Made by a program: the position numbers and the translations under genes. Positions 1 through 64,000 of a stretch of 64,000 nucleotides of DNA are shown piece by piece. Source of the stretch: Pelagomonas calceolata (lineage: Eukaryota); the NCBI GenBank assembly GCA_918797485.1, contig CAKKNE010000005.1, positions 5,022,001 through 5,086,000 of the forward strand, written 5' to 3'. The notes beneath the pieces were generated by a model. That model was not told the origin of the DNA. It was given only the letters and a program-made list of their open reading frames with translations, and did not search any database. How positions within the stretch are numbered: position 1 is the first letter of the stretch; each line of letters starts with the position of its first letter.

Positions 1-40
1 GCTTTATCGCCTGCAATCGAGTCTGTCTTGCAAGGGATCC

Positions 41-157
41 CTAGTGTCTTACAGGCCGCTAGCGATTCCTAAACGCGCCAGAGTCCTGAAAGCCGCGCCC
101 CGGAGCGGTACCCCCTCAACTGCGTTGGAGCTTGCTAGTGCCTTACAGGCCGCTAGC
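41..157 (+). repeat. Composite dispersed element: two GCTAGTGTCTTACAGGCCGCTAGC-type motifs (41-63, 131-157) flanking GCGGTACCCCCTCAA
   Basis: Read directly. The reverse complement aligns with 31982-32120. Confidence 0.8.
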
Positions 158-520
158 TTCCCAAGCTTTTTAACTTGTTTGCAGGCACGGCGCCGCAGAA
201 GCTAAATACCCGCACGTTAGGCAATTTGGGCCCTCCCTCCAATCTCGATGGGGGCACCTCCGTGGCAAGCTAGTGTCGTCGTGTGCTTAGGATCCCCCTG
301 GGACCCAACAGGCCTAGTTTCGGGACCCCTGGGCCTAGTTTCGCCGCGCCCGTCCAAATCACCTGCACTCTTTGCCAGAGTCTTTGGCTCACCCTTGACG
401 GGTTTTCCACCCTACCCTCACCCGCACCCTTCTCCCAGACTGGGCACCCTTCACCCTTACCCTCGACGGGTAAACGCGGGTAAAAGGGTGCCACCCTTGC
501 CCTTTTGCTGCCCTGCGCGC

Positions 521-1189
521 ATGCCGTCGCCACCACGACCCGACGTCGACATCGAGGGCTCCGACGCGGAACTAGAACGGACCATGTGCACGCCGGTCCA
601 GCGCCACGCGCCGGCGCGCGACGCGCCCTGGTCGGCGCCGGGCGCGGTGTTCAGGCCCATCTGCGCGAGCCCGCTCACGCCGCCCAACGCGACGTCGGAG
701 ATCAACCGCCACGCGGCGCGCCACGCGGTCGAGTGCTATGTGGTTTATGGCGCGAAGCTCGCGGCGCGGCGCGGCGGCAAAGGCCCTTTTTCGCCCGGCG
801 CCGCGGCCGTCGCCGCGGCGCGCGCGAAGTGCCGCCTGCTCTGCCGCGAGGCCGGGACGCGCCGCGCGTTACGACGGCAGCTCGTCAAGGCCGTCGACGC
901 GCGGCGCGGCAAGGAGTCGCGCGCCAATGGGCTTCTGAGGGAGCTCCTCTCAGAATTACGGGAGCTGGACGGCATCGGCTCGCCGGAGCCGTGCACGCCG
1001 TTCTCGCCGAAGCGGATGAACTTGCGGGGCGCCGTGCGCGTGCCCCTGCCGCCTTCCGAAATTGATCGAGTTGGCGCCGAATTGAGTGAGATGCGAGGCG
1101 GGCTGTCGCGGCGGGACGTCGGGATCGCGGTCGTCGTCGCCGGGCTCGGGGCATTGACGCTCGCGGCGACGACAGTTTTCGGCGCATAA
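521..1189 (+). CDS. Hypothetical protein with C-terminal hydrophobic (tail-anchor-like) segment
   Basis: ORF 248..1189. GC3-rich coding style begins near ATG 521, and the protein ends VGIAVVVAGLGALTLAATTVFGA. Confidence 0.55.
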   Translation: MPSPPRPDVDIEGSDAELERTMCTPVQRHAPARDAPWSAPGAVFRPICASPLTPPNATSEINRHAARHAVECYVVYGAKLAARRGGKGPFSPGAAAVAAARAKCRLLCREAGTRRALRRQLVKAVDARRGKESRANGLLRELLSELRELDGIGSPEPCTPFSPKRMNLRGAVRVPLPPSEIDRVGAELSEMRGGLSRRDVGIAVVVAGLGALTLAATTVFGA

Positions 1190-1239
1190 CCTTTTTGTTT
1201 TGGTGACCTGTCGCCGCGATGGCGTCGAGGAGTCGCTCG

Positions 1240-1263
1240 GCTAGTGTCTTACAGGCCGCTAGC
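1240..1263 (+). promoter_or_regulatory. Copy of the recurrent intergenic GCTAGTGTCTTAC...GCTAGC motif
   Basis: gctagtgtcttacaggccgctagc, about 270 bp upstream of the BET3 ATG. Confidence 0.6.
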
Positions 1264-1535
1264 TAGCTGTGCGGCGCGCTCATTTTACACGAGGAGCAAT
1301 CGTCGAGCAGCAGTAGTGCTCTCGCGAACGCCATCTATCAGTACTGAAGCCCTGCGCCCCGCCGCAACGACGTCGCGCAGCTAGGCAAGCAGACAGGCAG
1401 ACACAGCCAGCACAAAAGCAGCAAAAAGCAGCATCCTCGTGCCGCGGGCCGGGGTTCCCGCTTGACATCAGCAAAAGGCAGCAAAAGCCTGCGCGAGAAC
1501 CAGGCACCGCTCGACGGCCACAAAAAGCAGCACCC

Positions 1536-2126
1536 ATGGCCCAGCAGACGCCGACCTCCAACAGCGTCAAAGCCTTACGGGCAAGAGGCGACCAGGTCTG
1601 GGCGCGCATGCCGAAATGCAACGCCGAGTTCTTCCGCTTGACGTATGGTGCTTTAGTGGTGCAACTGGTCGAGGACTGCGATGATATCAAAGAAGTGAAC
1701 GACAAACTCCTTTCTATGGGGGTGTCTATCGGTACTCGTATAATAGACGAGTTCCTCGCCAAGAGCAACCAAAGGGAGCCGTGCAAATCCTTCGAGGAGA
1801 CCTGCGAGGTCGTCGGGCGCGTCGCCTTCAAGATGTTTTTAGGGGTCGAGGCCGATGTGAGGAATTGGAACGAGGATAAATCAAGGTGTTCGCTCGTGTT
1901 CCCCGAGAACCCCCTGAACGAGAACGTGGAGCTGCCGCCGGGCAAGAACTTCCTCTACTCAAATATTATTTGCGGCGCGATTCGAGGCGCCTTGGAGCAG
2001 ATCCTCTACAAGGTCGACGTGTACTGCATCAAGGACACGCTGCGGGGCGACGACACGAACGAGATCGGGATCACGTTTGTTTCGAGGCTGCAGGCGGAGA
2101 TGGACGACCAGTACAAGGAGTCGTAA
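1536..2126 (+). CDS. TRAPPC3: TRAPP complex subunit Bet3/TRAPPC3
   Basis: Motifs EFFRLTYGALVVQL, MGVSIGTRIIDEFLAKS, ENPLNENVELP and YSNIICGAIRGALE. Confidence 0.95.
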   Translation: MAQQTPTSNSVKALRARGDQVWARMPKCNAEFFRLTYGALVVQLVEDCDDIKEVNDKLLSMGVSIGTRIIDEFLAKSNQREPCKSFEETCEVVGRVAFKMFLGVEADVRNWNEDKSRCSLVFPENPLNENVELPPGKNFLYSNIICGAIRGALEQILYKVDVYCIKDTLRGDDTNEIGITFVSRLQAEMDDQYKES

Positions 2127-2727
2127 GTATGTTTTTATAGTTGGGTGTTGCGTCGACGGCGCGTCTAGGCGTCGCGTCGATGGCGTAAAGCGTGGGCCCG
2201 TCCGTGCTTGGCGGACGAGGTCCTCGCCTCTCTTGACCCGGCGGCTGGTTGGGAGGCGTTCTTGCCAGCCTGAGGCCCGCGTCGCCGCGGAGGTGGCCGT
2301 CGCGGGCCTTCGCTTGCCCGTCTCAGACCAGAAAGTCCTAGACGAAGTAGAGACGTCGTTCGCAGCCCAGGATCGCTGCGCGAGGGGACGCCACTAGCCT
2401 CCGCCATTTCATGGACCAGCGAGCGAGCTATTGGGAGCGTCGCTTGCACGCTACAGCGTCTAAATACAAAAACGGAGGAGCGGCAGAGCACCGCTGAGGC
2501 CCTGACTTGCAGCGGGCGAACGGACATCGCCTGGCTCGAGCGGTCTGGCGAGCGCGAGCTGCACTTGTAGCCAGCGACCATCTGCAGCTCAGCGAGCGCG
2601 CGCCGCCGCCGCGGCCCGACGGAGAGCTCTCTGCGAGACGCCGCGCGCCACCGACGCTGTCGACGACGCGCCGCCGCGGCCAAGGATTGCCAACGAAACG
2701 CTCGCGTCACACAGGTCGTAAGCCAAG

Positions 2728-4090
2728 ATGGGTAAGACCATCCGCGGCGCCCGTAAGGGCAAGAACTCCATCTTCACGGCGCACACGCGCCTGCGCAAGG
2801 GCCCCGTGCGCCTGCGCAAGATCGACTACGCCGAAAAGTGCGCGGGCCGCGTCCCTCTCTCGCGACTCTTCGACCGACCGATTGGCGCAACGGCAGCGCG
2901 TCAGATTCCAGTCCTGAAGGTTACGTGTTCGAATCACGTATCGGTCACAGCAGCACTGAGCCTCGGTGGTCCGGGGGGTGGACTTCAGTTCCACAGCCGT
3001 TTCGCGACGGAGCGGTTCGATTCCGTCTGGGCTGCGACTGCTGGATTGGTGTAGTGGTTATCACGTCTGCTTTACACGCAGTAGGTCACCGGTTCGAGCC
3101 CGGTATCCAGTAGAGAGCGTCGGAGAGAGCGCGCGAGGGCACGCCGGTCACGCGTTTTTTCCCCACTCGCAGGGAGGGCTACGTCAAGGGCGTCGTGAAG
3201 GCCATCGTCCACGAGTCGGGCCGCGGCGCGCCCATCGCGAAGGTCCAGTTCCAGAATGCGTACCGGTATCAGAGGGATACGGAGCTCTTCGTCGCGGCCG
3301 AGGGCATGCACGAGGGCGCGTTCGTGTACTGCGGCGCCAAGGCGCAGCTGGCGGTCGGCAACGTGCTGCCGCTGAAAGCGATCCCCGAGGGCACGGTCGT
3401 GTGCAACGTCGAGGCCAAGCTCGTGCGCGGGCCGCGTCCGCTTCTCTTCAATCCGACCGATTGGCGCAACGGTAGCGCGTCAGATTCCAGTCCTGAAGGT
3501 TACGTGTTCGAATCACGTATCGGTCACAGCAGCACTGAGCCTCGGTGGTCCGGGGGGTGGACTTCAGTTCCACAGCCGTTTCGCGACGGAGCGGTTCGAT
3601 TCCGTCTGGGCTGCGTTATACACACCATCGTCGAGAGGCGACAAGAGAGCTCCTGGTCACCCGCACGTCCACGCAGGGCGACCGCGGCGCGTTCGCGCGG
3701 TGCTCGGGCGACTACGCCGTCGTCGTGACGCACGACGAGGAGAAGGGCACGACGAAGCTGCGCCTGCCGTCGGGCGGCAAGAAGAGCGTCAAGTCCGTGT
3801 GCCGCGCCATGGTCGGCATCGTCGCGGGCGGCGGCCGCACGGACAAGCCCATGCTCAAGGCGGGCCGGGCATACCACAAGTATCGCGTGAAGCGCAACGA
3901 GTGGCCCAAGGTTAGGGGTGTTGCGATGAACCCCGTGGAGCACCCGCACGGCGGCGGCAACCACCAGCACATTGGTCATCCTTCCACTACTCGTAGAGAT
4001 GATGTTGCGGGCAAGAAGGTCGGTCTGATCGCGGCGCGGCGAACGGGCCGGCTCCGCGGCATCAAGAAGACGGCGGTGGACAAGGACTAG
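2728..4090 (+). CDS. RPL8: 60S ribosomal protein uL2 (L8); exons 2728-2837, 3173-3422, 3677-4090; 257 aa
   Basis: [11 protein letters not shown]..., HESGRGAP and [25 protein letters not shown]. Removing two GT-AG introns restores DYAEK|EGYVKG and EAKL|GDRG. Confidence 0.97.
2876..2947 (+). tRNA. trnW: tRNA-Trp(CCA), copy 1
   Basis: Acceptor stem GACCGAT/ATCGGTC, D arm GCGC-AACGGCA-GCGC, anticodon arm TCAGA-TTCCAGT-CCTGA, T arm ACGTG-TTCGAAT-CACGT; 72 nt. Confidence 0.93.
2950..3036 (+). tRNA. trnU: tRNA-Sec(UCA), copy 1
   Basis: 87 nt with a eukaryote-type 9/4 fold: 6-bp D stem CCTCGG-TGGT-CCGGGG, anticodon arm GTGGA-CTTCAGT-TCCAC, long variable arm CCGTT-TCGC-GACGG, 4-bp T stem GCGG-TTCGATT-CCGT, G discriminator. 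Confidence 0.92.
3040..3112 (+). tRNA. trnV: tRNA-Val(UAC)
   Basis: Acceptor GCTGGAT/ATCCAGT, D arm GGTGTAGTGGTTATCAC, anticodon arm CTGC-TTTACAC-GCAG, T arm ACCGG-TTCGAGC-CCGGT; 73 nt. Confidence 0.93.
3455..3526 (+). tRNA. trnW: tRNA-Trp(CCA), copy 2
   Basis: Identical to copy 1 except one D-loop base (CGGTAGC vs CGGCAGC). Confidence 0.93.
3529..3615 (+). tRNA. trnU: tRNA-Sec(UCA), copy 2
   Basis: Same sequence as 2950-3036. Confidence 0.92.
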
Positions 4091-4197
4091 ACGGCCGCGG
4101 CTAGTTTTTAATTGGGGTTTCTCTTTTACTCTGTAGTAGTACTGGCAGTGTCACACAAGGCGCAAGGGGAGGTGCAGGTGTCTTCACGCGCTTCGCG

Positions 4198-4422
4198 TCA
4201 GTCTGAGGAAAGCAGGGAGTCCCGGCGCGCGAGCCTGCGTCGGTTGCGTCGCGTCGACGGCGTCGCGGCGATGGCGTGCGAATTCCACGCGGGTCTACGA
4301 ACTCCTTGAGCTTCATCATCTGCTCGTCGGCCAACTTATCCATCTCCTCTTGGATCTTCTTCGGGAACGCGTAGGGGCAGGCGCGCGTCGCCTCCATGAC
4401 GCTTACCTTCGTCGCGTGGAAC
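4198..4422 (-). pseudogene. 3' exons of an unidentified minus-strand gene (putative intron 4235-4302); no clear 5' exon
   Basis: Spliced reading gives FHATKVSVMEATRACPYAFPKKIQEEMDKLADEQMMKLKE|LARRDSLLSSD*. An acceptor-like CACGCACAG lies at 4423-4431. Confidence 0.4.
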
Positions 4423-4896
4423 CTGTGCGTGAGTCGAGTGTCGCGGCGATGGCGTGCTGAGGGAATCGACGCGGCGTTTTGGCTGCTTCATCATTACGGG
4501 TGAAGGCGCGCATCGTGCAGACGTCACCAATGGACACGACCAGCGCAGCAACACAGTTGCAGACCGACTATCGATGGGTTTCAACACCTCGTCACGGCCG
4601 CAACGTCTCCCACCAATGCAGGCTGACACTGTTGCTGTTTTGCCAGAGCGATTATTGATGCAATTTGATGGGTTTGACACGGCCTGACGGTCGGTTTCGA
4701 CGATGAGATCAATGATGATGGTGTTGGTCAACGCCCTGACACCTCAGGTTAGCCAGGAACACCCGATCAAAGGCGCTTGCGCAGTTGCGACTCCTGGGAA
4801 AACCCGTGGCGACTCAGGGACGATGTGTCCAGGGGGAGCGGAAGCGCCCAGGAGGGCGCGCGGAGAAGTAAAAAAACACGGATACAGAACGATGAT

Positions 4897-7026
4897 TTAG
4901 GAATACTTCTCCACGTCCAGCCCCACGCCCTCGACGTCGTAGAACGTCTGATCCGAAGGCAGGTAGCCGACCATGGCCCGGTCCAGGCCGGGCAGGACGT
5001 CCGGCGGCACGACCCGGAACCCCATGGCCTCGTACCATTTGACCAATTTCCCGGAGCCGCCGTCGCGCTCGACGAAGAGCATGTACCTGAAATCGAGCGC
5101 GCGGCACGCCCGCATCGCCTCCTTGAAGAGGACCTCGCCGATGTTCCGCCCCCGCGCCGCCGGCTCGACGAAGACGGCGACGCCCGCCGCGACCTTGGCC
5201 GTGCCCCTTCTGGAGTCCCGTTCCACTTTTGTAGAATCGCCGCCGTGGAGAATGGCGGAGAGGGCGTCGTCCGTGCCCGGCGTCGGCTCGTCGGGCAGCC
5301 TCACTAAGTAGTACCCGAGTTCCAGTCCTGTTGATGTGACGGCGGCCGTCCGCAATTCCCCATTCTTGATTGAGGTGGCGACGGTCGCGCGGTCGTTCTG
5401 GGCCGCGCGCGCGAAGGATCGTTGGGTCACGAGGCGCCGACGTCGGCGCCTCTTCCTAAGTTTGGGATAGAGCTGCCGCGGGGCCGCGGAGAGGACCGCC
5501 TCCAACTCGTCGCTCGACGCGGTGGCGACGCCGTCGACGACGTCGAGGCGCGCCGTCTGAATCGCGCTTGCGTCCCGGTAGTCCGCGGGGAGGCGCCGCC
5601 GCCGCGCGAGTGGTCTGCGTGTGAGCTGGTCCGAACTCTACCGGACGGCGAGCGACGAGTCGCGGCGATGGCGTATATGAAGCGGGACGCCGGCCGCGCA
5701 CCGCTTCGGTAAGATGGCGGGGCACCAGGGCCCGCGGACGTCGCCCGAGTCGACGTAGAACTTCGTGCCCGAGCCCCTATCTTTTATGGTACGTACCTGG
5801 CCGTCGAAGTCTCCATAAAAACGCGTCGCCAGGCCGTAGGGCGGCAGGCGTTTTTGTAGAGCGTAGGCCGCGCCGTCTGATGTGGTAGCGATCGTGAGAG
5901 GGCCGTGTTTTGTCGAGACGCATCTTAACGCACCGGGCTCCGGTAGTTGATTGGATTCGCAGACCTCGACGCGCCTTGCGAGCTTCGGCGCCGCCTCCAC
6001 TTCCACTAGATCCGCGTCGTCGCCGAGCCACGGTCTTATGGAGTGGGCGAAGGCGTCTCCCACCTTCGTCGAGTAGCCCCCTTCCAGGCCCAGCACGACG
6101 GGGACGCCTAAAGTTTCAGCGGCATCTTTTGTAGCGCGCCCTATTCGTACATAATCCTGGGGTCGCAGGCGGCACTGCGCCAGCGGGTCCTCGAGCAGCG
6201 CATCGAAGCCCGCGCTCACTACTAGTAACCCATTGCTTCCTGAAACACGATCTGCCACAAACTTCAGACAGCGGTCCCAAGCGCCGCAGAACTCGACGGC
6301 GTCGGCGCCTCTTTTCACACACGCATTCAATCGATTGCCCAGTAAACCTTGGTCGGAAGGGTCATCACCCGTGTTCGGCCAGAGCGGCGCCTGGTGCGCC
6401 GACGCGTACATTACTCGAGCTTCCTCGTCGGCGTACGCGGCGACGCCGTTGCCGTGATGGACATCAAAATCCAGCAAAGCCACCCAGTCCTTGCCGAGGA
6501 CGTCGAGGGCGTAGGCGGCCGCGCCCGCCGCGAAGTTGTACAAGCAGAAGCCGTCGGCCACGTGCCGCGACGCGTGGTGGCCGGGTGGACGCGAGAGCGC
6601 CACCGCCAATTCATTTTGGATAGAAGCGTGGTCCACGGCGTCGAGCCACAGCGATTGGGCCCGCAGCATCGTCTGATGCGATCCCCGTTTCGCGTACGTG
6701 TCGACCGCTAGTCGCGTGCGCCCGAAGCGGTAGAACTTTGACGCTTTTTTCACTCGTGAAATATGCTGGTTTGAGTGTACGCGTCGGACCGACTCTTCAG
6801 CGTCTGTCCTCGCTTGTTTGAGGTACTGCCAGGTCGCGTCGGTCTTTTCGAGCGCTCGCCGGCAGTCGTCGACGCGGCGCGGCGTCTCGGGGTGGCCCTT
6901 GGCGTTGCTGTGCGTCGCGTGTCTGGGGTCGTAGAAGATCTTGACGCCGCTTGGATGCAATGCGTTTACTCCGCCCGAATGCAGGGCGACGCTGTGCACC
7001 AATGCGCAGCGCCAGAGCAGCCTCAT
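4897..7026 (-). CDS. Putative fusion: N-terminal targeting-like peptide + HDAC-family deacetylase + Rieske-like domain + GNAT acetyltransferase (about 680 aa; intron 5615-5701)
   Basis: HDAC motifs RPPGHHA, GFCLYN, DFDVHHGNG, SAGFDA and LEGGY. GNAT motifs VFVEPAARGRNIGEVL and LVKWYEAMGF. The two ORFs share a frame and are joined by an 87-nt GT-AG intron. Confidence 0.75.
5615..5701 (-). other. Spliceosomal intron (87 nt), related in sequence to intron 46363-46424
   Basis: GTGCGCGGCCGGCGTCC...ATACGCCATCGCCGCGACTC...CTCACACGCAG; it contains the only in-frame stop between the two ORFs. Confidence 0.8.
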
Positions 7027-7177
7027 TGCAGCCCGGCGCAGTGCTGCCCAGTGCCACAAAACGAGCGCAGCTCTCCTATAGCTTTGTGCAGCGTGGAAAG
7101 GAGCTGCGTTGCGTGACGTGACTAACGATACCGATGCAGGGCGCAGTGCCAGGGCACTTGCACCGTCTGCACTCGCT

Positions 7178-7203
7178 GCTAGCGTGCTGTAAGACACTAG
7201 CAA
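7178..7203 (-). promoter_or_regulatory. Copy of the recurrent intergenic motif
   Basis: Reverse complement is ttgctagtgtcttacagcacgctagc, about 150 bp upstream of ATG 7026. Confidence 0.6.
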
Positions 7204-7319
7204 ACAATGTAGTTTTGGGCTTGTGGCGCAAACCTGTACCGATCCTGATTGAAAAGGTGCGCACCCCACCGCGCGCTGATCGCTGCAAGAGGGGGTGTAG
7301 GTAAAACTATACTGTGGTC

Positions 7320-7810
7320 TTAGGCATCGCGGCGACTACGTGCAGGCAGTACATCAGTGAAAAGTTTTCCCCTTGCCAGCCCCAGTGTCTGTCGGACTGC
7401 TGGTATCTTCGGGTGCGATGGCCCTAGTACCCTAAGTGCAGTCCGCTCGAGCTTCTCCAGCACCGCCACGGCCAGACGTAGCTCTTCCAGTGAGGGGGCG
7501 GGCTTATAGACGAGCGCCTGGGCGTAAGAATAACGGAGGCCCAGTGTAATATCGTCCTCTTCTCCCAAAAGTTTTCGGCTTTTGGGGAGCATCTCCGTGC
7601 ACAACGCTCTGGCTTCGGAGTAAAGATCAATCCCAGGGGCGATGAGAGCGGAGGCCAATTGCAAGGCCGAATGCAACAAGTCACGCTTAGCCCGATCATC
7701 AGTTTTCTCGATGGTCTTGAGGGTAGCATAGACCTCTCGATGTATCGCGAGAGACTCTTCGTGCCGCCCAAGTTTAGATAAAGCCGCCCGACAGCAGGCA
7801 GCATCCTCAC
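7320..7810 (-). pseudogene. 5'-truncated fragment of a TPR-like (kinesin-light-chain-type repeat) protein
   Basis: LGRHEESLAIHREVY...SRKLLGEEDDITLGLR...RVLGPSHP; no plausible start codon or promoter space. Confidence 0.55.
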
Positions 7811-8194
7811 GACTACGCCGGGAACGCCGGCGACATGGACTACATCTGCGAGTGTTGGTTGGGGCCGGTGCCGCCCACGCCGTCACCGACAACGCCGGAG
7901 CCCACGACGCCCGCCCCTACTAACGATTGCACGGACGGCGTCGAGGGCTACAGCAACGAGTGCTCGGCCGACTGCTCGTCGACGACCCCGGGAACTTGCC
8001 GGTATTACATACGCAACGCCGACTGGGGCGAGGAGCGGACGTGCTCGCACTGGTGCGGGAGCCAAGGCCTCACCTGTCACGCCATGTACGACGACAGCGG
8101 CAACAGTTGCTGCAATTACAAAGGCAACAAACTTAGTTGCGACTACACCGGGGACTCCAGTGACATGGATTTCATCTGCGAGTGTTGGCCATGA
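7811..8194 (+). pseudogene. 5'-truncated fragment of a Cys-rich repeat (probably extracellular) protein
   Basis: Begins mid-repeat with DYAGNAGDMDYICECW, has a PTPSPT linker, and ends DYTGDSSDMDFICECWP*. Confidence 0.5.
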
Positions 8195-8248
8195 ATTTCC
8201 CCCCCTCCTACTCTGGGCTAGAATAACAAGGTTCTAGACAACATCAAC

Positions 8249-11200
8249 TTAGTCCGCCGGCGCCCCGACGCCCCCCTCGTCCCAGCGCACCGCGGGCGGC
8301 CAGTAGTCCGCCCGGTCCTTCCATTTCCTTAACTCCGCCCGCGTCCGGAGTACCGTCCATCCATCAGGATCGCACGTGCCGTCGCGGTCGTCGCCCGCCG
8401 CGTAGACCCGCGTCCTTAACACTCGTCTTTTATCCGAGAGAAGATGGTCGTCGACCAGCTTCAGCAGGTCCTGCTTGGAAACTTCCAACAAAGAAGCCGC
8501 CCGCGTCTCGACGTGCGAGAAGCGCCTTCGACCGGTAGAGACCTCGTGCCAGTCCCTGCTGACGACATCCCGCAACGCGCCGGGCCGCTGCAGCAGCTCC
8601 GTCGCGAGGCCCTGCGCTTGTGAAGCCACCTCCTCGTCAGACATATTTGAGATCTCCTCCCTCAATGCTACAGTCCAAGATTCAATACGCTCCTCCAAAC
8701 CCTTCGGGTCGAGCCCTGTGGCGGATTGCACGCCGCACCGCAGACTGACGGCACCCTCGATGACGTCGAGACCCGCGTCGACGAGATAGCCCAGTTGTTC
8801 CTTCGTCCGCAATCTATCAAACGCTGATGATTGTGCTATACGACCTAACAGAGTAGCGGCGCCGTCCCTCGCGTTGGCCGACGACCAGCCATTTTCTGCA
8901 GCGTTTTCATCGTCGCCCGCGCGGCCGACTTGGAAGACCATCTCCACGGCGCAGTTCGGATCGCCCTCGGACGAGGGCGGCGCATCCCCATCCCCGGCAA
9001 ACAGCGTCTGCTTCCGCTCGGAATCTTCTGACAATGCCCGTAGCTCGAGTACGGTGTCGCCCACCGGCAGTTTCAGAGCCGTTTCCGGCTGAGGACGGGA
9101 CGCGTCCTCTGATGGGGGCGCGATATTACGTGCTTTCTCCGCGAAGCTCAACGCCCACTCCGTATCAACGTTGCCGGCCACGTAAATCTCGAGGTGAGCA
9201 CTGGACAATCTTCGCGACAGGTCGGACGCGGCCGCGGCGACGTCCTCCTCACTCAACTTACCTGATGCTTCACCAACAGAGTCGACATCCACGACATCCG
9301 AGTCCGAATCGACAGCTCTTCTAGCCCAGCCGCCCGCGAGGCGTATGGGGTCATCCCGAATCGAGTCGGCGCACCTTCTCGCAAGGTCCTCGGCGTCCGC
9401 TAGAAAAGCCCGCGTCCCCGCCGCTTCATCCTCAAACCCGCATTTTTTGCCGGATAAGGCTTGGGTCAAGCGCTCCGCGACCAACTGAAACGCTTCGGAA
9501 GCTCGCGCGTCGAAGCCCGAGACGCGCACTTCCAGACCTCTACGAGCAGCTTCCACGGTGAACGAGAGTCCTGCCAGATGCGCGTCGTAGGCGTCGTGGT
9601 TCAGCGACTGCATCAACGCGCCGCAAAAAGCTCTATCCCTTGCTAATTCGACCGCGGTCGACGGCTCCTTGAACCTAAATAATGCTATAGACGCCGTCTT
9701 CGGGACACGGGGCACACTCTCCGGCGCTCTTGCATAGTCCGAACGCTTCCACAGCGTCGTCGCTTCTGGAGTATTTGATAATCGAACAATACCCTTGCCA
9801 GCAGGCAACAGAGGAGACGCCTTCGCCGCAAATTTATTAGGTAGAGGTAGTTTCAAAGAGCTATCGGTAGCCTCCATTTTCTCAGACCACCGTTTCACCT
9901 CGTTATCTTCCAATGAAGCTTCGTCGTAGGAGGCCCCGTGCCACCGTTCCCTGGAAACTAACTCACTATCATCGTGCGACGATCGCACGTCAAAGACGAC
10001 GCAGTTCTCGGGTACTAACGCATCTAAGACAACCCGCGTCGCGTCATCAGAGTACGGTCCAACTAACGCCGGACCCGCCACGGGCTGCGAGGGGTGCTCC
10101 CATAAAGCGTCCGCCACGTCCGACGCCATGGTCGCCGCACTTGACCGTTCCGAAAAGTCGAACTTGACGTCTCCCAAATCTCGGAGTTCTTGATTGGCCG
10201 TTTCTAGTTCCTGCGAAGAGGCTCGTCGCACCACACCGACCCAGCTCCATAATAAGTCAAGGACCTCCTCGCAGTGCTCATCACCAGCATCCGTCAAATC
10301 GACGGCTAGCTCAAACAACTGCCCGCCGTCGTTGGCCACCGCCGCGCCACACGTCAGCGAGTCGACCCATCCTTTATCTCGTAGTAAGGAATGTAAGGTA
10401 TCCCGCCCCTCGTGTCCTAACAAATGCGACACTAATACCTCAGGATTGGGCTTGATGTCGCCGTCACTCTCTCGTAATGCTTTGCGAGGCGGCAAGGGGA
10501 ACAACAATTGCAGCGACCGCAAATCGCGGACGGGCGAGACCCGCACTCTTGTCTGAGTCTCGTCGGACGTCCAGGCCGGTCCCAACTCCCGCGAAGGCAA
10601 GTCGCCGGACGGGATAGCACCGAACCTACCATCAGCTGTTACGAGCTGCTCCAATTCCTCCAGCGACTCGCGACCGACCACAGCGAGCCGCATGTTCGCG
10701 CTGTTGTAATACGCGCGGTTCCACTTTTTTAACTCAGAGTGTAAGCCGTCGACGCCCCCGGCCTTCTCCAGTAGAGTCTGCTCACTACCAGTCGAAAAAC
10801 GCGAGAAGGGATGATCTTGCTTGGCGGTAGCCTTGAGCACGCTATGCAACCTCCAACTATCGTCCTGCAAGGCCATCCGATATTCACTGTCCACGGCCTT
10901 CACTTCTCTCTCCACAGCGTCTTTTTCGAGGGTAGGCGCGACAAAAAACTGCGCCAACCGGTCGAGCGCACCCTCCAGCGACGCGGCATTCACGTTGAAA
11001 TAGTAGCACGTCGTGTCGTCCGACGTCCAGGCGTTGCAACCACCACCGTTACTCGATAAGTACTTTTCGTACTCGTCCTCCTGGGGATACTTCTGCGTTC
11101 CCAGAAATAACATGTGCTCGTGGAAATGCGCTAAGCCTAGTAAAGTGTCATCAAACGATCCTGCTTTGACGGAGAGGGCGGCGCCGGCCTCGTCGGCGTC

Positions 11201-11470
11201 TCTATCGCTTACCAGAGCTACTTCTAGGCCGTTCGCGAGTTTTAAGAGGCGGTACTGTCTCGAATCGACTGCTGGTCGCTTGAAGGCTGAATCATCAACT
11301 AAAATTTCGGTCGTTGACGACGGTGCTGTCGTTAGCGTCGTCGCCGTTAATGGTCTCAGAGGCCGCCTCACGATGTTGTGCTTGAAGCCCAGAGAAGGTG
11401 TGTGGCGCGGCCGCGTCGACTCCGTGATGAGTGCTGTTGTTATTAGGGCGTAGCAGGCTTGCCAGGCCAT
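8249..11470 (-). CDS. Insulinase-family (M16A, IDE/pitrilysin-like) zinc metallopeptidase with N-terminal signal/transit-like extension
   Basis: GLAHFHEHMLFLGTQKYP (HxxEH) and FDRLRTKEQLGYLV. Confidence 0.92.
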   Translation of the reverse strand: MAWQACYALITTALITESTRPRHTPSLGFKHNIVRRPLRPLTATTLTTAPSSTTEILVDDSAFKRPAVDSRQYRLLKLANGLEVALVSDRDADEAGAALSVKAGSFDDTLLGLAHFHEHMLFLGTQKYPQEDEYEKYLSSNGGGCNAWTSDDTTCYYFNVNAASLEGALDRLAQFFVAPTLEKDAVEREVKAVDSEYRMALQDDSWRLHSVLKATAKQDHPFSRFSTGSEQTLLEKAGGVDGLHSELKKWNRAYYNSANMRLAVVGRESLEELEQLVTADGRFGAIPSGDLPSRELGPAWTSDETQTRVRVSPVRDLRSLQLLFPLPPRKALRESDGDIKPNPEVLVSHLLGHEGRDTLHSLLRDKGWVDSLTCGAAVANDGGQLFELAVDLTDAGDEHCEEVLDLLWSWVGVVRRASSQELETANQELRDLGDVKFDFSERSSAATMASDVADALWEHPSQPVAGPALVGPYSDDATRVVLDALVPENCVVFDVRSSHDDSELVSRERWHGASYDEASLEDNEVKRWSEKMEATDSSLKLPLPNKFAAKASPLLPAGKGIVRLSNTPEATTLWKRSDYARAPESVPRVPKTASIALFRFKEPSTAVELARDRAFCGALMQSLNHDAYDAHLAGLSFTVEAARRGLEVRVSGFDARASEAFQLVAERLTQALSGKKCGFEDEAAGTRAFLADAEDLARRCADSIRDDPIRLAGGWARRAVDSDSDVVDVDSVGEASGKLSEEDVAAAASDLSRRLSSAHLEIYVAGNVDTEWALSFAEKARNIAPPSEDASRPQPETALKLPVGDTVLELRALSEDSERKQTLFAGDGDAPPSSEGDPNCAVEMVFQVGRAGDDENAAENGWSSANARDGAATLLGRIAQSSAFDRLRTKEQLGYLVDAGLDVIEGAVSLRCGVQSATGLDPKGLEERIESWTVALREEISNMSDEEVASQAQGLATELLQRPGALRDVVSRDWHEVSTGRRRFSHVETRAASLLEVSKQDLLKLVDDHLLSDKRRVLRTRVYAAGDDRDGTCDPDGWTVLRTRAELRKWKDRADYWPPAVRWDEGGVGAPAD

Positions 11471-11706
11471 GGTGATCTAGGCTGTTGGCGTGTGTCGCGG
11501 GCCTACGGGTGCGGCGACGGCGTCCCCGAGCACAAGTTGCACAGCGGCACTCAGGTGGTTAGGCAGCACGTGGGTGCAACGGTGGCGTGTCGCAGCGCAG
11601 GGATGTGTTCACAAGGAGGCTGCACCAATGTTGCACGGCCTGCGGTTGCACAGGTGCGGTCTGTGCGGCGTGGGGAGCGCTGCAAGTACTCCACGCATGA
11701 GCCCAT

Positions 11707-11732
11707 TTGCTAGTGTCTTACATGCCGCTAGC
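11707..11732 (+). promoter_or_regulatory. Copy of the recurrent intergenic motif
   Basis: ttgctagtgtcttacatgccgctagc, about 240 bp upstream of ATG 11470 (minus-strand gene). Confidence 0.6.
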
Positions 11733-11910
11733 GCGACGCCTGCAGTGAAAGAGCGGCTCGCGCCCGCCGCCGATGAATCGGCGACGCGCGGTGTCTCCCC
11801 CCAGGGGCTCCGCCCACTAGTCCTAGCACCGTAACATCGACTACGCCTGCAGTACGCCTTCGCCGCAGCGACGTTCGAGCTGAAGAAAATATGTATAAAA
11901 TTACGCAGAA

Positions 11911-13695
11911 TCACGGAAGATTCGCCAAGGCCTTCGCCCGCCGTTTTTGCGAGGCGGCGATGGCCTCCGCCAATCCCCCTATCCCTCCGTCGCCGGAGCT
12001 CATCGCCTTCGGGGGCGGCGGCCCCAACGGTGCGGAGACCTCGACCTTCTTGAGCTTGGTCCCGGCCTTCAACTGGGCCATCAAATCGCCGCCCGCGTGT
12101 AATTTGAGGTGCACGGTCTTCTTGCGCGGCTTGGGCAGCACGAGCTTTGCGGGGGCAGGCGCGGCATCCGGGAACAATAACGAAGGATCGACACCATCCG
12201 CGCGCATCTTCTGCTCGACCGCACCTTGAGGTAATTTCATCGCGATCATTTTCTCGTACTTCGCGAGGGCTGGGTCACCGGACGCCGCCGCCGCCGGTTT
12301 TGGTGGTGGAGGCGGCGGCTTGGGCCGCGCGGGCGGCGGCGCGGGCGCTGGTGCGGGTTCAGGCGCCGGTGCGGCCGACGCGGCGTTGAGCCGGTCGCCC
12401 CACGTCTTGCCCCGCATCTTGGGCTCCTTCGTCGGCGACGGAGTGGAAGGAGACGCCTGGGGGAACAGCTTCCGCGCCGGCGACTGCACCGCATCATAGA
12501 AAACCTCCTCGTCTTCCTGTTTAGGTTTCTGGGCCGTGAGGGGCCCGGGCGGCGTATGAACCGGCGTCCTCGGGGGCAGCGGCGGAGGCGCTGAGTCAGA
12601 TGACACGCGCTTCGAGACCCTTTTTGGCAATGGCGGCGCGTCCTTGCGGTCGACCGTCGACAGGCGATGCTGCGCCCGCGCCGCCGCCGTCGCCACGGCC
12701 CACTCGATCGTCGCCTTCCACCTGTCGAGCTCGTCGCGGTTCGGCGCTCTTAGTTCTAACGCGCCTTCTCTAGGTTTGCCCGTCTCCGCATCAACCAGTA
12801 AAGATATCACGAAGTAGCAGGGGTCCTCTATGTCTTTCGCGCGGCCCTTGAAGTGCTTTCCACTCGCGTCGTCCGAGACCCTTGTAGCAGCTCCTACTTT
12901 GAGCGACCCCTTCTTATGACGCCTTTCTCTATCAGAGTAGTACGTGATCGTGCCCATGACCGGATCTAGGTCCACGAAGCGGTCCTGCCACTTGCGCCGG
13001 CCAAACAGTGAGGTCCCTCCGCCCTTCTTCAGCAACAGCCCGCGACACCGCAGAATCTCGCCGGAGTGCGTCTTGGCGTCGTCAATCACATCGTCGCAGG
13101 GCGCTATTCGACGCACGACTCGCGTAGCACCCGAATCGAGATTGACCTGGATCATCCGCGTCGAGGGTGGAGTAGGGACCCGCTCACTGACAGCGTTATC
13201 CCCGAACCGCACCTCGAACTCCCGGAACCCGATCGGGTTCGACGGGCACGCCAGTCTCACACTATTGACGCCTCGCGCGAAGGCGTCCTCGAGCAACCAA
13301 GACTGCTCCCGCGAGTGCGTCTCGAAGCCGCCCCTGCCATCGTAGTGGCCGTAGGACGATAATTGAGGAGCATCCTTCACAACAGGAGGCCCCTTCGCCG
13401 GCGTCGGCGGCTGTGGGCTTACAGGCACCTCCCACGGTAATGGCGCCGGCTCTTTTTTTGACGGACTTAATTGTTTCGCCGCCTCCAACACTTCATCGAC
13501 GGACCAGCCCGTGGCACCGGACGCCTCGTGGCAGTAGTAGGCATAACCGGACGCCTCGTCGAAGCCCGCGACGACGCCAGAGGGGAGCGGCACGTCCGCG
13601 GCCTCCTCCTTCGTCCATCCTGACGCGCCCGTCGCCGTGTTGACATAATAAAAGTTGCCGCAGCCGTCGTCGACCTCCTTGACGTCGTCGAACAT
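11911..13695 (-). CDS. WW-like x2 + WWE-like + PH + Pro-rich + WH2-like protein (probable actin regulator)
   Basis: YYVNTATGASGW and YYCHEASGATGW; PH GLLLKKGG...KWQDRFV...LDRWKATI; KYEKMIAMKLPQGAVEQKMRADG; WH2-like LMAQLKAGTKLKKV. Confidence 0.75.
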   Translation of the reverse strand: MFDDVKEVDDGCGNFYYVNTATGASGWTKEEAADVPLPSGVVAGFDEASGYAYYCHEASGATGWSVDEVLEAAKQLSPSKKEPAPLPWEVPVSPQPPTPAKGPPVVKDAPQLSSYGHYDGRGGFETHSREQSWLLEDAFARGVNSVRLACPSNPIGFREFEVRFGDNAVSERVPTPPSTRMIQVNLDSGATRVVRRIAPCDDVIDDAKTHSGEILRCRGLLLKKGGGTSLFGRRKWQDRFVDLDPVMGTITYYSDRERRHKKGSLKVGAATRVSDDASGKHFKGRAKDIEDPCYFVISLLVDAETGKPREGALELRAPNRDELDRWKATIEWAVATAAARAQHRLSTVDRKDAPPLPKRVSKRVSSDSAPPPLPPRTPVHTPPGPLTAQKPKQEDEEVFYDAVQSPARKLFPQASPSTPSPTKEPKMRGKTWGDRLNAASAAPAPEPAPAPAPPPARPKPPPPPPKPAAAASGDPALAKYEKMIAMKLPQGAVEQKMRADGVDPSLLFPDAAPAPAKLVLPKPRKKTVHLKLHAGGDLMAQLKAGTKLKKVEVSAPLGPPPPKAMSSGDGGIGGLAEAIAASQKRRAKALANLP

Positions 13696-13898
13696 GGTTC
13701 TACCGCACTGCTTGTTGGGTCTAGGTCTACCTGGTGTCGCACGGGAGAGGGCAGCTAGCGCGCGCGGCACTGACCCGCCTGGGTCTGGGTCTGTACAGGA
13801 GGAGCGGCCTCGCGGTTTATGCGCCTCGAGGTTGCTACGGTGAGCTCTTGGGCTGCCCTTGCACTCGTTATCCGCCTCCGCACCCCGCGGTAGTGCGG

Positions 13899-14774
13899 AT
13901 GACTTTTAACAGAGAGCAGAGACTCCCAGGCATGGGATTTTTGACTCCGGCTGTGCGCCGCCGGGACCACGTAGTAGTCCCCCGGGCGGCCGCGCATCGC
14001 GTCTCGGCTTTCCGATCATACCAGCACCTTGAATTATTATTGGGCGGGTATACGGCGCCAAAAATTGGTTGGACCACAGCTTCGTACGTGCGCTGGGCCG
14101 GCACACTCCAGCTTGAATGGACCGTACGCGCTTGTTTGAAGGAAAGAGACGGTAGCCTCATGTGGCGACGCCGGGCTGCCTCGGCGGAGAGCTGCGGGCC
14201 AGCTAGGTTGGACCTGTGTGGGGGGCAGCCCTCAGACAGTCGTAGGCCGTGGATGGACTTGCTGTGCGGCAGCCGCCAGCCCGTCGAAGAAGACGAGGTC
14301 TTCAGCGTAGAGCCTCCACAGTCGCCGGAGGCGAAATTCATCGCGGATGCGTGGGAACCGCGTGAGCGTGAGGACGACGCTTGCGCGCTGCCAGAGCACA
14401 TTGACGACGACGCAGATAGCTTCGCAGACCTCCCGCAAATGGTCGAGGCGGCGACGCGCCGCGAGATATCGCGACGACGAGACTCGCTGTCGCCCAACGC
14501 CGTCACCGACCGCCTCAGCGCCCTGCGGGTGTCCCGAACGACGGTCGCGACGCCGCCGCGGCGACGCCGATCTCGCGGCCAGCACGGCGGGGCGGACGTG
14601 CCGAGTCCTCTGACGAAGCCGGCCGTGACGCCGCGGCGTCGACGCGCGGCCTGGCGCGGCCAGCACGGCGAGGCGGACGTCGCGAGCCCCCTGACGGACG
14701 GCTCGCCGCCGCTCGAGGCGCTGCCCCAGCGGAAGGTGCGCCCCGAGCCGTACTACTCGCAGCCCGTGCAGTAG
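13899..14774 (+). CDS. Hypothetical protein with two internal RGQHG.ADV.SPLT repeats
   Basis: ORF 13734..14774; start uncertain. Confidence 0.4.
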   Translation: MTFNREQRLPGMGFLTPAVRRRDHVVVPRAAAHRVSAFRSYQHLELLLGGYTAPKIGWTTASYVRWAGTLQLEWTVRACLKERDGSLMWRRRAASAESCGPARLDLCGGQPSDSRRPWMDLLCGSRQPVEEDEVFSVEPPQSPEAKFIADAWEPREREDDACALPEHIDDDADSFADLPQMVEAATRREISRRRDSLSPNAVTDRLSALRVSRTTVATPPRRRRSRGQHGGADVPSPLTKPAVTPRRRRAAWRGQHGEADVASPLTDGSPPLEALPQRKVRPEPYYSQPVQ

Positions 14775-14859
14775 TAGCACGGGCCTCACGCTATCGAGCG
14801 CCGCGCCGAGGGGGAGCATTGTAAATGTCGAGTGAATGACAGTTAGGAAGGGAGGGACT

Positions 14860-16335
14860 CTACTTCCCGAGCCCGAGCGCGAAGGCCACGCGGCGCCGCT
14901 GCAGCCGCGCCGTGACGCCGATGTCCTCGAAGGTCTCGTCGAGCTCCGCGGGGCTGAGGGACGCGAGGAACGCGCCGTCGCAGGCCAGCTCCTCGATGGC
15001 CGCCGCGAACTGCGAAAAGCCGGGACCGATCGCGGCGACGCGCGCGGCGACGCCGGCCGCGTCGAGCGTCGCGAGGGCGGGCTCGAGGCTCGACCCGCGG
15101 TTGCCGAGGTGGACCTCGGTCTTCGCCGGGGCCGCGGGCGGTGCGGGCGCCGCGGCGGGCGGCGGCGGTGCGGGCGCCGCGGCGGGCGTCGGCGGCGGCG
15201 CCGCGACCGCGACGGGCGGCGGCGCGGCGGCCGCCGCGGGCGCGTCCGTGGCCTCGGCGACCATGACGTCGCGCGCGCGCTTGATCTGGTCGGCGACCTG
15301 GCCCTGCACCTGGGGCGGCAGCGGGCTGTCGAGCTGCACCGAGCCGGCGTACTGCATCAGCGCCGAGAGCGCGCCCTGGACGACCTGCTGGTCCTCGCCC
15401 TCGAGGGCCGCGCCCGACGCCGGCGCGGCGGCGACGGGCCGGCCGGTCGGGTCGCGCTCGACCGGCGCGGCGGGCGGCGGTGCCGCGGGCGCCGCGGGCG
15501 CGGGCGGCGGCGGCGCCGCGGCGACGGGCGCCGGGGGCGGCGGCGCGGGCGCGGCCGGCGCCGGCGCCGGCGGCGCCGCGGGCGGCGCGCGGCCCGCGGC
15601 GGCGGCCGCCGCCGCCCTTGCGGCCGCGTAGCCCGACGGCGCCGCGGGCTTCGGCGTAGAAGCCGGCCGCTGCTTCGGCACCTCGAGCGTGTCCCTTCCT
15701 TCCGCAATTGCTTTTTCATAATAGACCTCCCAGGCCGGCTTCACCTCGTAGCGCTCGCCCACCTTGAGCTGGTTCACGAGGAAGGTGTCGGACATGTCGA
15801 TCTCGATATCTTCATCCGGGCGCTGGCCGAACTGGCGCTTGATCGTGTCGTAGCCGGCCGTCTTGCCGTCGTTCTTCGTCCAGTGCCTTTCACTGGAATC
15901 TCTGGTGAGGTCCGCGAAGTAGCCCTCGCCCGTATTGTAGTGGGGCGTGTGGCCCTCCGGTGCTCTCGAGAACCGTTCTTTCATGGACGACCGGTCCATG
16001 CCGGACTCGCCGCCTCCCACGGCGTAGTTCGCTCGACCCTCGTCGTCCGTCGGCACGTAGCTCATCTCGTCGGGCGCTTGGGCTTCCGTGGCCGGCTTCA
16101 CGAAGGCCATCATGTCGTCGGGCCGCATGGGGGTGGACTCGCCGCTGTTGCGCGTGGCCTCGATGCGGGCCGCGGCGCGCTCGGACGCCTGCATCAGCGC
16201 TTCACGCCGTGCGGCTCTCGCCGCATCGTCGGCGTGCCTTATGGTAGCCGGGACGCGCTGGGTCGTCGGCGGGACGAGCGCGGCGGCCGGCGCCGTCAGC
16301 GCCAGGGCCAGCACTAAGGACTTGCTGGAGGGCAT
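14860..16335 (-). CDS. Signal-peptide protein with Ala/Pro-rich linkers and a C-terminal SAM-like domain
   Basis: MPSSKSLVLALALTAPAAAL; C-terminal DGAFLASLSPAELDETFEDIGVTARLQRRRV. Confidence 0.7.
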   Translation of the reverse strand: MPSSKSLVLALALTAPAAALVPPTTQRVPATIRHADDAARAARREALMQASERAAARIEATRNSGESTPMRPDDMMAFVKPATEAQAPDEMSYVPTDDEGRANYAVGGGESGMDRSSMKERFSRAPEGHTPHYNTGEGYFADLTRDSSERHWTKNDGKTAGYDTIKRQFGQRPDEDIEIDMSDTFLVNQLKVGERYEVKPAWEVYYEKAIAEGRDTLEVPKQRPASTPKPAAPSGYAAARAAAAAAAGRAPPAAPPAPAPAAPAPPPPAPVAAAPPPPAPAAPAAPPPAAPVERDPTGRPVAAAPASGAALEGEDQQVVQGALSALMQYAGSVQLDSPLPPQVQGQVADQIKRARDVMVAEATDAPAAAAAPPPVAVAAPPPTPAAAPAPPPPAAAPAPPAAPAKTEVHLGNRGSSLEPALATLDAAGVAARVAAIGPGFSQFAAAIEELACDGAFLASLSPAELDETFEDIGVTARLQRRRVAFALGLGK

Positions 16336-16560
16336 CGCTGGTACCTGTCAGCCGTGGCACGCGGCACTGCGGCAAGGATGCTAATCGTGCTCACGCTCTT
16401 GTCGCTCACGCGTGGCGTGAGGGCGGCTCTGAGCTGCAATTGAGGCGGCCGGCGTAGTGCGTCTGTGTCTCGCCCACCTGTTGGATCCGTCTGTGAGGAG
16501 CCCTGGCGCCCAGGCTACGCTGTTAAGACCGCTCGATGCGTAAAAGCGAAAGGACGTGGC

Positions 16561-16586
16561 GCTAGCGGCTGTAAGACACTAGCAAG
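16561..16586 (-). promoter_or_regulatory. Copy of the recurrent intergenic motif in a divergent promoter
   Basis: Reverse complement is cttgctagtgtcttacagccgctagc. Confidence 0.6.
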
Positions 16587-16776
16587 CAGGCCTCGAGGAG
16601 GAGCAACCAAAAAGGCGGCAAAAGACGGTGCATCGATCAACCGGCATTGACAGAAGCAACTCACATACATATACAGCCAGCCTCCTGAACGGAAGCGAGC
16701 TGTGTGCACGCGTAAGCTCGATTTGCAAGGCTACAGGCCTGCACAGCACAGACCAAGTAAGCACGTCGCACAAATC

Positions 16777-19700
16777 ATGGAGGGCTTCGAGCGCCCGCCA
16801 ACGCGACGCGGCGCGTCACGAGGCGGACGCATTCCATTTTTTGAGCGGCACCGACGAGAAAATGCAAGGTCGGCCGGTGCGAACCTGTCGGCCGAAGACC
16901 TGCAGCGGCGCCTGCTCGCGATTGGCAACGCCGCGAAGGCGCGCAACCCGGACGGCTTCGTGGACGAGCTGAAGCGCCGCGTCGGCCCGAGCGACGGCGA
17001 CGACGACGACCTCAAGACGGTAGCCGCGCCCGCGGCGCCGCCGGAGCCGGCCGCGAGCTGGTTTTGTTTAGAACCGGGCACCCGCCTCGAGCGGGCGCTC
17101 GCGCGCGGCGACACAAAAGCAGCACGCCTCGCGCGGGCGGAGGCCACAGCGACGCTAAAACGCATCGCGGCCGACGGCGCGCTGACCGACGCCTGGTGCC
17201 GATCGCTCGTGCGCGAGGGCGCGGACGTCGGCGCGGTCTTCGCAGATGTGGAGGCCGCCGCCAAGATGTTGGATAGTCCCTGGACAAAAGACAAGTTCCA
17301 TTGCGTTGGCTTCCTCGCGCTAGCCGCGCCGCACGCCGCGGCAGCGTCGATCGTGGAAGCGGTGAGGCGCCGCGGAAGCGCCTCGTCGTCGGTCTCTAAT
17401 ATCGCAAAAGAAGTCGACGCGACGCTCAAACGGCGGGGCCTCCCGGAGCCGCGAGGCTGGCGGATGCTGATGCCTCAGCAGGACGTTTCGAACGACACTG
17501 AAGAGTGGACAGCGCTTCACAAAGCTGTGTGTGACTGCGACGTGGCGAGAGTACGAGAAATTATTGAAGCAGGCAATGTCTACGTCGACCAGTGGTCGAG
17601 CACCGGTCGACAGACACCACTTTACTGCTGTGTCCATTTTGGAGGCGGAAATCCGGAGATTGCGAAGCTGTTGCTGGAGGCCGGGGCTCGCCGAAAATTA
17701 GACGAACTTATTGACGAAACCACCGATGAGCTCCAGGCTTTGTTGCGCCGGTATCGGGTCGGTGATCTTAGCCACGACGCTCAGCCCGACGACCCGGCCT
17801 CCCCCTCCGAACGAACGACTAACGAAATCAAGGCATGGCATGACCTGCTCGAGAAGGGTGCCATCACGGAAGCCCACTTCCAGACGGCGAAAACCAAGAT
17901 CTTCTCCGCGTTCGAAAACTACGCGAGTGGAGAAGCCCTCCGCGCCACCCAAAAGACCCTCCGCGCCGGCGCCCGTGCGAGCGAGCTCCTCAAAACCCTA
18001 GAAAAGGCAGCACCGGAAGCCGCGGCGAAAGCCGAGACCTGGACGAGAGCAGAAGCCGTGGCGCGCGGCGACGCCGCCGAGCGCGCGCGCGTCGAGGCGG
18101 AGGCCCGCGCGGCGAAGCAGCGCGACGCCCTGAGCGCGCGCATCGCCGACCTGGAAACGGCGCTGGCCCGCGCGACGCAGCAGGCGGCCGCCGCGCGCCA
18201 GGCGCGCGCGCCCGAAATTGAAAAAGCGCCGGCCGACGCCGCGGCCCAGGACGTGGACGACGACACGCCGCGCGGCGTCGTCGAGGCGATCCGCCGGGCG
18301 CGCCTCGTCGACGTCGATTTATCCTCGTGCCCCGCGGCGGTCCGGGCCGGCGCGCGCGGCCTGCAGGCCTCGCTCGCCGCCGCGGCCGAGCGACTGGCCG
18401 GCGACCTCTACGAGCACCGCGCGCACTTCGTCCACGAGCTCGTCCAGAACGCCGACGACGCTAAGTACGCAAGTGACGCGGAGCTCGAGCTCGGCCTCAG
18501 GGGGCGCTGGTTCTATGCCGCGTCGAACCAAGCGCCCGGCTTTACTCGCGATGACGTCGTCGCCTTATGTGACATTAACAAGTCGACGAAGCGGTTGGAC
18601 GAGGCGACGACTGGGTCCAAAGGCATCGGCTTCAAGGCGGTCTTCGCCGTGGCCGACGCCGTCCACGTCCTGTCGAACGACTATCAGTTCGGCTTCGACA
18701 CGGCGCGCGACGGCGCCATCGGTCTTGTAAGTCCGCGCTGGTTGGACGACGTCAATCAATTGCCGCGCGCCGCGTTGGAGCGTTTTGAAGCGGGCGCCAC
18801 GGTCGTCGTGCTGGAGCTCAACGGCGACGAGGACGTCCGAGACGCCAAGGCCGCCTTAGAACAGCTCGGCGGCGACGAGGGCCGGCGCACGCTTTTATTC
18901 GCGCGCCGCCTGAGGAAGCTCTCGGTGCGCGTCGACGACGACGTGCGCGTGCTGGCGAACGTCGACGCGGCCTACCGCGTCTTCCGCCGCGGCGACGCCG
19001 TCGTCGCGTTCGGGGAGACGCCGGCGCGCGGCTGGGCCCACGCGACGCTGCCGATCTGCGCGCTGCCGCGGTCCTTCGGCTTCAGCGTGAACGCGCCCTT
19101 CGACGTCGTGGCGTCGCGCGGCGCCCTCCGGACCTCGGCGGCGAACGTCCAGCTGCGGCAGCAGATCTCCGGCGCGGTCCTCGACGCCTGCCAGGACGAT
19201 GAGCTGCGCGCGGAGATCTTCGACTTCCTCAAGCCCGACGACGACGACGACAACGGCGACGCGTTCTGGGGCGCCTGTCGCCGGGAAATTGTGGACGGCC
19301 TCGCGCGCGGCGGCGTCGCCTGCGTGCGGTGCGACGACGGCGAGCTGGCGCCGATCGACGCCGTGATGCGCTGGCCGCCGGAGGCGTCGGCGCTGGCGGC
19401 GGCACTCCGGAGTTTCGGAGATCGTAGAATTAGTGTTGGTGGACGGCGGTTGGCGCGACGCGCACCGGCTGTCGCCCCCGAGTTTAGTGTCGAAGATCTT
19501 GTCGAGTGGCTAAGTGTCTACGACCGGGTCGAGAACGATGATGCAATATTTGCTGCGCTCCTGACGGCGGAGCCGCACCTCTGGCCTTGCATTCGGCGCC
19601 TCGAGATTATTGATGTCGGTCCCGGCTGCCATGAAGCTCTCGACAACGGTCTGCTTGTCCTCGGCGGCGACGTCGCGGCGCCAGCTTTGAACATCTTCCG

Positions 19701-21894
19701 CGTGACGGACGGCGGGCCCGCGCGGCGCAAGTTCCTCGAGCGCCACGGCGTACCGGCGACCATTTCGGTGAAGGACGCCTACGCCTACGCCTTAGATGCG
19801 GCGGCGAGGGGCGACGGAGCATTCACGGATGCCGCCGATGAGTCTTACGACGAGCGCTGGTGGGCGCTCCTCGACCTGCTCCGCCGCGCCGTCGCAGCGG
19901 GCGATTCAAGCTTACTGGAAGACCCGCGCGCCTCGACGGTCATCCGCGTGCCGCTGGTCGAGGGCGAGGCGGCGCTCGCGGGCGACGTCAATCAGGCGAC
20001 GTTCCTCGGTGCCCCTGCGTTCCTCCCGCCTGATTTAGACGCTGCGATCGGTGCGCTCGTTGGCGATGGGCCGTCGACGGCCGCGGTCGCCACGCGGACG
20101 CCGACGGCCGGTCCGTACCCGGCGCGCGGCGCGGCCGTCGAGTGGGAGGCGCTGCTCGACGGCCTCGGCTGCCGGCGGCCGCGCCTCGACGAGCTCGGCT
20201 TCGAGGTCCGAGCCGCGGCCGGCGCCGCCCTCGCCAGCGCGTCCTTCTGGACGGCGCTGCGGCCCTTCGCCGCGGCGTACGTCGAACGGCGCCTCGACGA
20301 CGCGGAGACGCTCGCGTTTCTGCGGAGCCTACCGGCGAAGCGCGTCGACGGCGAGGTCAAGTGTCTGCGCGACCTGTTCCTGCGCGACGCCTTCTACCCG
20401 CTCTGCGGCGGTCTGCTGCCCTACGCGTTCGAGCGCGGCGACGGCGCCGACGGCTTCCCGAGCCTCGCGACGACGGGCGCGCAGGCGACGCGGTCCCTCG
20501 TCGCCAAGCTCGTGCGATCGGACCCGTCGGACGCCGCCGACGCGCGCGCGGCCCTGGAAGTGCTGGCCGGGGCGACGCGGAAGGACGGCGTCTTCCAGGC
20601 GGCGGCGGCGCTCTACGGCGTCGCCGCGATGAAGCTCGCGGCTGTGAACCAGCCGTGGGTGCTGGTGGAGGCCGACGACGAACTTCAGCTCGAGCTGCCG
20701 ACGAACTGCGTCTGGGACGACAACGAGCAGCTCTGCGAGCTGGCGCGCGCCAAGCGCCTGGCGCCCTTCTACGCGGGCTCGCGAGGCGCCGAGCAGGCGC
20801 TCGTCGCCGCGGGCGTCGAGCCCAAGCTCGGGAAATGTAGAGATTTCCTCGCGATCCTCGACGCACTCCGCGGGTCTGTCGTCGAGGCGTCGGACGCTGC
20901 TTCACTCTCGCGCGAGTGCTACCGGCGCCTCGCCGAGGCCTGCGTCGCGTCGACCGCGGACCGGGCCGCCTGCGCCAACTCCTTCGTCGCGCAGCGGCTC
21001 ATCCTCGTCCCGAAACCTGGTGGGGCGGTCCTGGTGGCGCTGCGGGCCGACGAGGCCTACTGGGACGTCTCCGCGCATTTACGGCATACCGCTCTCGACC
21101 ACTACGCGCTGTCGCACCACTTCGACGCGTCGCTACGGACGTTTTTTGTGGACGTGCTGGGCGTGAATCCCGAGCTTCTCGAGGAGCCGGCCGTGAGCAG
21201 CAACGGTCACACTATTCCGGGGACCGGCGAGCCGTCGACAATCCAAGATGGGTTGCGGTCCGCGGACCTGGCGGCGCCACCATCGACCGGCGCCGCCGGC
21301 GCCGCGCCGACGGAAGCTTTGGCGCGCGCGGCGCTGGCGCGCGTGGCCGAGGGCGACGCGGCGCATTTGCCGCCGTCTTTCCGGGCCCTACCCGCCTCGC
21401 TCGACGCGTTCGCCGCCGCGTGCCGATCCCTGGGCGTGAACCCGCGCGCGGTGGCCATCGCGGAGCCCGATCGGTGCGCATTTTTGCTGGACGGCTGCGT
21501 GATCCTCTCGGCCGGGCGCATGCGGCGCATCCGCCGCGACGACACGCCGTTTCTCGTTACGGAGCTCCTTCACGGCCTGGCCCACGCCGCGGAGGAGGAC
21601 CACGGTTCCGCACACGACGCGTGCCTCCAAGCGCTCCACGCCTACGCGTTTCCGCGTTTGGCCGGAGGACCGCCGCCGCCACCGGCCCCGGCGGTTCCGG
21701 CCGACGGTCCGTTCGGTCGCCAGCAGCCGCCCGCGCCGCCTCCCGCCATGGCACCGCGCGGGCCCCGGCCAGCCGAAGGCGATGCGTTCGGCCGGCCGCC
21801 GGCTCCGGCTCGCGCGCGGCCGCCGTGCCGCTTCTTCGCCCGCGGGCTGTGCCGCAACGGAGCCGCGTGCCGCTTTTCGCACGGCGACCTCTAG
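16777..21894 (+). CDS. Large multidomain protein: ankyrin repeats, SHOCT-like helix, sacsin/NO VEIN-like GHKL ATPase, degenerate HExxH-like domain, C-terminal CCCH zinc finger
   Basis: WTALHKAV and QTPLYCC; HFVHELVQNADDAKY...TTGSKGIGFKAVF; ELLHGLAH; CRFFARGLCRNGAACRFSH. Confidence 0.8.
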   Translation: MEGFERPPTRRGASRGGRIPFFERHRRENARSAGANLSAEDLQRRLLAIGNAAKARNPDGFVDELKRRVGPSDGDDDDLKTVAAPAAPPEPAASWFCLEPGTRLERALARGDTKAARLARAEATATLKRIAADGALTDAWCRSLVREGADVGAVFADVEAAAKMLDSPWTKDKFHCVGFLALAAPHAAAASIVEAVRRRGSASSSVSNIAKEVDATLKRRGLPEPRGWRMLMPQQDVSNDTEEWTALHKAVCDCDVARVREIIEAGNVYVDQWSSTGRQTPLYCCVHFGGGNPEIAKLLLEAGARRKLDELIDETTDELQALLRRYRVGDLSHDAQPDDPASPSERTTNEIKAWHDLLEKGAITEAHFQTAKTKIFSAFENYASGEALRATQKTLRAGARASELLKTLEKAAPEAAAKAETWTRAEAVARGDAAERARVEAEARAAKQRDALSARIADLETALARATQQAAAARQARAPEIEKAPADAAAQDVDDDTPRGVVEAIRRARLVDVDLSSCPAAVRAGARGLQASLAAAAERLAGDLYEHRAHFVHELVQNADDAKYASDAELELGLRGRWFYAASNQAPGFTRDDVVALCDINKSTKRLDEATTGSKGIGFKAVFAVADAVHVLSNDYQFGFDTARDGAIGLVSPRWLDDVNQLPRAALERFEAGATVVVLELNGDEDVRDAKAALEQLGGDEGRRTLLFARRLRKLSVRVDDDVRVLANVDAAYRVFRRGDAVVAFGETPARGWAHATLPICALPRSFGFSVNAPFDVVASRGALRTSAANVQLRQQISGAVLDACQDDELRAEIFDFLKPDDDDDNGDAFWGACRREIVDGLARGGVACVRCDDGELAPIDAVMRWPPEASALAAALRSFGDRRISVGGRRLARRAPAVAPEFSVEDLVEWLSVYDRVENDDAIFAALLTAEPHLWPCIRRLEIIDVGPGCHEALDNGLLVLGGDVAAPALNIFRVTDGGPARRKFLERHGVPATISVKDAYAYALDAAARGDGAFTDAADESYDERWWALLDLLRRAVAAGDSSLLEDPRASTVIRVPLVEGEAALAGDVNQATFLGAPAFLPPDLDAAIGALVGDGPSTAAVATRTPTAGPYPARGAAVEWEALLDGLGCRRPRLDELGFEVRAAAGAALASASFWTALRPFAAAYVERRLDDAETLAFLRSLPAKRVDGEVKCLRDLFLRDAFYPLCGGLLPYAFERGDGADGFPSLATTGAQATRSLVAKLVRSDPSDAADARAALEVLAGATRKDGVFQAAAALYGVAAMKLAAVNQPWVLVEADDELQLELPTNCVWDDNEQLCELARAKRLAPFYAGSRGAEQALVAAGVEPKLGKCRDFLAILDALRGSVVEASDAASLSRECYRRLAEACVASTADRAACANSFVAQRLILVPKPGGAVLVALRADEAYWDVSAHLRHTALDHYALSHHFDASLRTFFVDVLGVNPELLEEPAVSSNGHTIPGTGEPSTIQDGLRSADLAAPPSTGAAGAAPTEALARAALARVAEGDAAHLPPSFRALPASLDAFAAACRSLGVNPRAVAIAEPDRCAFLLDGCVILSAGRMRRIRRDDTPFLVTELLHGLAHAAEEDHGSAHDACLQALHAYAFPRLAGGPPPPPAPAVPADGPFGRQQPPAPPPAMAPRGPRPAEGDAFGRPPAPARARPPCRFFARGLCRNGAACRFSHGDL

Positions 21895-22214
21895 TGTAGT
21901 TGTTTTCTTATGTATATCGATGTTTCTCACGCCGCAGCTGACTAAGCAGGTTGCGGCAGGGCCCGGATTGGGGCTAGAAAGGGGGGGGATTGTGACCGAC
22001 CGCAGGATGGAATTCCTCGGCGCGGACGGCGCCCGCCCGGCGGGCGCCGCCGCGAGTCATAGAGCGCGGAGTCGGTGAGGGGAAAGTCGAGGGGAGGCGC
22101 GGCGGGGGGGCGGACGTAGGTGCCCCCCGCCGCGGCAGCGGTGCGCAGATAGGCGCAGAGCGTTCGATGTTCTTCTCGAGCAGGAACGGGACGATGGACT
22201 CGTCGAAAGTGGCC

Positions 22215-22982
22215 TCAGATGATATCGATCTGGGCGGCGGAGCACGTAGGGCTCCGGTCGTTGCGCGGTCTTTTAGGTTCTTTGCTAGCGTCGTGCGCCG
22301 AGTCGCTGGCGTCATCCGCCGGGCGCTTCGGCGCCGGCGCCGGCGCCGCGGCGGCCGCCGCCGCGGCCAACCCCAATAAGGCGTCGGCGGCCGACGCGTC
22401 GGGCGGCTTGGGCTTCGGTTGTGGAGGGCGCCGCTTCTCGCGGACGACGCGCCACAACCTATCGGGATCGTCTCTGGTAAAGTGAGGGTGCACGAACCGG
22501 GCCGTCCGCGCGTGGTCCGGCGCCACGGCCCGCGACGTGCCGTTGAGCATGCGGAAACTGTAGAGGTTCATCATCCTGGTAAAGGACGTCCAGTTGCGGT
22601 GCCGGAAGTAGACGGGGCAGACCTCGGCCGCGAAGGCGCGCGGGTCCGAGACGCGCAAGACGTTCCCGCAGCTCTCCCAGGACACGAGCGTCCCGGGCCG
22701 GTCGGCGAGCTCGTGGAGCTGGCGCACGAAGGGCGCGACCCACCTCGCTTGCGCTCTAGCTGCCGGACCACCGCGCGGAGGCCGCGGCGCCGCCGCGCGC
22801 GTCGGCGGCGGCACGGGCAGCGGGACGAAGCCCGGCGGCGCCAGGCCCGGCCGCGGCTGCTGGAGGACGGCGACCTGGCCGTCGGGCAGGGCCACGATCG
22901 TGCCCGGGGGCAACAAGTGAGGGTGCACCGGACCTGATGGTGCACCGCCCGCCGCGGCGGCCCGCGGCGCCGGCGAGGCCAT
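22215..22982 (-). CDS. Heat-shock-factor (HSF) DNA-binding domain protein
   Basis: PFVRQLHEL...VSWESCG...FAAEVCPVYFRHRNWTSFTRMMNLYSF...FVHPHFTRD. Confidence 0.88.
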   Translation of the reverse strand: MASPAPRAAAAGGAPSGPVHPHLLPPGTIVALPDGQVAVLQQPRPGLAPPGFVPLPVPPPTRAAAPRPPRGGPAARAQARWVAPFVRQLHELADRPGTLVSWESCGNVLRVSDPRAFAAEVCPVYFRHRNWTSFTRMMNLYSFRMLNGTSRAVAPDHARTARFVHPHFTRDDPDRLWRVVREKRRPPQPKPKPPDASAADALLGLAAAAAAAAPAPAPKRPADDASDSAHDASKEPKRPRNDRSPTCSAAQIDII

Positions 22983-23324
22983 CCTATTGAGAAAGATGGG
23001 TTCCGGGCAGCGCCCGCCTCGCCGTCAGACTCGCGTTCCCCGCCGCGGCGCCCCGCGAATGTCACCTCGCACTCCTTGAGGCATTTCTCCCATCAGAGTG
23101 ACTCCACGTGCGGCGTTGGAGTGGTATCGGGGCCGCGCGGAGCGGTCCCGAGGGCCTCGGGGACGAACGCGCGATTTTGGGTGGCTTGTGTGTCGCCGCG
23201 CGGCGCGCGCCGGCTCCTTCCTAGGAGTAGTACGGACGCCGCATGCCACGTGGCCGAGGCCAGTCTCGCCGCGGGCCTGAGAACCCAAAATACGCGGCCA
23301 CTACTACTAAACCCCAACCCTTAC

Positions 23325-25268
23325 TCAGCCGAACTTCGGGAAGTCCCTGATCAATTGCGCCGCCCGGTCTTGCGCACAGCCCTTGACCTTCGACATGGGT
23401 AAAGGATGGAGGTTGTTGATGGGCTTGCCCGCCTCCTTGAGCCACTCGTCCTGGGCCTTCTTGCGCGCCGCTTTGCTGCCCTTGGCGGCGCCGGGGCCTT
23501 CCGACAACTCCTCCAGTTTAGAAGCTCTTTTCTTCTCGGCCTCCGCCCGAATGGCCGACTCGTACTGCCTTGCTGCACTCTTCTTGATGAACGATCGAGC
23601 GGGAACCAACTCCGAGGGGTCGCCCGGCGCCAGCCCGTCGTCGGCCTCGTCCTCGTCGACGGCCGTCAAGAAGACACTTTCCTTGACGGACTTCTCGTTC
23701 TCCTTCTGCTCCTCCGACTTGATGCGCAAGTTGTTGCCCGGGGCGAGCGAGACGTTCATCTCATCAACACTGGGATCCTCGAGCACCAGCGCGCCTTCCG
23801 TTTCTTTATCACCACCTCCTAACAACTCAATCATCTTCACGAGCATGGCTTCGGACAGCACCAGAGCTTCGGCCGTCTCGATCGTCTTTGGGTCGGGCGC
23901 GCCTTTTTTGACTAGATCAGGTTGGTCCTCCAGTAAGTTAAAGTAAGGTATCAACCTTTCATACAAACCAACCGCTCCCGTCCTCAAGCCAATCAGCGTG
24001 CCTTCCAGTCTTTCACAATCCTGCGTTGTGGTCTTCAGCTCTGCTCTAGCTGTATCAATGTCCTTTTCCAAGTCATCGGCCACGTCGCGATTCATCTCCG
24101 TCGTCCCGATGCCCGACGCCCGCAACTCGGAGAATCTTTTTTCAAGTTTCTCCCTCATTTGTTTGGCTCCAGCTAGTCTCGAGTCCGCATCCCTCTTCTC
24201 CAAGACTAACTGCTTCTTGTTCTCCTTCTGCTTCTTGATCTTTTCCACAACTTCCGCCAGTGAATTGACACCGGTCACTTTCCGCACTTCACTAAAATCT
24301 TCGTCGAGCTGGTTAAACTCCTTTTCTAGCGCGTCATGGGCCTTCCTCAGTCCTTTCAGCTCCTCCTTCTTCGCATTCAACTTGTCCATGAGCTTCTGCT
24401 CGCCCTCCTCCGTCAGGTCGCCGGCCATCTCGGCGTTGAACAGGGCCCGTTCCCGCTTCCGTTCGGCGTCCCACCCTTTCATCTTCGCGGCTTGTTCTTT
24501 TTCGGCTTCTCTTTGCATGAGACTACGTTTCATTTCATCCCCTTCGACCTCCATCTCGTACTGCTTCTCGTGGACCTGTACAAGTAACCCTTGGACCGCC
24601 GCTTCGATCTGCCTCGTCATCGCGACCATGTCCGCGTGTTCTCTGATTGCGGCATCTCTAGCTTCCTGCAAGTGTCCTAAGTGGCAATCATATTTAATTT
24701 GCGTCTTTTCCAGTCGTTCTTTCACGTGTTCCAATTGCCTTTTGTAGTGGCACTCCCGATCCAATTTGTCCTGTACGACTTGGATCTTCGCGAGCAGCTC
24801 ATTGATCGTGACAGAGTAGGGGTTCTCGGGTCGCAGCATGTCCTCGACACCATCATTCTGCGCTTTTAAATCCCGCAACACGTCCAACCTTTTCTTAAGC
24901 TCCAGCGCCTTGATGTCGCACTGCGTCCTTATCTCATTAAATTTTTTGGCCGCGAAATTGACGCCCCACTCCATCATGTCTAGAGGGGTGACCCCTTTGA
25001 AGCCCGACCCGCCCTTCGCCGCTTTGGTGGACGCGTCGACGTTCGTGACGTTGAAGGCCTGGCCGAACTCGTGGGGCACGCGCGGCATCTCATTGTAGCC
25101 GGGAGCTAGTCGTCGCACGGCTTCCTGGAGCTCCTGCTTGTTGAACGTCGGCTTCTTGATGGGCTTGCCGAAGCGATCGAGCGGCGTCAGCTGCTGCTTC
25201 TTCTTCTTCTTTTTGAGCTTCGCGAGCTGGCTCGGCTTCTTCTCGACGACCGCGAGTTCCTGGGCCAT
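23325..25268 (-). CDS. Long coiled-coil protein, possibly an outer-dynein-arm docking complex subunit
   Basis: 647-aa E/K-rich helical ORF containing VRKVTGVNSLAEVVEK; family assignment is tentative. Confidence 0.65.
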   Translation of the reverse strand: MAQELAVVEKKPSQLAKLKKKKKKQQLTPLDRFGKPIKKPTFNKQELQEAVRRLAPGYNEMPRVPHEFGQAFNVTNVDASTKAAKGGSGFKGVTPLDMMEWGVNFAAKKFNEIRTQCDIKALELKKRLDVLRDLKAQNDGVEDMLRPENPYSVTINELLAKIQVVQDKLDRECHYKRQLEHVKERLEKTQIKYDCHLGHLQEARDAAIREHADMVAMTRQIEAAVQGLLVQVHEKQYEMEVEGDEMKRSLMQREAEKEQAAKMKGWDAERKRERALFNAEMAGDLTEEGEQKLMDKLNAKKEELKGLRKAHDALEKEFNQLDEDFSEVRKVTGVNSLAEVVEKIKKQKENKKQLVLEKRDADSRLAGAKQMREKLEKRFSELRASGIGTTEMNRDVADDLEKDIDTARAELKTTTQDCERLEGTLIGLRTGAVGLYERLIPYFNLLEDQPDLVKKGAPDPKTIETAEALVLSEAMLVKMIELLGGGDKETEGALVLEDPSVDEMNVSLAPGNNLRIKSEEQKENEKSVKESVFLTAVDEDEADDGLAPGDPSELVPARSFIKKSAARQYESAIRAEAEKKRASKLEELSEGPGAAKGSKAARKKAQDEWLKEAGKPINNLHPLPMSKVKGCAQDRAAQLIRDFPKFG

Positions 25269-25564
25269 GGTGGCGGGTGCTCCCGGCTAGGCCGGGCTCT
25301 GGGGGAGATAGGCTTGGGTGCTGCCCGCTGCGCGTCGCGTGCAGCCCGGTGGTCCGGTTCGGCGGGAGAAGTCGTTAAATAGCTGCCTCGCGGGCCCTGC
25401 TCCTCTCGCGGCGGCGCGCGGCCCGCCTTAGTGCGCTGAGGGCCAAGTTTGCTTGCCGCGTTAGGCTAGTAGGGCCTCTCCCCGGCGTGCTTTGCGGCCG
25501 CCTTCGAGCCCTCGGCGTGCGTGCGCATACCTCTAGTCCCCCGAGGAAAGCTCTGGGGAAAGGT

Positions 25565-25590
25565 GCTAGCGGCTCTAAGACACTAGCAAG
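25565..25590 (-). promoter_or_regulatory. Copy of the recurrent intergenic motif in a divergent promoter
   Basis: Reverse complement is cttgctagtgtcttagagccgctagc. Confidence 0.6.
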
Positions 25591-25785
25591 CACTGAGAGG
25601 AGAAGAGGGGGACGAGCGCTACGTGCGCTGCGCGCGCACGGCTGGTGTAGCCTCAGAGCAGCAGCGACTCGTGCTGGACGCAACGCCGCGCCCGAGCGCT
25701 GGCTTGTGCGACCGCTAAGTCTCAGTTTCTTGCAGCCAAGCAGACGCCGCGCGCGGCGGCGCAGCGGTGCGCAGCCCAAGAAACG

Positions 25786-28257
25786 ATGGCGGACCTGCGC
25801 CGCCGATTAGTGGCCTTCTACCAGCGCCACAACCCGACGAACCTGGCCCAGATCGACGCCATCCTGACGGCCTGGGGCCACAACGAGTCGGAACTGTGGC
25901 GCCAGATGGCCGCCAAGTACGGCCAGCGCGCCGTCGACGACGCGGCCGCGGCGTGGCGCGCGCCGCCGGCGACCGGCTTCTCGGCGCCAGACCCTCGAAT
26001 CGCCGCGGCGAAGCGGGTCGCCGCCGCCGCGAGCGCCGCGCCGCCGACCGTGCTCCGGCCGATCGCGCCGCCCGCCTTCGGCGCGGGCTTCGCCGCCGCG
26101 CCGCGGCCCTTCGCGGGCCGCGGCTTCGGCCCGGCGCCCCCGTACGCGCCGCCGCCACAACCGTACGCGCCGCCGCGACCGTACGCGCCGCCGCGCCCGG
26201 CCGCGCCACCACCACCCTGGGACCTGCTCGCCGAGGTCTGCGCCGTCGCGGCGCTGCCGCGCGAGGCTTCCGAGCGCGGGGACAACGTCGACGCCATCGA
26301 GAAAGTGCAGGAGGAGCGCCACGGGACTGCGACGCACGAGGCCTGCTGCGCGCGGCGCTGCCTCCAAAAATTGTCAGAGGCCGGCAAGGCCTTCACGCGC
26401 CAGAGCGGCGGGTTTTTGAAGGCGCTGCGCGGGGGCGCGCCCCTCGTGGCGTCCGTCGGCGGCGCGTCTGGGAGTGCCGACACGACCTTCGTGTTAGTGG
26501 ACCGAATGTTGTTGCTGAGCCTGCGGGCGTCGCTGAACTTGGTCCCGGCGCCGGCGTCGACGGCCCACGCGGCCGGCGCCACGGCCGTCGCGGCCTTCGC
26601 CGCGCAGATCCAGCGCGCGGCGCCGTGGCGCGCGGCCGTCGCCGTCGCGGCGGCGCGGCCCGCGGCGGCGGGACCCAGCGCCGACGACGCCGCGCGGGCC
26701 CTGCGGCGCGACCTCAAGGACGCGAAGCACAGAGCCAAGCGCGAGACGGGCGACGCGATCGCCGCGCTGCGCCGCCTCACCGCGCGGCGGGTCCCGGGTT
26801 TGAATGACCCCTGGGCCTTACCCCGGGTCACGAACGAGTTCTTCGACGCGCTCTCGGCCATCAACCCCGACGGCTGCAGCGACGGCCGGAAGCTCTCGGA
26901 GACGCCCGACGGCGACGCGCTCGCGGCGCTGCTGGACGTGCTCCGCTTCGCGGCCGGCCTCGACGCGCTGTCGCAGAAGCAGCAGGCGCGTCGTCCCGCG
27001 CGCTAGTTACTTTCGGGGGGGCGGGGGGTCCGTCGGCCCGCGCCGCCGGGGGTCGGCACCAGTCCTGGTGTCGGGCCCGGCGGAGGGACTCGTCCGCTCG
27101 TTTCGATCGACTGGGCCCTCTTGAGAGAGACTCGGGACCGGACGGCGGAGGGACTCGTGGCATCTACGGTCGTCGGTCGTGCGGCCGGAGGCAATCCGTC
27201 GCGGAAGCGTCGTCGGCGTGTGCAACCGCCCGATTCTGCGCCCGCACGCGCGCGTCGAAAACCGTCGCAGGAACCCGTCGAGCGTCGCGCCTCGCAGGCC
27301 CGCGTCCGGGAGTGGACGGGGAGCGTCGGTGCCGTCGTCGAACGGGCCGCCGAGCTCTCCGGCGGCTTCCAGCGGCGCAGGGGCGACGCATCGGGCGGCG
27401 GCGCGCGCGCGGAGACCGAGCCGAAGCCGCCAGTCGCCGAGGACTGGGGCTCCGCGCGCCTCGGCATGTCGGCCGCGGCGCCGGCGGGCGTAGCCACCGA
27501 GAAGCGGCCCGCGGCGGCGCCCGAGGCCGTCGCCGCGCCGGAGGAAACTCAAAAGAGACGCCGCGTCGCGGGCCGCCTCGTGGCGTACGACGACGAGGGC
27601 CACCGGCCCAAGGCCTGGCGCCGCGACCTGTCGCCCAAAAAGCCGGCGACGCGACGGGCGTCCAAGGGCGCGCGCGTCGCCTTCGCGGACGGGTCCAAGC
27701 CCGTCGCTGTTGATACGCCGGCGCCCGTCGCGGATCCGCAGCGCCAGGCGCAGCAGCGGCGGCTCTTAGGAAGGCGCATGGATCGCGCGATCTGGGACGC
27801 GTTCCGGAGCCGCGAGTTCGCGCCCATCGAGGCCTTGTTGGCGCACGGCGCCGACGCCGGGTATGTCAGGACCGAGGGCGGCGGCGAGACGGCGCTCATG
27901 GCCGCCGCGTACCACGGGCGCGAAGAGATCTGCCGAGCTTTATTGTCGCGGGGCGCGGACCCGCGCAAACAGGACAAGCGGGGCCACGACGCCGCGGCGC
28001 TGGCCCGCGTCAAGGGCAACGCGACGCTCGCGACGCTGCTGGACGGCGTCTGCCTCGAGCCCGTGGCCGCGCCGCCGCGCGCGGCGACACCCCCGCCCCC
28101 GGAAGCGCCTGCGGCGGCCAAGTCGCCGAAGCAGCGCGGCGACGACGTCCACCCGCGGCTTCTCAAGAAAAACGGCATGGACGACGACGACGACGCGGCC
28201 GACGACGAGGAGGCCATCTCGCGGAGCGTGGCTTTGCCCGAGGCGGAGAGTGGGTAA
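25786..28257 (+). CDS. Hypothetical protein with C-terminal ankyrin repeats; two ORFs probably joined by a GC-AG intron (26986-27270)
   Basis: ORFs 25786..27006 and 27121..28257 share a frame; CAG|GCGCGT...CCGTCGCAG|GAA; ankyrin GETALMAAAYHGREEICRALLSRGAD. Confidence 0.55.
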
Positions 28258-28340
28258 TAAGTATTGTGTGACCTTGTTGTTGGGCTGCGGCGACGCATTC
28301 GGCACCGAACTCTCCAGCGAAGCCACCAAAGCGCGTTTAT

Positions 28341-28361
28341 AAGTGTGTTTCAACCGCTAGC
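28341..28361 (+). promoter_or_regulatory. Degenerate copy of the recurrent intergenic motif
   Basis: aagtgtgtttcaaccgctagc matches tagtgtcttacagccgctagc at 17/21 positions; upstream of the F-box gene. Confidence 0.35.
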
Positions 28362-28535
28362 TCGAAAAATATTGCAGAGGTCGAGAATTAGGTCGAGCAG
28401 GTAGAGCGCCACCCTGCGCGCACACAATTATATTGCTTGGCCTTTACAGACCGGCCTGCGAGCGCTGCGCGATCCAGTTTCTCCCAGCTCTTGGCACCGT
28501 AACACCAGTGACTGCTGCACAACCAGGGCGCAGTG

Positions 28536-29885
28536 ATGCCTAAGCTCGACGAATTGCCCGTCGAGCTGCTCGCGCACGTCGCGTTATTCACGAACAGGCG
28601 CAACGACAATAGGTCGTATGATCCCCTTGACCTAAGCGAGCTGCTCGCGCTGCGATGCGCGTCACGTTCCTGCAAGGGCGCCGTCCGTCGGGCCGCGAAG
28701 CAGCACAGAGCTGCAAGGTCTTTCTCCTTTCAACGCTCGAGTGCTCAGAAAATCGCGGCCATCGGACACGTCTTTGGCAGCGGCTGTCGGTCACTTAGTT
28801 TTGGAACGGTCCAGTCCGACCAAGCCTACGAAGCGCGCAAGTCGCTTCAAAACTTTGTGACGAGCACTAACGGTCAGCTGCGGCACTTGTCATACAGTGG
28901 TGCGTCCTCTCAATATTTTTCTATGCCCGAGCTCCTGGAACTGTGCCGCGCGTGTCCGTTGCTGAGGAGCTTGTTTGTGCACGGGTCGCCTACCGGTGTT
29001 ATCACTGCTGCTAATTTAGACGAATTCGCATCGGCAGTGAGTAGAGCTTGCCCACGGCTCCATTGTGTTTATCTCCCACGCCACCGGTCCCCGGCCGAAG
29101 ACTACCAATGGCATTTCCCAAGGTTAGAATGTCTTAATTTCCTGCGCGCCGGATCCGCCTCAGCGTTCCGCTGGGACGGCGTCGAAGCTACCCTCCGCAC
29201 CTGTGTGCATGCGACAGAGGTGGATCTTACCAATGTAACCGTGTCGCCACGATTAGTGGACTTGATTCTGGCGGCGCCTGCGGCTGGCCGGCTGAAGCGC
29301 CTAGACATAAATGAAGCCACGGTTTCGCCTGAATTGATCCTGCGATTTGCTGGAGGTTTGGAAGCGTTGTCTGACTTGCAGTTTCCCCACGAATTCGATG
29401 GTGGGCGCGCGTTTTATAGCTCACTGGTGCAAGCGCGGCCCTCGATAGCGAAGCTTGGCCTTGGGTTAAGCAACGAACTAGACGATGATGCACTGCGAAT
29501 CATATGCAACGGCTTGCGTTTGGAGCATCTGGAGCTCACGTGCGTTGAGAATTTGACTGATCGTGCCATCAACATAATTCTGGAGAGCCCTTGTGCGGAG
29601 ACCCTGCGCTCGATCGAGATTTCCTATGACCCTCAATTCTCTTCTGAAGACGTGTTACGGCTAGTCCGCGGCTGCCCCGAGCTCGCCGAGCTCAATTGGG
29701 AAGTATCGGAGGATGCTCAGTTATTGGTCCAAAACGCGGTGGCAGCGGCTATTTGGGGACGTGTTGGACACGTCGACGGCCCGAACGTCGACGCGATTAA
29801 CGCTCTGCTCGAGAGCCGCGGAGGTAAAGCTACACGTGTCCCGGTCTTGCAAGAAGACGGTTCATGGCGGAAGTGGCCTAGCTAG
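28536..29885 (+). CDS. F-box-like / leucine-rich-repeat protein
   Basis: MPKLDELPVELLAHVA; LRR units LCRACPLLRSL and LVRGCPELAEL. Confidence 0.8.
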   Translation: MPKLDELPVELLAHVALFTNRRNDNRSYDPLDLSELLALRCASRSCKGAVRRAAKQHRAARSFSFQRSSAQKIAAIGHVFGSGCRSLSFGTVQSDQAYEARKSLQNFVTSTNGQLRHLSYSGASSQYFSMPELLELCRACPLLRSLFVHGSPTGVITAANLDEFASAVSRACPRLHCVYLPRHRSPAEDYQWHFPRLECLNFLRAGSASAFRWDGVEATLRTCVHATEVDLTNVTVSPRLVDLILAAPAAGRLKRLDINEATVSPELILRFAGGLEALSDLQFPHEFDGGRAFYSSLVQARPSIAKLGLGLSNELDDDALRIICNGLRLEHLELTCVENLTDRAINIILESPCAETLRSIEISYDPQFSSEDVLRLVRGCPELAELNWEVSEDAQLLVQNAVAAAIWGRVGHVDGPNVDAINALLESRGGKATRVPVLQEDGSWRKWPS

Positions 29886-30043
29886 CTAGCTGCTTTTTAA
29901 TCCAGTAAGTATGTGCAATGTACGTATTGTTACGGTGCTAGGCAATGCCAGGAAATAGCTAGTAGGTCTGTGACAATAGCAGACTGAGCTCCAGCAGGCA
30001 CCTGCTGCATAGTTACACGCTTGCTCGGATCAATGCCAGTGTC

Positions 30044-31174
30044 ATGAGTGCACAAGAGAGCAGCACCAAGATAAGACACGCTGAAAAACGCCGCAACAGC
30101 ACTTGCGCACTGGCAGACGCAATAGCACAGGCAGCATTGGACGCCTGGCGGAGCCTCGACGTGCGCACGAGTCGCCAGACCGTCGTCGCGGCGATCGTGC
30201 TGCACCACCAAGAAAAATGCACGTGTTTGTCGCTCGGCGCGGGGACGAAGACGCCGTCGCGCGCCGCCGTCGTCGCGGGCGGCGACGGCGCGCTGCGCGA
30301 CTGCCACGCAGAGGTGCTGGCCGTGCGCGCGTTCCGGCGCTACCTCTACGCCGCGCTTCAAAGCAATGGATGCGCCGCGTTCGAGAAGACCGCGGCCGGC
30401 GTGCGCCTGCGACCCGGCGCCGCGCTCTTCCTCTACTGCTCGTCGGCGCCCTGCGGCAACAGCACGATTAGGAGGTGGGCGAAGACGACGCGCGAGGTCT
30501 TCCGGCCCGAGCTCGGCGCCGGGCCGCCGCCGGAGCGCCACGCGCCGTTCAAGGCGCTGACACCGGCCCAGGTGGCACTGCTGGGCAAGCGGCGGCCCGA
30601 CGACGCCGCAGCGGTGGACAACGTGCCGCCGGGCTGCGCGCCCCTCGACGGCGACGCGCTGCGGCCGCACTGCTGCTCGGACAAGGTGGCGCGCTGGTGC
30701 GCCGTGGGTTTAGAGGGTGCGTTCCTGTCGCGCGTCGTCGAGGGCGCGGCGCTCGCGGGGATCGTGGTCGGCCGAAAATACTGCTTCGAGCACGCGCGGC
30801 GGGCGTTTTGCTGTCGCGTGCCGCATTTACAGAGGCACCCGGCGCTCATGGGGACGGGGCTCCTGCTGGACGAGGGCGTCTACGTCGACAACGACGGGGC
30901 CGACTTCCGCGACCGACGCTGCTACGCGTGGTGCCGCGGCGACGCGCACGCGGAGGAGCTCGACGGGAGCGCGGGGGCCACGACAAGCGGCGCGCCGTCG
31001 ACGCTCTGCCGCGCCGCCTTCTTGGAGCGCTACCGGGCGCTCGTGCGCGACGCGCCGGCGTCGTACGGTGACGCGAAGCGGGCCGCCGCGTCGGAGGCGT
31101 TCGCGGCGGCGGATCGGGCGCTGCGCTTTTCTGCGGGGGCGCCGTTTTCGGCTTGGTTGGCTAGTAATGTGTGA
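30044..31174 (+). CDS. Adenosine deaminase/editase domain protein (ADAT1/ADAR-type, no dsRBD)
   Basis: LGAGTK, DCHAEVLA, SAPCG and CSDKVARW motifs. Confidence 0.88.
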   Translation: MSAQESSTKIRHAEKRRNSTCALADAIAQAALDAWRSLDVRTSRQTVVAAIVLHHQEKCTCLSLGAGTKTPSRAAVVAGGDGALRDCHAEVLAVRAFRRYLYAALQSNGCAAFEKTAAGVRLRPGAALFLYCSSAPCGNSTIRRWAKTTREVFRPELGAGPPPERHAPFKALTPAQVALLGKRRPDDAAAVDNVPPGCAPLDGDALRPHCCSDKVARWCAVGLEGAFLSRVVEGAALAGIVVGRKYCFEHARRAFCCRVPHLQRHPALMGTGLLLDEGVYVDNDGADFRDRRCYAWCRGDAHAEELDGSAGATTSGAPSTLCRAAFLERYRALVRDAPASYGDAKRAAASEAFAAADRALRFSAGAPFSAWLASNV

Positions 31175-31182
31175 TTTGTGTC

Positions 31183-31854
31183 TTACTGTGACTCGTCCAC
31201 GCCGGCGACGACGTCGAAGTCGAGCGCGGAGGCCTCGACGAGGACGGAGCCGTCCAAGTCCGGATCTTTGTGATCCATCGCGTTCGGGTGGAGCGCCTTC
31301 GCGAGCATCTTTGTGGCCCAGACCTTGACATCTGGCGGATTTTCCCCAAAGCTCAGCTCGCCGACGCGACGGAGGCGCGACCCGCTCCGTGTCTCCACCA
31401 CGCCGTCGGCCGAGATGATCAGGGTTATCTCCTCGTCGTCGCTGACGATGTCTATCGACCCGATCGTCAGCTTGAGTCCAAGCTCCCTGGCCACCTCGCC
31501 TCGGCGCGAGACTGCTGGGCCCCTCAGCGAGAACTGTCGCGCCTCGCCTCGCACGAAAATGTCGCTCTCTGCGAGTAGCAATGGGGTATCGTGCCTCATT
31601 TCCCCGTCGAATTGTCGCGCAACCAATAGCACGCGCGACGACTGCCGGCCGTTAGTTTTATTCGTCGAACGCGCGGCGTAGAAGCCACTGTGCGTGCTCC
31701 GCAGCAGCAAGCCGCGTCGAATCGGCGCCTGGACTGGATCCTCGTCGACGTCGAAGACGTGGGGCTCTGGCAGCTTTGGCTTTACGTCTGCCGGCGGCTC
31801 TTCGGTCAAATCTACGCAGGAATCGGAGTCACTGTCGTCGTGGGGCCGCTTCAT
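31183..31854 (-). CDS. Hypothetical protein
   Basis: 223-aa ATG-initiated ORF filling the gap between neighbours. Confidence 0.55.
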   Translation of the reverse strand: MKRPHDDSDSDSCVDLTEEPPADVKPKLPEPHVFDVDEDPVQAPIRRGLLLRSTHSGFYAARSTNKTNGRQSSRVLLVARQFDGEMRHDTPLLLAESDIFVRGEARQFSLRGPAVSRRGEVARELGLKLTIGSIDIVSDDEEITLIISADGVVETRSGSRLRRVGELSFGENPPDVKVWATKMLAKALHPNAMDHKDPDLDGSVLVEASALDFDVVAGVDESQ

Positions 31855-31981
31855 ACTGCTGCCAGATGGGCTGCCACACTATCTGTGAGGAGCCTTAGTG
31901 GCGTCCAGTCCAGTTTTGCGTGCGAGAGCGCGCTCTCCTCCGGGTCGGGAACAAGTCAAGGCAAGGCGCAACTCGGGGCCA

Positions 31982-32120
31982 GCTAGCGTCAGATAAAGAC
32001 ACTAGGAATGCGCAGGTGATTTGTCAGTTCGGCAATGAGCCAATTTGAGGGGGTACCGCCCCGGGTTGCGACTTTTAGTCGTCGCCATAGACCGGGCTAG
32101 CGGTGTAAGACACTAGCAAG
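31982..32120 (-). repeat. Second composite element (motif - TTGAGGGGGTACCGC - motif), inverted relative to 41-157
   Basis: Motifs at 31982-32005 (degenerate) and 32096-32120, with core ttgagggggtaccgccccgggttgcgacttttag. Confidence 0.75.
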
Positions 32121-32180
32121 CGAGGCGTGAGAGCTCTCGCCGCTGTATGCGCTGCAAGAGCTGCTATAAATTCATCTAGT

Positions 32181-32245
32181 CATCGTCTTAACACCAGCAT
32201 TGCAAAGGCACAGCATCGTCTAACACCAGCATTGCAAAGGCACAG
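32181..32245 (+). repeat. Tandem ~33-bp duplication directly before ATG 32247
   Basis: catcgtct(t)aacaccagcattgcaaaggcacag x2; TATAAA at 32165. Confidence 0.85.
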
Positions 32246-32246
32246 C

Positions 32247-33654
32247 ATGGCTGCTGCGCCAGCAGCACCGCTACCTCCCAGCATGGCTGCACCACAACCC
32301 GCAGCCGTCTCCGTAGTGCTGCCGGTCTATAACGCAATGCCCTACCTCACGGTAGCCATACGAGACATTTTACGTCAGGAAGTCGAGGGTGGCCTCGAGT
32401 TGATCTGTGCGTGGGACGGCGGCGACGTGGATGCGTGGGAGTTTCTGGTCGAGGTCGCGCAGCGGTGCGGCCGCGTCGAGGTCGTCGACGCGCCGGCGCC
32501 GCCGACGTCCTCAAAACCGAGCGCAACAAGTGACGTCCCGGCCTGGGCGCCGTCCCAGAACCCGGCCCGCAGCGCGGCACCGCGCCACGACGAAGACGCG
32601 GACCACCCGGCTGTTGAAAAGTCGCCGTGCGAACCGCTGAGTGCGGACGCCGTCGCCGCGGCGCGTCAAGCGAATAACACGCTGCGCGCCGTGAAATACC
32701 GGGACGGTCTCAACAGAGGCCAGGGCGCGGCCATGTCGCTCGCGCTGGCGCGGTCGACGGCGCCGCTGATCGCTCAGATGGAGGCCGACGATAGAAGACC
32801 CAACCCAAGGGCCTTCGCCCTCATGGTCGACGCGCTGCGAGCCAACGGGTGGGACGGCTGCTGCTCCGACGCGCGGCCGTTCGGGGCGACGGGCCGGATG
32901 AGAGCCTACTGCGACTGGCAGAATAGTTTGACGCGGCCGGCGGAGCTCGCGTCCAATCGGTTCGTGGAGATCCCCGCGCTCCACCAGACGGGCGTGTTCA
33001 CGCGGGCGGCCGTCGACGCCGTGCTGAACGCGACGGGGGGCTGCTACCGCGACGGCCCGGCGCCGCCCTTTGCGCAGGACGGCGCCGTCGGATCTACGTT
33101 GGACGTGCCCGTGGACCTCTGGTGGTGGCTCGAGTTCTTCGCCCGGGGCCTCACGTGCGGCCGCGTGCGGTCGCCGCCTGTGTGGAAATCAGCCAGTGCG
33201 GTCGCGTCGATGGCGTGGGGCTACTGAAATCTGATTTCCACACAGGTCGCCGCCCGCCACCGACGAAGAGCTACCAGAGACGGCACTCTTCGGCTGGCGC
33301 CAGCACCCGCGCCAGAAGACGCGCGTCCACGGGCGCCTCTCGCTGGAAAACCTGCGGGCCATCAAGCTCGACGCGTTCCTGCGGTCTTACGCGCCACGGC
33401 GCGTCATCGTCGTCTCCGTCGGCCGGACCCTCGAGGCCTGGGCCGCGGGGTTGCGGGCCCACGCGCGCGCGCCCGAGGCCGTCGAGGCCGTCGAGTGGCG
33501 GCCGTCGAAGCGCCAGCACGCCGAGGACTGCCCGCCCCAAATTCTCTCGAAGGACTGCGTGCGGGCCTTCGCCTACGGCGACGCGAGGGCTAGGCAGCGC
33601 GTCCGCCTCCGCGTGCCCGACTGGGACGACGCGAGGGATACGTTCGTCGCTTAA
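32247..33654 (+). CDS. Glycosyltransferase family 2 protein (B3GNTL1/QTGAL-like); intron 33170-33245; 443 aa
   Basis: VSVVLPVYNAMPYL, IAQMEADD and VPVDLWWW; splicing continues into LFGWRQHP...DTFVA*. Confidence 0.82.
33178..33245 (+). mobile_element. Introner-type TIR element, short 68-bp copy with perfect TSD GTCGCCGC
   Basis: TIR CTGTGTGGAAATCAG...CTGATTTCCACACAG; TSD at 33170-33177 and 33246-33253. Confidence 0.93.
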
Positions 33655-33661
33655 ATTGTAT

Positions 33662-33943
33662 TTATGTGGTCCGCAGCGGCGGCGACACGAGGATGAGCGC
33701 GTCGCCGCGGACAAAAAGCATCTCGATCTGCCGCTTCGACGTGCGGATGATCTCCTCCTCCGTCTCCTGGTCGACCTCCTGCGTCGTCACCGTCTCCTCG
33801 ACGTCGCCGAGCACCATGTTCAGGTGGTTATCGTACGCGTGGAGCTTGCCCCGCAGTTCCCTATCTCCCTGGCATTTCACGTAGATGCGCTCGTCGATGG
33901 AAAGCCGGATGAGGTCCAACGGTTCTCGGCACTCGCTGGACAT
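33662..33943 (-). CDS. LSM3: Sm-like protein LSm3
   Basis: [44 protein letters not shown]...MLFVRGD. Confidence 0.96.
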
Positions 33944-34429
33944 TTCTGCGCAGCGATTTATTGCTTTGGGTGCTTACTGCTGTTTGAGATCGTGGCGCCT
34001 CTGCGTGCAGCGAGAGCTGACTGGTGGGTGCACTGCGGGGCTGGTAGGCGTGTCAGAACGAGTGATGCGCAGCTATGGCGCTGTTAAACTGCAAAAAACA
34101 GCACAGGCGCGGGCAGGGGAAACCCGTTTTTTTCGCTTTTTGCGCTGCGCACAGATTCTTAGGAAACGGCGCCCCTGATCTTTCTTCCGGACGGAAATGA
34201 AGAGGATTAGTACTGGAAACTACGTCTAATCCGGGCAATGTTCGTGAGAGCATGAGTGCGTTGAGCCAAGCTCTGCGGCGTCCGCACGCCCTCTAAAAAG
34301 ACGTCAGCGTTTAAGGACCGCACGAAACGACCATCTGGCGCCTAAGGGCAGCATCGTGCGAAGAAACCGCGAGCTCGACGCCTACAGGACACCAAAAACA
34401 GCACCAAAGAGAGCCCAGCTGACAACAAT

Positions 34430-35557
34430 ATGGCCGCGGCCGAGGTCGACGTCCTCCAGCTCGCGGACCGGCCCTGGGCCGAGATCTCGGCCATCCGGCT
34501 GACCGCGACGCCCGCGCCGCTCCCGCCGCCGCCTCTACCGGAGGACGACTCGGTCCAGTGCGACTTCCGGACTTTGCTCTTCGTGCATGACGGCCCCGTG
34601 CCGCCCTTCGCCGACTGTGATATAAGGGGGCGGCCGGCGCACCGCGTCTTCACGCAAGGCGTGCGGCGGCCCGGCGCGCTGCCCGCGGCCTACGGCCGGC
34701 GCGGCGCCGCGAGTAGAGCCGGCGCGCGCGAAAAGGTCCTGGACGCCCTGCATACGACGCTTTTTACGGACACGACCGTGCGGTACGGCGCCGCGAAAAT
34801 CAAGGCGCACCGCTGCATTCTCCACGCGCAGTCGCCCTTTTGTCGGGCGGCGCTGCAGTTCGCTCCACAAAACGGCGTCGACCTGCCCTTCTGCGGGGCC
34901 GCGCTGGAGAATCACCTTAGGAGGCTGGTGGCATATCTCTACACGCGCGACGGCCGCGAGCTTGAGGAACTCCTCGACGCGTGCTACCTCGACGACGACG
35001 AGAGTGGTGATGAGCCCGCCGCCGTGACAGTTGCGCGCGTCGCGGACGCGCTGCTGCTGGACGACCTGCGGAAGGCGGCTCTAGATAGGCTCGTCCGCTG
35101 CGTCGACCTCGCCAGTGCTGCCTCTCTATTAGGTGTCGCGCGGGACCTGACCGACGACCGCCTGCGACGGGCCTGCCTCGAGGAGATCGTCCGGCGGGGC
35201 CCGGACGCGTGCCGCCGCGCCGCGGGGGCCGACGTCTTCGACGCCTCGCTGCCGCCGGCCACGCACGCGGGCCTGCGGCGCCTGGCGGCCCTCGCGGCGT
35301 CGAACCCGGTCTGCTGCGGCGCGGCGCTGCCCGACGCGCGGGAGGCGCTCGCGATGCTCCGCGAGGCCCTCGACGACCAGGCCGAGCGCCTCGCCGACGC
35401 GGACGAGCGCCAGCGCCTCGAGGCCGACGCGCCGTCGGCGGCGCACGTCCTCGCGAACATCGAGCGGCAGCGGGCCCACGTGGCCTTCCTCCGGGACTTC
35501 ATCGTGAAGCAGGAGTCGGAGTTCGTGGCGGGCGACCGGTGGACGCTCGGCGTCTAG
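34430..35557 (+). CDS. BTB/POZ domain protein
   Basis: FTDTTVRYGAAKIKAHRCILHAQSPF...LVAYLYT. Confidence 0.82.
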   Translation: MAAAEVDVLQLADRPWAEISAIRLTATPAPLPPPPLPEDDSVQCDFRTLLFVHDGPVPPFADCDIRGRPAHRVFTQGVRRPGALPAAYGRRGAASRAGAREKVLDALHTTLFTDTTVRYGAAKIKAHRCILHAQSPFCRAALQFAPQNGVDLPFCGAALENHLRRLVAYLYTRDGRELEELLDACYLDDDESGDEPAAVTVARVADALLLDDLRKAALDRLVRCVDLASAASLLGVARDLTDDRLRRACLEEIVRRGPDACRRAAGADVFDASLPPATHAGLRRLAALAASNPVCCGAALPDAREALAMLREALDDQAERLADADERQRLEADAPSAAHVLANIERQRAHVAFLRDFIVKQESEFVAGDRWTLGV

Positions 35558-35626
35558 GTTCTCTCCCATTTTCTCTAAGACAAAGTACACGAAGCATAAT
35601 TAGAGGGGGAAAGGAAGACGCGAGCA

Positions 35627-37900
35627 CTACTTGCGCTTCTTCGCCGCCGGCTTGGAAGAGGAGGACTCCGCCGACCGCTTCTTCTCGAGCGCTCGAGCCG
35701 CGGCCTCGTGCGCCTGCTTGAGCGACACGAAGCCCTCGTCGCCGTCCGCGAAGCGAACTTCGTAGCCGAACTGCTCGACGGACCGGACGACGCCGTCATG
35801 GTAGCCGTCCATGCACGAGACGCCGACGAGGCGCGCGCCGACCGCGAGCCGCCCGACGTGGCGCCGCGGCTGGCGACCCTCGTCCAGGTTCATCGGGACG
35901 AGCTCGGAGGGCTTCACCGACTTGGTCATGCCCTCGTGCCAGTTCACGAAGGTCACGTCGACCTTGCGCCGGCCGACCGACACGACCTTGACGATGACCT
36001 TGTCGTCGGCTTTCAACGTGCAGAGGTCGCCGCGGTGGAGCAGGCCCAGAATGCGCGGGCCGTCGGGATCGACGTCGTCGTCGTCGTCGCTCGAGTCGTC
36101 CTGGCCCCAGAGGAAGACCTCCACTAAATCAGCAGCCTTCCAGCCGTGCTCCTTGGCCGCCTCGACCGCCTTGTCGGGCGAAGGCGTCAGCCGCGGCGAG
36201 TCGGACAGCGCGGCCGCGACCGTCTCCTGGATGCTGAACCGCAGCTTCCGCTGGAAGCGGCGCACCATGAGCTTCGCGAGGCTCCGCTGCTTCGACTCCG
36301 ACGACAAAGTCTCGAGCTCGGCGCGCCGCGCGGACTCCAATCGAATCGTGCCGCTGCTGCCCGCCAGCGCGAGCGCGCCCTCGAGGTACTTCGTGAGTTG
36401 CACGGTGGACCGCACGAAGTCCTGGTGCTGCGAGTAGTTCTTGCCCACCAGGTCGTAATAACAGGGGTAGGTGATGGGGACGCTGACGTCGTAGTACCAC
36501 TTGCCAGGATACGTCGGGCCGCACTTGAACCCGTAGCGCGTCAACGGCCCGCGGAGCTCCATGAGCGACTTGTCCTGGATCGCCGCGAGCAGCTCGCGGA
36601 AGTCGCCCTGCCACGAGGGCGCCGCCGGCGCGGCGGGCTGCGCGGCCGGCTGCGCGGCCGGCTGGCGCGCCCGCGGCGACCGCGAGCGGCGCGGCGCCGG
36701 AGCGGCGGCCGGCTGGCGCGCGCGCGGCGACCGCGAGCGGCGCGGCGCCGGAGCGGCGGGCGACTGGCGCGCGCGCGGCGACCGCGACCGGCGCGGCGCC
36801 GGCGCGGCGGGCTGGCGCGGCCGGGGCGACCGCGACCGGCGCGGCGACCGGCGCGGCGCGTCCTCGTCCTCGTCGTCGGAGGCCGGCGGCGACGGCGGCG
36901 GCGCGGCGTCGTCGTCGTCCGAAGCTTGCGGCGGCGGGGCGTCCGGCAGCTCCTCCTCGTCCGCGGGCGCGGGCGCGGGCGCGGCGACGGGCGTCGCCGG
37001 CGCGGCGGGCGACGGCGCGGCGGCGACGGGCGTCACGGGCGCGGCGTTGTTGGCCGGCGTCGCGGGCGCGGCGTTGGCGGCCGCGGCGCGGGCGGCCTTC
37101 TCCTTGACGAAGGCCTTGCGGAAGCGGCTCCACGAGAGCGGCTTGAGCGTGCTGGCGCTGCACTCGCGCTCGAGGTCCTCGACCGACGTGGCGAAGAGCT
37201 CGGGCACGTCGTTGGCGATGGCGAGGACGCGCTCGCGGACGGGACCCTGGCACTGGACCTCGTCGAGCCACGCCGTCAGTAGCGCCGAGGGCCGCGGGCC
37301 CGCCGCTGGTGGCGGCGGCAGGAGGGCCGGCAGGGCACCCGCCGGCGGCGGCGGCAGCAGCGCGGGCAGGGCGCGCGGCGGCGCCGCGAGGGGCGGTGGC
37401 GGCGGCAGGAGCGCGAGGTGGCGCGGCGCCGCGTTCGCGCGCTTGGCGATGACCGCCGACTCGATGTTGTTCAGGTGGCCGCGCTTGGCGCCGGCGTTCT
37501 CGAGCGCGGCGCGCAGGTCCCGCGCGAGGTCGTCGCGGAGGTTCTGCACGTCCTCCTCGTCGTCGACGCCGAGGTCCTCGAAGATCGAGGCGTACTTCTC
37601 CCCGTAGCCCGGCTTGACCTCGTCGAGCCACGTGGAGATGTCTTTCGGCGCGGCCCGAGGCAGAGGCGGCGGCGGCGGAGCTAGATGTTGCGCCGGCGCC
37701 GCGGCGAGCATGGCTTGTTGGTCCGGCGCCGCGCCGAGCATGCCTTGTTGCGCCGGCGCCGCCATGAGCATGGGGTAGGCCCGCGGCGCCATGGGAGGAT
37801 AGGCGCCGTAGGCGGCGTAGGGCCCGAGCGCGGGCTGAAATCCCGCGGCGCCGGGCCACTGCGCGCCCTGTTGCTGCGGCGCGCCCCAGTTCTGCTCCAT
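35627..37900 (-). CDS. Protein with SAM-like domains, RSRSPR repeats and C-terminal Tudor/KOW-like domains
   Basis: WLDEVKPGYGEKYASIFEDLGVD; RRSRSPRARQ repeats; DGYHDGVV...YEVRFADGDEG. Confidence 0.7.
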   Translation of the reverse strand: MEQNWGAPQQQGAQWPGAAGFQPALGPYAAYGAYPPMAPRAYPMLMAAPAQQGMLGAAPDQQAMLAAAPAQHLAPPPPPLPRAAPKDISTWLDEVKPGYGEKYASIFEDLGVDDEEDVQNLRDDLARDLRAALENAGAKRGHLNNIESAVIAKRANAAPRHLALLPPPPPLAAPPRALPALLPPPPAGALPALLPPPPAAGPRPSALLTAWLDEVQCQGPVRERVLAIANDVPELFATSVEDLERECSASTLKPLSWSRFRKAFVKEKAARAAAANAAPATPANNAAPVTPVAAAPSPAAPATPVAAPAPAPADEEELPDAPPPQASDDDDAAPPPSPPASDDEDEDAPRRSPRRSRSPRPRQPAAPAPRRSRSPRARQSPAAPAPRRSRSPRARQPAAAPAPRRSRSPRARQPAAQPAAQPAAPAAPSWQGDFRELLAAIQDKSLMELRGPLTRYGFKCGPTYPGKWYYDVSVPITYPCYYDLVGKNYSQHQDFVRSTVQLTKYLEGALALAGSSGTIRLESARRAELETLSSESKQRSLAKLMVRRFQRKLRFSIQETVAAALSDSPRLTPSPDKAVEAAKEHGWKAADLVEVFLWGQDDSSDDDDDVDPDGPRILGLLHRGDLCTLKADDKVIVKVVSVGRRKVDVTFVNWHEGMTKSVKPSELVPMNLDEGRQPRRHVGRLAVGARLVGVSCMDGYHDGVVRSVEQFGYEVRFADGDEGFVSLKQAHEAAARALEKKRSAESSSSKPAAKKRK

Positions 37901-38063
37901 TTAAGTTTAAGGCTTTGGGGAGAGCGCTTTTTTGTAGAGCGCTTCTGCGAGGCTGTAGTGCAAGAATGGGCTTGATAGGGCTGCGCCCAGCGAAAACAGC
38001 TTCGTATCGCTGCTGTGAAGCACTGTGAAGCACGATTAGCGCGCGCGCGGGCGTCGAGCTAGG

Positions 38064-38090
38064 CTTGCTAGTGTCTTACGGGACGCTAGC
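38064..38090 (+). promoter_or_regulatory. Copy of the recurrent intergenic motif in a divergent promoter
   Basis: cttgctagtgtcttacgggacgctagc. Confidence 0.6.
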
Positions 38091-38270
38091 GCGGTTACGA
38101 GGGGCACACACGTAGTAGCGCGACGAAGGCCTGCTTGCAGGTGCTGAGTGCTTGAAATTAGTCCTCGTACAACTGCGAAACGCGAACCGCTGCGGCAACC
38201 ACTGGTGACGTGCAAAAGTCCACTGCTTGCCTCAGAGAGGACTTCACCACCACCACACGCAGCACCAGGA

Positions 38271-40016
38271 ATGCGAGCCATAATGTTACTACTACTGGGA
38301 AGGCGCGCAGTCCGCTGCGGCGCCTACGCCCTGCGACGGCGATCAACAAAAGCGCCTCGCATCCGCGCGACGGCCGCCGACGAGGTCGACCTGCCCTACC
38401 GCGGCGTATTGGCAGACCTGCGCTTGCCGGACAGTTTGAAGGATGAAGACGCCTTCGACGCGTGGGCCGAGGAACGCGAGCGGCGGTGGACGCGGGACGG
38501 CGCACTCAGCGGCTGGCTGACGCTGCCGCCCGAGAAGGCAGCTCTAGCGACGCACGCCTGGCGCCGCGGCTTCAAGCTGCACCATTGTGCCGGCGACGAC
38601 TTGGTCCTGTACAAGTGGCTCGCCGAGGGCGAGGACAAAGTGCCGCCGTGGGGAAACACGCAGATCGGCTGCGCCGGCTTCGTCGTGAACGACAAAGGTG
38701 AGTTATTAGTTGTAAGAGAATGGCAGCCGCCGAAGGAGGGCCAGACGACGCGGGAACCGTCCCAGAACTGGAAGCTGCCGGGAGGGCTGGCCGACGCGGG
38801 CGAGTCGTTCTTCGAGTGTGCCGCTAGGGAGACCTTCGAGGAGACCGGTATTCAATGTAGAGGTGTCTCTTTACTAGGCATGTGGCACCGGCACGACTTG
38901 GTACCTTGGGGCAAGTCCGACCTGTACTGCGTCGTTAGGTTGGAGCCGGTCGATCCGGCGCAACAAATAAAGGCGGACCCCGCGGAGATCTCAGCCTGCC
39001 GCTGGTACGACCGCGACGCTTTTTTGAGAGACGAGGGGCACCCTCTCATTTCAAAAGTGCTGCGCGAGTGCTACGGCGCTTCTGACAGTATCGGCGCATC
39101 ATCAAAGCCTTTGTCGGAATGCGTGGACCTGGGCGTGCAGTGGCCCGGGCGGCCGCGCTACGCCACCTACTTCCCGCGGGCGGCGCCGCCCCGGATGCCG
39201 TCTGTGGTTCGGGCGATCGCGTCCGACGTGGATGGCACGCTCCTGGACTCATCATCAAAATGCCACCCCGCCGCCGCGGCGGCGGTCGCGGACGCCTGCG
39301 CCCACGACCACGTGCGCTTCTTCATCGCTACCGGAAAATGTCGCGCGGGCGCGCTCGCGGCGCTGCCGCGCGAGGTGTCTGATTCTCTAGAAGGCGGCGT
39401 GTTCGTGAATGGACTGGTTGCCTACGACGCCCACGGCGAGATCGTGCACGAGCGCCGGTTAAATGGAGCCGTCATTGAGCAATGCGCGTCCTTCGGCGCC
39501 GAGCACGGCTTCGCGCCGGTGGCCTACGACCGCGACCGGCTCTACACTTCCATGATTACGCCGCGGACGGAGGAGCTGGCCGACCGGTACTACGAGCCGC
39601 GGCCCGTCGTCGGTTCACTTGATAGGGACGCGCGCGCGAACAAGATTTTGTTGCTGGGCGACGCCGACGCGCTGGCGGCGGCGCGGCCGGCCCTCGCGGA
39701 GCTGCTCGGCACCGAAGCCAGTCTGACGGTGGCGATCCCGACGATGCTGGAAGTGCTGCCCCCGGGCGCGTCGAAGCGCGAGGGCGTCCGCGCGTTCTGC
39801 GACCACCACGGCATCGACGAGAGCTCGGAGCTCGCGGCCGTCGGCGACGGCGAGAACGACGCCGAGATGCTGCGGGCGGCGGCGCTCGGCGTGGCCGTCG
39901 CGAACGCGGGCGCCGCGGCGATGGGCGCCGCGGATATTGTGGTCGCGTCGAACGACGCGGGCGGGGCGGCGCAGGCCATACGGATGGCGCTGGCGCTCGC
40001 ACCACCGGTGAGGTAA
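38271..40016 (+). CDS. NUDT6-like Nudix hydrolase fused to a Cof-type HAD phosphatase, with N-terminal presequence
   Basis: Nudix box WKLPGGLADAGESFFECAARETFEETGI; HAD motifs ASDVDGTLL, IATGK and VGDGENDAEML. Confidence 0.88.
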   Translation: MRAIMLLLLGRRAVRCGAYALRRRSTKAPRIRATAADEVDLPYRGVLADLRLPDSLKDEDAFDAWAEERERRWTRDGALSGWLTLPPEKAALATHAWRRGFKLHHCAGDDLVLYKWLAEGEDKVPPWGNTQIGCAGFVVNDKGELLVVREWQPPKEGQTTREPSQNWKLPGGLADAGESFFECAARETFEETGIQCRGVSLLGMWHRHDLVPWGKSDLYCVVRLEPVDPAQQIKADPAEISACRWYDRDAFLRDEGHPLISKVLRECYGASDSIGASSKPLSECVDLGVQWPGRPRYATYFPRAAPPRMPSVVRAIASDVDGTLLDSSSKCHPAAAAAVADACAHDHVRFFIATGKCRAGALAALPREVSDSLEGGVFVNGLVAYDAHGEIVHERRLNGAVIEQCASFGAEHGFAPVAYDRDRLYTSMITPRTEELADRYYEPRPVVGSLDRDARANKILLLGDADALAAARPALAELLGTEASLTVAIPTMLEVLPPGASKREGVRAFCDHHGIDESSELAAVGDGENDAEMLRAAALGVAVANAGAAAMGAADIVVASNDAGGAAQAIRMALALAPPVR

Positions 40017-41918
40017 CTTTTTAAGTCTAGCCTGTTGTCTTCTTTGTCCGCCTCGATAGCGTCCAGAGCCACCAATCGCGGGAAACGCACAATACCGTCG
40101 CCTCTCCTTTCGACGCGCGCAAAAGACTCCCGAGACACCTCGCCACCGCCTGCACTGCGGTATCGACGTGTTCCTGTTTTACGTATCTAGTGCTAGTACG
40201 TCGATACGCTAGCTTGGGAGGTTTTTTGGCCATTTATCAACTCACCACCACTCTACCCAGAAATTAACGACTTCCCAAATTCGGAATATACCATAGTCGT
40301 CCGCCGAGACCGTTTGTTTGCAATCAGCGGCCTGGGAACATACCCTCATGCCTCCCGGAACACACCGCCCCGCGGCGACATTCGCGGATGAGTCTTACAG
40401 CTTGCCAAAGTAGACCAGCGATTGACGCCGCCATCTACCGTCCAGATGGTACATTATATCAACTCCAGCCCAGTTTTCATACACACTCGACGGAACCGGA
40501 GCCGACGGCCCGCGCTCGGAGGGCGGGAAAAGAATTCTACTGGACAACTCCCGAGTTTATGTTCGTTTCCTTCCGTTTGTTAGTGGTAGAGTCCATCTAG
40601 GCCGCATCAGCGCCCACTGAGCTATTTGAGGTGATCCGTATGAGCCGCGCGAAACAGCGACTTCGCGACCACGCGTTGAACGAAGATAGCCACAAATCCT
40701 GAATCTGCGAGTATCAGCGACGAAAACATCCAGATGGACCATAACGCCGTCGTTCTATTCACAATCGACCGACTTGCCCGTTCTCCGCGGACGACGGTGC
40801 GTACGCGGGGCACTGAATTGGCCCCAGACCGGTGAGTTGTGAAATAAATTCGCGTTTCAGGCGCTTTTATTGTGGGACGGGCCAGCTAACCGGCCTGAGC
40901 GGCTACTACATTGCTTGAGACCCCACGATGCTCCGCGCGGCTCGGCTCGGCCGCGAGCCCACTATCTCGCTAATTTTGGCAAAGTACACAGACCTGCGGC
41001 CATCAGCCCGTGTACCATCACCATGGACCATGACGCGATCATTTGTTCCATGATTGACTGACTTGCGCGAGGTCCAGATGCAGATGTTCACGGCCCGAGC
41101 GTGGGCAGCACAAAAGTACCCTTCTCGTGGTGTAGATGTCAAATACTTGTAATTGACTATCGGTGGGGTAGTATGGGGTCCGACGAGACCGCTATCACGA
41201 TTATTGGAGGCCCTCGGGTAATTGACGTTTTTTACGGGAACGGGGCGCCATCGGGTCCAAATTATTTACTTTTTTCGGAGGTAGATCGGCTCGCGGACTC
41301 CCTCTCGGGTGGGTGTGAGGTCGGGTGGTCGCCTAGACCGCATGCGCGAGTGCTTGGTGCTCTCCAGAGAGCTCTGGATCCAAAACTTTGGAGGATCATG
41401 GGAGAGGGCCGCGCACTGCCAAGGACCTGTACTGATATGTATATACCGAAGGAAGCGCCCGCGCATGCGGTGTAGGCGTTTGCACGTGTATAGTACCGAC
41501 CCTGAGTGACCCCTGGGAGACCTCTAGGGCAGGGATTGACAGGATTAAACCGGCGCGGCCGCCCTGTGGCCTCGTCCGCCTCCGCACCGCGAAACTATTT
41601 TTGGCCCCCAGTAAGTGTCCCATTGATCTCTTTGGACCAGTAGCGGACTGAAGGGTACTCACATAGCTGCATGTCATTCCCCAAAACCCGCGGCCTCAAA
41701 CCCACCAGTAGTTTTGCGCCCCCCCCCGGGCCTCGTAAAAAGGCGCAGTGGACTCGACGCGAGCGCCGCGGCAGGACGGTTAAGCCCGGCCGCAGCGCGC
41801 CAGCAGCGCTGGCAAGCCCTCGCTGGGCTCCGCGTAAGCGAAACGACTGCGCAGCTCGTTTGAACCGAACAACGGACGGATTTGACCAGACGAGGTCAGG
41901 AGCGGCCGCGGCGCAAAC

Positions 41919-44900
41919 ATGGCGACGACGCACCCTTCCACCGTGACCGCGGCGGTGCCCGCGGCCGCCGCAGCGCCCGCGACCACGCCCGTGACCGCGG
42001 CGGCGGCACCCTTGACTGCCGCGGCGCCCGTGACCGCGCCCGCTCCCGCGACGACCGCGCCAGTGACCGCCGCCGGCCCGGGCTCGTCGCAGCCGGCGCC
42101 GCCAGAAGCGCCCAAATTCGGCGACCTCTTTAGCGGCTGGCCGCAGAGGACGTCGAGCGCACCTGTCTCCCAGACGAACTTCCACTTTCCGCGGCGGACG
42201 GCGAGCGAAGGCTCCGCGGCGCAAACGACCGCTTTCCGCGCCGCCGCTGCGCGGCTGAGCGCAGCCGCGTCAGCTCCCACGTTCAACACGAACGGTGGTC
42301 TATTTACGTCTTCGGCCGCGCCGCAGCCGCCGAGCGGTGGTCTATTTACGTCTTCGGCCGCGCCGCAGCCGCCGAGCGGTTTAATTCCGCCTCCGCCCGC
42401 GCACTCGGCCACAAATTTGGCGAGTCCAAGGGCCGGCCGCCGCATCGTGTCCGTCGGCCGTCGCTTTACCGCTCGGGCCGCCTCGACACCCGCGCCGGCC
42501 GCAAAACCGACGACGAAGCCGCATCAGGCGAACGTCGAGGCCGCCAGGGCCGCTTTGGGCCTGTCGGGTGCGCCGCCGGCGCCCGCCGGGTTATTCAGTG
42601 CGACGCCAGCCTTTGGGGCGAAACCCGCGATCGGCGCGGCGGCGGCGCCCGTCCTCTTCGGCCAGCAGCCGCAGCAGCCCATCTTCCCGGCGGGTCCACC
42701 GGCCTGTACGACGCTCTCGACGGGCTGGCTCGGGGACTTTTCGCGGTTCCTCAAGTGGGAGGCCGTCGACTCGACGCGCGCGGTGGACGCGAAGCTCTGG
42801 GTGCGGGGGTCGAATTCCTTCGCCGCGGACCGGTGCTGCTTGTCGGACGGCTTGACGGAGATGGAGTTCGACATCTCGAGCCTCGGGCCCTTGGAGCGCG
42901 CCAACCTCGCGCCGGGCAACGTCGTCTGCGTGAAGAGGGTCAAGATAAAGTCGGCGACCGAGACGCCGCGCATGGCCATCGAGCGGACGGAGCTCGTCCA
43001 GGGCCAGCCCCGCCGGCCCGACGCGAACGCGAAGGCCGACGCGACACCCGCCGCCGGGAGCGTGCACCTGCTCACGGGGGCGTCGAGCGCCGGCACCGTC
43101 GTCGTGGTCCGCGTGGCCGAGGTCCTCCGCGAGCCGAATACCGTGGACCGCTGGCGCGTGGAGATTGACGACGGGGACGCGACGCTGTCGTGTTTGTTGG
43201 CGGCTGGCGTCCACGCCAACGTCGCGCCGCGGTCGCTGGTCTCGGTGAAGTCGGCGGGCCGCGCCGACTTCGACGGTGCGAGCACGGTCGTCCTGCAGTC
43301 GATCACAGTCGTTGCCCCGCCGCCGCCGCAAGACAAAGCCGCGCCCGTGACGACGCCGACGAAGAAGAAGCCGCTCGACGAGGTCTCGACGAACGTAACT
43401 CCAGAAAAGGCGATCGTGCAGGCCAATCTCCTCTCGCCCGACCACGGGCGGCAGACGTTCTTCGTGAGCCCTACGGGCGTCGAGAACTTTCCGTCGTTCG
43501 CCGTTGAACCGCGCGGCGGCCGCGACTGGCGGTCGCGCTGGCGGGATGAGATCGACGGCGACGCGATTGTGTTCGCGGGCGCGCGAGCCGTCGCGGGCGA
43601 CGCGTTCGAGAAACGAGCTCGGCTGCTGCGCGAAGCGTGCAGCCGGCAGCAAATCATCGTCTCCGGCGGCGACTGGAGGGCGCGGAAAGACGTCGACTCG
43701 CTTTTCCTCGAGAAGATGCTGCGCGCTTAAGCCGGCCGCAGCTCGTCGTGGCGCCGCCTCACGGAGGAGAACTTCCCGGCCCTCACGACTGCGGTGGCCC
43801 AGGCCAGGACGGCCGTCACGCGCATTACTGGTCTCCAGAAACAGCTCGAGGGCTCGCGACGAATGCGCGCCCTGATCAAGCGACCCATCGACGAGGGCCT
43901 GCTTGGCTCGTGCCTGTTCGAGCGAGGCGTCGCGCGTTTGGAGGCGGAGGTAGCGGCCGGGTCGGCTCTTCTCGACGCCGCCTACGAACATCTCGCCGCC
44001 ATCGAAACGGTAGGCGCGCGACGCTACGCGCTCGGAGCAATCTGCGAGGTCCTTGGAAAGCCCAAGCCGCGGGTTGATTGGCGCGCCTGCTGGGACACCA
44101 CGGACGATCTAAGCAGCCTATTCCGGGAGGAGGAATCCTTCGACTCCGCGTGGCGAGCCGCCGCGGGCGAACTCGAAGGTCGCGTGGCCATGGCGGTCGT
44201 CGTCGACGAGGAGGCCGATCCCGATCACTGGTCGCCGGGTGTGCGCGCCATCTCACACCTCGATGACCGCTACCTCAACGAGGGGTTGGACTCTGTGTGG
44301 AAATCAACCAGTGTGTCGGGTGCACCCGACAATTCTTCACTAAGTCATTTCTCGGCGATGACGCGGCCGACCTGGCTCGGTCGAGCTGCGAGGAACCGGC
44401 ATCGCCACGCCATCGAGCAGGCGTCGCGTCGATGGCGTGGAGGACGACGCGACGATTCAGCACGAACGCGCCGTAAAATTTTGATTTCCACACAGGTTGG
44501 ACTTCGACGAAGACGACGACCTCTGGATTGAAGGAGACCGGCTCTCGTCCTACGCGGCCGCGGCGGCCGTCGAAGCGGCTTCGGGGACGCTCGCTGCCGA
44601 TCTGCGTGACGCGCCGGCCCTCGCCGTGGCCCGGAAAGCAAGCGAGTCGCTCGCGCGGCGCCGCCGCGCCCGCGAGGATGCCTGGGCCGGTCGGTCGACC
44701 GTGATAGCTCGGAAGTGGCCTTGGCGTGTCGGAGACGAGGCGGTGTGGGTCTCCCCGGGTGAGCCCGACCGGCGCTGCGTCATACTGGCGCGTAGCCCGA
44801 GCCGGACCACGACCACCCCTCGCTGGAAAATCCTAGCCGACAATATCGGCGAGACCCAGGTATTTTCGACGTCTCTCCGCATGGACCTTGCGGTCTTAAA

Positions 44901-46583
44901 CGAGGGCAAGGACCTGGACGCGCGCGAGAAGGCGCTGGCCACCGCAGAGCGAACGATCGCCGCGCGGTCGCGCGCCGAGCAACGCCAGGCCCTGCGCGAC
45001 GCGCGCACGACGCTCGGCTCAGACGTGACGTCGCCGGTCGACTGGCGCGCCGCAGTCTTCGACGACAAGGAGATCTGGCTCGCCAGCGAGGCCGACTTCC
45101 TCCGCGGCGTCGACTGCAAGCTGCTGAAGCTCACGCTAGAGACGGTCGCTACCACGGCCAAGTGCTCCTACGCCGAAGCGTTCGACGCGTGCCGGCGGGC
45201 GCCCCAGGACACGCTCGCTACGCTGAGCGCGTGCCTCACGGACGACGTCCGGGCGATGGCTCGAATCGTCGACCGCGCCGTGGATCGGCTCCGGGCGTCT
45301 TCGGCTACTCTGGCCGCCGCGGCCTCGGCGGCCGAGCGAGAGGTCGCCGACCGCCGCGCGCGCTTCCAGGACGTCATCGATGCCGCTTCGACCGTCGCGC
45401 CCTCGCGCACCGTGGTGATGCCAGCGGTGCTCTCGCGCGACGCGTTGAACACCTTATTAGATCAAAAGGCCTTCGAGGAGCTCTCGCGCGAAGACGATCT
45501 GGAGATCATCGCGGGCCTCGTCAAGCGCATCAAGGACGTCTTCGCCGCGGCCGGCGCGGCCCCGTCTCGGGCGCGGATCGGATACGCCGTCGGGGACGAA
45601 GATTTGACGCGGCCGGCGACGCTAGAGCGCTATGTGGACCAATTAGCCCTCGCCGACGGCGCGGCGCCCCAGGGCGACGACCTGCCCTTTCAGCCGGCGG
45701 CGGACTTGTCTCGCGTCTTTGCGAGCAGCAACCAATGGCTCAACCGGGCGCGCCGGCGGTACCGCTATTGGGCCGATCGGTGGAAGGAGCTCAAGACGTG
45801 CCCAATCTGCTGGGACGCCCTGCCGAAGGCCGAGATGATGGGCGCGCACTTAGGAACCAAGCTCTGCGCCCATTTCGACGAAGTCTGCGTGTCCTGCGCC
45901 CGAGAGCATTGCAAAAATCATTTAGCTGATTCGTCTGGTATCACGGAGAAAGGGCTCCCTTGCGTGGAATGGGGCTGCTCCACGCCGCTCACGCTGGACG
46001 CGCTGGCCGCGACGTTTACCGTTATGCGCGGCCACGGCGACGGGGATGCCTACCCGACCCCGGACCAGTTGTTACGGCCTGCAGATGTGGCCAAAGCCAA
46101 ACGCTTCGTCCGCGCCGCGAAGATTAGTGTTTTTGGTCCGGGAGCGGCTTGCTGGTGCCCGAACGGGTGCGAGGATTCGATCGTCGATCTCACGAGCCCG
46201 ACGCCCCAGTGCAAGGTCTGCGCGACGGTCGTTTGCAAGTCGTGTCAACAGGTCGGGCACGACGGGCCCTGCGCCGCCGCCGCGAGCGCGCTCGACGAAA
46301 CGTTATGGCGCGGTAACTGGCAGCGCTGTCCCGGCTGTAAGACGGTTGTTGAGAAGAAGGAGGTCCGCGGCCGGCGTCCTTCGAGAATACGCCATCGACG
46401 CGACTCATAATCACTCACTCATAGGCGTGCGACCACATGCGGTGCCGGTGCGGAACGCTCTTCTGTTACAATTGCGGCGCGCGCGGCCATGGCTGCCCGA
46501 CGAAGTGCACGCGGCCGCGCGTCTTCGACCCGGCCGAGGACAAGCGACCGGTCAACCGCACCAACCGCGCCGCCGACTACTAG
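41919..46583 (+). CDS. Multidomain RBR (RING-IBR-RING) E3 ligase-like gene; in-frame TAA at 43728-43730; introns 44285-44495 and 46363-46424
   Basis: CPICWD...CVSC (RING1), WCPNGC...CKVC...CKSC (IBR), RCPGCKTVVEKKE|ACDHMRCRCGTLFCYNC (RING2). The upstream ORF 41919..43730 is in the same frame. Confidence 0.65.
42293..42376 (+). repeat. Exact 42-bp tandem duplication (GGLFTSSAAPQPPS x2)
   Basis: cggtggtctatttacgtcttcggccgcgccgcagccgccgag x2. Confidence 0.9.
44293..44495 (+). mobile_element. Introner-type TIR element, 203 bp, with perfect TSD GTTGGACT
   Basis: TIR CTGTGTGGAAATCAA...TTGATTTCCACACAG; TSD at 44285-44292 and 44496-44503; splicing gives NEG|LDFDED. Confidence 0.95.
46363..46424 (+). 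other. Spliceosomal intron (62 nt) related to intron 5615-5701
   Basis: GTCCGCGGCCGGCGTCC...ATACGCCATCGACGCGACTC...CTCATAG; splicing completes RING2. Confidence 0.85.
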
Positions 46584-46687
46584 GCGACGCATCGGCAGCA
46601 GCGCGGCACCAAGGCCTGCGCGCGCCACTGAAGATTAAGCTTATTTATGTGACTACTAGATGAACAACACGGTTACACCAGGGCCAC

Positions 46688-48441
46688 TCACTGCGCGAGC
46701 AACGGCGACACCTCGCCCACCGCCGGCTGCGGCGCTTGGACCGGAGTAGAGGCCACCGGCCTGTTCCTGGAGCGCTCGTGATAGTCTAATGGAACTCTAG
46801 ACATCTCCATCGGCAGCGCGTGCGCCGCCCAACCCACGCTAACGCAGACTAAAGTGACGAGCAGGATCACATTTGATATCGAGTTGGGAGAAGCTACCCA
46901 GTTCGACGCCGCTAAACCGCCCAAGCCTCTAGCTGAATAGGCAGCGGCCACGGTAGCTGATCGGGACCTGTGTGGAAATCAAATTTTACGGCGCGTTCGT
47001 GCTGAATCGTCGCGTCGTCCTCCACGCCATCGACGCGACGCCTGCTCGATGGCGTGCTGATGCCGGTTCCTCGCAGCTCGACCGAGCCAGGTCGGCCGCG
47101 TCATCGCCGAGAAATGACTTAGTGAAGAATTGTCGGTGCACCCGACGCACTGGTTGATTTCCACACGGATCAGGACGGGTCGCCTTGCGTCTCGGCGGAA
47201 TAGACCAAAGTGAGCCACACTGCGGTCGTCAACGCGCCTCTTGCCATCGACATCATGCAGATGACAAGGTTTATACTAGCTCCTTTGGCCCAAGGGAAGT
47301 ATTCTGGAATACAGAGGAAAAGTAATCCTCCTCCCGCGAAGGCTGCAAGGCCAGCTAAACAAGGATGCCTTCCCATGACATCAACGACATGGCGCGCTAT
47401 CAGCACGAAGAGCACGTCGAAGGCCAGGCCCGAAAACGCCAGGCCGTAGTCGATCGCCGGACACGGCTCCGAGTCCGCGTAGCTCAGACTCAGGCGCCGG
47501 CGGAACGGCGCCGCCGCGTTTCTTCCGTCACTCGCGAACTCGAGGCGAATCAGCGACGTAATCCCATAGAGCCCGAAGGCCACGAGAAATACGAAACCGA
47601 CGACGCACAGATTGACGCCCCCAACGCAGGCTCTACAGGCTTGTCCCGGAGCAGGCACGGCCGGCTTTGAGCCATCGCCGGAGTTGCGCAGAGTATCGTC
47701 GAGGATGGATGTGACTCGATTGGCGCCCGGTGTGCCCGTACCGTTAAAGGTCCGTGCCGCTTCTTGGCGTGTTTGCGTACGCAGCTGGACGTGCTTGTTT
47801 GACGCTAATAGCCAGCGCGGAGATTCGACCAGGCCTCGCGCGCAGGCGATGCCGGCGAAGAACGGCAGGGCCGCGGCGAACGCGAGCGCGGCGCGCCACT
47901 GCGCGCCGACTGAGGAGCTTGCGATTGCACCGGCGATTACTGCAAGCAAAGCGTGCGCTCCCAAAACTAAAGCCGAGCCGACAGCGACAAAGGCCGCGAG
48001 CGTCGTCGCGTAGCCGGCGCGCGCGGTGACGGGCGCCCGCTCCACTGCGAGTAGGAGTGACGGAATAAAGAGGCCGGTCGCGCTGGCCGCGCAGACAGCT
48101 ACTCCCACCTCAAATGCGAATGGCGTTGACGCGCACGCGGCGACGGCACAGGTGCCCGTGGCCCCGACGCAAGCTAATACAATTGCCTCCCTGCGACCCA
48201 AGAAGTCAGCCGCCACTGCCCATCCGACCGCGCCAATTATTTGACCAATGACGATCCCCGTGCCCGCCCGCGCCGAAGCGTTTGAGTCGTCGTCGTCCTC
48301 GAGCCACTCCGTGGCCGCGCACGGCGCCGCGATGGTCAGTGCTTCTAATACGGCACCGCCAGCGGCGCAGGCCAGGCCGAGGTGCCAGAGCGCGTGGCGG
48401 CCGCTCCTGCCCACTCCTAAGGCTGAGAGAGTTGTGTCCAT
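46688..48441 (-). CDS. MFS transporter (SV2/SVOP-like); intron 46968-47176; 514 aa
   Basis: ADFLGRR and VDVMGRH loop motifs, LVESPRWLL, many hydrophobic helices; splicing joins ETQGDP|SRSATVAAAYS. Confidence 0.85.
46968..47168 (-). mobile_element. Introner-type TIR element, 201 bp, TSD with one mismatch
   Basis: Near-identical inverted copy of 44293-44495; flanks ATCGGGAC (46960-46967) and ATCAGGAC (47169-47176). Confidence 0.93.
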
Positions 48442-48928
48442 AGCGCTGCTGAGCTGTTATCTCTCGGCGATGCTGAGTTGGCAACGCGCAACGTCGCGGC
48501 GGCTGCGTTTTAGTGTGGCTGGTCTGAGGCTGGTCTAGAGATTGTCTAGCCTTGCGCGGCCCGCGGCCAGCGAGGATCGATTGGCTGCAACGGACAAGAG
48601 TTAGATGTGTAGATGGCTGGTCCGTATCCCGCGCACGGACCAAAGGAGCAACGAGCCGAGAGGCAGGGCCGCGGAACCCGTTTTGTTTGTTTTTTTGACA
48701 GAATCGTCCGACGGGACGCGAGAGCTCTCTGCGCAAGCTTGCTGCACGCCGGGGTTTCTTTTAGCTAGTTCTTTGAGCTAGCGGAACGCTGGCGCTGTGC
48801 ACAGCGCGGCGCACGGCGTGGTCTTGCGCACGGCAGGCAGGAGAACGTCTGCGTGCCAAATCAACGCCAAACGGACAGGGGAGCAACCGGCTGTAGACTT
48901 TGCTTGAGCCCAAGGGGGCAGCCTGACG

Positions 48929-50425
48929 ATGCCTGTCGCCTGGGTCCAGAGCCGGCACCACAACTACAAAATCAATCCCGAGCCAGCGCCGCCGCCGCCC
49001 GCACCAGCCCCAAAGCCGCCGCGTTACACGCTGGCCCCGCCGGACGCCGACTACGTACTCGTCAAGTCGCCCGACGCTCGCCGCCGCAGCGAGATCGCGA
49101 CGCTCGCGCGAAGCATCGAAGGACTGCACGCGGTCGAAGTTGAAACGACCCATGACGCCCTAGACGTGTTGCGCGAGGCGCCGAAGCCGCCGGTCGTCGC
49201 GCTCGTTGACGCCTACGACGAAAACGACGATGGCGAGCTGGATCAAGACGAGATGTCCTGGCCGCTGCTCCGTACCATACAACGGCCGTGCAAGCCGTAC
49301 AGGGATGATATCAGGCAAACGTTTGTGGTCTTCGTCTCCAAAACGGTGCATGAATCTCCGCGGCATACCTTGGACGTGCTTAGTGCAGGGGCACGGATGG
49401 TGACGTCTGATCTGGAGGATTGTCGACGCGCGCTGAAACTGGCGAAGCTTTCGTCGGTCCCGCGCAAGACGTCGTCGGATGGCGTGACGTGTCCCTGTTG
49501 CGGCCTCTCGGGCCTTAATCCGGCCCAACTCTTTGCCCACTACTCGCTGATGCATGTGACGGAGCCCTCGCCGAACGCAGATTGCCCTCTATGTGGTGTA
49601 GTGTGTCGGGCTGGCAAGGGCTTCCTCAACTTTGCCGCGCACCTGGAGGAGAGTCACGAACCGGAGGGAACTGATGAGAACGACGACGGCTTTCTCTCGT
49701 CGGGCGAGCTCGACGCGATGCTGAACAGGGACGACGTCTCAGTAGCTAGAGGACCGGTTTACGAGCCGCCGGCGGAGGAAATTAAGTACGAGTACAAGCC
49801 GCACTCGGCCTATGCGTTGTTGGTTGTGCGAAGGCCGTCCGATGGCAAATATCTGGTCGTTCTGGAGTCCTCGCACACGGCAAACTGCCAGGGCTCGTGT
49901 CGCTGGTGGATCCCGGCGGGTAAGGCCGCGCCGGGCGAGACGATGGCCGAAGCCGCGGTCGCCTCGTGCATGCGAGATACGAACGTGAAGGTGATTCCAA
50001 AGGGTATCATCCGCATTCTCCTCGAGCCGTCGGACAACGCCTCGATTCGGAGCGTCCTCTACTGCGAGCCGGACGAAGTGCAGCCTCGCAAGATGAAGGC
50101 CGTGCCGTCGTTTCATTCCGCGGGCGCGGCTTGGGTGACGGCCGACGAATTCGCGATGGATATCTCAGGCAAGGAGTGCCGCTCAGGCGACCCGAAGGTC
50201 CTCTTCCCAGGAGTATCGAATGGTTCAATACCTATAGAGCCGTTCGGCAACACCTGGAACGCTCTGGAAGCTTTAGTGGCCAAACTCGGCCGAACGCCCC
50301 CGAGCAAGGAGTTGGACGAGATGAGACGAGGTCCCCTGCAGGAGCAGTGGGTCGCGATCTGCAAGCGCTACCCGCTCATTTCCTTCAAGGAGAAGGACTT
50401 CATGGCGCGGAGTTCGAAGCGGTAA
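48929..50425 (+). CDS. Receiver-like + C2H2 (Di19-like) zinc fingers + EF-hand-like loops + degenerate Nudix domain protein
   Basis: VVALVD; CPCCG...HYSLMH and CPLCG...HLEESH; DENDDGELDQDE and DENDDGFLSSGE; WWIPAGKAAPGETMAEAAVASCMRDTNV. Confidence 0.7.
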   Translation: MPVAWVQSRHHNYKINPEPAPPPPAPAPKPPRYTLAPPDADYVLVKSPDARRRSEIATLARSIEGLHAVEVETTHDALDVLREAPKPPVVALVDAYDENDDGELDQDEMSWPLLRTIQRPCKPYRDDIRQTFVVFVSKTVHESPRHTLDVLSAGARMVTSDLEDCRRALKLAKLSSVPRKTSSDGVTCPCCGLSGLNPAQLFAHYSLMHVTEPSPNADCPLCGVVCRAGKGFLNFAAHLEESHEPEGTDENDDGFLSSGELDAMLNRDDVSVARGPVYEPPAEEIKYEYKPHSAYALLVVRRPSDGKYLVVLESSHTANCQGSCRWWIPAGKAAPGETMAEAAVASCMRDTNVKVIPKGIIRILLEPSDNASIRSVLYCEPDEVQPRKMKAVPSFHSAGAAWVTADEFAMDISGKECRSGDPKVLFPGVSNGSIPIEPFGNTWNALEALVAKLGRTPPSKELDEMRRGPLQEQWVAICKRYPLISFKEKDFMARSSKR

Positions 50426-50460
50426 TTTGATAAACTTTAGATAACTAGTACAAAAATTCC

Positions 50461-52266
50461 TCAGCCCGAGAACGTGACCGCGTTCACTGCCGCATCCCAC
50501 TCCATCTTCGACACCGTGTCTCCCGCGTGAAGGTCATGCCTTCGCATCAGTCGCTTGACGACCGCTCTCAACACTCTCTTGTAGACGGTACCGTCTTCTT
50601 GCTTGCCGAGCACATCCCAAGGGTGACGGGGCGGTTCCTCGTCGCCATTGGCCATTGCGCGCAGACGGGCGTCGTGAGCCTTCCTGATGAGCGGGCCCTC
50701 GACCGCGTCGATCGACCGGATCATCTCCGCGAACTCGTCGCGGTCCAAAATACCGTTGCCGTCCGCGTCCGCCCACGTGTAGAGCTGCTCGGCTCGCTGC
50801 ACGACGACAGCAGTATCGTAGGTAATAGGCCGCCCGCTCCTCCGTCGGTTGATGCCGCAGCGTTCCCACCTGTGTGGAAATCAAAATTTTACGGCGCGTT
50901 CGTGCTGAATCTTCGCGTTGACCTCCACGCCATCGATGCGACGCCTGCTCGATGGCGTGGCGGTCAACGGAGCCAGCGCGGCCGCATCATCGCCGAGAAA
51001 TGACTTAGTGAAGGATTTCCACACAGACGTCCACCAAGTCGCGCCGAGGCAACTCAGCATATTGGACGCAATGGCAAAACCACCGAGGATCGAGGCGAAA
51101 CACGTGAACGCCGTCTTTGCAACCAACATTTCCTCCGGGTCGCCGAGCGTTAAATGTCCCTTCATGTACGTCATCAGGCAGCCGATGATCGCTAGAGTTC
51201 CGGTCTGAAAACAGAAGTTCACAACCTTCTCTTGGAGGAGGCAGCGCCGCTCGTACCACTCAAACAGGCTCCAGGCAAACGTCGCTTCGCCGCCGTCCGA
51301 CGTCCCGCGCCGCGACGTCTCGATAACGCATTGCTGCCGTAGCGCATCATCTAGCCTCCGCTCTGCCTCCTCGACTTCCTTAGAGTCCAAAGAATTCTCG
51401 TGCATACCCAATAACAGCACGGAGTAGCGTTTCATGTTCCGCTTGATCACGGCTTGCCCTTTTAATCTCACGTCCATGAACTCTGAGAATAGTCGTGTAA
51501 TACACAAACAGCCCGAAATAACACATAGATGCAGCCCGAACGCGGACGCGAGCAAAGAATAGTGGAGCGTCACGAGTTTCAGGCAATTCGGGTGGTCGCT
51601 CCGCGGGGTGGGAAAGGCGCAGTCGTTTCGAGCCTCACGCGGCAAATCGCCCTCGACGGCGAGCGCAAATGCCCCCGCGAAGAGGAGGCCAGATACGGTC
51701 ATCAGAGTTTGGAAGCGCTCAGTTCTTTGCTCCCACAAATCGCGGTCCGCCTCTTTATCGGCTTCCAGTAAATCCGTTAAAATTGTTTTCAGATGCAATA
51801 CCTTGTCGACGTGTATACTCCTCCGGTGCAATTCCTGGTCGGCGCGCAAGGAATCGCGATGGAGCAATCGATCTTGATTGATGGCGTCGCGCTGGAGAGA
51901 AGCCGTGAGTTGCTGCGTCTGTTTATGCCTCTCATTCTCACCCTGCCGCTCGGTGAACGCCGCGAGCGAGGCGGCCGTCGCGGCGGCGATCGTGGTATCA
52001 CCAGACGACGCGACGAAGCCTGCAGCCGCGCCGACCGCGCTCGCGACGAGGCCGGCGGAGCGCCGCAGCGGCGTCACCTCGACCAGTTCCGCTTCGCGTG
52101 CCCGCGTCGAGGCCTGGAATCTACGTAGCGCAGCAAGTGCTCGGACGTCTTTGGCGTGTGTTTTTCGCCATTTTATGCCGCGCGTCCACCGCTGTAACGT
52201 CACCGCTGCGGCGGCGCGCCGGTCGAGCTCCTCCTCTGGCGTCGGCTCTCTTCGCCAGAGCTTCAT
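50461..52266 (-). CDS. IQ motif + Orai-like four-TM domain + C-terminal EF-hand protein; intron 50870-51034; 546 aa
   Basis: AAVTLQRWTRGIKWRK; TLMTVSGLLFAGAFALAVEGDLP; DADGNGILDRDE; splicing joins GATW|WERCG. Confidence 0.7.
50870..51026 (-). mobile_element. Introner-type TIR element, 157 bp, internally deleted, diverged TSD
   Basis: TIR CTGTGTGGAAATC...GATTTCCACACAG; flanks GTTCCCAC and ACGTCCAC match at 4/8 positions. Confidence 0.9.
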
Positions 52267-52789
52267 TTTATGCGAGGCCGCGCGCACGAAAAAATGTTAC
52301 AGTGCAGCAGCAGGGCTTTTGTTTGCAGCAATGAGCAGCTAAGAAACGGTTTCACGCGAGCAGGATTGCAGATCAAGTGGTGTTGCACAAGACGCCTTGC
52401 AAAATCAGCATTGCGCGTGAGCCGTGATGCAGCGGATCTCTGAGAGTGATGCGTCTACAGGTCTTTTTTTTTGCGCTGAGCAAAAACCCGACACAGTACG
52501 CATCCCTGATGCAGCCTGGTCGTACAAGCATGCATCATACAATCATTAGGCAGACGAGTAGCTTCCATTTCGTGCGGGTGCCGAGCGCGAGCCCTGCCAT
52601 TGCAGGCGCGACGCGCGACGGGCTTGGAAACCGGGCGCCGGGCAGCGGGCAGCGTACGCGTCTGCAAATTGTTGCAATAAAAGGGGCTGCCGCGCCGCCG
52701 GGCATTGTACGCGTGTGTTGCGGCAGCGGCGGCGTGGGCCGAACACCTCAATCTCCTCGTACTGCCGGCCGCGCTAAAGCGGCGAAGCG

Positions 52790-53212
52790 ATGGCGGAGTT
52801 ACCAGCAAAGCGCCGCTTGGAGGACCCCGCGAAGAAGTCGGTAGCGCAGATCAGCAAGACTCGTCAGTTGGAGAAGATGAAGGACCTGGAAAGTCGCGTC
52901 GCCTCGCTCAGCCGAGCACGTGACGTCTTGCTAGTAAAGAATCGGATGACCAAGCAGCTCCTCGCGGTAAAAGCGCGTACGTTGCAACAGGGCAACCAGG
53001 TCACGGCCTACCTGCGATTGGAAAACGCGAAGCTCGCAACGGCGCTCGAGGACCTTAAAAAATTAGAGGGCCCTCCGGACGCCGCCGAGCTTTATAGAGC
53101 AACTTCACTCTTGGGCCCGTCGTTCGCCGTCCACGATCATCTCGCAGACGTCTCCGCTATTTTCAAGGACGCGTCGGACCGGTTTCACGGCGACCGGTGC
53201 GAGGACATCTGA
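52790..53212 (+). CDS. Small coiled-coil hypothetical protein
   Basis: 140-aa ATG ORF with heptad-like character. Confidence 0.55.
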   Translation: MAELPAKRRLEDPAKKSVAQISKTRQLEKMKDLESRVASLSRARDVLLVKNRMTKQLLAVKARTLQQGNQVTAYLRLENAKLATALEDLKKLEGPPDAAELYRATSLLGPSFAVHDHLADVSAIFKDASDRFHGDRCEDI

Positions 53213-53249
53213 CCATAGACAATAATAACATGTACATACAAGTTACCAG

Positions 53250-54893
53250 CTAGTAGTCCTCCGCCAGCGCCTCCTTCCGCTCCTTCTCCAGCTGCTCCAT
53301 CGCGCGCTCCGTCGGCGTCTTCCGCATCGGCGCCATGAAGTAGCACGGCGTCGCCTCTAACCGCTTGATCTCGGCCACCATGGCCGCGTCGGCGGCGTCG
53401 GCGGCGTAGAGCGCGCCCGAGCCCTCTTGGGGGGGCAGCGGCGGCGGCAGCGGCCGGTCGTCGCCGGGCGCTCGATGAAACGCCTCACAAAAACACACCT
53501 CGCAGAGGCCTGCCGCGACGCGCGCGGACGCCGAGCACTTGACGCACGCGACGTCCGGCACGGACGGCGCGTCGGCGAGCGACGGCATGCGCGAGAGCTC
53601 GAAGTGCGGGTCCATCAATACGAGTTGCGCGAAGCGCGCGCCGTCGGCGACGTCGTCCTCATCTAAGGAATTCTCGACCAGGCTCGTCTCCGCGCGCACG
53701 GACCAGTCCGGGCCCACCGTACTTCCTAAATTGACTGCGCCGTGCGACCAGTCGCTCGACGCGCGCACCACGTCCTCCAGTAAAGCTTCGGCCTCGCACT
53801 GCATGGCGCTCGTCGCGGCTTCTGACCTTAGTAAAGCCACCGCGAGGTTCCGCGCCAGCGCGACCGTGAGATAGTCGTCGTCGCCCCGATGTCTCTTACA
53901 TAACGAGTGCTGCTCCCGCAGGAAGGCCACGGCCGTCTCGCATTTCGTGGGAGGCGGCGCCTCCGCGTTCGGATCCGGCGGCGCGCCCCACGGCGTCGCC
54001 GCCCACTCGCTCTTATGACGTTCCTTCATCTCCGCGTCGCGCTGCTTCAACTCGAGCTCGAGCTTCTGCATCACGAGGACCGACGTCCGCGCGGCGAAGC
54101 GCTCCTCGACGGCCTTCTTGGCGAACTCTTCGAGCTCCTGGGCGTGGCGCTCCCGCATGTCTCGTTCCAGCACCGCGCGGCCCCATTTCGTGACGATCAG
54201 TTCGTCCCAGTGCTTCTTCCTCAGTTCCTTCTCCTCCTCGGCGACCTCGACCAGCACCTTCTCCATATGTATTCTACCCTTCTTCTTATCTATTAATTTC
54301 GTCTTCCTTGCACTTGTTCTTTTCGCCTCGGCCCTTTCCTCGAACTCGCGCCACTCATCAGCATGCTTCGCCTCGAGCGCCGCCTTGGCCTCGGCGCGCG
54401 CTTGCGCGTTCTTCGAGTCCTCATCCACGAGACAAGCGCCGTAATTCACGGCCGCCGAGAAGACCTCCCTATGGCGATCACCCTTCCTCCGCAACAAATC
54501 GACAAACACACTTAAAGCTTTCTTCGACGCCTGATTGAGATCATACGCCGCCTGGGCCGCGCGCCGCTTCCTCTTCGCTTCGACCTTGACCATTTTTTCG
54601 CGGTAGTGCCGCGCGTGGTCTTTTGCTCGGACGCGTAATCGAACGGCTTCGCCCCGATCAAGCGCCCGGATGCGCCCGGCGTTGCCCGGGTCGTACTCGG
54701 CAGGACCGGTCTTCGGCCTCCGGTGCCGCAACTCGTAGCGCACGTCGTTCAATGCGAATTTTAAGTGGCGCATCATGCCGCCGGCGCCGCCGGACAGCGG
54801 GCCCGTCGTCTTCACGTGCGCTAACGACGGCACGTCGTCGCGCTGCTCGACCGCGCGGGCCTGCTCGCGGATGTCCAACTCGTCGTCGGCCAT
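53250..54893 (-). CDS. Hypothetical coiled-coil/TPR-like protein with a C-terminal Cys cluster
   Basis: MADDELDIRE...; CVKC...LCEVCFCEAFH; segment RHRGDDDYLTVALARNLA resembles the 7320-7810 fragment. Confidence 0.65.
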   Translation of the reverse strand: MADDELDIREQARAVEQRDDVPSLAHVKTTGPLSGGAGGMMRHLKFALNDVRYELRHRRPKTGPAEYDPGNAGRIRALDRGEAVRLRVRAKDHARHYREKMVKVEAKRKRRAAQAAYDLNQASKKALSVFVDLLRRKGDRHREVFSAAVNYGACLVDEDSKNAQARAEAKAALEAKHADEWREFEERAEAKRTSARKTKLIDKKKGRIHMEKVLVEVAEEEKELRKKHWDELIVTKWGRAVLERDMRERHAQELEEFAKKAVEERFAARTSVLVMQKLELELKQRDAEMKERHKSEWAATPWGAPPDPNAEAPPPTKCETAVAFLREQHSLCKRHRGDDDYLTVALARNLAVALLRSEAATSAMQCEAEALLEDVVRASSDWSHGAVNLGSTVGPDWSVRAETSLVENSLDEDDVADGARFAQLVLMDPHFELSRMPSLADAPSVPDVACVKCSASARVAAGLCEVCFCEAFHRAPGDDRPLPPPLPPQEGSGALYAADAADAAMVAEIKRLEATPCYFMAPMRKTPTERAMEQLEKERKEALAEDY

Positions 54894-55131
54894 GGTGTCG
54901 GCGTCGGGTGCGCCTATGACACCTGGGGGCTGCCACAGCACGACAAAGCCTGGGTAAAAAGCAGGCAGGGCGGTGTAGGGCAACGCTGCGACGGCGTACA
55001 AGCCGTATAAAGTCAAGGGGCAGCGTCGGGCCGGCGCCAGGCAGCTTTTGCGGCCGGCCGCTGCAGCAATCTAGTATGTTTATACTGTCAAAAAAGCTCT
55101 TTTGCATCACAGTTGATATTGAAACCAAATC

Positions 55132-58100
55132 ATGGGGCCCCCACCGGGGGATCCAGGCTCCCCGGAGCCCCCACCGGCGCCCGGCCAGCGGCGCAGCCCG
55201 GCGCCGCCACCCATGCCAGCCCATGCTGTTCAAATGCAGCCCGAAAGCATACGTGCCCGTGAGCTGCGCGCCGCGCAAGCACAAAACAACGCCTCGGACG
55301 AGTCCGACGGCGCCCTGACGCCTCCGAAACCGCGGGTCCTCCCGCCCGTGCCGTCGCCGCGGTCCGCGCCGGCCGCGGACCGCCTCGCCGCGGAGAACGC
55401 GATGTTGAAAGCCGCGCTGGAGAATGCAAGGAAGACCATCCACGACGCGGCCGCGGAGCGCGACGACCTAAGAAAGCGGGCCACGGAAGAAATAAATGCC
55501 ATGCGAGCCTCGCTCGACGCCGAACGCGCGGAGCTGCGCGAGGCCTCCTACACGAAGGCCGCCCTGTTGCGCCGGTCCGAGCCGCACGCGGACCTGGCGG
55601 AAGCATTACAATCTCTAGAAGCGATGAAGGCCGGGGCCGCCGCGCGGGATGCAAGGGACGCGGCGGCCAAGAGCGCCCTCGCCGACGAGGTGAGCGCTTT
55701 GAAGGCTTCTGGAAGAGCCGCGGCGCGGCTCCAGGCCGACCTCGCGGCCGCCCACGCCGAGCTCGAGGCGGAACGCCAGGGGCGGGCCGCGCAGACCGGC
55801 GCGTTCCGCGCGCAGCTCGACGACATACGGGCCGCCAAGGAGGAGGCCTGCCGCGACGCCGTCGACTGGGCCGAGGAGTCATCCAGGTTCAAGGGCGAGG
55901 TCACGGCGTTGCTCACGAAGTGTCAGAAACTCGAGGAGGACAAGGCGGCAGCCATCGAATCGAATGGTGGATTGGAGGCCGACCTCGCCGCCGCGCGCCG
56001 CGAGACGGATGAGGTAACGGGGCGTTTAGATGGCGCCGTCGCGAGCCTGGCGCAGGCCAAGACGGAGCAGGAGCGGTTGTACGCCGAAACGTCGAGCCTG
56101 AAGCGCGACCTCGCGGCGACGAAGGCGGACCTGGTCCAATCAAAGGCCGACGCCGACGCGGCCCGGGACGCGCGCGACGCCGCGATCGCGGACGCGCGCG
56201 CCGCGGCCAGGCGCTTCTCCCAAGAACTCGCGGCGGCGCGGGCCTCGGGCGAGACGCAGGCCGCCGCCGACGCGCGGGCCGCGGCGGAGCTCCAGCGCGA
56301 CTTGGTTGCCGCGAAGGCCGCGCTCGACGTCGCGCGCACGCCGCCGGCGTCGCCGAACCCGCGCCTGTCCCAGCTCGAGGCCCACGCCGACGCCGCCGAC
56401 GAGGCGCGCGACGCGGCCCTCGCCGAATGTGTCCAGCTCCGCAAGAAGCTCTCTTCGTTGGAGGTGGACCGCGACGAATTACAAGCGGGCCGGGAGACGA
56501 TCAAAGGCAAGGCCGCGAACCTCCAGCGGCGCCTGACGGCCCTCGAGGCCGAGCTGGCGGCGGCGCAGGAAGCGCACGAGGCCCGGCTCTCATCATTAGC
56601 CGAGGAGCGCGACCGGCGCGTCGGCGACGAGCGCGACCGCGTCGCTTCTTTAAGGCGCGAGCTCGCCGGGTCTATAGCAGATCGCGACGACCTCCGCGCG
56701 TCCGTCGACGTCCTGAAGCGGCGAAGTGATACGCTCGAGAAGCAGCTGCGCGAGGAGCGCGCCGCGGCCGAAGTAGCATCGGACCAATTGAAGGAGGACC
56801 GCGAGCGGAGTTTGAGCGAGGAGCGCGCCGCCGGCGAGGCGACGGCCCAGAAACTGCGACGGGACCTCGACGCGAAGCAGGCCCAGCTCGACGAGGCCAA
56901 CGCTTTATTACTGAGCGGCCCCGCGCCGCGCGAGGCCGACGCGCCGGCCGTCGCCCGCCTCAAGGCCGAGCTCGCGACGGCGTCCGAGGCCCTGGACCGC
57001 ATGACCGTCGAGGCTGCCGACGCCGGCCACAGCGCCACGAACTTGAGGCGGGACGTCGAGAGCGAGCGCGACAAGCGCCGCAAGGCCGAGACCGAGGCGA
57101 ACGACCAGCGCCGCGCCGCCGAGGAGGCGCTCAGCCAAGCGGACGCAGTCAAACGAGACGCCGACGCGCGGATGGCCTCGGCGAAGCGCGAGGCCGACGC
57201 GCGGCTCGCGGCGGCCCAGCGCGAGGCCGAGCAGCGCCTCGCGGACGCCCGGCGCGGCGACGCCGAAGCGCTGGCGGACGCGAAACGCGACGCGGAAGCG
57301 AAGCGCCGTGACGCCGACGCGCTCCGGGCGTCGAACGCGGAACTGCAGCGCGTTGCCGACCGACTGCGGGAGGAGCTCTCGGAAATGGGGGAACTGCGGC
57401 GCGAGCTCGCCGCGGCGAGGACGCCACGCGACGACGCGCCGCCGCCGCCGCCGCCGCTCCGGAATCCGCAGGTCGCCGAGCTCCAGCGCGAGGTGGAGCG
57501 CCTCACCGAGGAGGCCGAGAGCCGGCGCGCGACGAGCTTCGTCGAGGCGACGCGGCTCCGGGACGAGGCCGACGCGGCGCGTGCCGTCGCCTCGGACCTG
57601 CGGGACGACCTCCGCGCGGCCGAGGGCCAGCGCGACGAGGCCGTCGACGCCGCGCGCAAGCTCGAGCGGACGGTCGCGCGGCTCAAGGGCGACGTCGACG
57701 CCGCGGCGGGCCGGCGCGACGCGGCGGACGCGCGCGCCTTGCACGAGGCCGCCGCCGCGCTCGACGCGGCCCGGCAGGCGCAGCGCGCCGCCGAGGGCGC
57801 GCGCGACGGCGCCGTCGCCGACGCGGCGCGGCTGCAGGCGGCGCTCGACGCGGCGCGGACCGAGTGGCACTCCCCGCGGCGGCACGGCACGCCCGAGGGC
57901 GCCGACGTCACCCGCCTCGAAGCGGAGCTCGCCGCGGCCCGCAAGGCCGAGGCCGCGACGGCGGCGCGTGTAAGGGACGAGTGCCGCGCGGAGGCGGCGC
58001 GGCTCGAGGCCGACCTCAAGGCCGCGTCGCAAAAGGCCGAGGCCGCGACGGCGGCGCGCGTGCGCGACGAGTGCCGCGCGGAGGCGGCGCGGCTCGAGGC

Positions 58101-61100
58101 CGACCTCAAGGCCGCGTCGCAAAAGGCCGAGGCCGCGACGGCGGCGCGTGTCAGGGACGAGTGCCGCGCCGAAGCCGTGCGGCTCGAGGCCGACCTGCGG
58201 GCCGACCGGAGCGAGCTCAACTCGGCGAAGACGTCGCTGGAACACGAGCTTGCGGCCATGACCCGCGAGCGCGACGTCGCGCTCGCCGCGTGCTCCGAGG
58301 CGAACGGCGAGCTGCGGGCGTTGAAACTGAAGCACGAGCTCGAGGCCGAGCTCGAGGCCGTGCGCACGCCGCCGCGGGACCACGCCGCGCGCGCCGACCG
58401 GGCCGAGCGCGAGAAGATGGAGGCGGAGGCGCGCGAGGCCGAGGTCCGCGCGGAGTTCGCTGCTTTACGTAGAAGACTCGACGCGGCCGAGGCGCGGGCG
58501 GCGTCGACGTCCGACAGCGAGGAAGTCCCGCGGTCACCGGCGGCGGCTCTAAATGAGGAGGTGTCCGAGGTGCTGCGTGAGGCCGACCGCAGCGTGCGGC
58601 AGAATATCAGGAGGGTGGAGACGTTCGAGAGCGGCGACGCGCCCCAGACGCCGCCGCGGTCGCGCGGCTTAAGAAGACGCGTCGCTGCTTTAGCGGAGGA
58701 GCGGGACGCGCTCCTGGCGAACGCCGAGAAGCGGATCAGTTCGCTGACGGAGCAGCTCGCGCGCGTGACGCAGGAGCGCGACGCTGCAAGACCCATCGTC
58801 GAGACGAGGGGCCGCGCCACACAAACCAAGGTCTACGGCCTCCAGCAGCGGCCGCGGAGCGCGCCGCCGTCGCCCCGAGGGTCCTCGGACGACGAGGACC
58901 GCGGCAAGTGGCGGAGAGCGGAAGATGAGTTGAAATCGTTAAGGAGGATGCTCGAGGACGCCGCGGCCTCGGAGGCGAGGGCCGTCGCGTCGCTGAAACG
59001 GGACCTGGCGGCGGCCCAGGCCGAGCTCGACGTGTTGCGGACGCCCCAGAAGAATCCCATGGAGCAGGCGTTGGCCGCGGAAAAAAGACGACGAGAGGTC
59101 CTCGAGGCCGAGCTTTCTGAGGTGCGGCAGGAGCTCGAGAAAGTAAGTGCCGGCGAGGCGCGGGCCGTCGCCACGCTGAAAAGGGACCTGGCGGCCACGA
59201 AGGCGTCCTTAGAAATACACAGCGAGCCGGCGGACACTTCAGTTGTGAAGCGGCTGCGGGACGCGCTGAACGAGGCCACTTCCGAATTGAATGAAGCACG
59301 GAGTTCCATGAAGTCGCAAAAGAAAACGGCGGACGAGCTCGAGGCATGCCGCAGGGCCCACGCCGCGGAGAAGCAAGCGGCGGAGGAACTGCGGCAGAAA
59401 ATTCACGAAGCGTCTCTCGTAAGAACGCCGCCTCAGACGCCGCCGCGCGAGCCGTCGTCGGACCACGCCGCGGCGGGCAGCACCGCGGGCCGCATGCGCG
59501 CCGCAGCTTTAAAGAGCCTGCGCACTGAGCTCGAGCACGCGCGGGCCGCGCTCGCGGAGATGCGCCTTCGCTCCGACCACACGGAGGAGTCCCACGTCAA
59601 GGCGCTGCAGCACGACCTGCGGCACGCGGCCGAGGAGTGCCAGGAACTCCACGACGAAGTGGCTAAAGAAAAGAAGCTCCGCGCGGAGAGCGAGGAGGCT
59701 TTGCGCATGGAGCAGAGCGTCTTCGCCGAGGCGGAGATGGCGCTGCGGGGCAAGATCTCCGAGAAGGCGGGCGCGCTCGAGGCCGAGCGCCGGCTGCGGG
59801 CCGAGGCCGAGGCGTCGCTCCAGGACATGGCGGCGGTGTCCGCGGCGCTCGGCGCCGAGCGCCGGCGGCGCGGCGAGCTCGAGGCCGCCCTCGCAGAATT
59901 ACAAAGGACGAGCTCCGAGAAGGAATCTTCATTAAGAGTGGACCTCACGACGGCCGCGGACGCGTTGGGTGCCCTGGACGAGGAACATAGAACTGAGGCG
60001 GCCGCGCTGCGAAGCAACCTGGAGGCGCAGCACGAGGTCGAGGCGAACCTGCGCGGCGAGCTGGCCCACGCGCAGGACGCCCTGCAGGCCGAGCGCGCGG
60101 CCTGGGCCGAGGTCGAGGCCGAGGTCGAGAATGAGAGAGAGCAGCGGACGCGGACCGAGGACGATCTAAGAGAAGAGCTCCGGGCGGTGGAGGCGGATCG
60201 GACTCGGACCGAGGACGACCTGCGCGCCGAGCTTCAATCAAAAGCGGAGGCCCTGGCCGCGGAGCAGGCGGCGCGGAACCGCACGGAGGCGGCGCTCGCC
60301 GAGGCCGTGCGGCCGCGGACCGGCGACGTCGAGCGCCTCGAGACGCACCTGGTCGACCTCGCGGCCGCGGCGACCGACGAGGTCGACGCGCACCGGAACG
60401 CGGCACAGCGGCGCGCGGCCGAGCTCCAGCGCGCCCGGAGCGACCACGAGGCCCAGGCTTCCAATGCGCAGCGGCGCATCGCCGCGCTCGAGCGCGAGCT
60501 GGCCGCGGCCCGCACGGCGCTCGAGGACGCGAACGCCGACGACGCGGCCGCCGCGCAGACGATCGAGACGCTCGAGCGCGAGCTCGCACATGTCAGTTCG
60601 GGAGCGACGGCCGCGGCGCGCGCCCACGAGCGCGCCCTGGGCGAGGCGCGCGACGAGGCGGCCGCGGAGGCGCGGACCGCGCAGCGCAAGGACGCGGAGC
60701 TCGCGCGCGCGAACGACGCGCTGCAGGCGGCCACGAACGACCGGGACGCGGCCGAGGCCACGATCCAAGGGCTGCGGCGCGATCTCGTGCGCCGCGGCGA
60801 CGCCCTGCGGGTCGCGGAGGAGGACCGGGACGCGACTATACAACAACTGCAGCGCGAGCTGGAGGCGACGAAGCGCGACGCGGCCAAGTGGAAGGACGAC
60901 GCCGACGCGCTGCGGACCGAGGCCTTCGTCGAGGCGACGCGCCTGCGGGACGAGACGCAGGACGCGCGGACTCGGGCGCGCGAGGCAGCGGCTGCGCAGG
61001 CCGAGCGGCTGACGGCCGCCGAGCGCGAGCGGGACGAGCTCCGGCGGAGCGCCGACGAGCGAGCGAAGCGGTTGACAGTCGTCGAGGGCGAGCGGGACGA

Positions 61101-64000
61101 GCTCCGGCGGAGCGCCGACGAGCGAGCGAAGCGCCTGACGGTCGTCGAGGGCGAGCGGGACGAGCTCCGGCGGAGCGCGGACGAACAAGCGAAAAGAAGC
61201 ATAACGCTGGAGCGCGACCTGGCGGCCACGCGCGCCGAGGCCGCGCGGCGCCTCGCGGAGCTCGACGAGGCGGAGGCGGCGACGGCCGCGGCGGCGCGGA
61301 CCGCCGCGACGCTCAAGGCCCGCGTGGCGACGGTCGAGGCCGAGAACGAGGAGCACACGACGCGCAATGCGACGCTCAAGGCCCGCCTCGCCGCGCTCGA
61401 GGGCGCGCTCGCCGCCGCGGAGAGCGCGCCGGAGCCGCTCAAGGCGCGCCTCGCGGCCCTCGCGCAGGACCGCGACCGCCTCGCGGCCGACGCCGACGCG
61501 CGCCTGGCCGACGCCGATCGCCGGGCCGCGGAGCAGCGCCGCCGCGTCGCCGCGCTCGAGGCGGACGCCGAGGCCCAAGCCGCCAAGGAGGAGGCGCTGC
61601 GGCGCCGCGTCGCCGCCCTCGAGGGCGACGTCGCGGCGGCGGCCGCCGCCCAGACGCCGCTGAAGGCGCGCCTCGCGACGGCGACCGACGACTTCGACGA
61701 GGTGGCGCGGGACCGCGACGCGCTCGCGCGCCGCGTCTTCGCCCTCGAGGGCGACGCGGACGCGCGGGCGCAGGAGGCCGCGGGCTTGCGTCGGAAGGTG
61801 AGCGCGCTCGAGGGCGAGCTCGCCGCCCACGCGCCGCTGAAGGCGCGCCTCGCGGCCGCGGGGGAAGACCACGACGAGCTCGGGCGCCAGCTCGCGGCCG
61901 CGACCCGCCGCGCCGCCGCCCTCGAGAGCGACCTCGCCGCGGCGACCGCCGCGCAGACGCCCCTAAAGGCGCGCCTCGCGGCCGCGGCGGACGACCAAGA
62001 GGCGGCAGCGCGGGACCGCGAGGCACTTTCGCGCCGCGTCGCCACCCTCGAGAACGACCAGACCCAGGAAGCCGCCGACTTGCGTAGGAAGGTAAGCGCG
62101 CTTGAGGGCGAGCTCACCAACGCGGCGGCCGCCGCGCAGACGCAGCTCGCGGCCGCGACCCGCCGCGCCGCCGCCCTCGAGAGCGACGTCGAGGCCCAGA
62201 CCCAGGCGGCCGCCGGCCTCCGCCGGAAAATAAGCGCGCTCGAGGGCGAGAAGGGCGCGCTCGGCGTCGCCGCCGAGGCGCGGCTCACCAAGCTCGCTTC
62301 GGAAAAGGCCGCGGCCGAGGCGCGGTGTGAAGAGTTGCGGCGCGCCGCCGAGGCCGCCGCCGCGCACACAGCGACGCACAGCGAGTTTCAGGACGCGGCG
62401 ACGGCGCGGCTGGCCGAGGTCGAGCGCGCGCGGCGGGCGCTCGAGGGCGAGCGCGACCGGCTTCAGGAGGAGCAAGCGGGTGTCGACGCGGAGCTCCGGG
62501 CGCGGACCGAGAGAGCTGAAGAGGCCGAGGCGCAGGCGTCGGCGCTGCGCCAGGACCTCGAGATCGTCGCCGCCGAGCGCGACGCCCTCCGGGCCGAGGC
62601 GGCGGAGGCGCGGGACGCGCTCGAGCGCCGCGTCGAAGTCCTAGCCAAGGAGCGGGACGAGCTCCGGACCGCGTCGGAAGAAAGCAAGGCCAAGCACGAG
62701 GCGCAACAAAAAGCGCTGGGCGTCGCGTCCGAGGCGCGCCTCGCCCAGCTCGACGCGAGGCGGAGCAAGGCCGAGGCGGACTGCGAGCGGCTCCGCCGCG
62801 ACCGCGCGGCCGCCGACGAGCGGGCGCGCGCGGCGCTCGACGAGGCCGACGCGCGCCTCGCGGAGCTCGGCCGCCGCGTCGCGCAGCTCACGCACGAGAA
62901 CGGCGACCTGCAGACGGCCGCCGCCGCGGCGCAGCGGCGGCTCCGGGCCCTCGAGGGCGAGGTTACATTACTTGGAGACGGCCCGCGCGAGGTCCAGGAG
63001 TTGAGGAAGGAGCTCCGGACCTTGAACGACGAGCGCGACGCGGAGGTGGCCCAGGTGCGCCGCGAGCTCGGCGCGATGACGCGCGCGCGCGACGAGGCGC
63101 GGGAGACGGGGGACGAGGCGCGGGCGGCGCTGCGGCGCAAACTCGGCGTGGCCGAGGCGGAGGCCGAGAGTGCAATCGCCACGATATCGGCGCTGCGCGG
63201 CGAGGCGAGTGAAAACGAGGCGGCCCTGGCGCAGCTGCGCCGGGAGCTCGCCGATGCGACGCGGGCGCGCGAGGAGGGCGAGGCGGCCCTTTCTGCGGCC
63301 CGCGCGGACGCCGCCGCTTTGGTCGACGAGCGCGACGAGCTAGCGAGGCACATCGACGACGCCGACGCCGTCGCGGCGACGCTGCGGCGCCAGGTCGCGG
63401 ACCTGGGGACCGAGCGCGACGCGCATGAACTCGATGCGAAGAAGTCGGGCCGCCGCGTGCGGGAGCTCGAGCGCGAGGCCGAGGCTGCGGTCGACTTGAA
63501 GCGCCAGCTCGTCTCCCTAAAAACGGACCGCGACGACCTGCAGACGATGAGCGACGCGCGGAGCGCGGCGCTGCACCGGCGCATCTCGACGCTGGAAGCG
63601 GAACTCACGGAAGCCTCGCAGCGGCTCCCGCCCCTGCGGGCCGAGGTCGCGGCCGCCGAGGACGCGGCGCGCGAGGCCCGCCGGGCGCGCGACGACGACG
63701 CGAGCGCGTTCCGACGCCAGGTTGCCGCGCTCGAGGCGCGCCTGGCGGAGGCGGAGCGGCCTGCCGTCGCGACGCCCCAGCGCCCCGACCGGGACCAGTT
63801 GCTCGAGGACGCCGAGGGTCGCGTTCAAACCCAGCGGCGGGCGCTCCTCTCCGCGACGCACGAGCGCGACGAAGCCATGGCGCAGTACGACGTTTTGAGA
63901 AGACGCATCGCGTCGCTGGAAGCGGCGCTCCAGGAGCAGCGGGACGCGGCCGACCGCACGACGCAGCAATTGCGGAGCGAAAAACGAGATTTGGAGAGCG
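55132..64000 (+). CDS. Giant (>2900 aa, runs off the window) Ala/Glu/Arg-rich coiled-coil protein
   Basis: ATG 55132 (MGPPPGDPGSP). The frame was open in every segment I translated and reaches the window end. It is absent from the ORF track, presumably for lack of a stop, and leaves long antisense shadow ORFs. Confidence 0.85.
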   Translation, partial: MGPPPGDPGSPEPPPAPGQRRSPAPPPMPAHAVQMQPESIRARELRAAQAQNNASDESDGALTPPKPRVLPPVPSPRSAPAADRLAAENAMLKAALENARKTIHDAAAERDDLRKRATEEINAMRASLDAERAELREASYTKAALLRRSEPHADLAEALQSLEAMKAGAAARDARDAAAKSALADEVSALKASGRAAARLQADLAAAHAELEAERQGRAAQTGAFRAQLDDIRAAKEEACRDAVDWAEESSRFKGEVTALLTKCQKLEEDKAAAIESNGGLEADLAAARRETDEVTGRLDGAVASLAQAKTEQERLYAETSSLKRDLAATKADLVQSKADADAARDARDAAIADARAAARRFSQELAAARASGETQAAADARAAAELQRDLVAAKAALDVARTPPASPNPRLSQLEAHADAADEARDAALAECVQLRKKLSSLEVDRDELQAGRETIKGKAANLQRRLTALEAELAAAQEAHEARLSSLAEERDRRVGDERDRVASLRRELAGSIADRDDLRASVDVLKRRSDTLEKQLREERAAAEVASDQLKEDRERSLSEERAAGEATAQKLRRDLDAKQAQLDEANALLLSGPAPREADAPAVARLKAELATASEALDRMTVEAADAGHSATNLRRDVESERDKRRKAETEANDQRRAAEEALSQADAVKRDADARMASAKREADARLAAAQREAEQRLADARRGDAEALADAKRDAEAKRRDADALRASNAELQRVADRLREELSEMGELRRELAAARTPRDDAPPPPPPLRNPQVAELQREVERLTEEAESRRATSFVEATRLRDEADAARAVASDLRDDLRAAEGQRDEAVDAARKLERTVARLKGDVDAAAGRRDAADARALHEAAAALDAARQAQRAAEGARDGAVADAARLQAALDAARTEWHSPRRHGTPEGADVTRLEAELAAARKAEAATAARVRDECRAEAARLEADLKAASQKAEAATAARVRDECRAEAARLEADLKAASQKAEAATAARVRDECRAEAVRLEADLRADRSELNSAKTSLEHELAAMTRERDVALAACSEANGELRALKLKHELEAELEAVRTPPRDHAARADRAEREKMEAEAREAEVRAEFAALRRRLDAAEARAASTSDSEEVPRSPAAALNEEVSEVLREADRSVRQNIRRVETFESGDAPQTPPRSRGLRRRVAALAEERDALLANAEKRISSLTEQLARVTQERDAARPIVETRGRATQTKVYGLQQRPRSAPPSPRGSSDDEDRGKWRRAEDELKSLRRMLEDAAASEARAVASLKRDLAAAQAELDVLRTPQKNPMEQALAAEKRRREVLEAELSEVRQELEKVSAGEARAVATLKRDLAATKASLEIHSEPADTSVVKRLRDALNEATSELNEARSSMKSQKKTADELEACRRAHAAEKQAAEELRQKIHEASLVRTPPQTPPREPSSDHAAAGSTAGRMRAAALKSLRTELEHARAALAEMRLRSDHTEESHVKALQHDLRHAAEECQELHDEVAKEKKLRAESEEALRMEQSVFAEAEMALRGKISEKAGALEAERRLRAEAEASLQDMAAVSAALGAERRRRGELEAALAELQRTSSEKESSLRVDLTTAADALGALDEEHRTEAAALRSNLEAQHEVEANLRGELAHAQDALQAERAAWAEVEAEVENEREQRTRTEDDLREELRAVEADRTRTEDDLRAELQSKAEALAAEQAARNRTEAALAEAVRPRTGDVERLETHLVDLAAAATDEVDAHRNAAQRRAAELQRARSDHEAQASNAQRRIAALERELAAARTALEDANADDAAAAQTIETLERELAHVSSGATAAARAHERALGEARDEAAAEARTAQRKDAELARANDALQAATNDRDAAEATIQGLRRDLVRRGDALRVAEEDRDATIQQLQRELEATKRDAAKWKDDADALRTEAFVEATRLRDETQDARTRAREAAAAQAERLTAAERERDELRRSADERAKRLTVVEGERDELRRSADERAKRLTVVEGERDELRRSADEQAKRSITLERDLAATRAEAARRLAELDEAEAATAAAARTAATLKARVATVEAENEEHTTRNATLKARLAALEGALAAAESAPEPLKARLAALAQDRDRLAADADARLADADRRAAEQRRRVAALEADAEAQAAKEEALRRRVAALEGDVAAAAAAQTPLKARLATATDDFDEVARDRDALARRVFALEGDADARAQEAAGLRRKVSALEGELAAHAPLKARLAAAGEDHDELGRQLAAATRRAAALESDLAAATAAQTPLKARLAAAADDQEAAARDREALSRRVATLENDQTQEAADLRRKVSALEGELTNAAAAAQTQLAAATRRAAALESDVEAQTQAAAGLRRKISALEGEKGALGVAAEARLTKLASEKAAAEARCEELRRAAEAAAAHTATHSEFQDAATARLAEVERARRALEGERDRLQEEQAGVDAELRARTERAEEAEAQASALRQDLEIVAAERDALRAEAAEARDALERRVEVLAKERDELRTASEESKAKHEAQQKALGVASEARLAQLDARRSKAEADCERLRRDRAAADERARAALDEADARLAELGRRVAQLTHENGDLQTAAAAAQRRLRALEGEVTLLGDGPREVQELRKELRTLNDERDAEVAQVRRELGAMTRARDEARETGDEARAALRRKLGVAEAEAESAIATISALRGEASENEAALAQLRRELADATRAREEGEAALSAARADAAALVDERDELARHIDDADAVAATLRRQVADLGTERDAHELDAKKSGRRVRELEREAEAAVDLKRQLVSLKTDRDDLQTMSDARSAALHRRISTLEAELTEASQRLPPLRAEVAAAEDAAREARRARDDDASAFRRQVAALEARLAEAERPAVATPQRPDRDQLLEDAEGRVQTQRRALLSATHERDEAMAQYDVLRRRIASLEAALQEQRDAADRTTQQLRSEKRDLES
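57943..58196 (+). repeat. 90-bp coding tandem repeat, about 2.8 copies
   Basis: KAEAATAARVRDECRAEAARLEADLKAASQ units start at 57943, 58033 and 58123. Confidence 0.9.
61027..61193 (+). repeat. 63-bp coding tandem repeat, about 2.7 copies
   Basis: ERDELRRSADERAKRLTVVEG units start at 61027, 61090 and 61153. Confidence 0.9.

What the first reader, a model, noticed from the sequence alone, without database searches (positions are those of the whole stretch)
41..38090. A ~25-bp motif recurring about 11 times, only in 5' intergenic regions
Seen: consensus (CTT)GCTAGTGTCTTACAG(G)CCGCTAGC at 41, 131, 1240, 7178(-), 11707, 16561(-), 25565(-), 31982(-), 32096(-) and 38064, plus a degenerate copy at 28341. 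All lie about 130-480 bp upstream of an ATG, often in the middle of divergent promoters. I saw none in CDS or convergent gaps. GCTAG half-sites and TGTCTTA are conserved while the spacer varies. Inference: it is too long for a typical single TF site and too short for a transposon. Candidates are a lineage-specific general promoter or nucleosome-excluding element, a replication-origin mark, or a domesticated transposon end.
Basis: partly seen in the sequence, partly recalled or inferred. Interest (0 to 1): 0.7.

Follow-up and report, generated by a model that had tools for sequence, protein, structure and literature searches.

The report
Long promoter motif in ocean alga
A 24-letter DNA motif sits about 200 bases before many genes of one of the ocean's most abundant algae and was not found inside protein-coding sequence; it is likely the docking site of a promoter-binding protein, probably spread through the genome by an old jumping element.

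Summary
The window, inferred to be a Pelagomonas calceolata chromosome, holds 10 near-perfect copies of (GCTT)GCTAGTGTCTTA-N3-6-CGCTAGC and one decayed copy; shuffles give none. A capped metagenome scan gave 122 further stretches.

Of 141 copies, none lies in predicted coding DNA. Of 130 gene ends beside them, 99 are 5' ends. Where both neighbours are known, 21 gaps are divergent, 19 tandem and 1 convergent. The motif works in either orientation, a median 200 bp from the ATG, and lies 126-137 bp upstream of the one mapped transcript 5' end.

It is kept at one orthologous promoter and inverted in place at another. The arms stay fixed while the spacer takes indels, and there is no hairpin covariation. 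It is not universal: RPL8 and LSm3 lack it. 22 of 141 copies share longer flanks between unrelated loci, which points to spread by a dispersed repeat.

Best reading: a protein-bound, orientation-independent promoter element, probably co-opted from a repeat (analogues: CERP2/CELE2-HIM-17, ZNF143). Binding and function are untested. I found no description of it in the literature searched.

The parts
41..63 (+). motif copy, followed by tail C; 458 bp before ATG 521
63..126 (+). tail C: dispersed repeat segment found only just 3' of motif copies
   Evidence: E 1e-13; member of the training set
134..157 (+). motif copy (1 mismatch), second of a pair flanking tail C
1240..1263 (+). motif copy, 273 bp before BET3/TRAPP ATG 1536
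7178..7201 (-). motif copy, 152 bp before histone deacetylase ATG 7026
11709..11732 (+). motif copy, 240 bp before M16 peptidase ATG 11470 (opposite strand); inverted relative to head B compared with L056
11744..11836 (-). head B: about 90-nt dispersed repeat with a fixed 5' start and an internal hairpin, usually just 5' of a motif
16561..16583 (-). motif copy in divergent gap (226 and 195 bp to ATGs 16335 and 16777)
25565..25587 (-). motif copy in divergent gap; 126-137 bp upstream of RNA 5' ends at 25428 and 25439
28340..28361 (+). decayed motif copy (17.2 bits), 175 bp before ATG 28536
28491..28504 (-). head-B-like start (2 mismatches), about 130 bp from the decayed copy
29928..29941 (+). 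head-B start without a motif, before the adenosine-deaminase gene 30044
31982..32005 (-). motif copy (1 mismatch, 6-nt spacer) in divergent gap, 128 bp to ATG 31854
32013..32088 (-). tail C between the two copies of this promoter
   Evidence: E 4e-15; member of the training set
32096..32117 (-). motif copy (3-nt spacer), 131 bp to ATG 32247; only 0-4 RNA reads per run carry the window's own letters here
38067..38090 (+). motif copy in divergent gap (168 and 181 bp to ATGs 37900 and 38271)

Best explanation
The motif is a two-part DNA element that lies upstream of transcription starts in either orientation and is likely bound, as double-stranded DNA, by a sequence-specific promoter factor that would help open or position the promoter of roughly a fifth to a third of genes. 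Shown: the sequence, its exclusion from predicted coding DNA, its 5' bias, its orientation independence, its place upstream of one mapped 5' end, and fixed arms with an indel-tolerant spacer. Inferred: two binding modules (left about 15 bp, right 7 bp) read by one flexible multi-domain protein or by two proteins; purifying selection on the arms; about 2,400-5,000 copies per genome. Inferred, more weakly: it was spread as part of an old small dispersed repeat (heads B, tails C), whose flanks have eroded at most sites while the bound core was kept.
For: Position: 0 of 141 copies in predicted CDS although 59% of the 291,704 bases examined are coding; 99 of 130 adjacent gene ends are 5' (p 2e-9); 21 divergent, 19 tandem, 1 convergent of 41 (p 5e-5); 54 vs 45 by orientation (p 0.42). 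In the Pfam-confirmed subset, 35 of 46 ends are 5' (my hand count; p 5e-4). Distance to 5' ends is tighter than to 3' ends (10-90%: 101-345 bp, n=93, vs 67-662 bp, n=31; Levene p 2e-4). RNA 5' ends lie 126-137 bp from the 25565 copy. Conservation: orthologous promoter L071/L110 keeps both arms with a 2-nt spacer indel amid 60-71% identical flanks. 111 of 141 copies have no flank similarity yet near-perfect arms, and window scores are bimodal, unlike evenly eroding debris. No covariation: 147-467 of 500 shuffles reach the observed values, and the T-G 'pair' and loop letters are fixed, which fits base readout. Repeat origin: downstream-flank pairs scoring 35 or more, 16 vs 0 in the reverse-complement control; upstream 9 vs 0; tail C found 7 times, each just 3' of a motif, in non-orthologous loci.
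Against: No binding, chromatin or reporter data. Only one motif promoter has a mapped 5' end, from 4 runs of one sample. RNA depth does not track the motif: LSm3 (75-124) lacks it and gene 25786 (0-2) has it. Most locus copies were fetched by exact match, so arm conservation is partly built in; only 19-23 copies are unselected. 52 of 141 copies had no gene assigned on either side, and gene calls come from my own window-trained model. A promoter-targeting transposon would give the same positional pattern. In-place inversions (L014/L035; window 11709 vs L056) and indels in 45 of 141 spacers are unusual for one rigid binding site. Central position in divergent gaps (15 of 18) is not significant (KS p 0.06). 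The tail C profile was built from the 7 copies it finds.
Confidence: 0.57

Rival explanations
1. A functionless remnant, terminus or excision footprint of a transposon that inserts into open promoters. The two CTAG words would be a target duplication around a short, indel-rich junction.
For: 22 of 141 copies share flanks between unrelated loci. The element reads as the palindrome GCTAGC opened by an insert. Indels are confined to the spacer. The only convergent-gap copy (L010) still carries tail C.
Against: The arms survive where flanks are unrecognisable and at an orthologous promoter. There is no continuum of decayed copies (1 weak to 10 strong). The upstream TT bias (97-99 of 125) is one-sided and turns with the motif, unlike a palindromic target.
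Confidence: 0.18
2. A still-mobile mini-element: the 24-28 bp unit (perhaps a Helitron2-like 5' end) is itself copied into promoters in either orientation and sometimes drags variable neighbouring DNA with it.
For: Same position but opposite orientation at the orthologous pinin-family promoter L014/L035 and next to head B. In the tail C, L022/L044 and L024/L067 groups the shared sequence lies 3' of the motif while upstream flanks are unrelated. T-rich left flank and a possible 7-bp terminal stem resemble Helitron2 ends (PMC3627910 passages).
Against: The hairpin is no stronger than shuffles (z between -1.8 and +1.0) and shows no covariation. Tails start 2-50 nt after the motif, not flush with it. 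No transposase or empty site was seen. The inversions can also arise by template switching between the arms.
Confidence: 0.12
3. A replication-origin or chromosome-architecture mark (for example a nucleosome-phasing boundary) that shares promoter space without acting on transcription.
For: Orientation-independent, intergenic, functionally unrelated neighbours, no link to RNA depth, mild A/T-tract enrichment beside it.
Against: One copy per 6-13 kb is denser than origins usually are (own knowledge). Distance is tied to 5' ends more tightly than to 3' ends.
Confidence: 0.1
4. An RNA-level signal (5' UTR element, splice acceptor, small RNA or hairpin).
For: TTACAG resembles an acceptor, and a few reads from other loci carry a motif.
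Against: Either orientation; the AG is lost in many copies; it lies upstream of the mapped 5' end; 0-4 native reads per run over the 32096 copy; no Rfam match among the 5 hits, all tRNAs; no covariation.
Confidence: 0.03

Closest known systems
C. elegans m1m2 motif pairs from the CERP2/CELE2 MITEs, bound by HIM-17 (PMC9757741; abstract and Results part 1 of 2 read)
   Same: A two-part motif at many promoters, with some copies still inside a longer repeat; proposed co-option.
   Different: There thousands of copies lie in closed non-promoter MITEs with terminal inverted repeats, and binding and function are shown. Here almost all assigned copies are beside a 5' end, no inverted-repeat element was found, and no factor is known. 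No shared sequence is claimed.
ZNF143/Staf binding site (PMC3082894; abstract and outline only)
   Same: A promoter-proximal site over-represented at divergent gene pairs and acting in both directions.
   Different: Vertebrate zinc-finger factor; different sequence (recalled); here the spacer varies from 3 to 6 nt and there are repeat-like flanks.
Yeast general regulatory factors Abf1, Rap1, Reb1 and fission-yeast Sap1 (recalled, no call)
   Same: Bipartite or flexible sites at a subset of unrelated promoters, upstream of the start.
   Different: Those sites are shorter and more degenerate; this one scores up to about 45 bits and could hardly arise thousands of times by point mutation.
Helitron2 termini (PMC3627910; passages)
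   Same: T-rich left flank, potential terminal stem, variable adjoining sequence; head B has a fixed 5' start and a 3' hairpin.
   Different: No supported hairpin, no matching 3' asymmetric repeat or RepHel gene was found, and the unit is about 25 bp.

Membership tests
Promoter-proximal factor site (general-regulatory-factor or ZNF143-like) | enriched upstream of gene 5' ends, absent from CDS | tested here: met
Promoter-proximal factor site (general-regulatory-factor or ZNF143-like) | orientation-independent, enriched in divergent gaps | tested here: met
   54 vs 45; 21 of 41 divergent
Promoter-proximal factor site (general-regulatory-factor or ZNF143-like) | lies upstream of the transcription start, not in the RNA | tested here: inconclusive
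   met for the one mapped 5' end and for coverage of one more copy; one sample
Promoter-proximal factor site (general-regulatory-factor or ZNF143-like) | conserved at orthologous promoters | tested here: inconclusive
   kept in L071/L110, inverted in L014/L035; both pairs were found by exact match
Promoter-proximal factor site (general-regulatory-factor or ZNF143-like) | bound by a protein; needed for open chromatin or expression | not testable with these tools
   no chromatin or binding data
Universal core-promoter element | present at most promoters, fixed orientation | tested here: not met
   7 of 20 non-convergent gaps in the window; absent at RPL8 and LSm3; either orientation
MITE-derived promoter (CERP2/CELE2 type) | motif also found inside longer dispersed repeats | tested here: met
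   22 of 141 copies
MITE-derived promoter (CERP2/CELE2 type) | parent element with terminal inverted repeats, target duplication and many non-promoter copies | tested here: inconclusive
   no such ends seen in about 290 kb; 1 of 41 copies in a convergent gap; whole genome not held
Helitron2 end | 5' terminal hairpin kept by compensatory change | tested here: not met
Helitron2 end | 3' asymmetric repeat plus 3' hairpin; RepHel source element | tested here: inconclusive
   no such partner seen in the window lists; genome not available
Replication origin | initiation or ORC binding at the site | not testable with these tools
   density argues against it
Structured RNA | transcribed, strand-specific, covarying | tested here: not met

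The most novel reading that the evidence does not exclude
The 24-28 bp unit is a self-propagating promoter cassette: a minimal element that is copied into, and flips within, promoters, sometimes carrying adjacent promoter DNA to new genes (L022/L044 share the motif plus about 120 bp before unrelated genes), and that the host now depends on at thousands of promoters.
Probability: 0.12. Interest if true: 0.87.

Novelty: new variant of a known kind. Interest (0 to 1): 0.58.

Why it matters
Promoter grammar is, to my knowledge, almost unknown in pelagophytes, although P. calceolata is among the most abundant ocean eukaryotes (section heading in 10.1101/2021.10.25.465678). A long motif at an estimated 2,400-5,000 promoters gives a direct bait for finding its binding factor, a part for bidirectional expression vectors, and a landmark for gene starts in metagenomes. 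If the repeat origin holds, it is a stramenopile case of large-scale promoter co-option.

Tried and rejected
No whole genome was held and the metagenome records behind my loci were not searchable, so genome-wide counts are extrapolated. RNA was obtained only for 24,800-34,600; the copies at 41-16,583 and 38,067 have no read evidence.

Viral contigs gave 2 hits in 42% and 51% GC DNA with no alga-like genes, treated as chance. GTDB genomes gave 91 stretches in 596 Gb (80 listed), one match per genome in the 10 genomes searched whole. Of the 11 stretches scoring above 28 bits, seven look like algal DNA mis-assembled at contig ends or short algal contigs (L125, L136, L161, L166, L171, L183, L197; my reading); the others look like chance. 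None was added to the counts.

Hairpin, splice-site and Rfam readings failed. Window 25565/L001 and window 7178/L046 are not orthologous. L058/L119 and L095/L116 were dropped from the shared-flank count as another repeat and chance; duplicates L030 and L117 were dropped before all counts.

Spacer type does not predict flank similarity. The excess similarity of immediate flanks (2.5x upstream, 1.9x downstream) fades by 40-60 bp, but its null ignores dinucleotide bias, so I give it little weight. A solo-LTR reading (head B starts TGTTA) lacks target duplications and a common end. Four look-ups of earlier findings returned nothing.
Full report
Organism. The window is 63-65% GC, gene-dense eukaryotic DNA. 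BET3 has pelagophyte best named hits. Six of the 10 window proteins looked up lie on a 5,288,731-bp contig, and a protein named Pelagomonas calceolata lies on a contig of the same length. I infer P. calceolata.

Observation. All 11 sites are confirmed. Ten have 0-1 mismatch in CTAGTGTCTTA-N3-6-CGCTAGC; 40 shuffles gave none at 2 or fewer. A matrix trained on 130 off-window copies gives ten hits at 28.6-44.9 bits, one at 17.2 bits (0.03 per shuffled window above 15 bits) and no other independent hit.

Spread. Three of 10 neighbouring proteins looked up had a named P. calceolata member among those listed, and L079 has pelagophyte best named hits. Beyond 400 bp from the anchoring match there are 11 copies in 145,397 bp, one per 13 kb, against one per 6.4 kb in the window. 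With a genome of about 32 Mb (recalled) this gives 2,400-5,000 copies. Prokaryote and viral hits are chance or mis-assembled algal DNA. Other pelagophyte genera could not be tested.

Position. With a window-trained coding model, 0 of 141 copies fall in coding DNA, which covers 59% of 291,704 bases. 52 copies had no gene assigned, mostly on short loci. Of 130 assigned sides, 99 are 5' ends; of 41 fully assigned gaps, 21 are divergent, 19 tandem and 1 convergent; orientation is 54 vs 45. In the Pfam-confirmed subset of the 108 segments scanned, 35 of 46 ends are 5' (hand count), and the genes share no function. Median distance to the ATG is 200 bp and tighter than to 3' ends.

RNA. Four stranded poly(A) runs of one sample were laid on 24,800-34,600. 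The gene at 25268 has 5' ends at 25428 and 25439, 126-137 bp from its motif. The 32096 copy has 0-4 reads per run with the window's own letters. The LSm3/34430 divergent promoter (5' ends 34083-34100 and 34269-34296) has no motif and is strongly used; gene 25786 has the motif and is weak. The motif is therefore upstream DNA, not universal, and not a predictor of level.

Anatomy. The left module is (GCTT)GCTAGTGTCTTA(CA) and the right is CGCTAGC(T). The spacer is 5 nt in 96 of 141 copies, 4 in 27, 3 in 11 and 6 in 7. The arms could form a 7-bp stem, but 7 copies fold no better than shuffles (z -1.8 to +1.0), and 23 unselected copies show no covariation. Fixed letters in the loop and at the T-G position fit base readout on duplex DNA.

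Evolution. L071/L110 share both flanking genes' ends and keep the arms with a spacer indel. L014/L035, a pinin-family gene in two lineages about 90% identical in protein, carry the motif at the same distance but inverted, including its TT flank. 111 of 141 copies have unique flanks. 30 fall into 9 groups: 2 orthologous pairs, 2 spurious pairs, and 22 copies that share sequence between unrelated loci. Tail C follows a motif in 7 of 7 hits, and in 3 of them a second motif follows it. Head B precedes a motif in 5 loci copies and faces an inverted one at window 11709, but B starts also occur 545 bp away (L039) or alone (29928). L022/L044 share the motif plus about 120 bp before unrelated genes. 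The single convergent copy carries tail C and telomere-like repeats.

Mechanism. A motif this long cannot plausibly arise thousands of times by point mutation, so it was probably copied; the shared flanks show copying for a minority. Neutral debris should erode core and flank alike, whereas here near-perfect cores sit in unique flanks. The simplest account is a protein-bound promoter element retained from an old dispersed repeat (0.57). Rivals: neutral remnant or footprint (0.18), active mini-element (0.12), origin or architecture mark (0.10), RNA signal (0.03). Binding, chromatin effect and function are inferred, not shown.

Literature. In the genome preprint (10.1101/2021.10.25.465678, passages) 'motif' and 'promoter' occur 0 times; its supplements were not seen and may list these repeats. 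Searching the motif letters returned 31 papers, of which the 30 listed are unrelated by title and abstract start. Pelagophyte promoter or chromatin searches showed nothing relevant in their listings. The library lacks most subscription journals. Analogues: PMC9757741 (abstract, Results part 1 of 2), PMC3082894 (abstract, outline), PMC3627910 (passages); the yeast factors are recalled.

Verdict. Real, apparently undescribed, and a new variant of a known kind (long promoter element, probably co-opted from a repeat). Interest 0.58.

Noticed in passing
window 2876-3113 and 3455-3615: tRNA clusters inside the two introns of the ribosomal protein L8 gene (2728-4090; name from my reading of the translation): Trp-Sec-Val in the first and a duplicated Trp-Sec in the second.
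   Followed up: partly
window 44293-44497, 46963-47166(-), 50868-51017(-), 33169-33245; L018, L019, L064, L002: A family of about 200-nt repeats ending in an AG acceptor, probably introner elements; the 76-nt member is spliced GT..AG in RNA reads. The genome preprint reports 956 putative introners near 210 bp.
   Followed up: partly
window 11744-11836(-); L031, L039, L052, L056: Head B has a fixed 5' start, tandem truncated copies and a 9-bp hairpin near its 3' end; it may be a small Helitron-like element in its own right.
   Followed up: partly
window 380-500; L010:2821-2839: Degenerate telomere-like CCCTAA repeats downstream of two tail-C copies.
   Followed up: partly
window 48764-48782 and 40191-40213: Two intergenic GCTAG..GCTAGC pairs with other spacers; they score below 6 bits and may be decayed relatives or chance.
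   Followed up: partly
L125, L166, L171, L197 (GTDB records): Prokaryotic bins whose contig ends look like pelagophyte genes with the motif in their promoters, probably assembly chimeras.
   Followed up: partly
L014, L016, L023, L054, L056: Another 110-140 nt dispersed repeat shared by five loci.
   Followed up: no
window 55132-64000: An open frame of at least 2,955 codons for a coiled-coil-rich protein that runs off the window.
   Followed up: no
window 27729-27826: ARAGORN tRNA-Leu call inside an ankyrin coding region, not found by Rfam; probably false.
   Followed up: partly

What the first reader, a model, noticed from the sequence alone, without database searches (positions are those of the whole stretch)
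2838..3676. Ribosomal protein gene whose introns are polycistronic tRNA cassettes (Trp-Sec-Val and Trp-Sec)
Seen: both RPL8 introns are largely filled by sense-strand tRNA genes with 2-3 nt spacers (Trp-CA-Sec-ACT-Val; Trp-CA-Sec). Known: ribosomal-protein introns classically host snoRNAs, not tRNA arrays. Metazoan tRNA-Sec needs upstream external Pol III promoter elements, and trypanosome tRNA-Sec is made by Pol II. Inference: with only 2 nt upstream, tRNA-Sec has no room for its own promoter. It is either cut from a Pol III precursor driven by the tRNA-Trp A/B boxes, or excised from the Pol II pre-mRNA intron by RNase P/Z. Intron 1 has a T6 run (3155-3160), but intron 2 has no T4+ terminator, which favours intron processing for that copy. 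That would couple selenocysteine-tRNA supply to ribosomal protein expression. Aureococcus is known for a very large selenoproteome. I do not know of this arrangement being described.
Basis: partly seen in the sequence, partly recalled or inferred. Interest (0 to 1): 0.93.

Follow-up and report, generated by a model that had tools for sequence, protein, structure and literature searches.

The report
tRNA cassettes inside ribosomal-gene introns
In the tiny ocean alga Pelagomonas, both spliced introns of a ribosomal protein gene are packed with tRNA genes, including the selenocysteine tRNA; other tRNA genes appear to sit the same way in other genes' introns, and these tRNAs are likely cut out of messenger-RNA introns instead of being made from their own promoters.

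Summary
Confirmed, and wider than first reported. Both introns of the uL2/RPL8 gene are spliced at the predicted ends and hold sense-strand Trp-Sec-Val and Trp-Sec tRNA cassettes. The alga is Pelagomonas calceolata, not Aureococcus.

A sister lineage keeps the cassettes with compensatory changes; a third carries Arg...Trp-Sec in an Hsp70-family intron. Of 95 informative read-through ORF clusters holding this tRNA-Trp, 72 lie about 30-42 nt behind a splice-donor motif, 23 lie directly behind another tRNA, and none stands alone (biased sample). Hosts include further translation genes.

Five of seven intron types lack a T4 terminator. The unspliced cassette is in poly(A) RNA. No TFIIIC subunit is annotated in the 88% of the species' gene table I could read.

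Best reading (0.6): snoRNA-like release of tRNAs from Pol II introns by RNase P and Z. Main rival (0.28): nested Pol III polycistrons; one allele has T6 right after tRNA-Sec. The polymerase is not shown, and no mature tRNA data were available.

The parts
2728..2837 (+). uL2/RPL8 coding exon 1
   Evidence: loose ends
2838..3172 (+). intron 1, GT-AG, 335 nt, phase 2; donor motif GTGCGCGGGCCGCGTCC; first tRNA starts 38 nt in
2876..2947 (+). tRNA-Trp(CCA), intact A and B boxes
   Evidence: 59.4 bits
2950..3036 (+). tRNA-Sec(UCA), eukaryotic 9/4 fold, G73, unusual G37; 2-nt spacer CA before it
   Evidence: (62.5 bits)
3040..3112 (+). tRNA-Val(UAC); 3-nt spacer ACT before it; absent from intron 1 of the sister lineage L014
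   Evidence: (62.1 bits)
3146..3172 (+). branch-point-like GGTCAC, T6 run (3155-3160) inside the pyrimidine tract, and 3' splice site
   Evidence: branch role inferred
3173..3422 (+). uL2 coding exon 2
3423..3676 (+). intron 2, GT-AG, 254 nt, phase 0; same donor motif; first tRNA starts 32 nt in; no T4 run in this allele; present unspliced in poly(A) RNA at about 7-14% of exon depth
3455..3526 (+). tRNA-Trp(CCA), one base different from the intron-1 copy
   Evidence: (61.8 bits)
3529..3615 (+). tRNA-Sec(UCA), identical to the intron-1 copy
3655..3676 (+). branch-point-like GGTCAC and 3' splice site of intron 2
   Evidence: branch role inferred
3677..4090 (+). uL2 coding exon 3 to the stop codon
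4105..4109 (+). first T5 after the intron-2 cassette, about 490 nt downstream, behind the stop codon

Best explanation
Both introns of the Pelagomonas calceolata uL2/RPL8 gene are spliced and carry sense-strand tRNA cassettes, and the tRNAs are likely cut out of the Pol II-made intron by RNase P and RNase Z, snoRNA-style, as part of what appears to be a lineage-wide arrangement. Shown: the tRNA folds, exact splicing, the cassette in unspliced sense poly(A) RNA, conservation in relatives, and a change of host gene in a third lineage. Inferred: Pol II reads RPL8; the spliceosome removes the intron; the lariat is debranched; RNase P cuts 30-38 nt behind the donor; RNase Z and RNase P cut the 2-3 nt spacers; the tail with the branch point is trimmed; CCA is added. 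tRNA supply, including the only tRNA-Sec copies seen, would then follow transcription of translation genes.
For: (1) Splicing and the unspliced cassette are both in stranded poly(A) RNA. In X21, intron-2 depth outside tRNA-Trp is 135-290 on the sense strand against 0-1 antisense, with exons at 1500-2400. (2) Position rule: donor-to-first-tRNA distance is 38, 32, 32, 33 and 31 nt in five introns of three lineages. Of 103 ORF clusters holding the Trp translation, 70 have a donor motif 10-14 codons upstream, 2 more are donor-like by eye, 23 have a Leu or Arg tRNA directly upstream, 8 give no information, and none stands alone. The same patterns hit 2 of 372 control windows at that distance. (3) Arg- and Ala-type tRNAs also lead cassettes right behind a donor (10 cases; L053), so this is not one copied element. 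(4) No T4 between the last tRNA and the 3' splice site in 5 of 7 intron types; other eukaryotic tRNA-Sec genes have T4 within 50 nt in 47 of 59. (5) tRNA-Sec has a tRNA directly upstream in 5 of 5 pelagophyte contexts against 0 of 57 other eukaryotic ones. (6) The species' gene table lists RNase P subunits, RNase Z, DBR1, PSTK, SepSecS and eEFSec, but no TFIIIC term in about 14,640 of 16,667 rows (PMC9481584 supplement 4).
Against: No call shows which polymerase makes the tRNA, or that mature tRNA comes from these copies. L022, L093 and L094 have T6 immediately after the Sec discriminator, the textbook terminator position, and intron 1 has T4-T6 42 nt behind Val. The GC-matched terminator control is weak: 3 of 5. 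A and B boxes are intact. Pol III subunits, Brf1, Bdp1, Maf1 and La are annotated. TFIIIA and SNAPc terms are missing from the same table too, so TFIIIC may simply be undetected or lie in the 12% not held. Both wide samples favour intronic copies (called ORFs; poly(A) reads), and metagenome contigs are often chimeric across the identical tRNA. No pile-up of molecule ends at tRNA borders was seen. In Arabidopsis, ordinary intronic tRNAs did not affect host splicing (PMC6152437).
Confidence: 0.6

Rival explanations
1. The cassettes are ordinary Pol III units nested in introns. TFIIIC binds the A/B boxes of the first tRNA, Pol III makes a Trp-Sec(-Val) precursor, and RNase P/Z cut it. tRNA-Sec borrows the Trp promoter; the intron only supplies open chromatin.
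For: Intact A/B boxes. T6 directly after Sec in one allele (3 loci) and T4-T6 after Val. Pol III, Brf1, Bdp1, La and Maf1 are present. Nested tRNA genes are common in C. elegans (264 of 608; PMC3342880). Dicistronic Pol III pre-tRNAs in yeasts are recalled, from no call.
Against: It does not explain why every informative copy is sense and 30-42 nt behind a donor. Five of seven intron types lack T4, including both introns seen for the sister lineage (L014 intron 1, L090 intron 2). No TFIIIC term in 88% of the gene table. No step in depth at the expected Pol III start (143 before Trp, 135-212 after Sec; poly(A) libraries are a poor test).
Confidence: 0.28
2. The tRNA-bearing introns are selfish mobile introns (introner- or SINE-like). 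Many copies, perhaps the intron-2 duplicate here, are passengers that add little to the tRNA pool.
For: A Trp variant with a compensated T-stem pair sits behind donors at about 15-17 further exon ends, mostly singletons in genes without a Pfam family. The Hsp70-family intron of L053 is absent from relatives 87% identical in protein, and RPL8 is unbroken in Aureococcus. The species has 956 putative introner elements (PMC9481584 supplement 2).
Against: Trp and Sec change by compensatory pairs between lineages while intron tails diverge beyond alignment. The sister lineage keeps tRNA in both introns. All 19 stored ORFs with a Sec translation run into RPL8 intron tails, and the Sec machinery is present, so at least one copy must work. 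No terminal inverted repeats or target-site duplications at three introns. Mobility is compatible with the best explanation; only 'non-functional passenger' is the rival part.
Confidence: 0.08
3. The second cassette, or the whole arrangement, is an assembly artefact.
For: The two Trp-Sec blocks differ by one base in 161; chimeric joins across this tRNA occur in short-read assemblies.
Against: Independent metagenome contigs L022 and L077 hold both cassettes (L077 only the 3' part of the first), and L014 holds the first and the start of the second with lineage-specific bases. RNA contigs cross exon 2 into Trp, and Trp-Sec into exon 3.
Confidence: 0.01

Closest known systems
Intron-encoded snoRNAs of ribosomal-protein and translation-factor genes (recalled; mentioned as an analogy in PMC2943599)
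   Same: Sense-strand small RNA genes in introns of translation genes, present in the Pol II pre-mRNA, at a fixed distance from a splice site, able to change host gene.
   Different: The cargo is polycistronic canonical tRNAs and tRNA-Sec, which need RNase P/Z cuts; the fixed distance is to the 5' splice site; dependence on host transcription is not shown.
Pol II-transcribed tRNA-Sec of Trypanosoma brucei (PMC2943599; abstract and passages)
   Same: tRNA-Sec without its own upstream promoter inside a Pol II unit; that paper suggests intron-encoded tRNAs elsewhere may be Pol II products.
   Different: There it lies between genes of a trans-spliced polycistron, has a deviant B box and is the only such tRNA. 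Here it is in cis-spliced introns, keeps its B box and travels with Trp, Val, Arg, Leu and Ala tRNAs.
Nested intronic tRNA genes of Caenorhabditis and Arabidopsis (PMC3342880, PMC4999229, PMC6152437)
   Same: tRNA genes inside introns; in C. elegans the host promoter affects them and sense copies show lower Pol III occupancy.
   Different: Those occur in both orientations and form a fraction of the genes. Here all informative copies are sense, often polycistronic with spacers down to 2-3 nt, and 30-42 nt behind the donor.
GUT15 tRNA-like RNA of Arabidopsis (PMC6152437; abstract and section 9)
   Same: A tRNA-shaped RNA made from a Pol II intron, slowing splicing of that intron; intron 2 here is retained at about 7-14%.
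   Different: A single tRNA-like, non-canonical molecule in a lncRNA; here canonical tRNAs in protein-coding genes.
Introner elements of pelagophytes (PMC9481584 supplement note 3; PMC12130899)
   Same: Similar introns at unrelated, lineage-specific sites; GT and GC donors.
   Different: No terminal inverted repeats or target-site duplications found here; the term tRNA does not occur in PMC12130899.

Membership tests
Eukaryotic tRNA-Sec | UCA anticodon and Rfam RF01852 score above gathering | tested here: met
   62.5 bits against 47, both copies
Eukaryotic tRNA-Sec | 9-bp acceptor, 4-bp T stem, 6-bp D stem, long variable arm, G73 | tested here: met
   non-standard pairs at 6-81, 8-79 and 28-46; one compensatory variable-arm pair across lineages
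Eukaryotic tRNA-Sec | A37 (site of i6A; role recalled) | tested here: not met
   Loop CUUCAGU with G37 in all 8 pelagophyte matches; 86 of the other 89 matches have CUUCAAA. Usual but not strictly defining.
Eukaryotic tRNA-Sec | Serylation and conversion to Sec-tRNA | not testable with these tools
   PSTK, SepSecS and eEFSec are annotated in the species
Spliceosomal (GT-AG) intron | Exact removal from mRNA at GT..AG ends | tested here: met
   joint 3422>3677; exon 1 joined to 3173; P0124
Pol III type-2 tRNA transcription unit | Internal A and B boxes | tested here: met
   Trp and Val sequences; also required by the tRNA fold, so not discriminating
Pol III type-2 tRNA transcription unit | T run of 4 or more shortly after the last tRNA | tested here: inconclusive
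   Absent in window intron 2 and four other intron types; present in intron 1 and one intron-2 allele
Pol III type-2 tRNA transcription unit | TFIIIC in the organism | tested here: inconclusive
   0 hits for 12 terms in about 88% of the gene table; no positive control from related algae
Pol III type-2 tRNA transcription unit | Pol III occupancy, triphosphate 5' end, amanitin resistance | not testable with these tools
   needs bench work
Vertebrate-type tRNA-Sec gene (external TATA/PSE promoter) | TATA at about -30 and PSE at about -70 | tested here: not met
   Those positions lie inside tRNA-Trp; TATA-like words in 0 of 5 pelagophyte and 41 of 57 other eukaryotic contexts
snoRNA-like intron-encoded RNA | Sense orientation in a spliced intron, present in the host pre-mRNA | tested here: met
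snoRNA-like intron-encoded RNA | Mature RNA depends on host Pol II transcription and intron processing | not testable with these tools
   No small-RNA or inhibitor data; no end pile-ups at tRNA borders in poly(A) reads
Introner (intron-generating transposon) | Similar introns at unrelated sites, present in some relatives and absent in others | tested here: met
Introner (intron-generating transposon) | Terminal inverted repeats and target-site duplications (DNA-transposon type) | tested here: not met
   None at the ends of three introns

The most novel reading that the evidence does not exclude
Pelagomonas makes most or all of its cytosolic tRNAs from spliceosomal introns of Pol II genes, has given up TFIIIC-dependent tRNA transcription, and spreads tRNA genes as whole tRNA-bearing introns that move between host genes. 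It would be the first eukaryote whose tRNA supply is wired to mRNA transcription and splicing.
Probability: 0.3. Interest if true: 0.96.

Novelty: new variant of a known kind. Interest (0 to 1): 0.86.

Why it matters
Nuclear tRNAs are taken to be Pol III products; trypanosome tRNA-Sec is the tested exception (PMC2943599). An abundant, cultured ocean alga in which many tRNAs sit at a fixed place in introns of translation genes makes Pol II origin of ordinary tRNAs directly testable. It would tie tRNA output to host-gene regulation and splicing, and it suggests a route of intron gain in which tRNA genes ride in introns. It also explains a wrong gene model: the NCBI uL2 protein of this species carries 56 extra residues read from intron and tRNA sequence.

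Tried and rejected
No whole genome was held, so no genome-wide tRNA census was possible; the metagenome records were not searchable as genomes.
Four alternative splice models of the same length scored lower than, or within a few points of, the GT-AG model against 8 homologues; only the GT-AG model was then checked for identity, and it matches P0124 exactly.
ARAGORN's tRNA-Leu at 27729-27826 is rejected: it lies in a 416-codon ORF and has no Rfam match.
The idea that the extended donor motif marks tRNA introns only was dropped: it also starts a tRNA-free intron in L053 and a likely one at window 5701 on the minus strand.
The tRNA-Sec pattern found nothing in viral contigs; the tRNA-Trp pattern found nothing in prokaryote genomes.
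A possible end of molecules at 3649 (7 molecules, one run only) is not used.
An apparent presence/absence of an intron in an eEF3-like gene rests on a 15-residue match and may be chimeric; not used.
Two of 33 hits are chance and four look like other organisms' tRNA-Trp.
The TFIIIC literature searches gave no data on stramenopiles. Huff et al. 2016 was not held.
Earlier scan notes gave nothing or only the inverse arrangement, introns inside tRNA genes.

Full report
1. Observation. ARAGORN and Rfam place five tRNA genes on the + strand at 2876-3112 and 3455-3615, in the order Trp-CA-Sec-ACT-Val and Trp-CA-Sec. Both Sec copies score 62.5 bits against a gathering score of 47. They fit the eukaryotic 9/4 fold with G73. 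The two Trp-Sec blocks differ by one base. The surrounding exons are uL2. The model GT2838-AG3172, GT3423-AG3676 gives 257 residues, identical to P0124, a complete transcript-derived protein.

2. RNA evidence. I laid 4 of the 24 listed runs on 3115-3820. X21 and X24 are stranded poly(A) reads of one sample; X1 and X2 are contigs from two other studies. The joint 3422>3677 stands in 1635 and 197 reads and in both contig sets. Exon 1 is the loose end before 3173 in 2004 and 777 reads and in both contig sets. Intron 2 is covered on the sense strand only, at 135-290 outside tRNA-Trp against exon depth of 1500-2400 in X21, so about 7-14% is unspliced. No pile-up of ends at tRNA borders was listed. 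Reads over tRNA-Trp carry several other flanks: Trp-Trp tandems with 32- and 26-nt spacers (118 and 40 reads), a Trp followed by a branch-point-like word (200 reads), and a Trp variant with a compensated T-stem pair (33 of about 814). No variant bases were listed in the Sec body; 18 loose ends were not shown.

3. Organism. Exon 3 is 100% identical to P. calceolata CAH0378244.1; Aureococcus RPL8 shares 229 of 257 residues. The NCBI model has 29 and 27 extra residues read from intron and tRNA-Trp sequence; no such joint was listed. An Aureococcus-identical ORF runs unbroken on an 8.2-kb contig (P0153). The same source reads through introns elsewhere (P0121), so I infer that Aureococcus lacks both introns.

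4. Relatives. A eukaryote-type tRNA-Sec pattern gave 96 metagenome loci. Seven carry the G37 type; all are behind tRNA-Trp with spacer CA, and six are in RPL8 introns. L014 and L090 represent a sister lineage (96% protein identity in exon 2). Intron 1 there holds Trp-Sec without Val, intron 2 also begins with Trp, and Trp and Sec each show a compensatory pair. L053 holds Arg(UCU), a 103-nt spacer and Trp-Sec in a 432-nt GC-AG intron of an Hsp70-family (hypoxia-upregulated-1 type) gene. The flanking exons abut exactly in 13 of the 16 homologues examined; the other three are more divergent at that point. Relatives 87% identical read through that site on 34-385 kb contigs, so this intron is lineage-specific. 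After merging duplicates, a tRNA lies directly upstream of Sec in 5 of 5 pelagophyte and 0 of 57 other eukaryotic contexts. T4 follows within 50 nt in 1 of 6 against 47 of 59, but in only 3 of 5 GC-rich controls. Counted by intron type, five lack T4 (window intron 2, L077 intron 2, L014 intron 1, L090 intron 2, L053) and two have it (intron 1; the L022/L093/L094 intron-2 allele, with T6 right after G73).

5. How wide the arrangement is. Gene callers that ignore introns read through these cassettes, so I searched protein collections with translations of Trp-Sec. Of 105 hits I classed 104 (P0003 left out); 103 hold the Trp translation. Seventy have a translated donor motif 10-14 codons upstream, 2 more are donor-like by eye, 23 have a Leu- or Arg-type tRNA directly upstream, and 8 start too close to tell. 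The same patterns hit 11 of 372 control windows, 2 at that distance. The donor cases fall into 27 same-frame groups, at most 24 sites after removing three that are other frames or chimeras. Named hosts by Pfam are uL2, a Thx/bTHX-like ribosomal protein (below cut-off), an ABC protein with 4HB and chromo hits (eEF3-like; label recalled), an L24e-family protein, a cold-shock-domain protein and a cyclophilin. In 10 cases an Arg- or Ala-type tRNA follows a donor directly; these anticodons are inferred from translations. At the Thx site, 14 ORFs show 13 different donor-to-Trp spacers of 11-13 codons: length is kept, sequence is not. All 19 stored ORFs with a Sec translation continue into RPL8 intron tails. 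Limits: contigs are often chimeric across the identical tRNA, so only each single flank is reliable; called ORFs and poly(A) reads both favour intronic copies, so 0 stand-alone copies of 95 is not a census.

6. Machinery. In the species' published gene table (PMC9481584 supplement 4, held to about row 14,640 of 16,667; most of chromosome 6 unseen), Pol III subunits, Brf1, Bdp1, Maf1, La, RNase P subunits, RNase Z, DBR1, PSTK, SepSecS, eEFSec and one uL2 gene are listed. Twelve TFIIIC terms gave 0 hits. TFIIIA and snRNA-activating complex terms gave 0 as well, so this is a lead only. Supplement 5 could not be read.

7. Mechanism. Shown: folds, splicing, cassette in pre-mRNA, conservation, host switching. 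Inferred: release from the Pol II intron by RNase P and RNase Z after splicing (0.6). The fixed sense position across several tRNA types, the missing terminators and the lack of room for a Sec promoter favour it. A nested Pol III polycistron remains possible (0.28), chiefly because of the T6 allele, the intact boxes and the lack of any direct polymerase test. Passenger copies of a mobile intron (0.08) may describe the variant-Trp sites but not the Sec copies. No terminal repeats or target-site duplications were found at three introns.

8. Known systems and novelty. What I saw: PMC2943599 abstract and passages; PMC6152437 abstract and section 9; passages of PMC3342880, PMC4999229, PMC2695483, PMC3531208, PMC5330540, PMC12130899, PMC13578239 and bioRxiv 2025.12.01.691491; PMC9481584 passages and supplement look-ups. 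The genome paper's main text does not contain the word tRNA, and the 2026 review of tRNA genes in photosynthetic organisms does not mention pelagophytes, polycistronic or intronic tRNA genes. Ten searches listed no description of this arrangement; subscription papers and bioRxiv supplements were not covered. It works like intron-encoded snoRNAs and resembles trypanosome tRNA-Sec; membership of either mechanism is untested. I rate it a new variant of a known kind, with a 0.3 chance of being categorically new.

Noticed in passing
L097-L102 (IMG/VR contigs, about 30% GC), e.g. L099:2981-3052: Six viral contigs, one labelled a giant-virus MAG, carry a tRNA-Trp only 2-3 bases different from the Pelagomonas one (two copies compared), with a compensated acceptor pair. 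This points to a pelagophyte host.
   Followed up: partly
window 2983-2989 and 3562-3568: The tRNA-Sec anticodon loop is CUUCAGU (G37, U38), like the neighbouring tRNA-Trp, instead of the usual CUUCAAA; the i6A37 site (role recalled) would be lost.
   Followed up: partly
window 3485 and 3493 (tRNA-Trp anticodon stem): The last pair of the anticodon stem is an A-C mismatch in all six pelagophyte and viral copies compared; no base change was listed there in RNA reads.
   Followed up: no
window 2850-2860 with 3112-3122: Leader and trailer of the intron-1 cassette can pair (11 nt, 82%); similar CTCT/AGAG words flank the intron-2 and L014 cassettes by eye.
   Followed up: no
L053 tRNA-Trp (3077-3149, minus strand): This copy has G19 changed to A, which would damage both the A box and the fold, while the tRNA-Sec behind it is intact.
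   Followed up: no
window 2728-4090; protein CAH0378244.1: The NCBI uL2 model of P. calceolata includes 56 residues read from intron and tRNA-Trp sequence.
   Followed up: yes
window 27729-27826: ARAGORN's tRNA-Leu call is likely false: inside a long ORF and without an Rfam match.
   Followed up: yes
window 5616-5701, minus strand: A likely 86-nt intron with the same extended donor motif and no tRNA; not tested with RNA.
   Followed up: no
window 3677: 45 reads of X21 and 8 of X24 show T instead of G as the first base of exon 3; allele or error not resolved.
   Followed up: no
ORFs P0377, P0414, P0333: Between a donor and the Leu-type tRNA lies about 120-130 nt of conserved sequence that I could not assign; it may be another small RNA in the cassette.
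   Followed up: no
L011 and L070 (GC-rich eukaryotic tRNA-Sec loci): Stand-alone tRNA-Sec genes without T4 within 50 nt; their polymerase may also be unusual.
   Followed up: no

What the first reader, a model, noticed from the sequence alone, without database searches (positions are those of the whole stretch)
4897..7026. Deacetylase and acetyltransferase in one polypeptide, bridged by a Rieske-like domain
Seen: the HDAC ORF and the GNAT ORF share a frame and are separated only by a TAG inside an 87-nt GT-AG intron (5615-5701) that resembles another intron in the window. The GNAT part has no ATG before its domain and no promoter space. HDAC catalytic motifs are intact. The middle region (AYALQKRLPP...IKDRGSGTKFYVDSGDVRGPWCP) looks like a Rieske fold without Cys/His ligands, as in plastid PSB33/TEF5-type proteins. 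The N-terminus looks like a targeting peptide. Known: plant plastids have separate HDA14 and GNAT enzymes. Inference: a bifunctional writer-eraser of organellar lysine or small-molecule acetylation, perhaps switched or docked by the Rieske-like domain. Intron retention would give a deacetylase-only isoform.
Basis: partly seen in the sequence, partly recalled or inferred. Interest (0 to 1): 0.78.

Follow-up and report, generated by a model that had tools for sequence, protein, structure and literature searches.

The report
Algal acetylation writer-eraser fusion protein
A spliced gene shared across pelagophyte algae encodes one protein that joins an intact-looking zinc deacetylase, an iron-free Rieske-type domain and an acetyltransferase domain, and it likely both adds and removes acetyl marks on chloroplast proteins, although neither activity nor the location has been tested.

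Summary
RNA confirms the 87-nt intron (5615-5701): raw junction reads, and two single contigs from two studies that span both domains. The spliced 680-aa product is identical to an unnamed Pelagomonas calceolata protein. The same three-domain protein occurs in Aureococcus, Chrysophaeum, Chrysoreinhardia and other pelagophytes, and one close relative has no intron at this site. All six deacetylase catalytic residues are invariant in 9 of 9 fusions. The GNAT is as conserved as the deacetylase but has a variant motif A. The middle domain is Rieske-derived and lacks all four iron ligands.

Two corrections. The Rieske-like domain is not a bridge made for this fusion: Rieske-like+GNAT proteins without the deacetylase exist in other algae, some with classic plastid-targeting motifs, so the deacetylase was probably added in front. 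Retained-intron RNA exists, but the intron belongs to a repeat family, is not conserved in position, and retention would truncate the Rieske fold, so a designed switch is unlikely.

Best reading: a plastid lysine-acetylation writer-eraser aimed by a non-redox docking domain (0.45). Seven paper searches found no description. New variant of a known kind; interest 0.62.

The parts
4879..7167 (-). Transcript of the fusion gene (extent of spliced RNA contigs; true ends not shown)
   Evidence: Contigs X6 4879-7153 and X9 4899-7167, each one record across the splice joint
5702..7026 (-). Coding exon 1 (ATG at 7026; residues 1-442)
   Evidence: no upstream in-frame Met in ORF 5638-7335
5615..5701 (-). 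87-nt phase-2 GT-AG intron with in-frame TAG (5640-5638); member of a repeat-bearing intron family
   Evidence: absent in L001 and 61 nt in L003
4897..5614 (-). Coding exon 2 (residues 443-680, TAA at 4899-4897)
6961..7026 (-). Signal-peptide-like N-terminus, predicted cleavage after Ala14 or Ala22 with Leu at +1 (inferred plastid targeting)
   Evidence: hydropathy and motif scan only; +1 rule from PMC4329603
6025..6948 (-). Zn-dependent deacetylase domain (residues 27-334); H150, H151, D188, H190, D275, Y318
   Evidence: Pfam PF00850; Foldseek 5ZMP TM 0.89 by target; residues invariant in 9 of 9
5512..5973 (-). Cluster-less Rieske-like domain (residues 352-476), split by the intron; last two strands lie in exon 2
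   Evidence: hhalign 99.2% to stand-alone family, which hits 8JNG and Rieske ferredoxins; strands from model; ligand boxes
5395..5511 (-). Poorly conserved basic helical linker (residues 477-515)
   Evidence: mean identity 0.23; Lys/Arg run of 8
4945..5394 (-). GNAT acetyltransferase domain (residues 516-665); variant motif A R596-x-x-N599-x-G601, Y636
   Evidence: Pfam PF00583; VIA-align Z 11.5, rmsd 2.7, 113 aligned to Elp3, tied with other GNATs; conservation

Best explanation
One spliced mRNA encodes a 680-residue protein with a zinc deacetylase domain, an iron-free Rieske-type domain and a GNAT domain, conserved across pelagophytes; it is likely imported into the plastid, where it would both add and remove acetyl groups on protein lysines, with the Rieske-like domain predicted to dock it on thylakoid or photosystem targets. 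Shown: the transcript, the ORF, the domain order, the intact deacetylase site, loss of the Rieske ligands, and conservation. Inferred: plastid import through a bipartite leader; acetyl-CoA use by the GNAT; protein-lysine substrates; a docking role for the Rieske-like domain; and an origin by one fusion of a deacetylase onto an older plastid Rieske-like+GNAT protein in the pelagophyte ancestor. On this model both enzymes share one address, so the acetylation level of the target would follow the stromal acetyl-CoA/CoA ratio rather than enzyme amounts. Intron retention is probably incomplete splicing, not a switch.
For: Spanning spliced RNA. Identity to CAH0378246.1, 680 of 680. 25 of 235 stored proteins carry all three domains (many are cluster-mates); the named ones are all Pelagophyceae. 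L001 genomic DNA reads through the junction without an intron. Catalytic residues invariant in 9 of 9. Mean pairwise identity among 6 distant members: GNAT 0.61, deacetylase 0.55, Rieske core 0.47, linker 0.23. Deacetylase-free Rieske-like+GNAT proteins align end to end with the C-terminal half (hhalign 100%, 324 columns); P0072 and P0075 carry Ala|Phe ASAFAP-type sites. In both domain trees the three-domain proteins form one side of a starred branch (100/99 and 100/96). Precedent from paper passages: plastids hold separate GNATs and HDA14, and HDA14 was about two-fold enriched in a GNAT pulldown (PMC11585782); the cluster-less Rieske-like domain of TEF5/PSB33 faces the stroma and the proteins interact with photosystems (PMC12164590). 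Leu282 is invariant where HDAC6 CD2 has Leu; that polyamine deacetylases have Glu there is recalled.
Against: No activity, localisation, proteomic or substrate data. No targeting predictor was run. A hydrophobic N-terminus with an Ala|F/L/W/Y site was found in only 5 of the 9 fusions used for the residue check; +1 is Leu rather than the usual Phe, and only about 4-6 residues separate that site from the first deacetylase strand. Motif A has Asn/Lys where the consensus has Gly (consensus from PMC5112689), and Pfam GNAT scores are near or below cut-off. The models give no sign of a fixed domain arrangement (pTM 0.60 and 0.51), and the Rieske part was not confirmed by a fold search (searches list only GNATs). 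Trees are midpoint-rooted, and the sister branch of the fusion GNAT is not starred (93/90), so the direction of fusion is inference. Opposing activities in one chain risk a futile cycle, and no control element was identified.
Confidence: 0.45

Rival explanations
1. Regulated eraser: the GNAT domain does not transfer acetyl groups but binds acetyl-CoA or CoA and, with the Rieske-like domain, controls the deacetylase, much as AcuB controls AcuC or (recalled) the pseudo-acetyltransferase domain sits on O-GlcNAcase.
For: Variant motif A and weak Pfam scores; avoids a futile cycle; AcuB precedent (PMC13039410 abstract).
Against: The GNAT is the best-conserved domain (0.61) and keeps the C-terminal Tyr-x-x-x-Gly-Phe motif in all 7 complete members. 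The same GNAT family exists without any deacetylase, and motif A position 4 varies across that whole family.
Confidence: 0.15
2. Small-molecule or editing enzyme: the two domains act in series on a metabolite, lipid or wrongly acylated group (remove one acyl group, add another) rather than as a reversible protein switch.
For: The closest solved deacetylase structures are bacterial deacylases and amidohydrolases (5ZMP, 5JI5, APAH). The same Rieske-like+GNAT unit sits in front of AprA-type methyltransferase and carrier-protein domains in two long proteins, one of them from a dinoflagellate (P0083, P0087).
Against: Leu rather than an acidic residue at the recalled polyamine gatekeeper position. 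No metabolic gene cluster: neighbours are RPL8, a TPR protein, an M16 peptidase and TRAPP. The two long fusions may be gene-model artefacts.
Confidence: 0.15
3. Uncoupled passenger fusion: two plastid proteins became joined and now share one promoter and one import signal, but act on different substrates or are cleaved apart.
For: Both linkers are poorly conserved or low-confidence; the Rieske-like+GNAT unit works without a deacetylase elsewhere; domain fusions are common in ochrophyte plastid proteomes (PMC5462543 passages).
Against: The fusion is kept in both pelagophyte orders named by NCBI, and no real split form was found: of the 10 deacetylase+Rieske rows, 6 are unspliced calls, 2 are fragments and 2 have full-length cluster-mates. 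A chance pairing of exactly opposing activities is unlikely.
Confidence: 0.15
4. Non-plastid location: the leader sends the protein to the ER, periplastid space or secretory route, or the basic linker takes a form of it to the nucleus.
For: Very short transit region, Leu at +1, and a Lys/Arg run of 8 in the linker.
Against: Deacetylase-free relatives have Phe-type plastid motifs, and the Rieske-like family is plastid-type. The long basic run is limited to some members (3-8 residues across 9).
Confidence: 0.1

Closest known systems
Plant plastid acetylation system: GNAT1-type acetyltransferases and deacetylase HDA14
   Same: Same two enzyme folds and, by inference, the same compartment; plant GNATs act on photosynthetic proteins, and HDA14 was weakly co-enriched in a GNAT pulldown (PMC11585782 passages).
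   Different: Separate genes in plants, with no Rieske-like domain reported. Orthology to HDA14 or to any plant GNAT was not tested.
Bacillus acu operon (AcuA acetyltransferase, AcuB sensor-adaptor, AcuC deacetylase)
   Same: Writer, non-catalytic middle component and Zn-dependent eraser are co-encoded (PMC13039410 abstract; PMC13121692 listing).
   Different: Three polypeptides; AcuB is a CBS/ACT nucleotide sensor, not a Rieske fold; bacterial cytosol.
PSB33/LIL8/TEF5 and soluble PSB33-like Rieske proteins (8JNG type)
   Same: Rieske fold; PSB33/TEF5 lack the cluster ligands (PMC8003979, PMC12164590 passages). The family linked to this domain matches 8JNG at E 1.8e-28.
   Different: PSB33/TEF5 are green-lineage, membrane-anchored and stand alone, and keep one Cys. 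This domain keeps none of the four ligands, has no transmembrane helix and is fused to enzymes.
Deacetylase-free algal Rieske-like+GNAT proteins (P0072, P0075, P0078 from Amphidinium, P0090; uncharacterised)
   Same: Colinear with the C-terminal half, including the GNAT C-terminal motif.
   Different: No deacetylase: the leader runs straight into the Rieske-like domain. I found no description of them.
Class II-like / bacterial classical deacylases (5ZMP, 5JI5, HDAC6 catalytic domains)
   Same: Fold (TM 0.89 and 0.87 by target) and all catalytic residues.
   Different: About 30% identity. A survey of photosynthetic eukaryotes describes HDA enzymes as largely bare catalytic subunits and held the Aureococcus orthologue only as a 209-aa fragment (PMC5499015).
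O-GlcNAcase with a C-terminal pseudo-acetyltransferase domain; bacterial GNAT-deacetylase database fusions (both recalled, from no call)
   Same: An eraser joined to a GNAT fold.
   Different: O-GlcNAcase is a glycosidase. Bacterial fusions were not tested here; none of the 4 bacterial loci fetched showed a convincing GNAT by my profile (best E 0.015, 6 bits).

Membership tests
Zn-dependent classical deacylase (HDAC/AcuC/APAH, PF00850) | Profile match above the curated cut-off | tested here: met
   184.7 bits against 27.9
Zn-dependent classical deacylase (HDAC/AcuC/APAH, PF00850) | His-His pair, Asp-x-His and Asp zinc ligands, catalytic Tyr | tested here: met
   H150, H151, D188, H190, D275, Y318 invariant in 9 of 9 fusions, aligned to HDAC6
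Zn-dependent classical deacylase (HDAC/AcuC/APAH, PF00850) | Deacylase activity | not testable with these tools
   needs an assay
HDA14 (plastid class II deacetylase) orthologue | Groups with HDA14 in a tree | not tested
   No deacetylase-domain tree was built and no HDA14 sequence was held
GNAT acetyltransferase (PF00583) | Profile match and GNAT fold | tested here: met
   24 bits against 20.7; Z 11.5, rmsd 2.7, 113 aligned, with many tied GNATs; Atlas features 0.93
GNAT acetyltransferase (PF00583) | Motif A Q/R-x-x-G-x-G/A for acetyl-CoA binding | tested here: inconclusive
   Arg and the last Gly are invariant in 9 of 9, but position 4 is Asn or Lys and varies across the wider family
GNAT acetyltransferase (PF00583) | Acetyl transfer activity | not testable with these tools
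   needs an assay
Rieske [2Fe-2S] protein | Homology to the Rieske fold | tested here: met
   Two-step link: hhalign 99.2%, E 3.4e-19, then E 1.8e-28 to 8JNG and 1.9e-5 to 1FQT. Direct evidence is weak: E 0.091 to 8JNG, 0 of 6 Pfam hits, Atlas 0.86-0.87, a lead only
Rieske [2Fe-2S] protein | C-x-H and C-x-x-H cluster ligands | tested here: not met
   Leu-Pro-Pro and Asp-Arg-Gly-Ser at the aligned boxes; no ligand at those four positions in 9 of 9 fusions. It is Rieske-like, not an iron-sulfur protein
PSB33/LIL8/TEF5 | C-terminal transmembrane helix or helices | tested here: not met
   Best 19-residue hydropathy 1.27, inside the deacetylase core
PSB33/LIL8/TEF5 | Orthology to the green-lineage proteins | not tested
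   No PSB33/TEF5 sequence was held
Bipartite plastid-targeted ochrophyte protein | Signal peptide followed by F/W/Y/L at +1 and a transit peptide | tested here: inconclusive
   Hydrophobic stretch and Ala|Leu sites in the window's protein; such a site in 5 of 9 fusions; transit region very short; heuristic only
Conserved regulated intron retention | Intron position and premature stop conserved across relatives | tested here: not met
   Absent in L001, 61 nt and frameshifting in L003, frameshifted in P0046

The most novel reading that the evidence does not exclude
Pelagophytes built a single-chain writer-eraser of plastid protein acetylation by adding a deacetylase to an undescribed, older algal Rieske-like+GNAT enzyme. 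The iron-free Rieske fold aims both opposing active sites at the same photosystem or thylakoid targets, making a self-contained acetyl-CoA-sensing switch for photosynthesis in a major open-ocean algal class.
Probability: 0.3. Interest if true: 0.82.

Novelty: new variant of a known kind. Interest (0 to 1): 0.62.

Why it matters
Writers and erasers of lysine acetylation are normally separate proteins, and a survey of photosynthetic eukaryotes describes this deacetylase family as largely bare catalytic subunits (PMC5499015). A conserved natural fusion of the two would pair a specific eraser with a specific writer and point to shared substrates. It also gives a handle on protein acetylation in red-lineage plastids, which I recall being little studied, through one gene in a cultured, sequenced alga. 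It exposes a second family I found no description of, the deacetylase-free Rieske-like+GNAT proteins, and offers a test of what cluster-less Rieske folds do in plastids. If the domains are uncoupled, it is a lineage marker of modest interest.

Tried and rejected
No whole genome is held for this window, so paralogues and a separate Rieske-like+GNAT gene in this organism were not checked. NCBIfam: 0 families for 6 of 6 proteins. Fold searches did not test the Rieske part: the deacetylase filled the list for the full model and GNATs filled it for the C-terminal model, whose Rieske half had low confidence; this absence says nothing about the fold. The prokaryote genome scan gave 4 weak deacetylase loci of 66 candidates (26-36% identity), with no convincing GNAT or Rieske match by my profiles; the origin of the deacetylase domain stays open, and no deacetylase-only alignment or tree was made. 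The intron RNA folds no better than shuffles (z 0.0). A separate GNAT transcript: no pile-up of read starts in the gene and no usable ATG; higher depth over the GNAT part in X21 was set aside as possible poly(A) bias at low coverage. A gene-model artefact was rejected. P0007 and P0069 (GNAT tail joined to unrelated N-termini) and P0010 were set aside as probable misassemblies. P0044 and P0008 lack the Rieske core, probably through gene-model errors, since P0003-type proteins have it. Rows left out of trees: near-identical cluster-mates and fragments; the GNAT tree used the 34 best-scoring GNAT-only rows of 150 aa or more, after also dropping P0069, P0071 and P0076. No complex prediction was run. 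Earlier findings of this scan: none by sequence or by words. Paper searches that found no description of this architecture; the library lacks most subscription journals, and bioRxiv supplements were closed. 8JNG could not be traced to its paper.

Full report
Observation. The minus-strand frame from ATG 7026 to TAA 4897 has one internal stop, at codon 463, inside an 87-nt GT-AG segment (5701-5615). Removing it gives 680 residues. Pfam finds a deacetylase domain upstream (184.7 bits) and a weak GNAT downstream (24 bits, cut-off 20.7). The GNAT-side ORF has no Met until after motif A.

RNA. Of 4 raw-read runs from one sample, X22 shows the exact joint in 3 reads from 3 starts; the other three list none at this low depth. 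Of 4 contig runs from 4 studies, X5, X6 and X9 carry the joint, and X6 and X9 are single contigs of 2188 and 2182 nt across both domains. X5 also has a 146-nt contig through the unspliced intron (depth 6.1 against 9.1 for the spliced branch), with no cover in the bins from 4521 to 4948, so it is probably RNA. Contig depth is not a splicing ratio.

Identity and range. The spliced product equals CAH0378246.1 of Pelagomonas calceolata at 680 of 680 residues; the record is named 'unnamed protein product', and UniRef notes only the deacetylase domain. One JGI/IMG record of a close relative has an automatic name listing both enzyme domains (P0047), so pipelines have tagged the pair. Three-domain relatives come from Aureococcus-type records, Chrysophaeum, Chrysoreinhardia and a cluster-mate of Pelagophyceae sp. 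CCMP2097, plus unnamed records. Of 235 proteins held, 25 had all three domains, 22 Rieske-like+GNAT, 10 deacetylase+Rieske-like, 1 deacetylase+GNAT, 135 GNAT only, 30 Rieske-like only, 11 deacetylase only and 1 none; many are cluster-mates or fragments. The searches that found them used the Rieske-like and GNAT parts, so stand-alone orthologues of the deacetylase were not sought.

The intron. L001, a genomic contig with the same neighbours (M16 peptidase, RPL8), reads straight through this site and instead has another apparent intron inside the deacetylase motif. L002 and L003 have a shorter intron at the same site (61 nt in L003), whose retention shifts the frame with no stop in 300 codons. 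The window's intron shares a 16-mer with 11 other places (0.1 expected), and a near-copy lies at 46363. The genome paper reports introner-like intron lengths for this species (PMC9481584 passages). Retention would end the protein before the last two predicted Rieske strands (residues 462-475). So a designed isoform is unlikely. One fact points the other way and is unexplained: of 8 stored unspliced gene calls, 5 have an intron-encoded 20-residue tail identical to the window's and a sixth differs by one residue, while the preceding exon residues are only 78-83 of 90 identical. A seventh keeps a similar sequence but shifts frame, which points to constraint on the RNA, or recent spread, rather than on the peptide; the eighth has an unrelated tail.

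Deacetylase domain. All six catalytic and zinc-binding residues are invariant in 9 of 9 fusions. The closest solved single domains are bacterial deacylases 5ZMP and 5JI5. The invariant Leu282 matches HDAC6 CD2; that polyamine deacetylases have Glu there is recalled.

Middle domain. Direct evidence for a Rieske fold is weak (E 0.091 to 8JNG; 0 of 6 Pfam hits). The two-step link is strong: the pelagophyte profile matches a family of stand-alone proteins at 99.2%, and that family matches 8JNG at E 1.8e-28 and classical Rieske ferredoxins at 1.9e-5; several members pass the Pfam Rieske_2 cut-off. None of the four ligand positions holds its Cys or His in any of the 9 fusions. There is no transmembrane helix, unlike PSB33/TEF5 (PMC8003979 and PMC12164590 passages).

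GNAT domain. The fold is confirmed (Z 11.5, rmsd 2.7, 113 aligned to Elp3, tied with N-terminal and other acetyltransferases), which gives no substrate. It is the best-conserved part (0.61 against 0.55 and 0.47). Motif A has Asn or Lys at the usual Gly, a position that varies through the wider family, so catalytic competence is likely but not shown.

An older module. The profile search of 1.84 billion representatives gave 201 hits at E<=0.001, of which 150 were listed. Among them are Rieske-like+GNAT proteins with no deacetylase: P0072, P0075, P0090 (unnamed), P0078 (Amphidinium), and P0083 (Breviolum) and P0087, where the unit precedes polyketide-loading-type domains. They align over the whole C-terminal half, and their leaders run directly into the Rieske-like domain; P0072 and P0075 show Ala|Phe plastid-type sites (rule from PMC4329603 passages). 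In both domain trees the three-domain proteins are one side of a starred branch, while deacetylase-free forms fall on several branches. One gain of the deacetylase in the pelagophyte ancestor is the simplest reading, but the trees are midpoint-rooted and no clade test was run.

Mechanism. I infer plastid import, acetylation of protein lysines by the GNAT, removal by the deacetylase, and shared targeting by the iron-free Rieske fold (0.45). Rivals: a CoA-sensing pseudo-enzyme that controls the deacetylase (0.15), a small-molecule or editing enzyme (0.15), an uncoupled fusion (0.15), and a non-plastid location (0.10). That the gene and architecture are real is near certain.

Known systems and novelty. 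Closest in function are the separate plant plastid GNATs and HDA14 (PMC11585782 passages) and the Bacillus AcuA/AcuB/AcuC operon (PMC13039410 abstract and outline). A survey of 'HDA' enzymes in photosynthetic eukaryotes calls them largely bare catalytic subunits and held the Aureococcus orthologue only as a 209-aa fragment (PMC5499015 passages and supplement rows). Passages of PMC3145265, PMC5462543, PMC11532494, PMC10227436 and PMC5112689 showed no such fusion; I did not read these papers whole. Seven searches found no description. I recall GNAT-deacetylase fusions in bacterial databases but did not test this. Verdict: real, conserved, apparently undescribed; a new variant of a known kind; interest 0.62.

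Noticed in passing
window 2838-3172 and 3423-3676 (+): The two apparent introns of the RPL8 gene hold tRNA clusters on the same strand: Trp, SeC and Val in the first, Trp and SeC in the second (ARAGORN; boundaries read, not tested by RNA). The two introns are near-copies and start like the intron of this finding.
   Followed up: partly
P0072, P0075, P0078, P0090, P0238 (not in the window): A family of algal proteins with a leader, a cluster-less Rieske-like domain and a GNAT, without deacetylase; I found no description of it.
   Followed up: partly
P0083 (Breviolum minutum) and P0087: The Rieske-like+GNAT unit sits in front of AprA-type methyltransferase domains, with carrier-protein domains in P0087; a real fusion or a gene-model join.
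   Followed up: no
window 5615-5701 against P0015, P0016, P0024, P0026, P0046, P0052, P0070: The intron sequence appears far better conserved than the flanking exons among Pelagomonas-like lineages, yet it is absent in L001; unexplained.
   Followed up: partly
L001 about 3463-3521: An apparent GC-AG intron interrupts the deacetylase zinc motif in this relative and is absent from the window; intron positions in this gene are labile.
   Followed up: partly
window 1225, 2186, 4277, 4455, 32647, 33216, 44438, 46389, 47024, 50927, 63365: A 16-base element recurs 12 times counting the intron copy (0.1 expected), in intron-like stretches and in longer repeats at 44438, 47024 and 50927.
   Followed up: partly
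window 4101-4487 (-): A small spliced gene (joint 4421/4483 in X6) with no Pfam match, conserved in place in L001-L003.
   Followed up: no
window 7320-7916 (-) and 7778-8194 (+): A TPR-like ORF ends about 150 bases before the fusion transcript and has deeper read cover at its 3' end. A Cys-rich ORF with no Pfam match overlaps its 5' part on the other strand.
   Followed up: no
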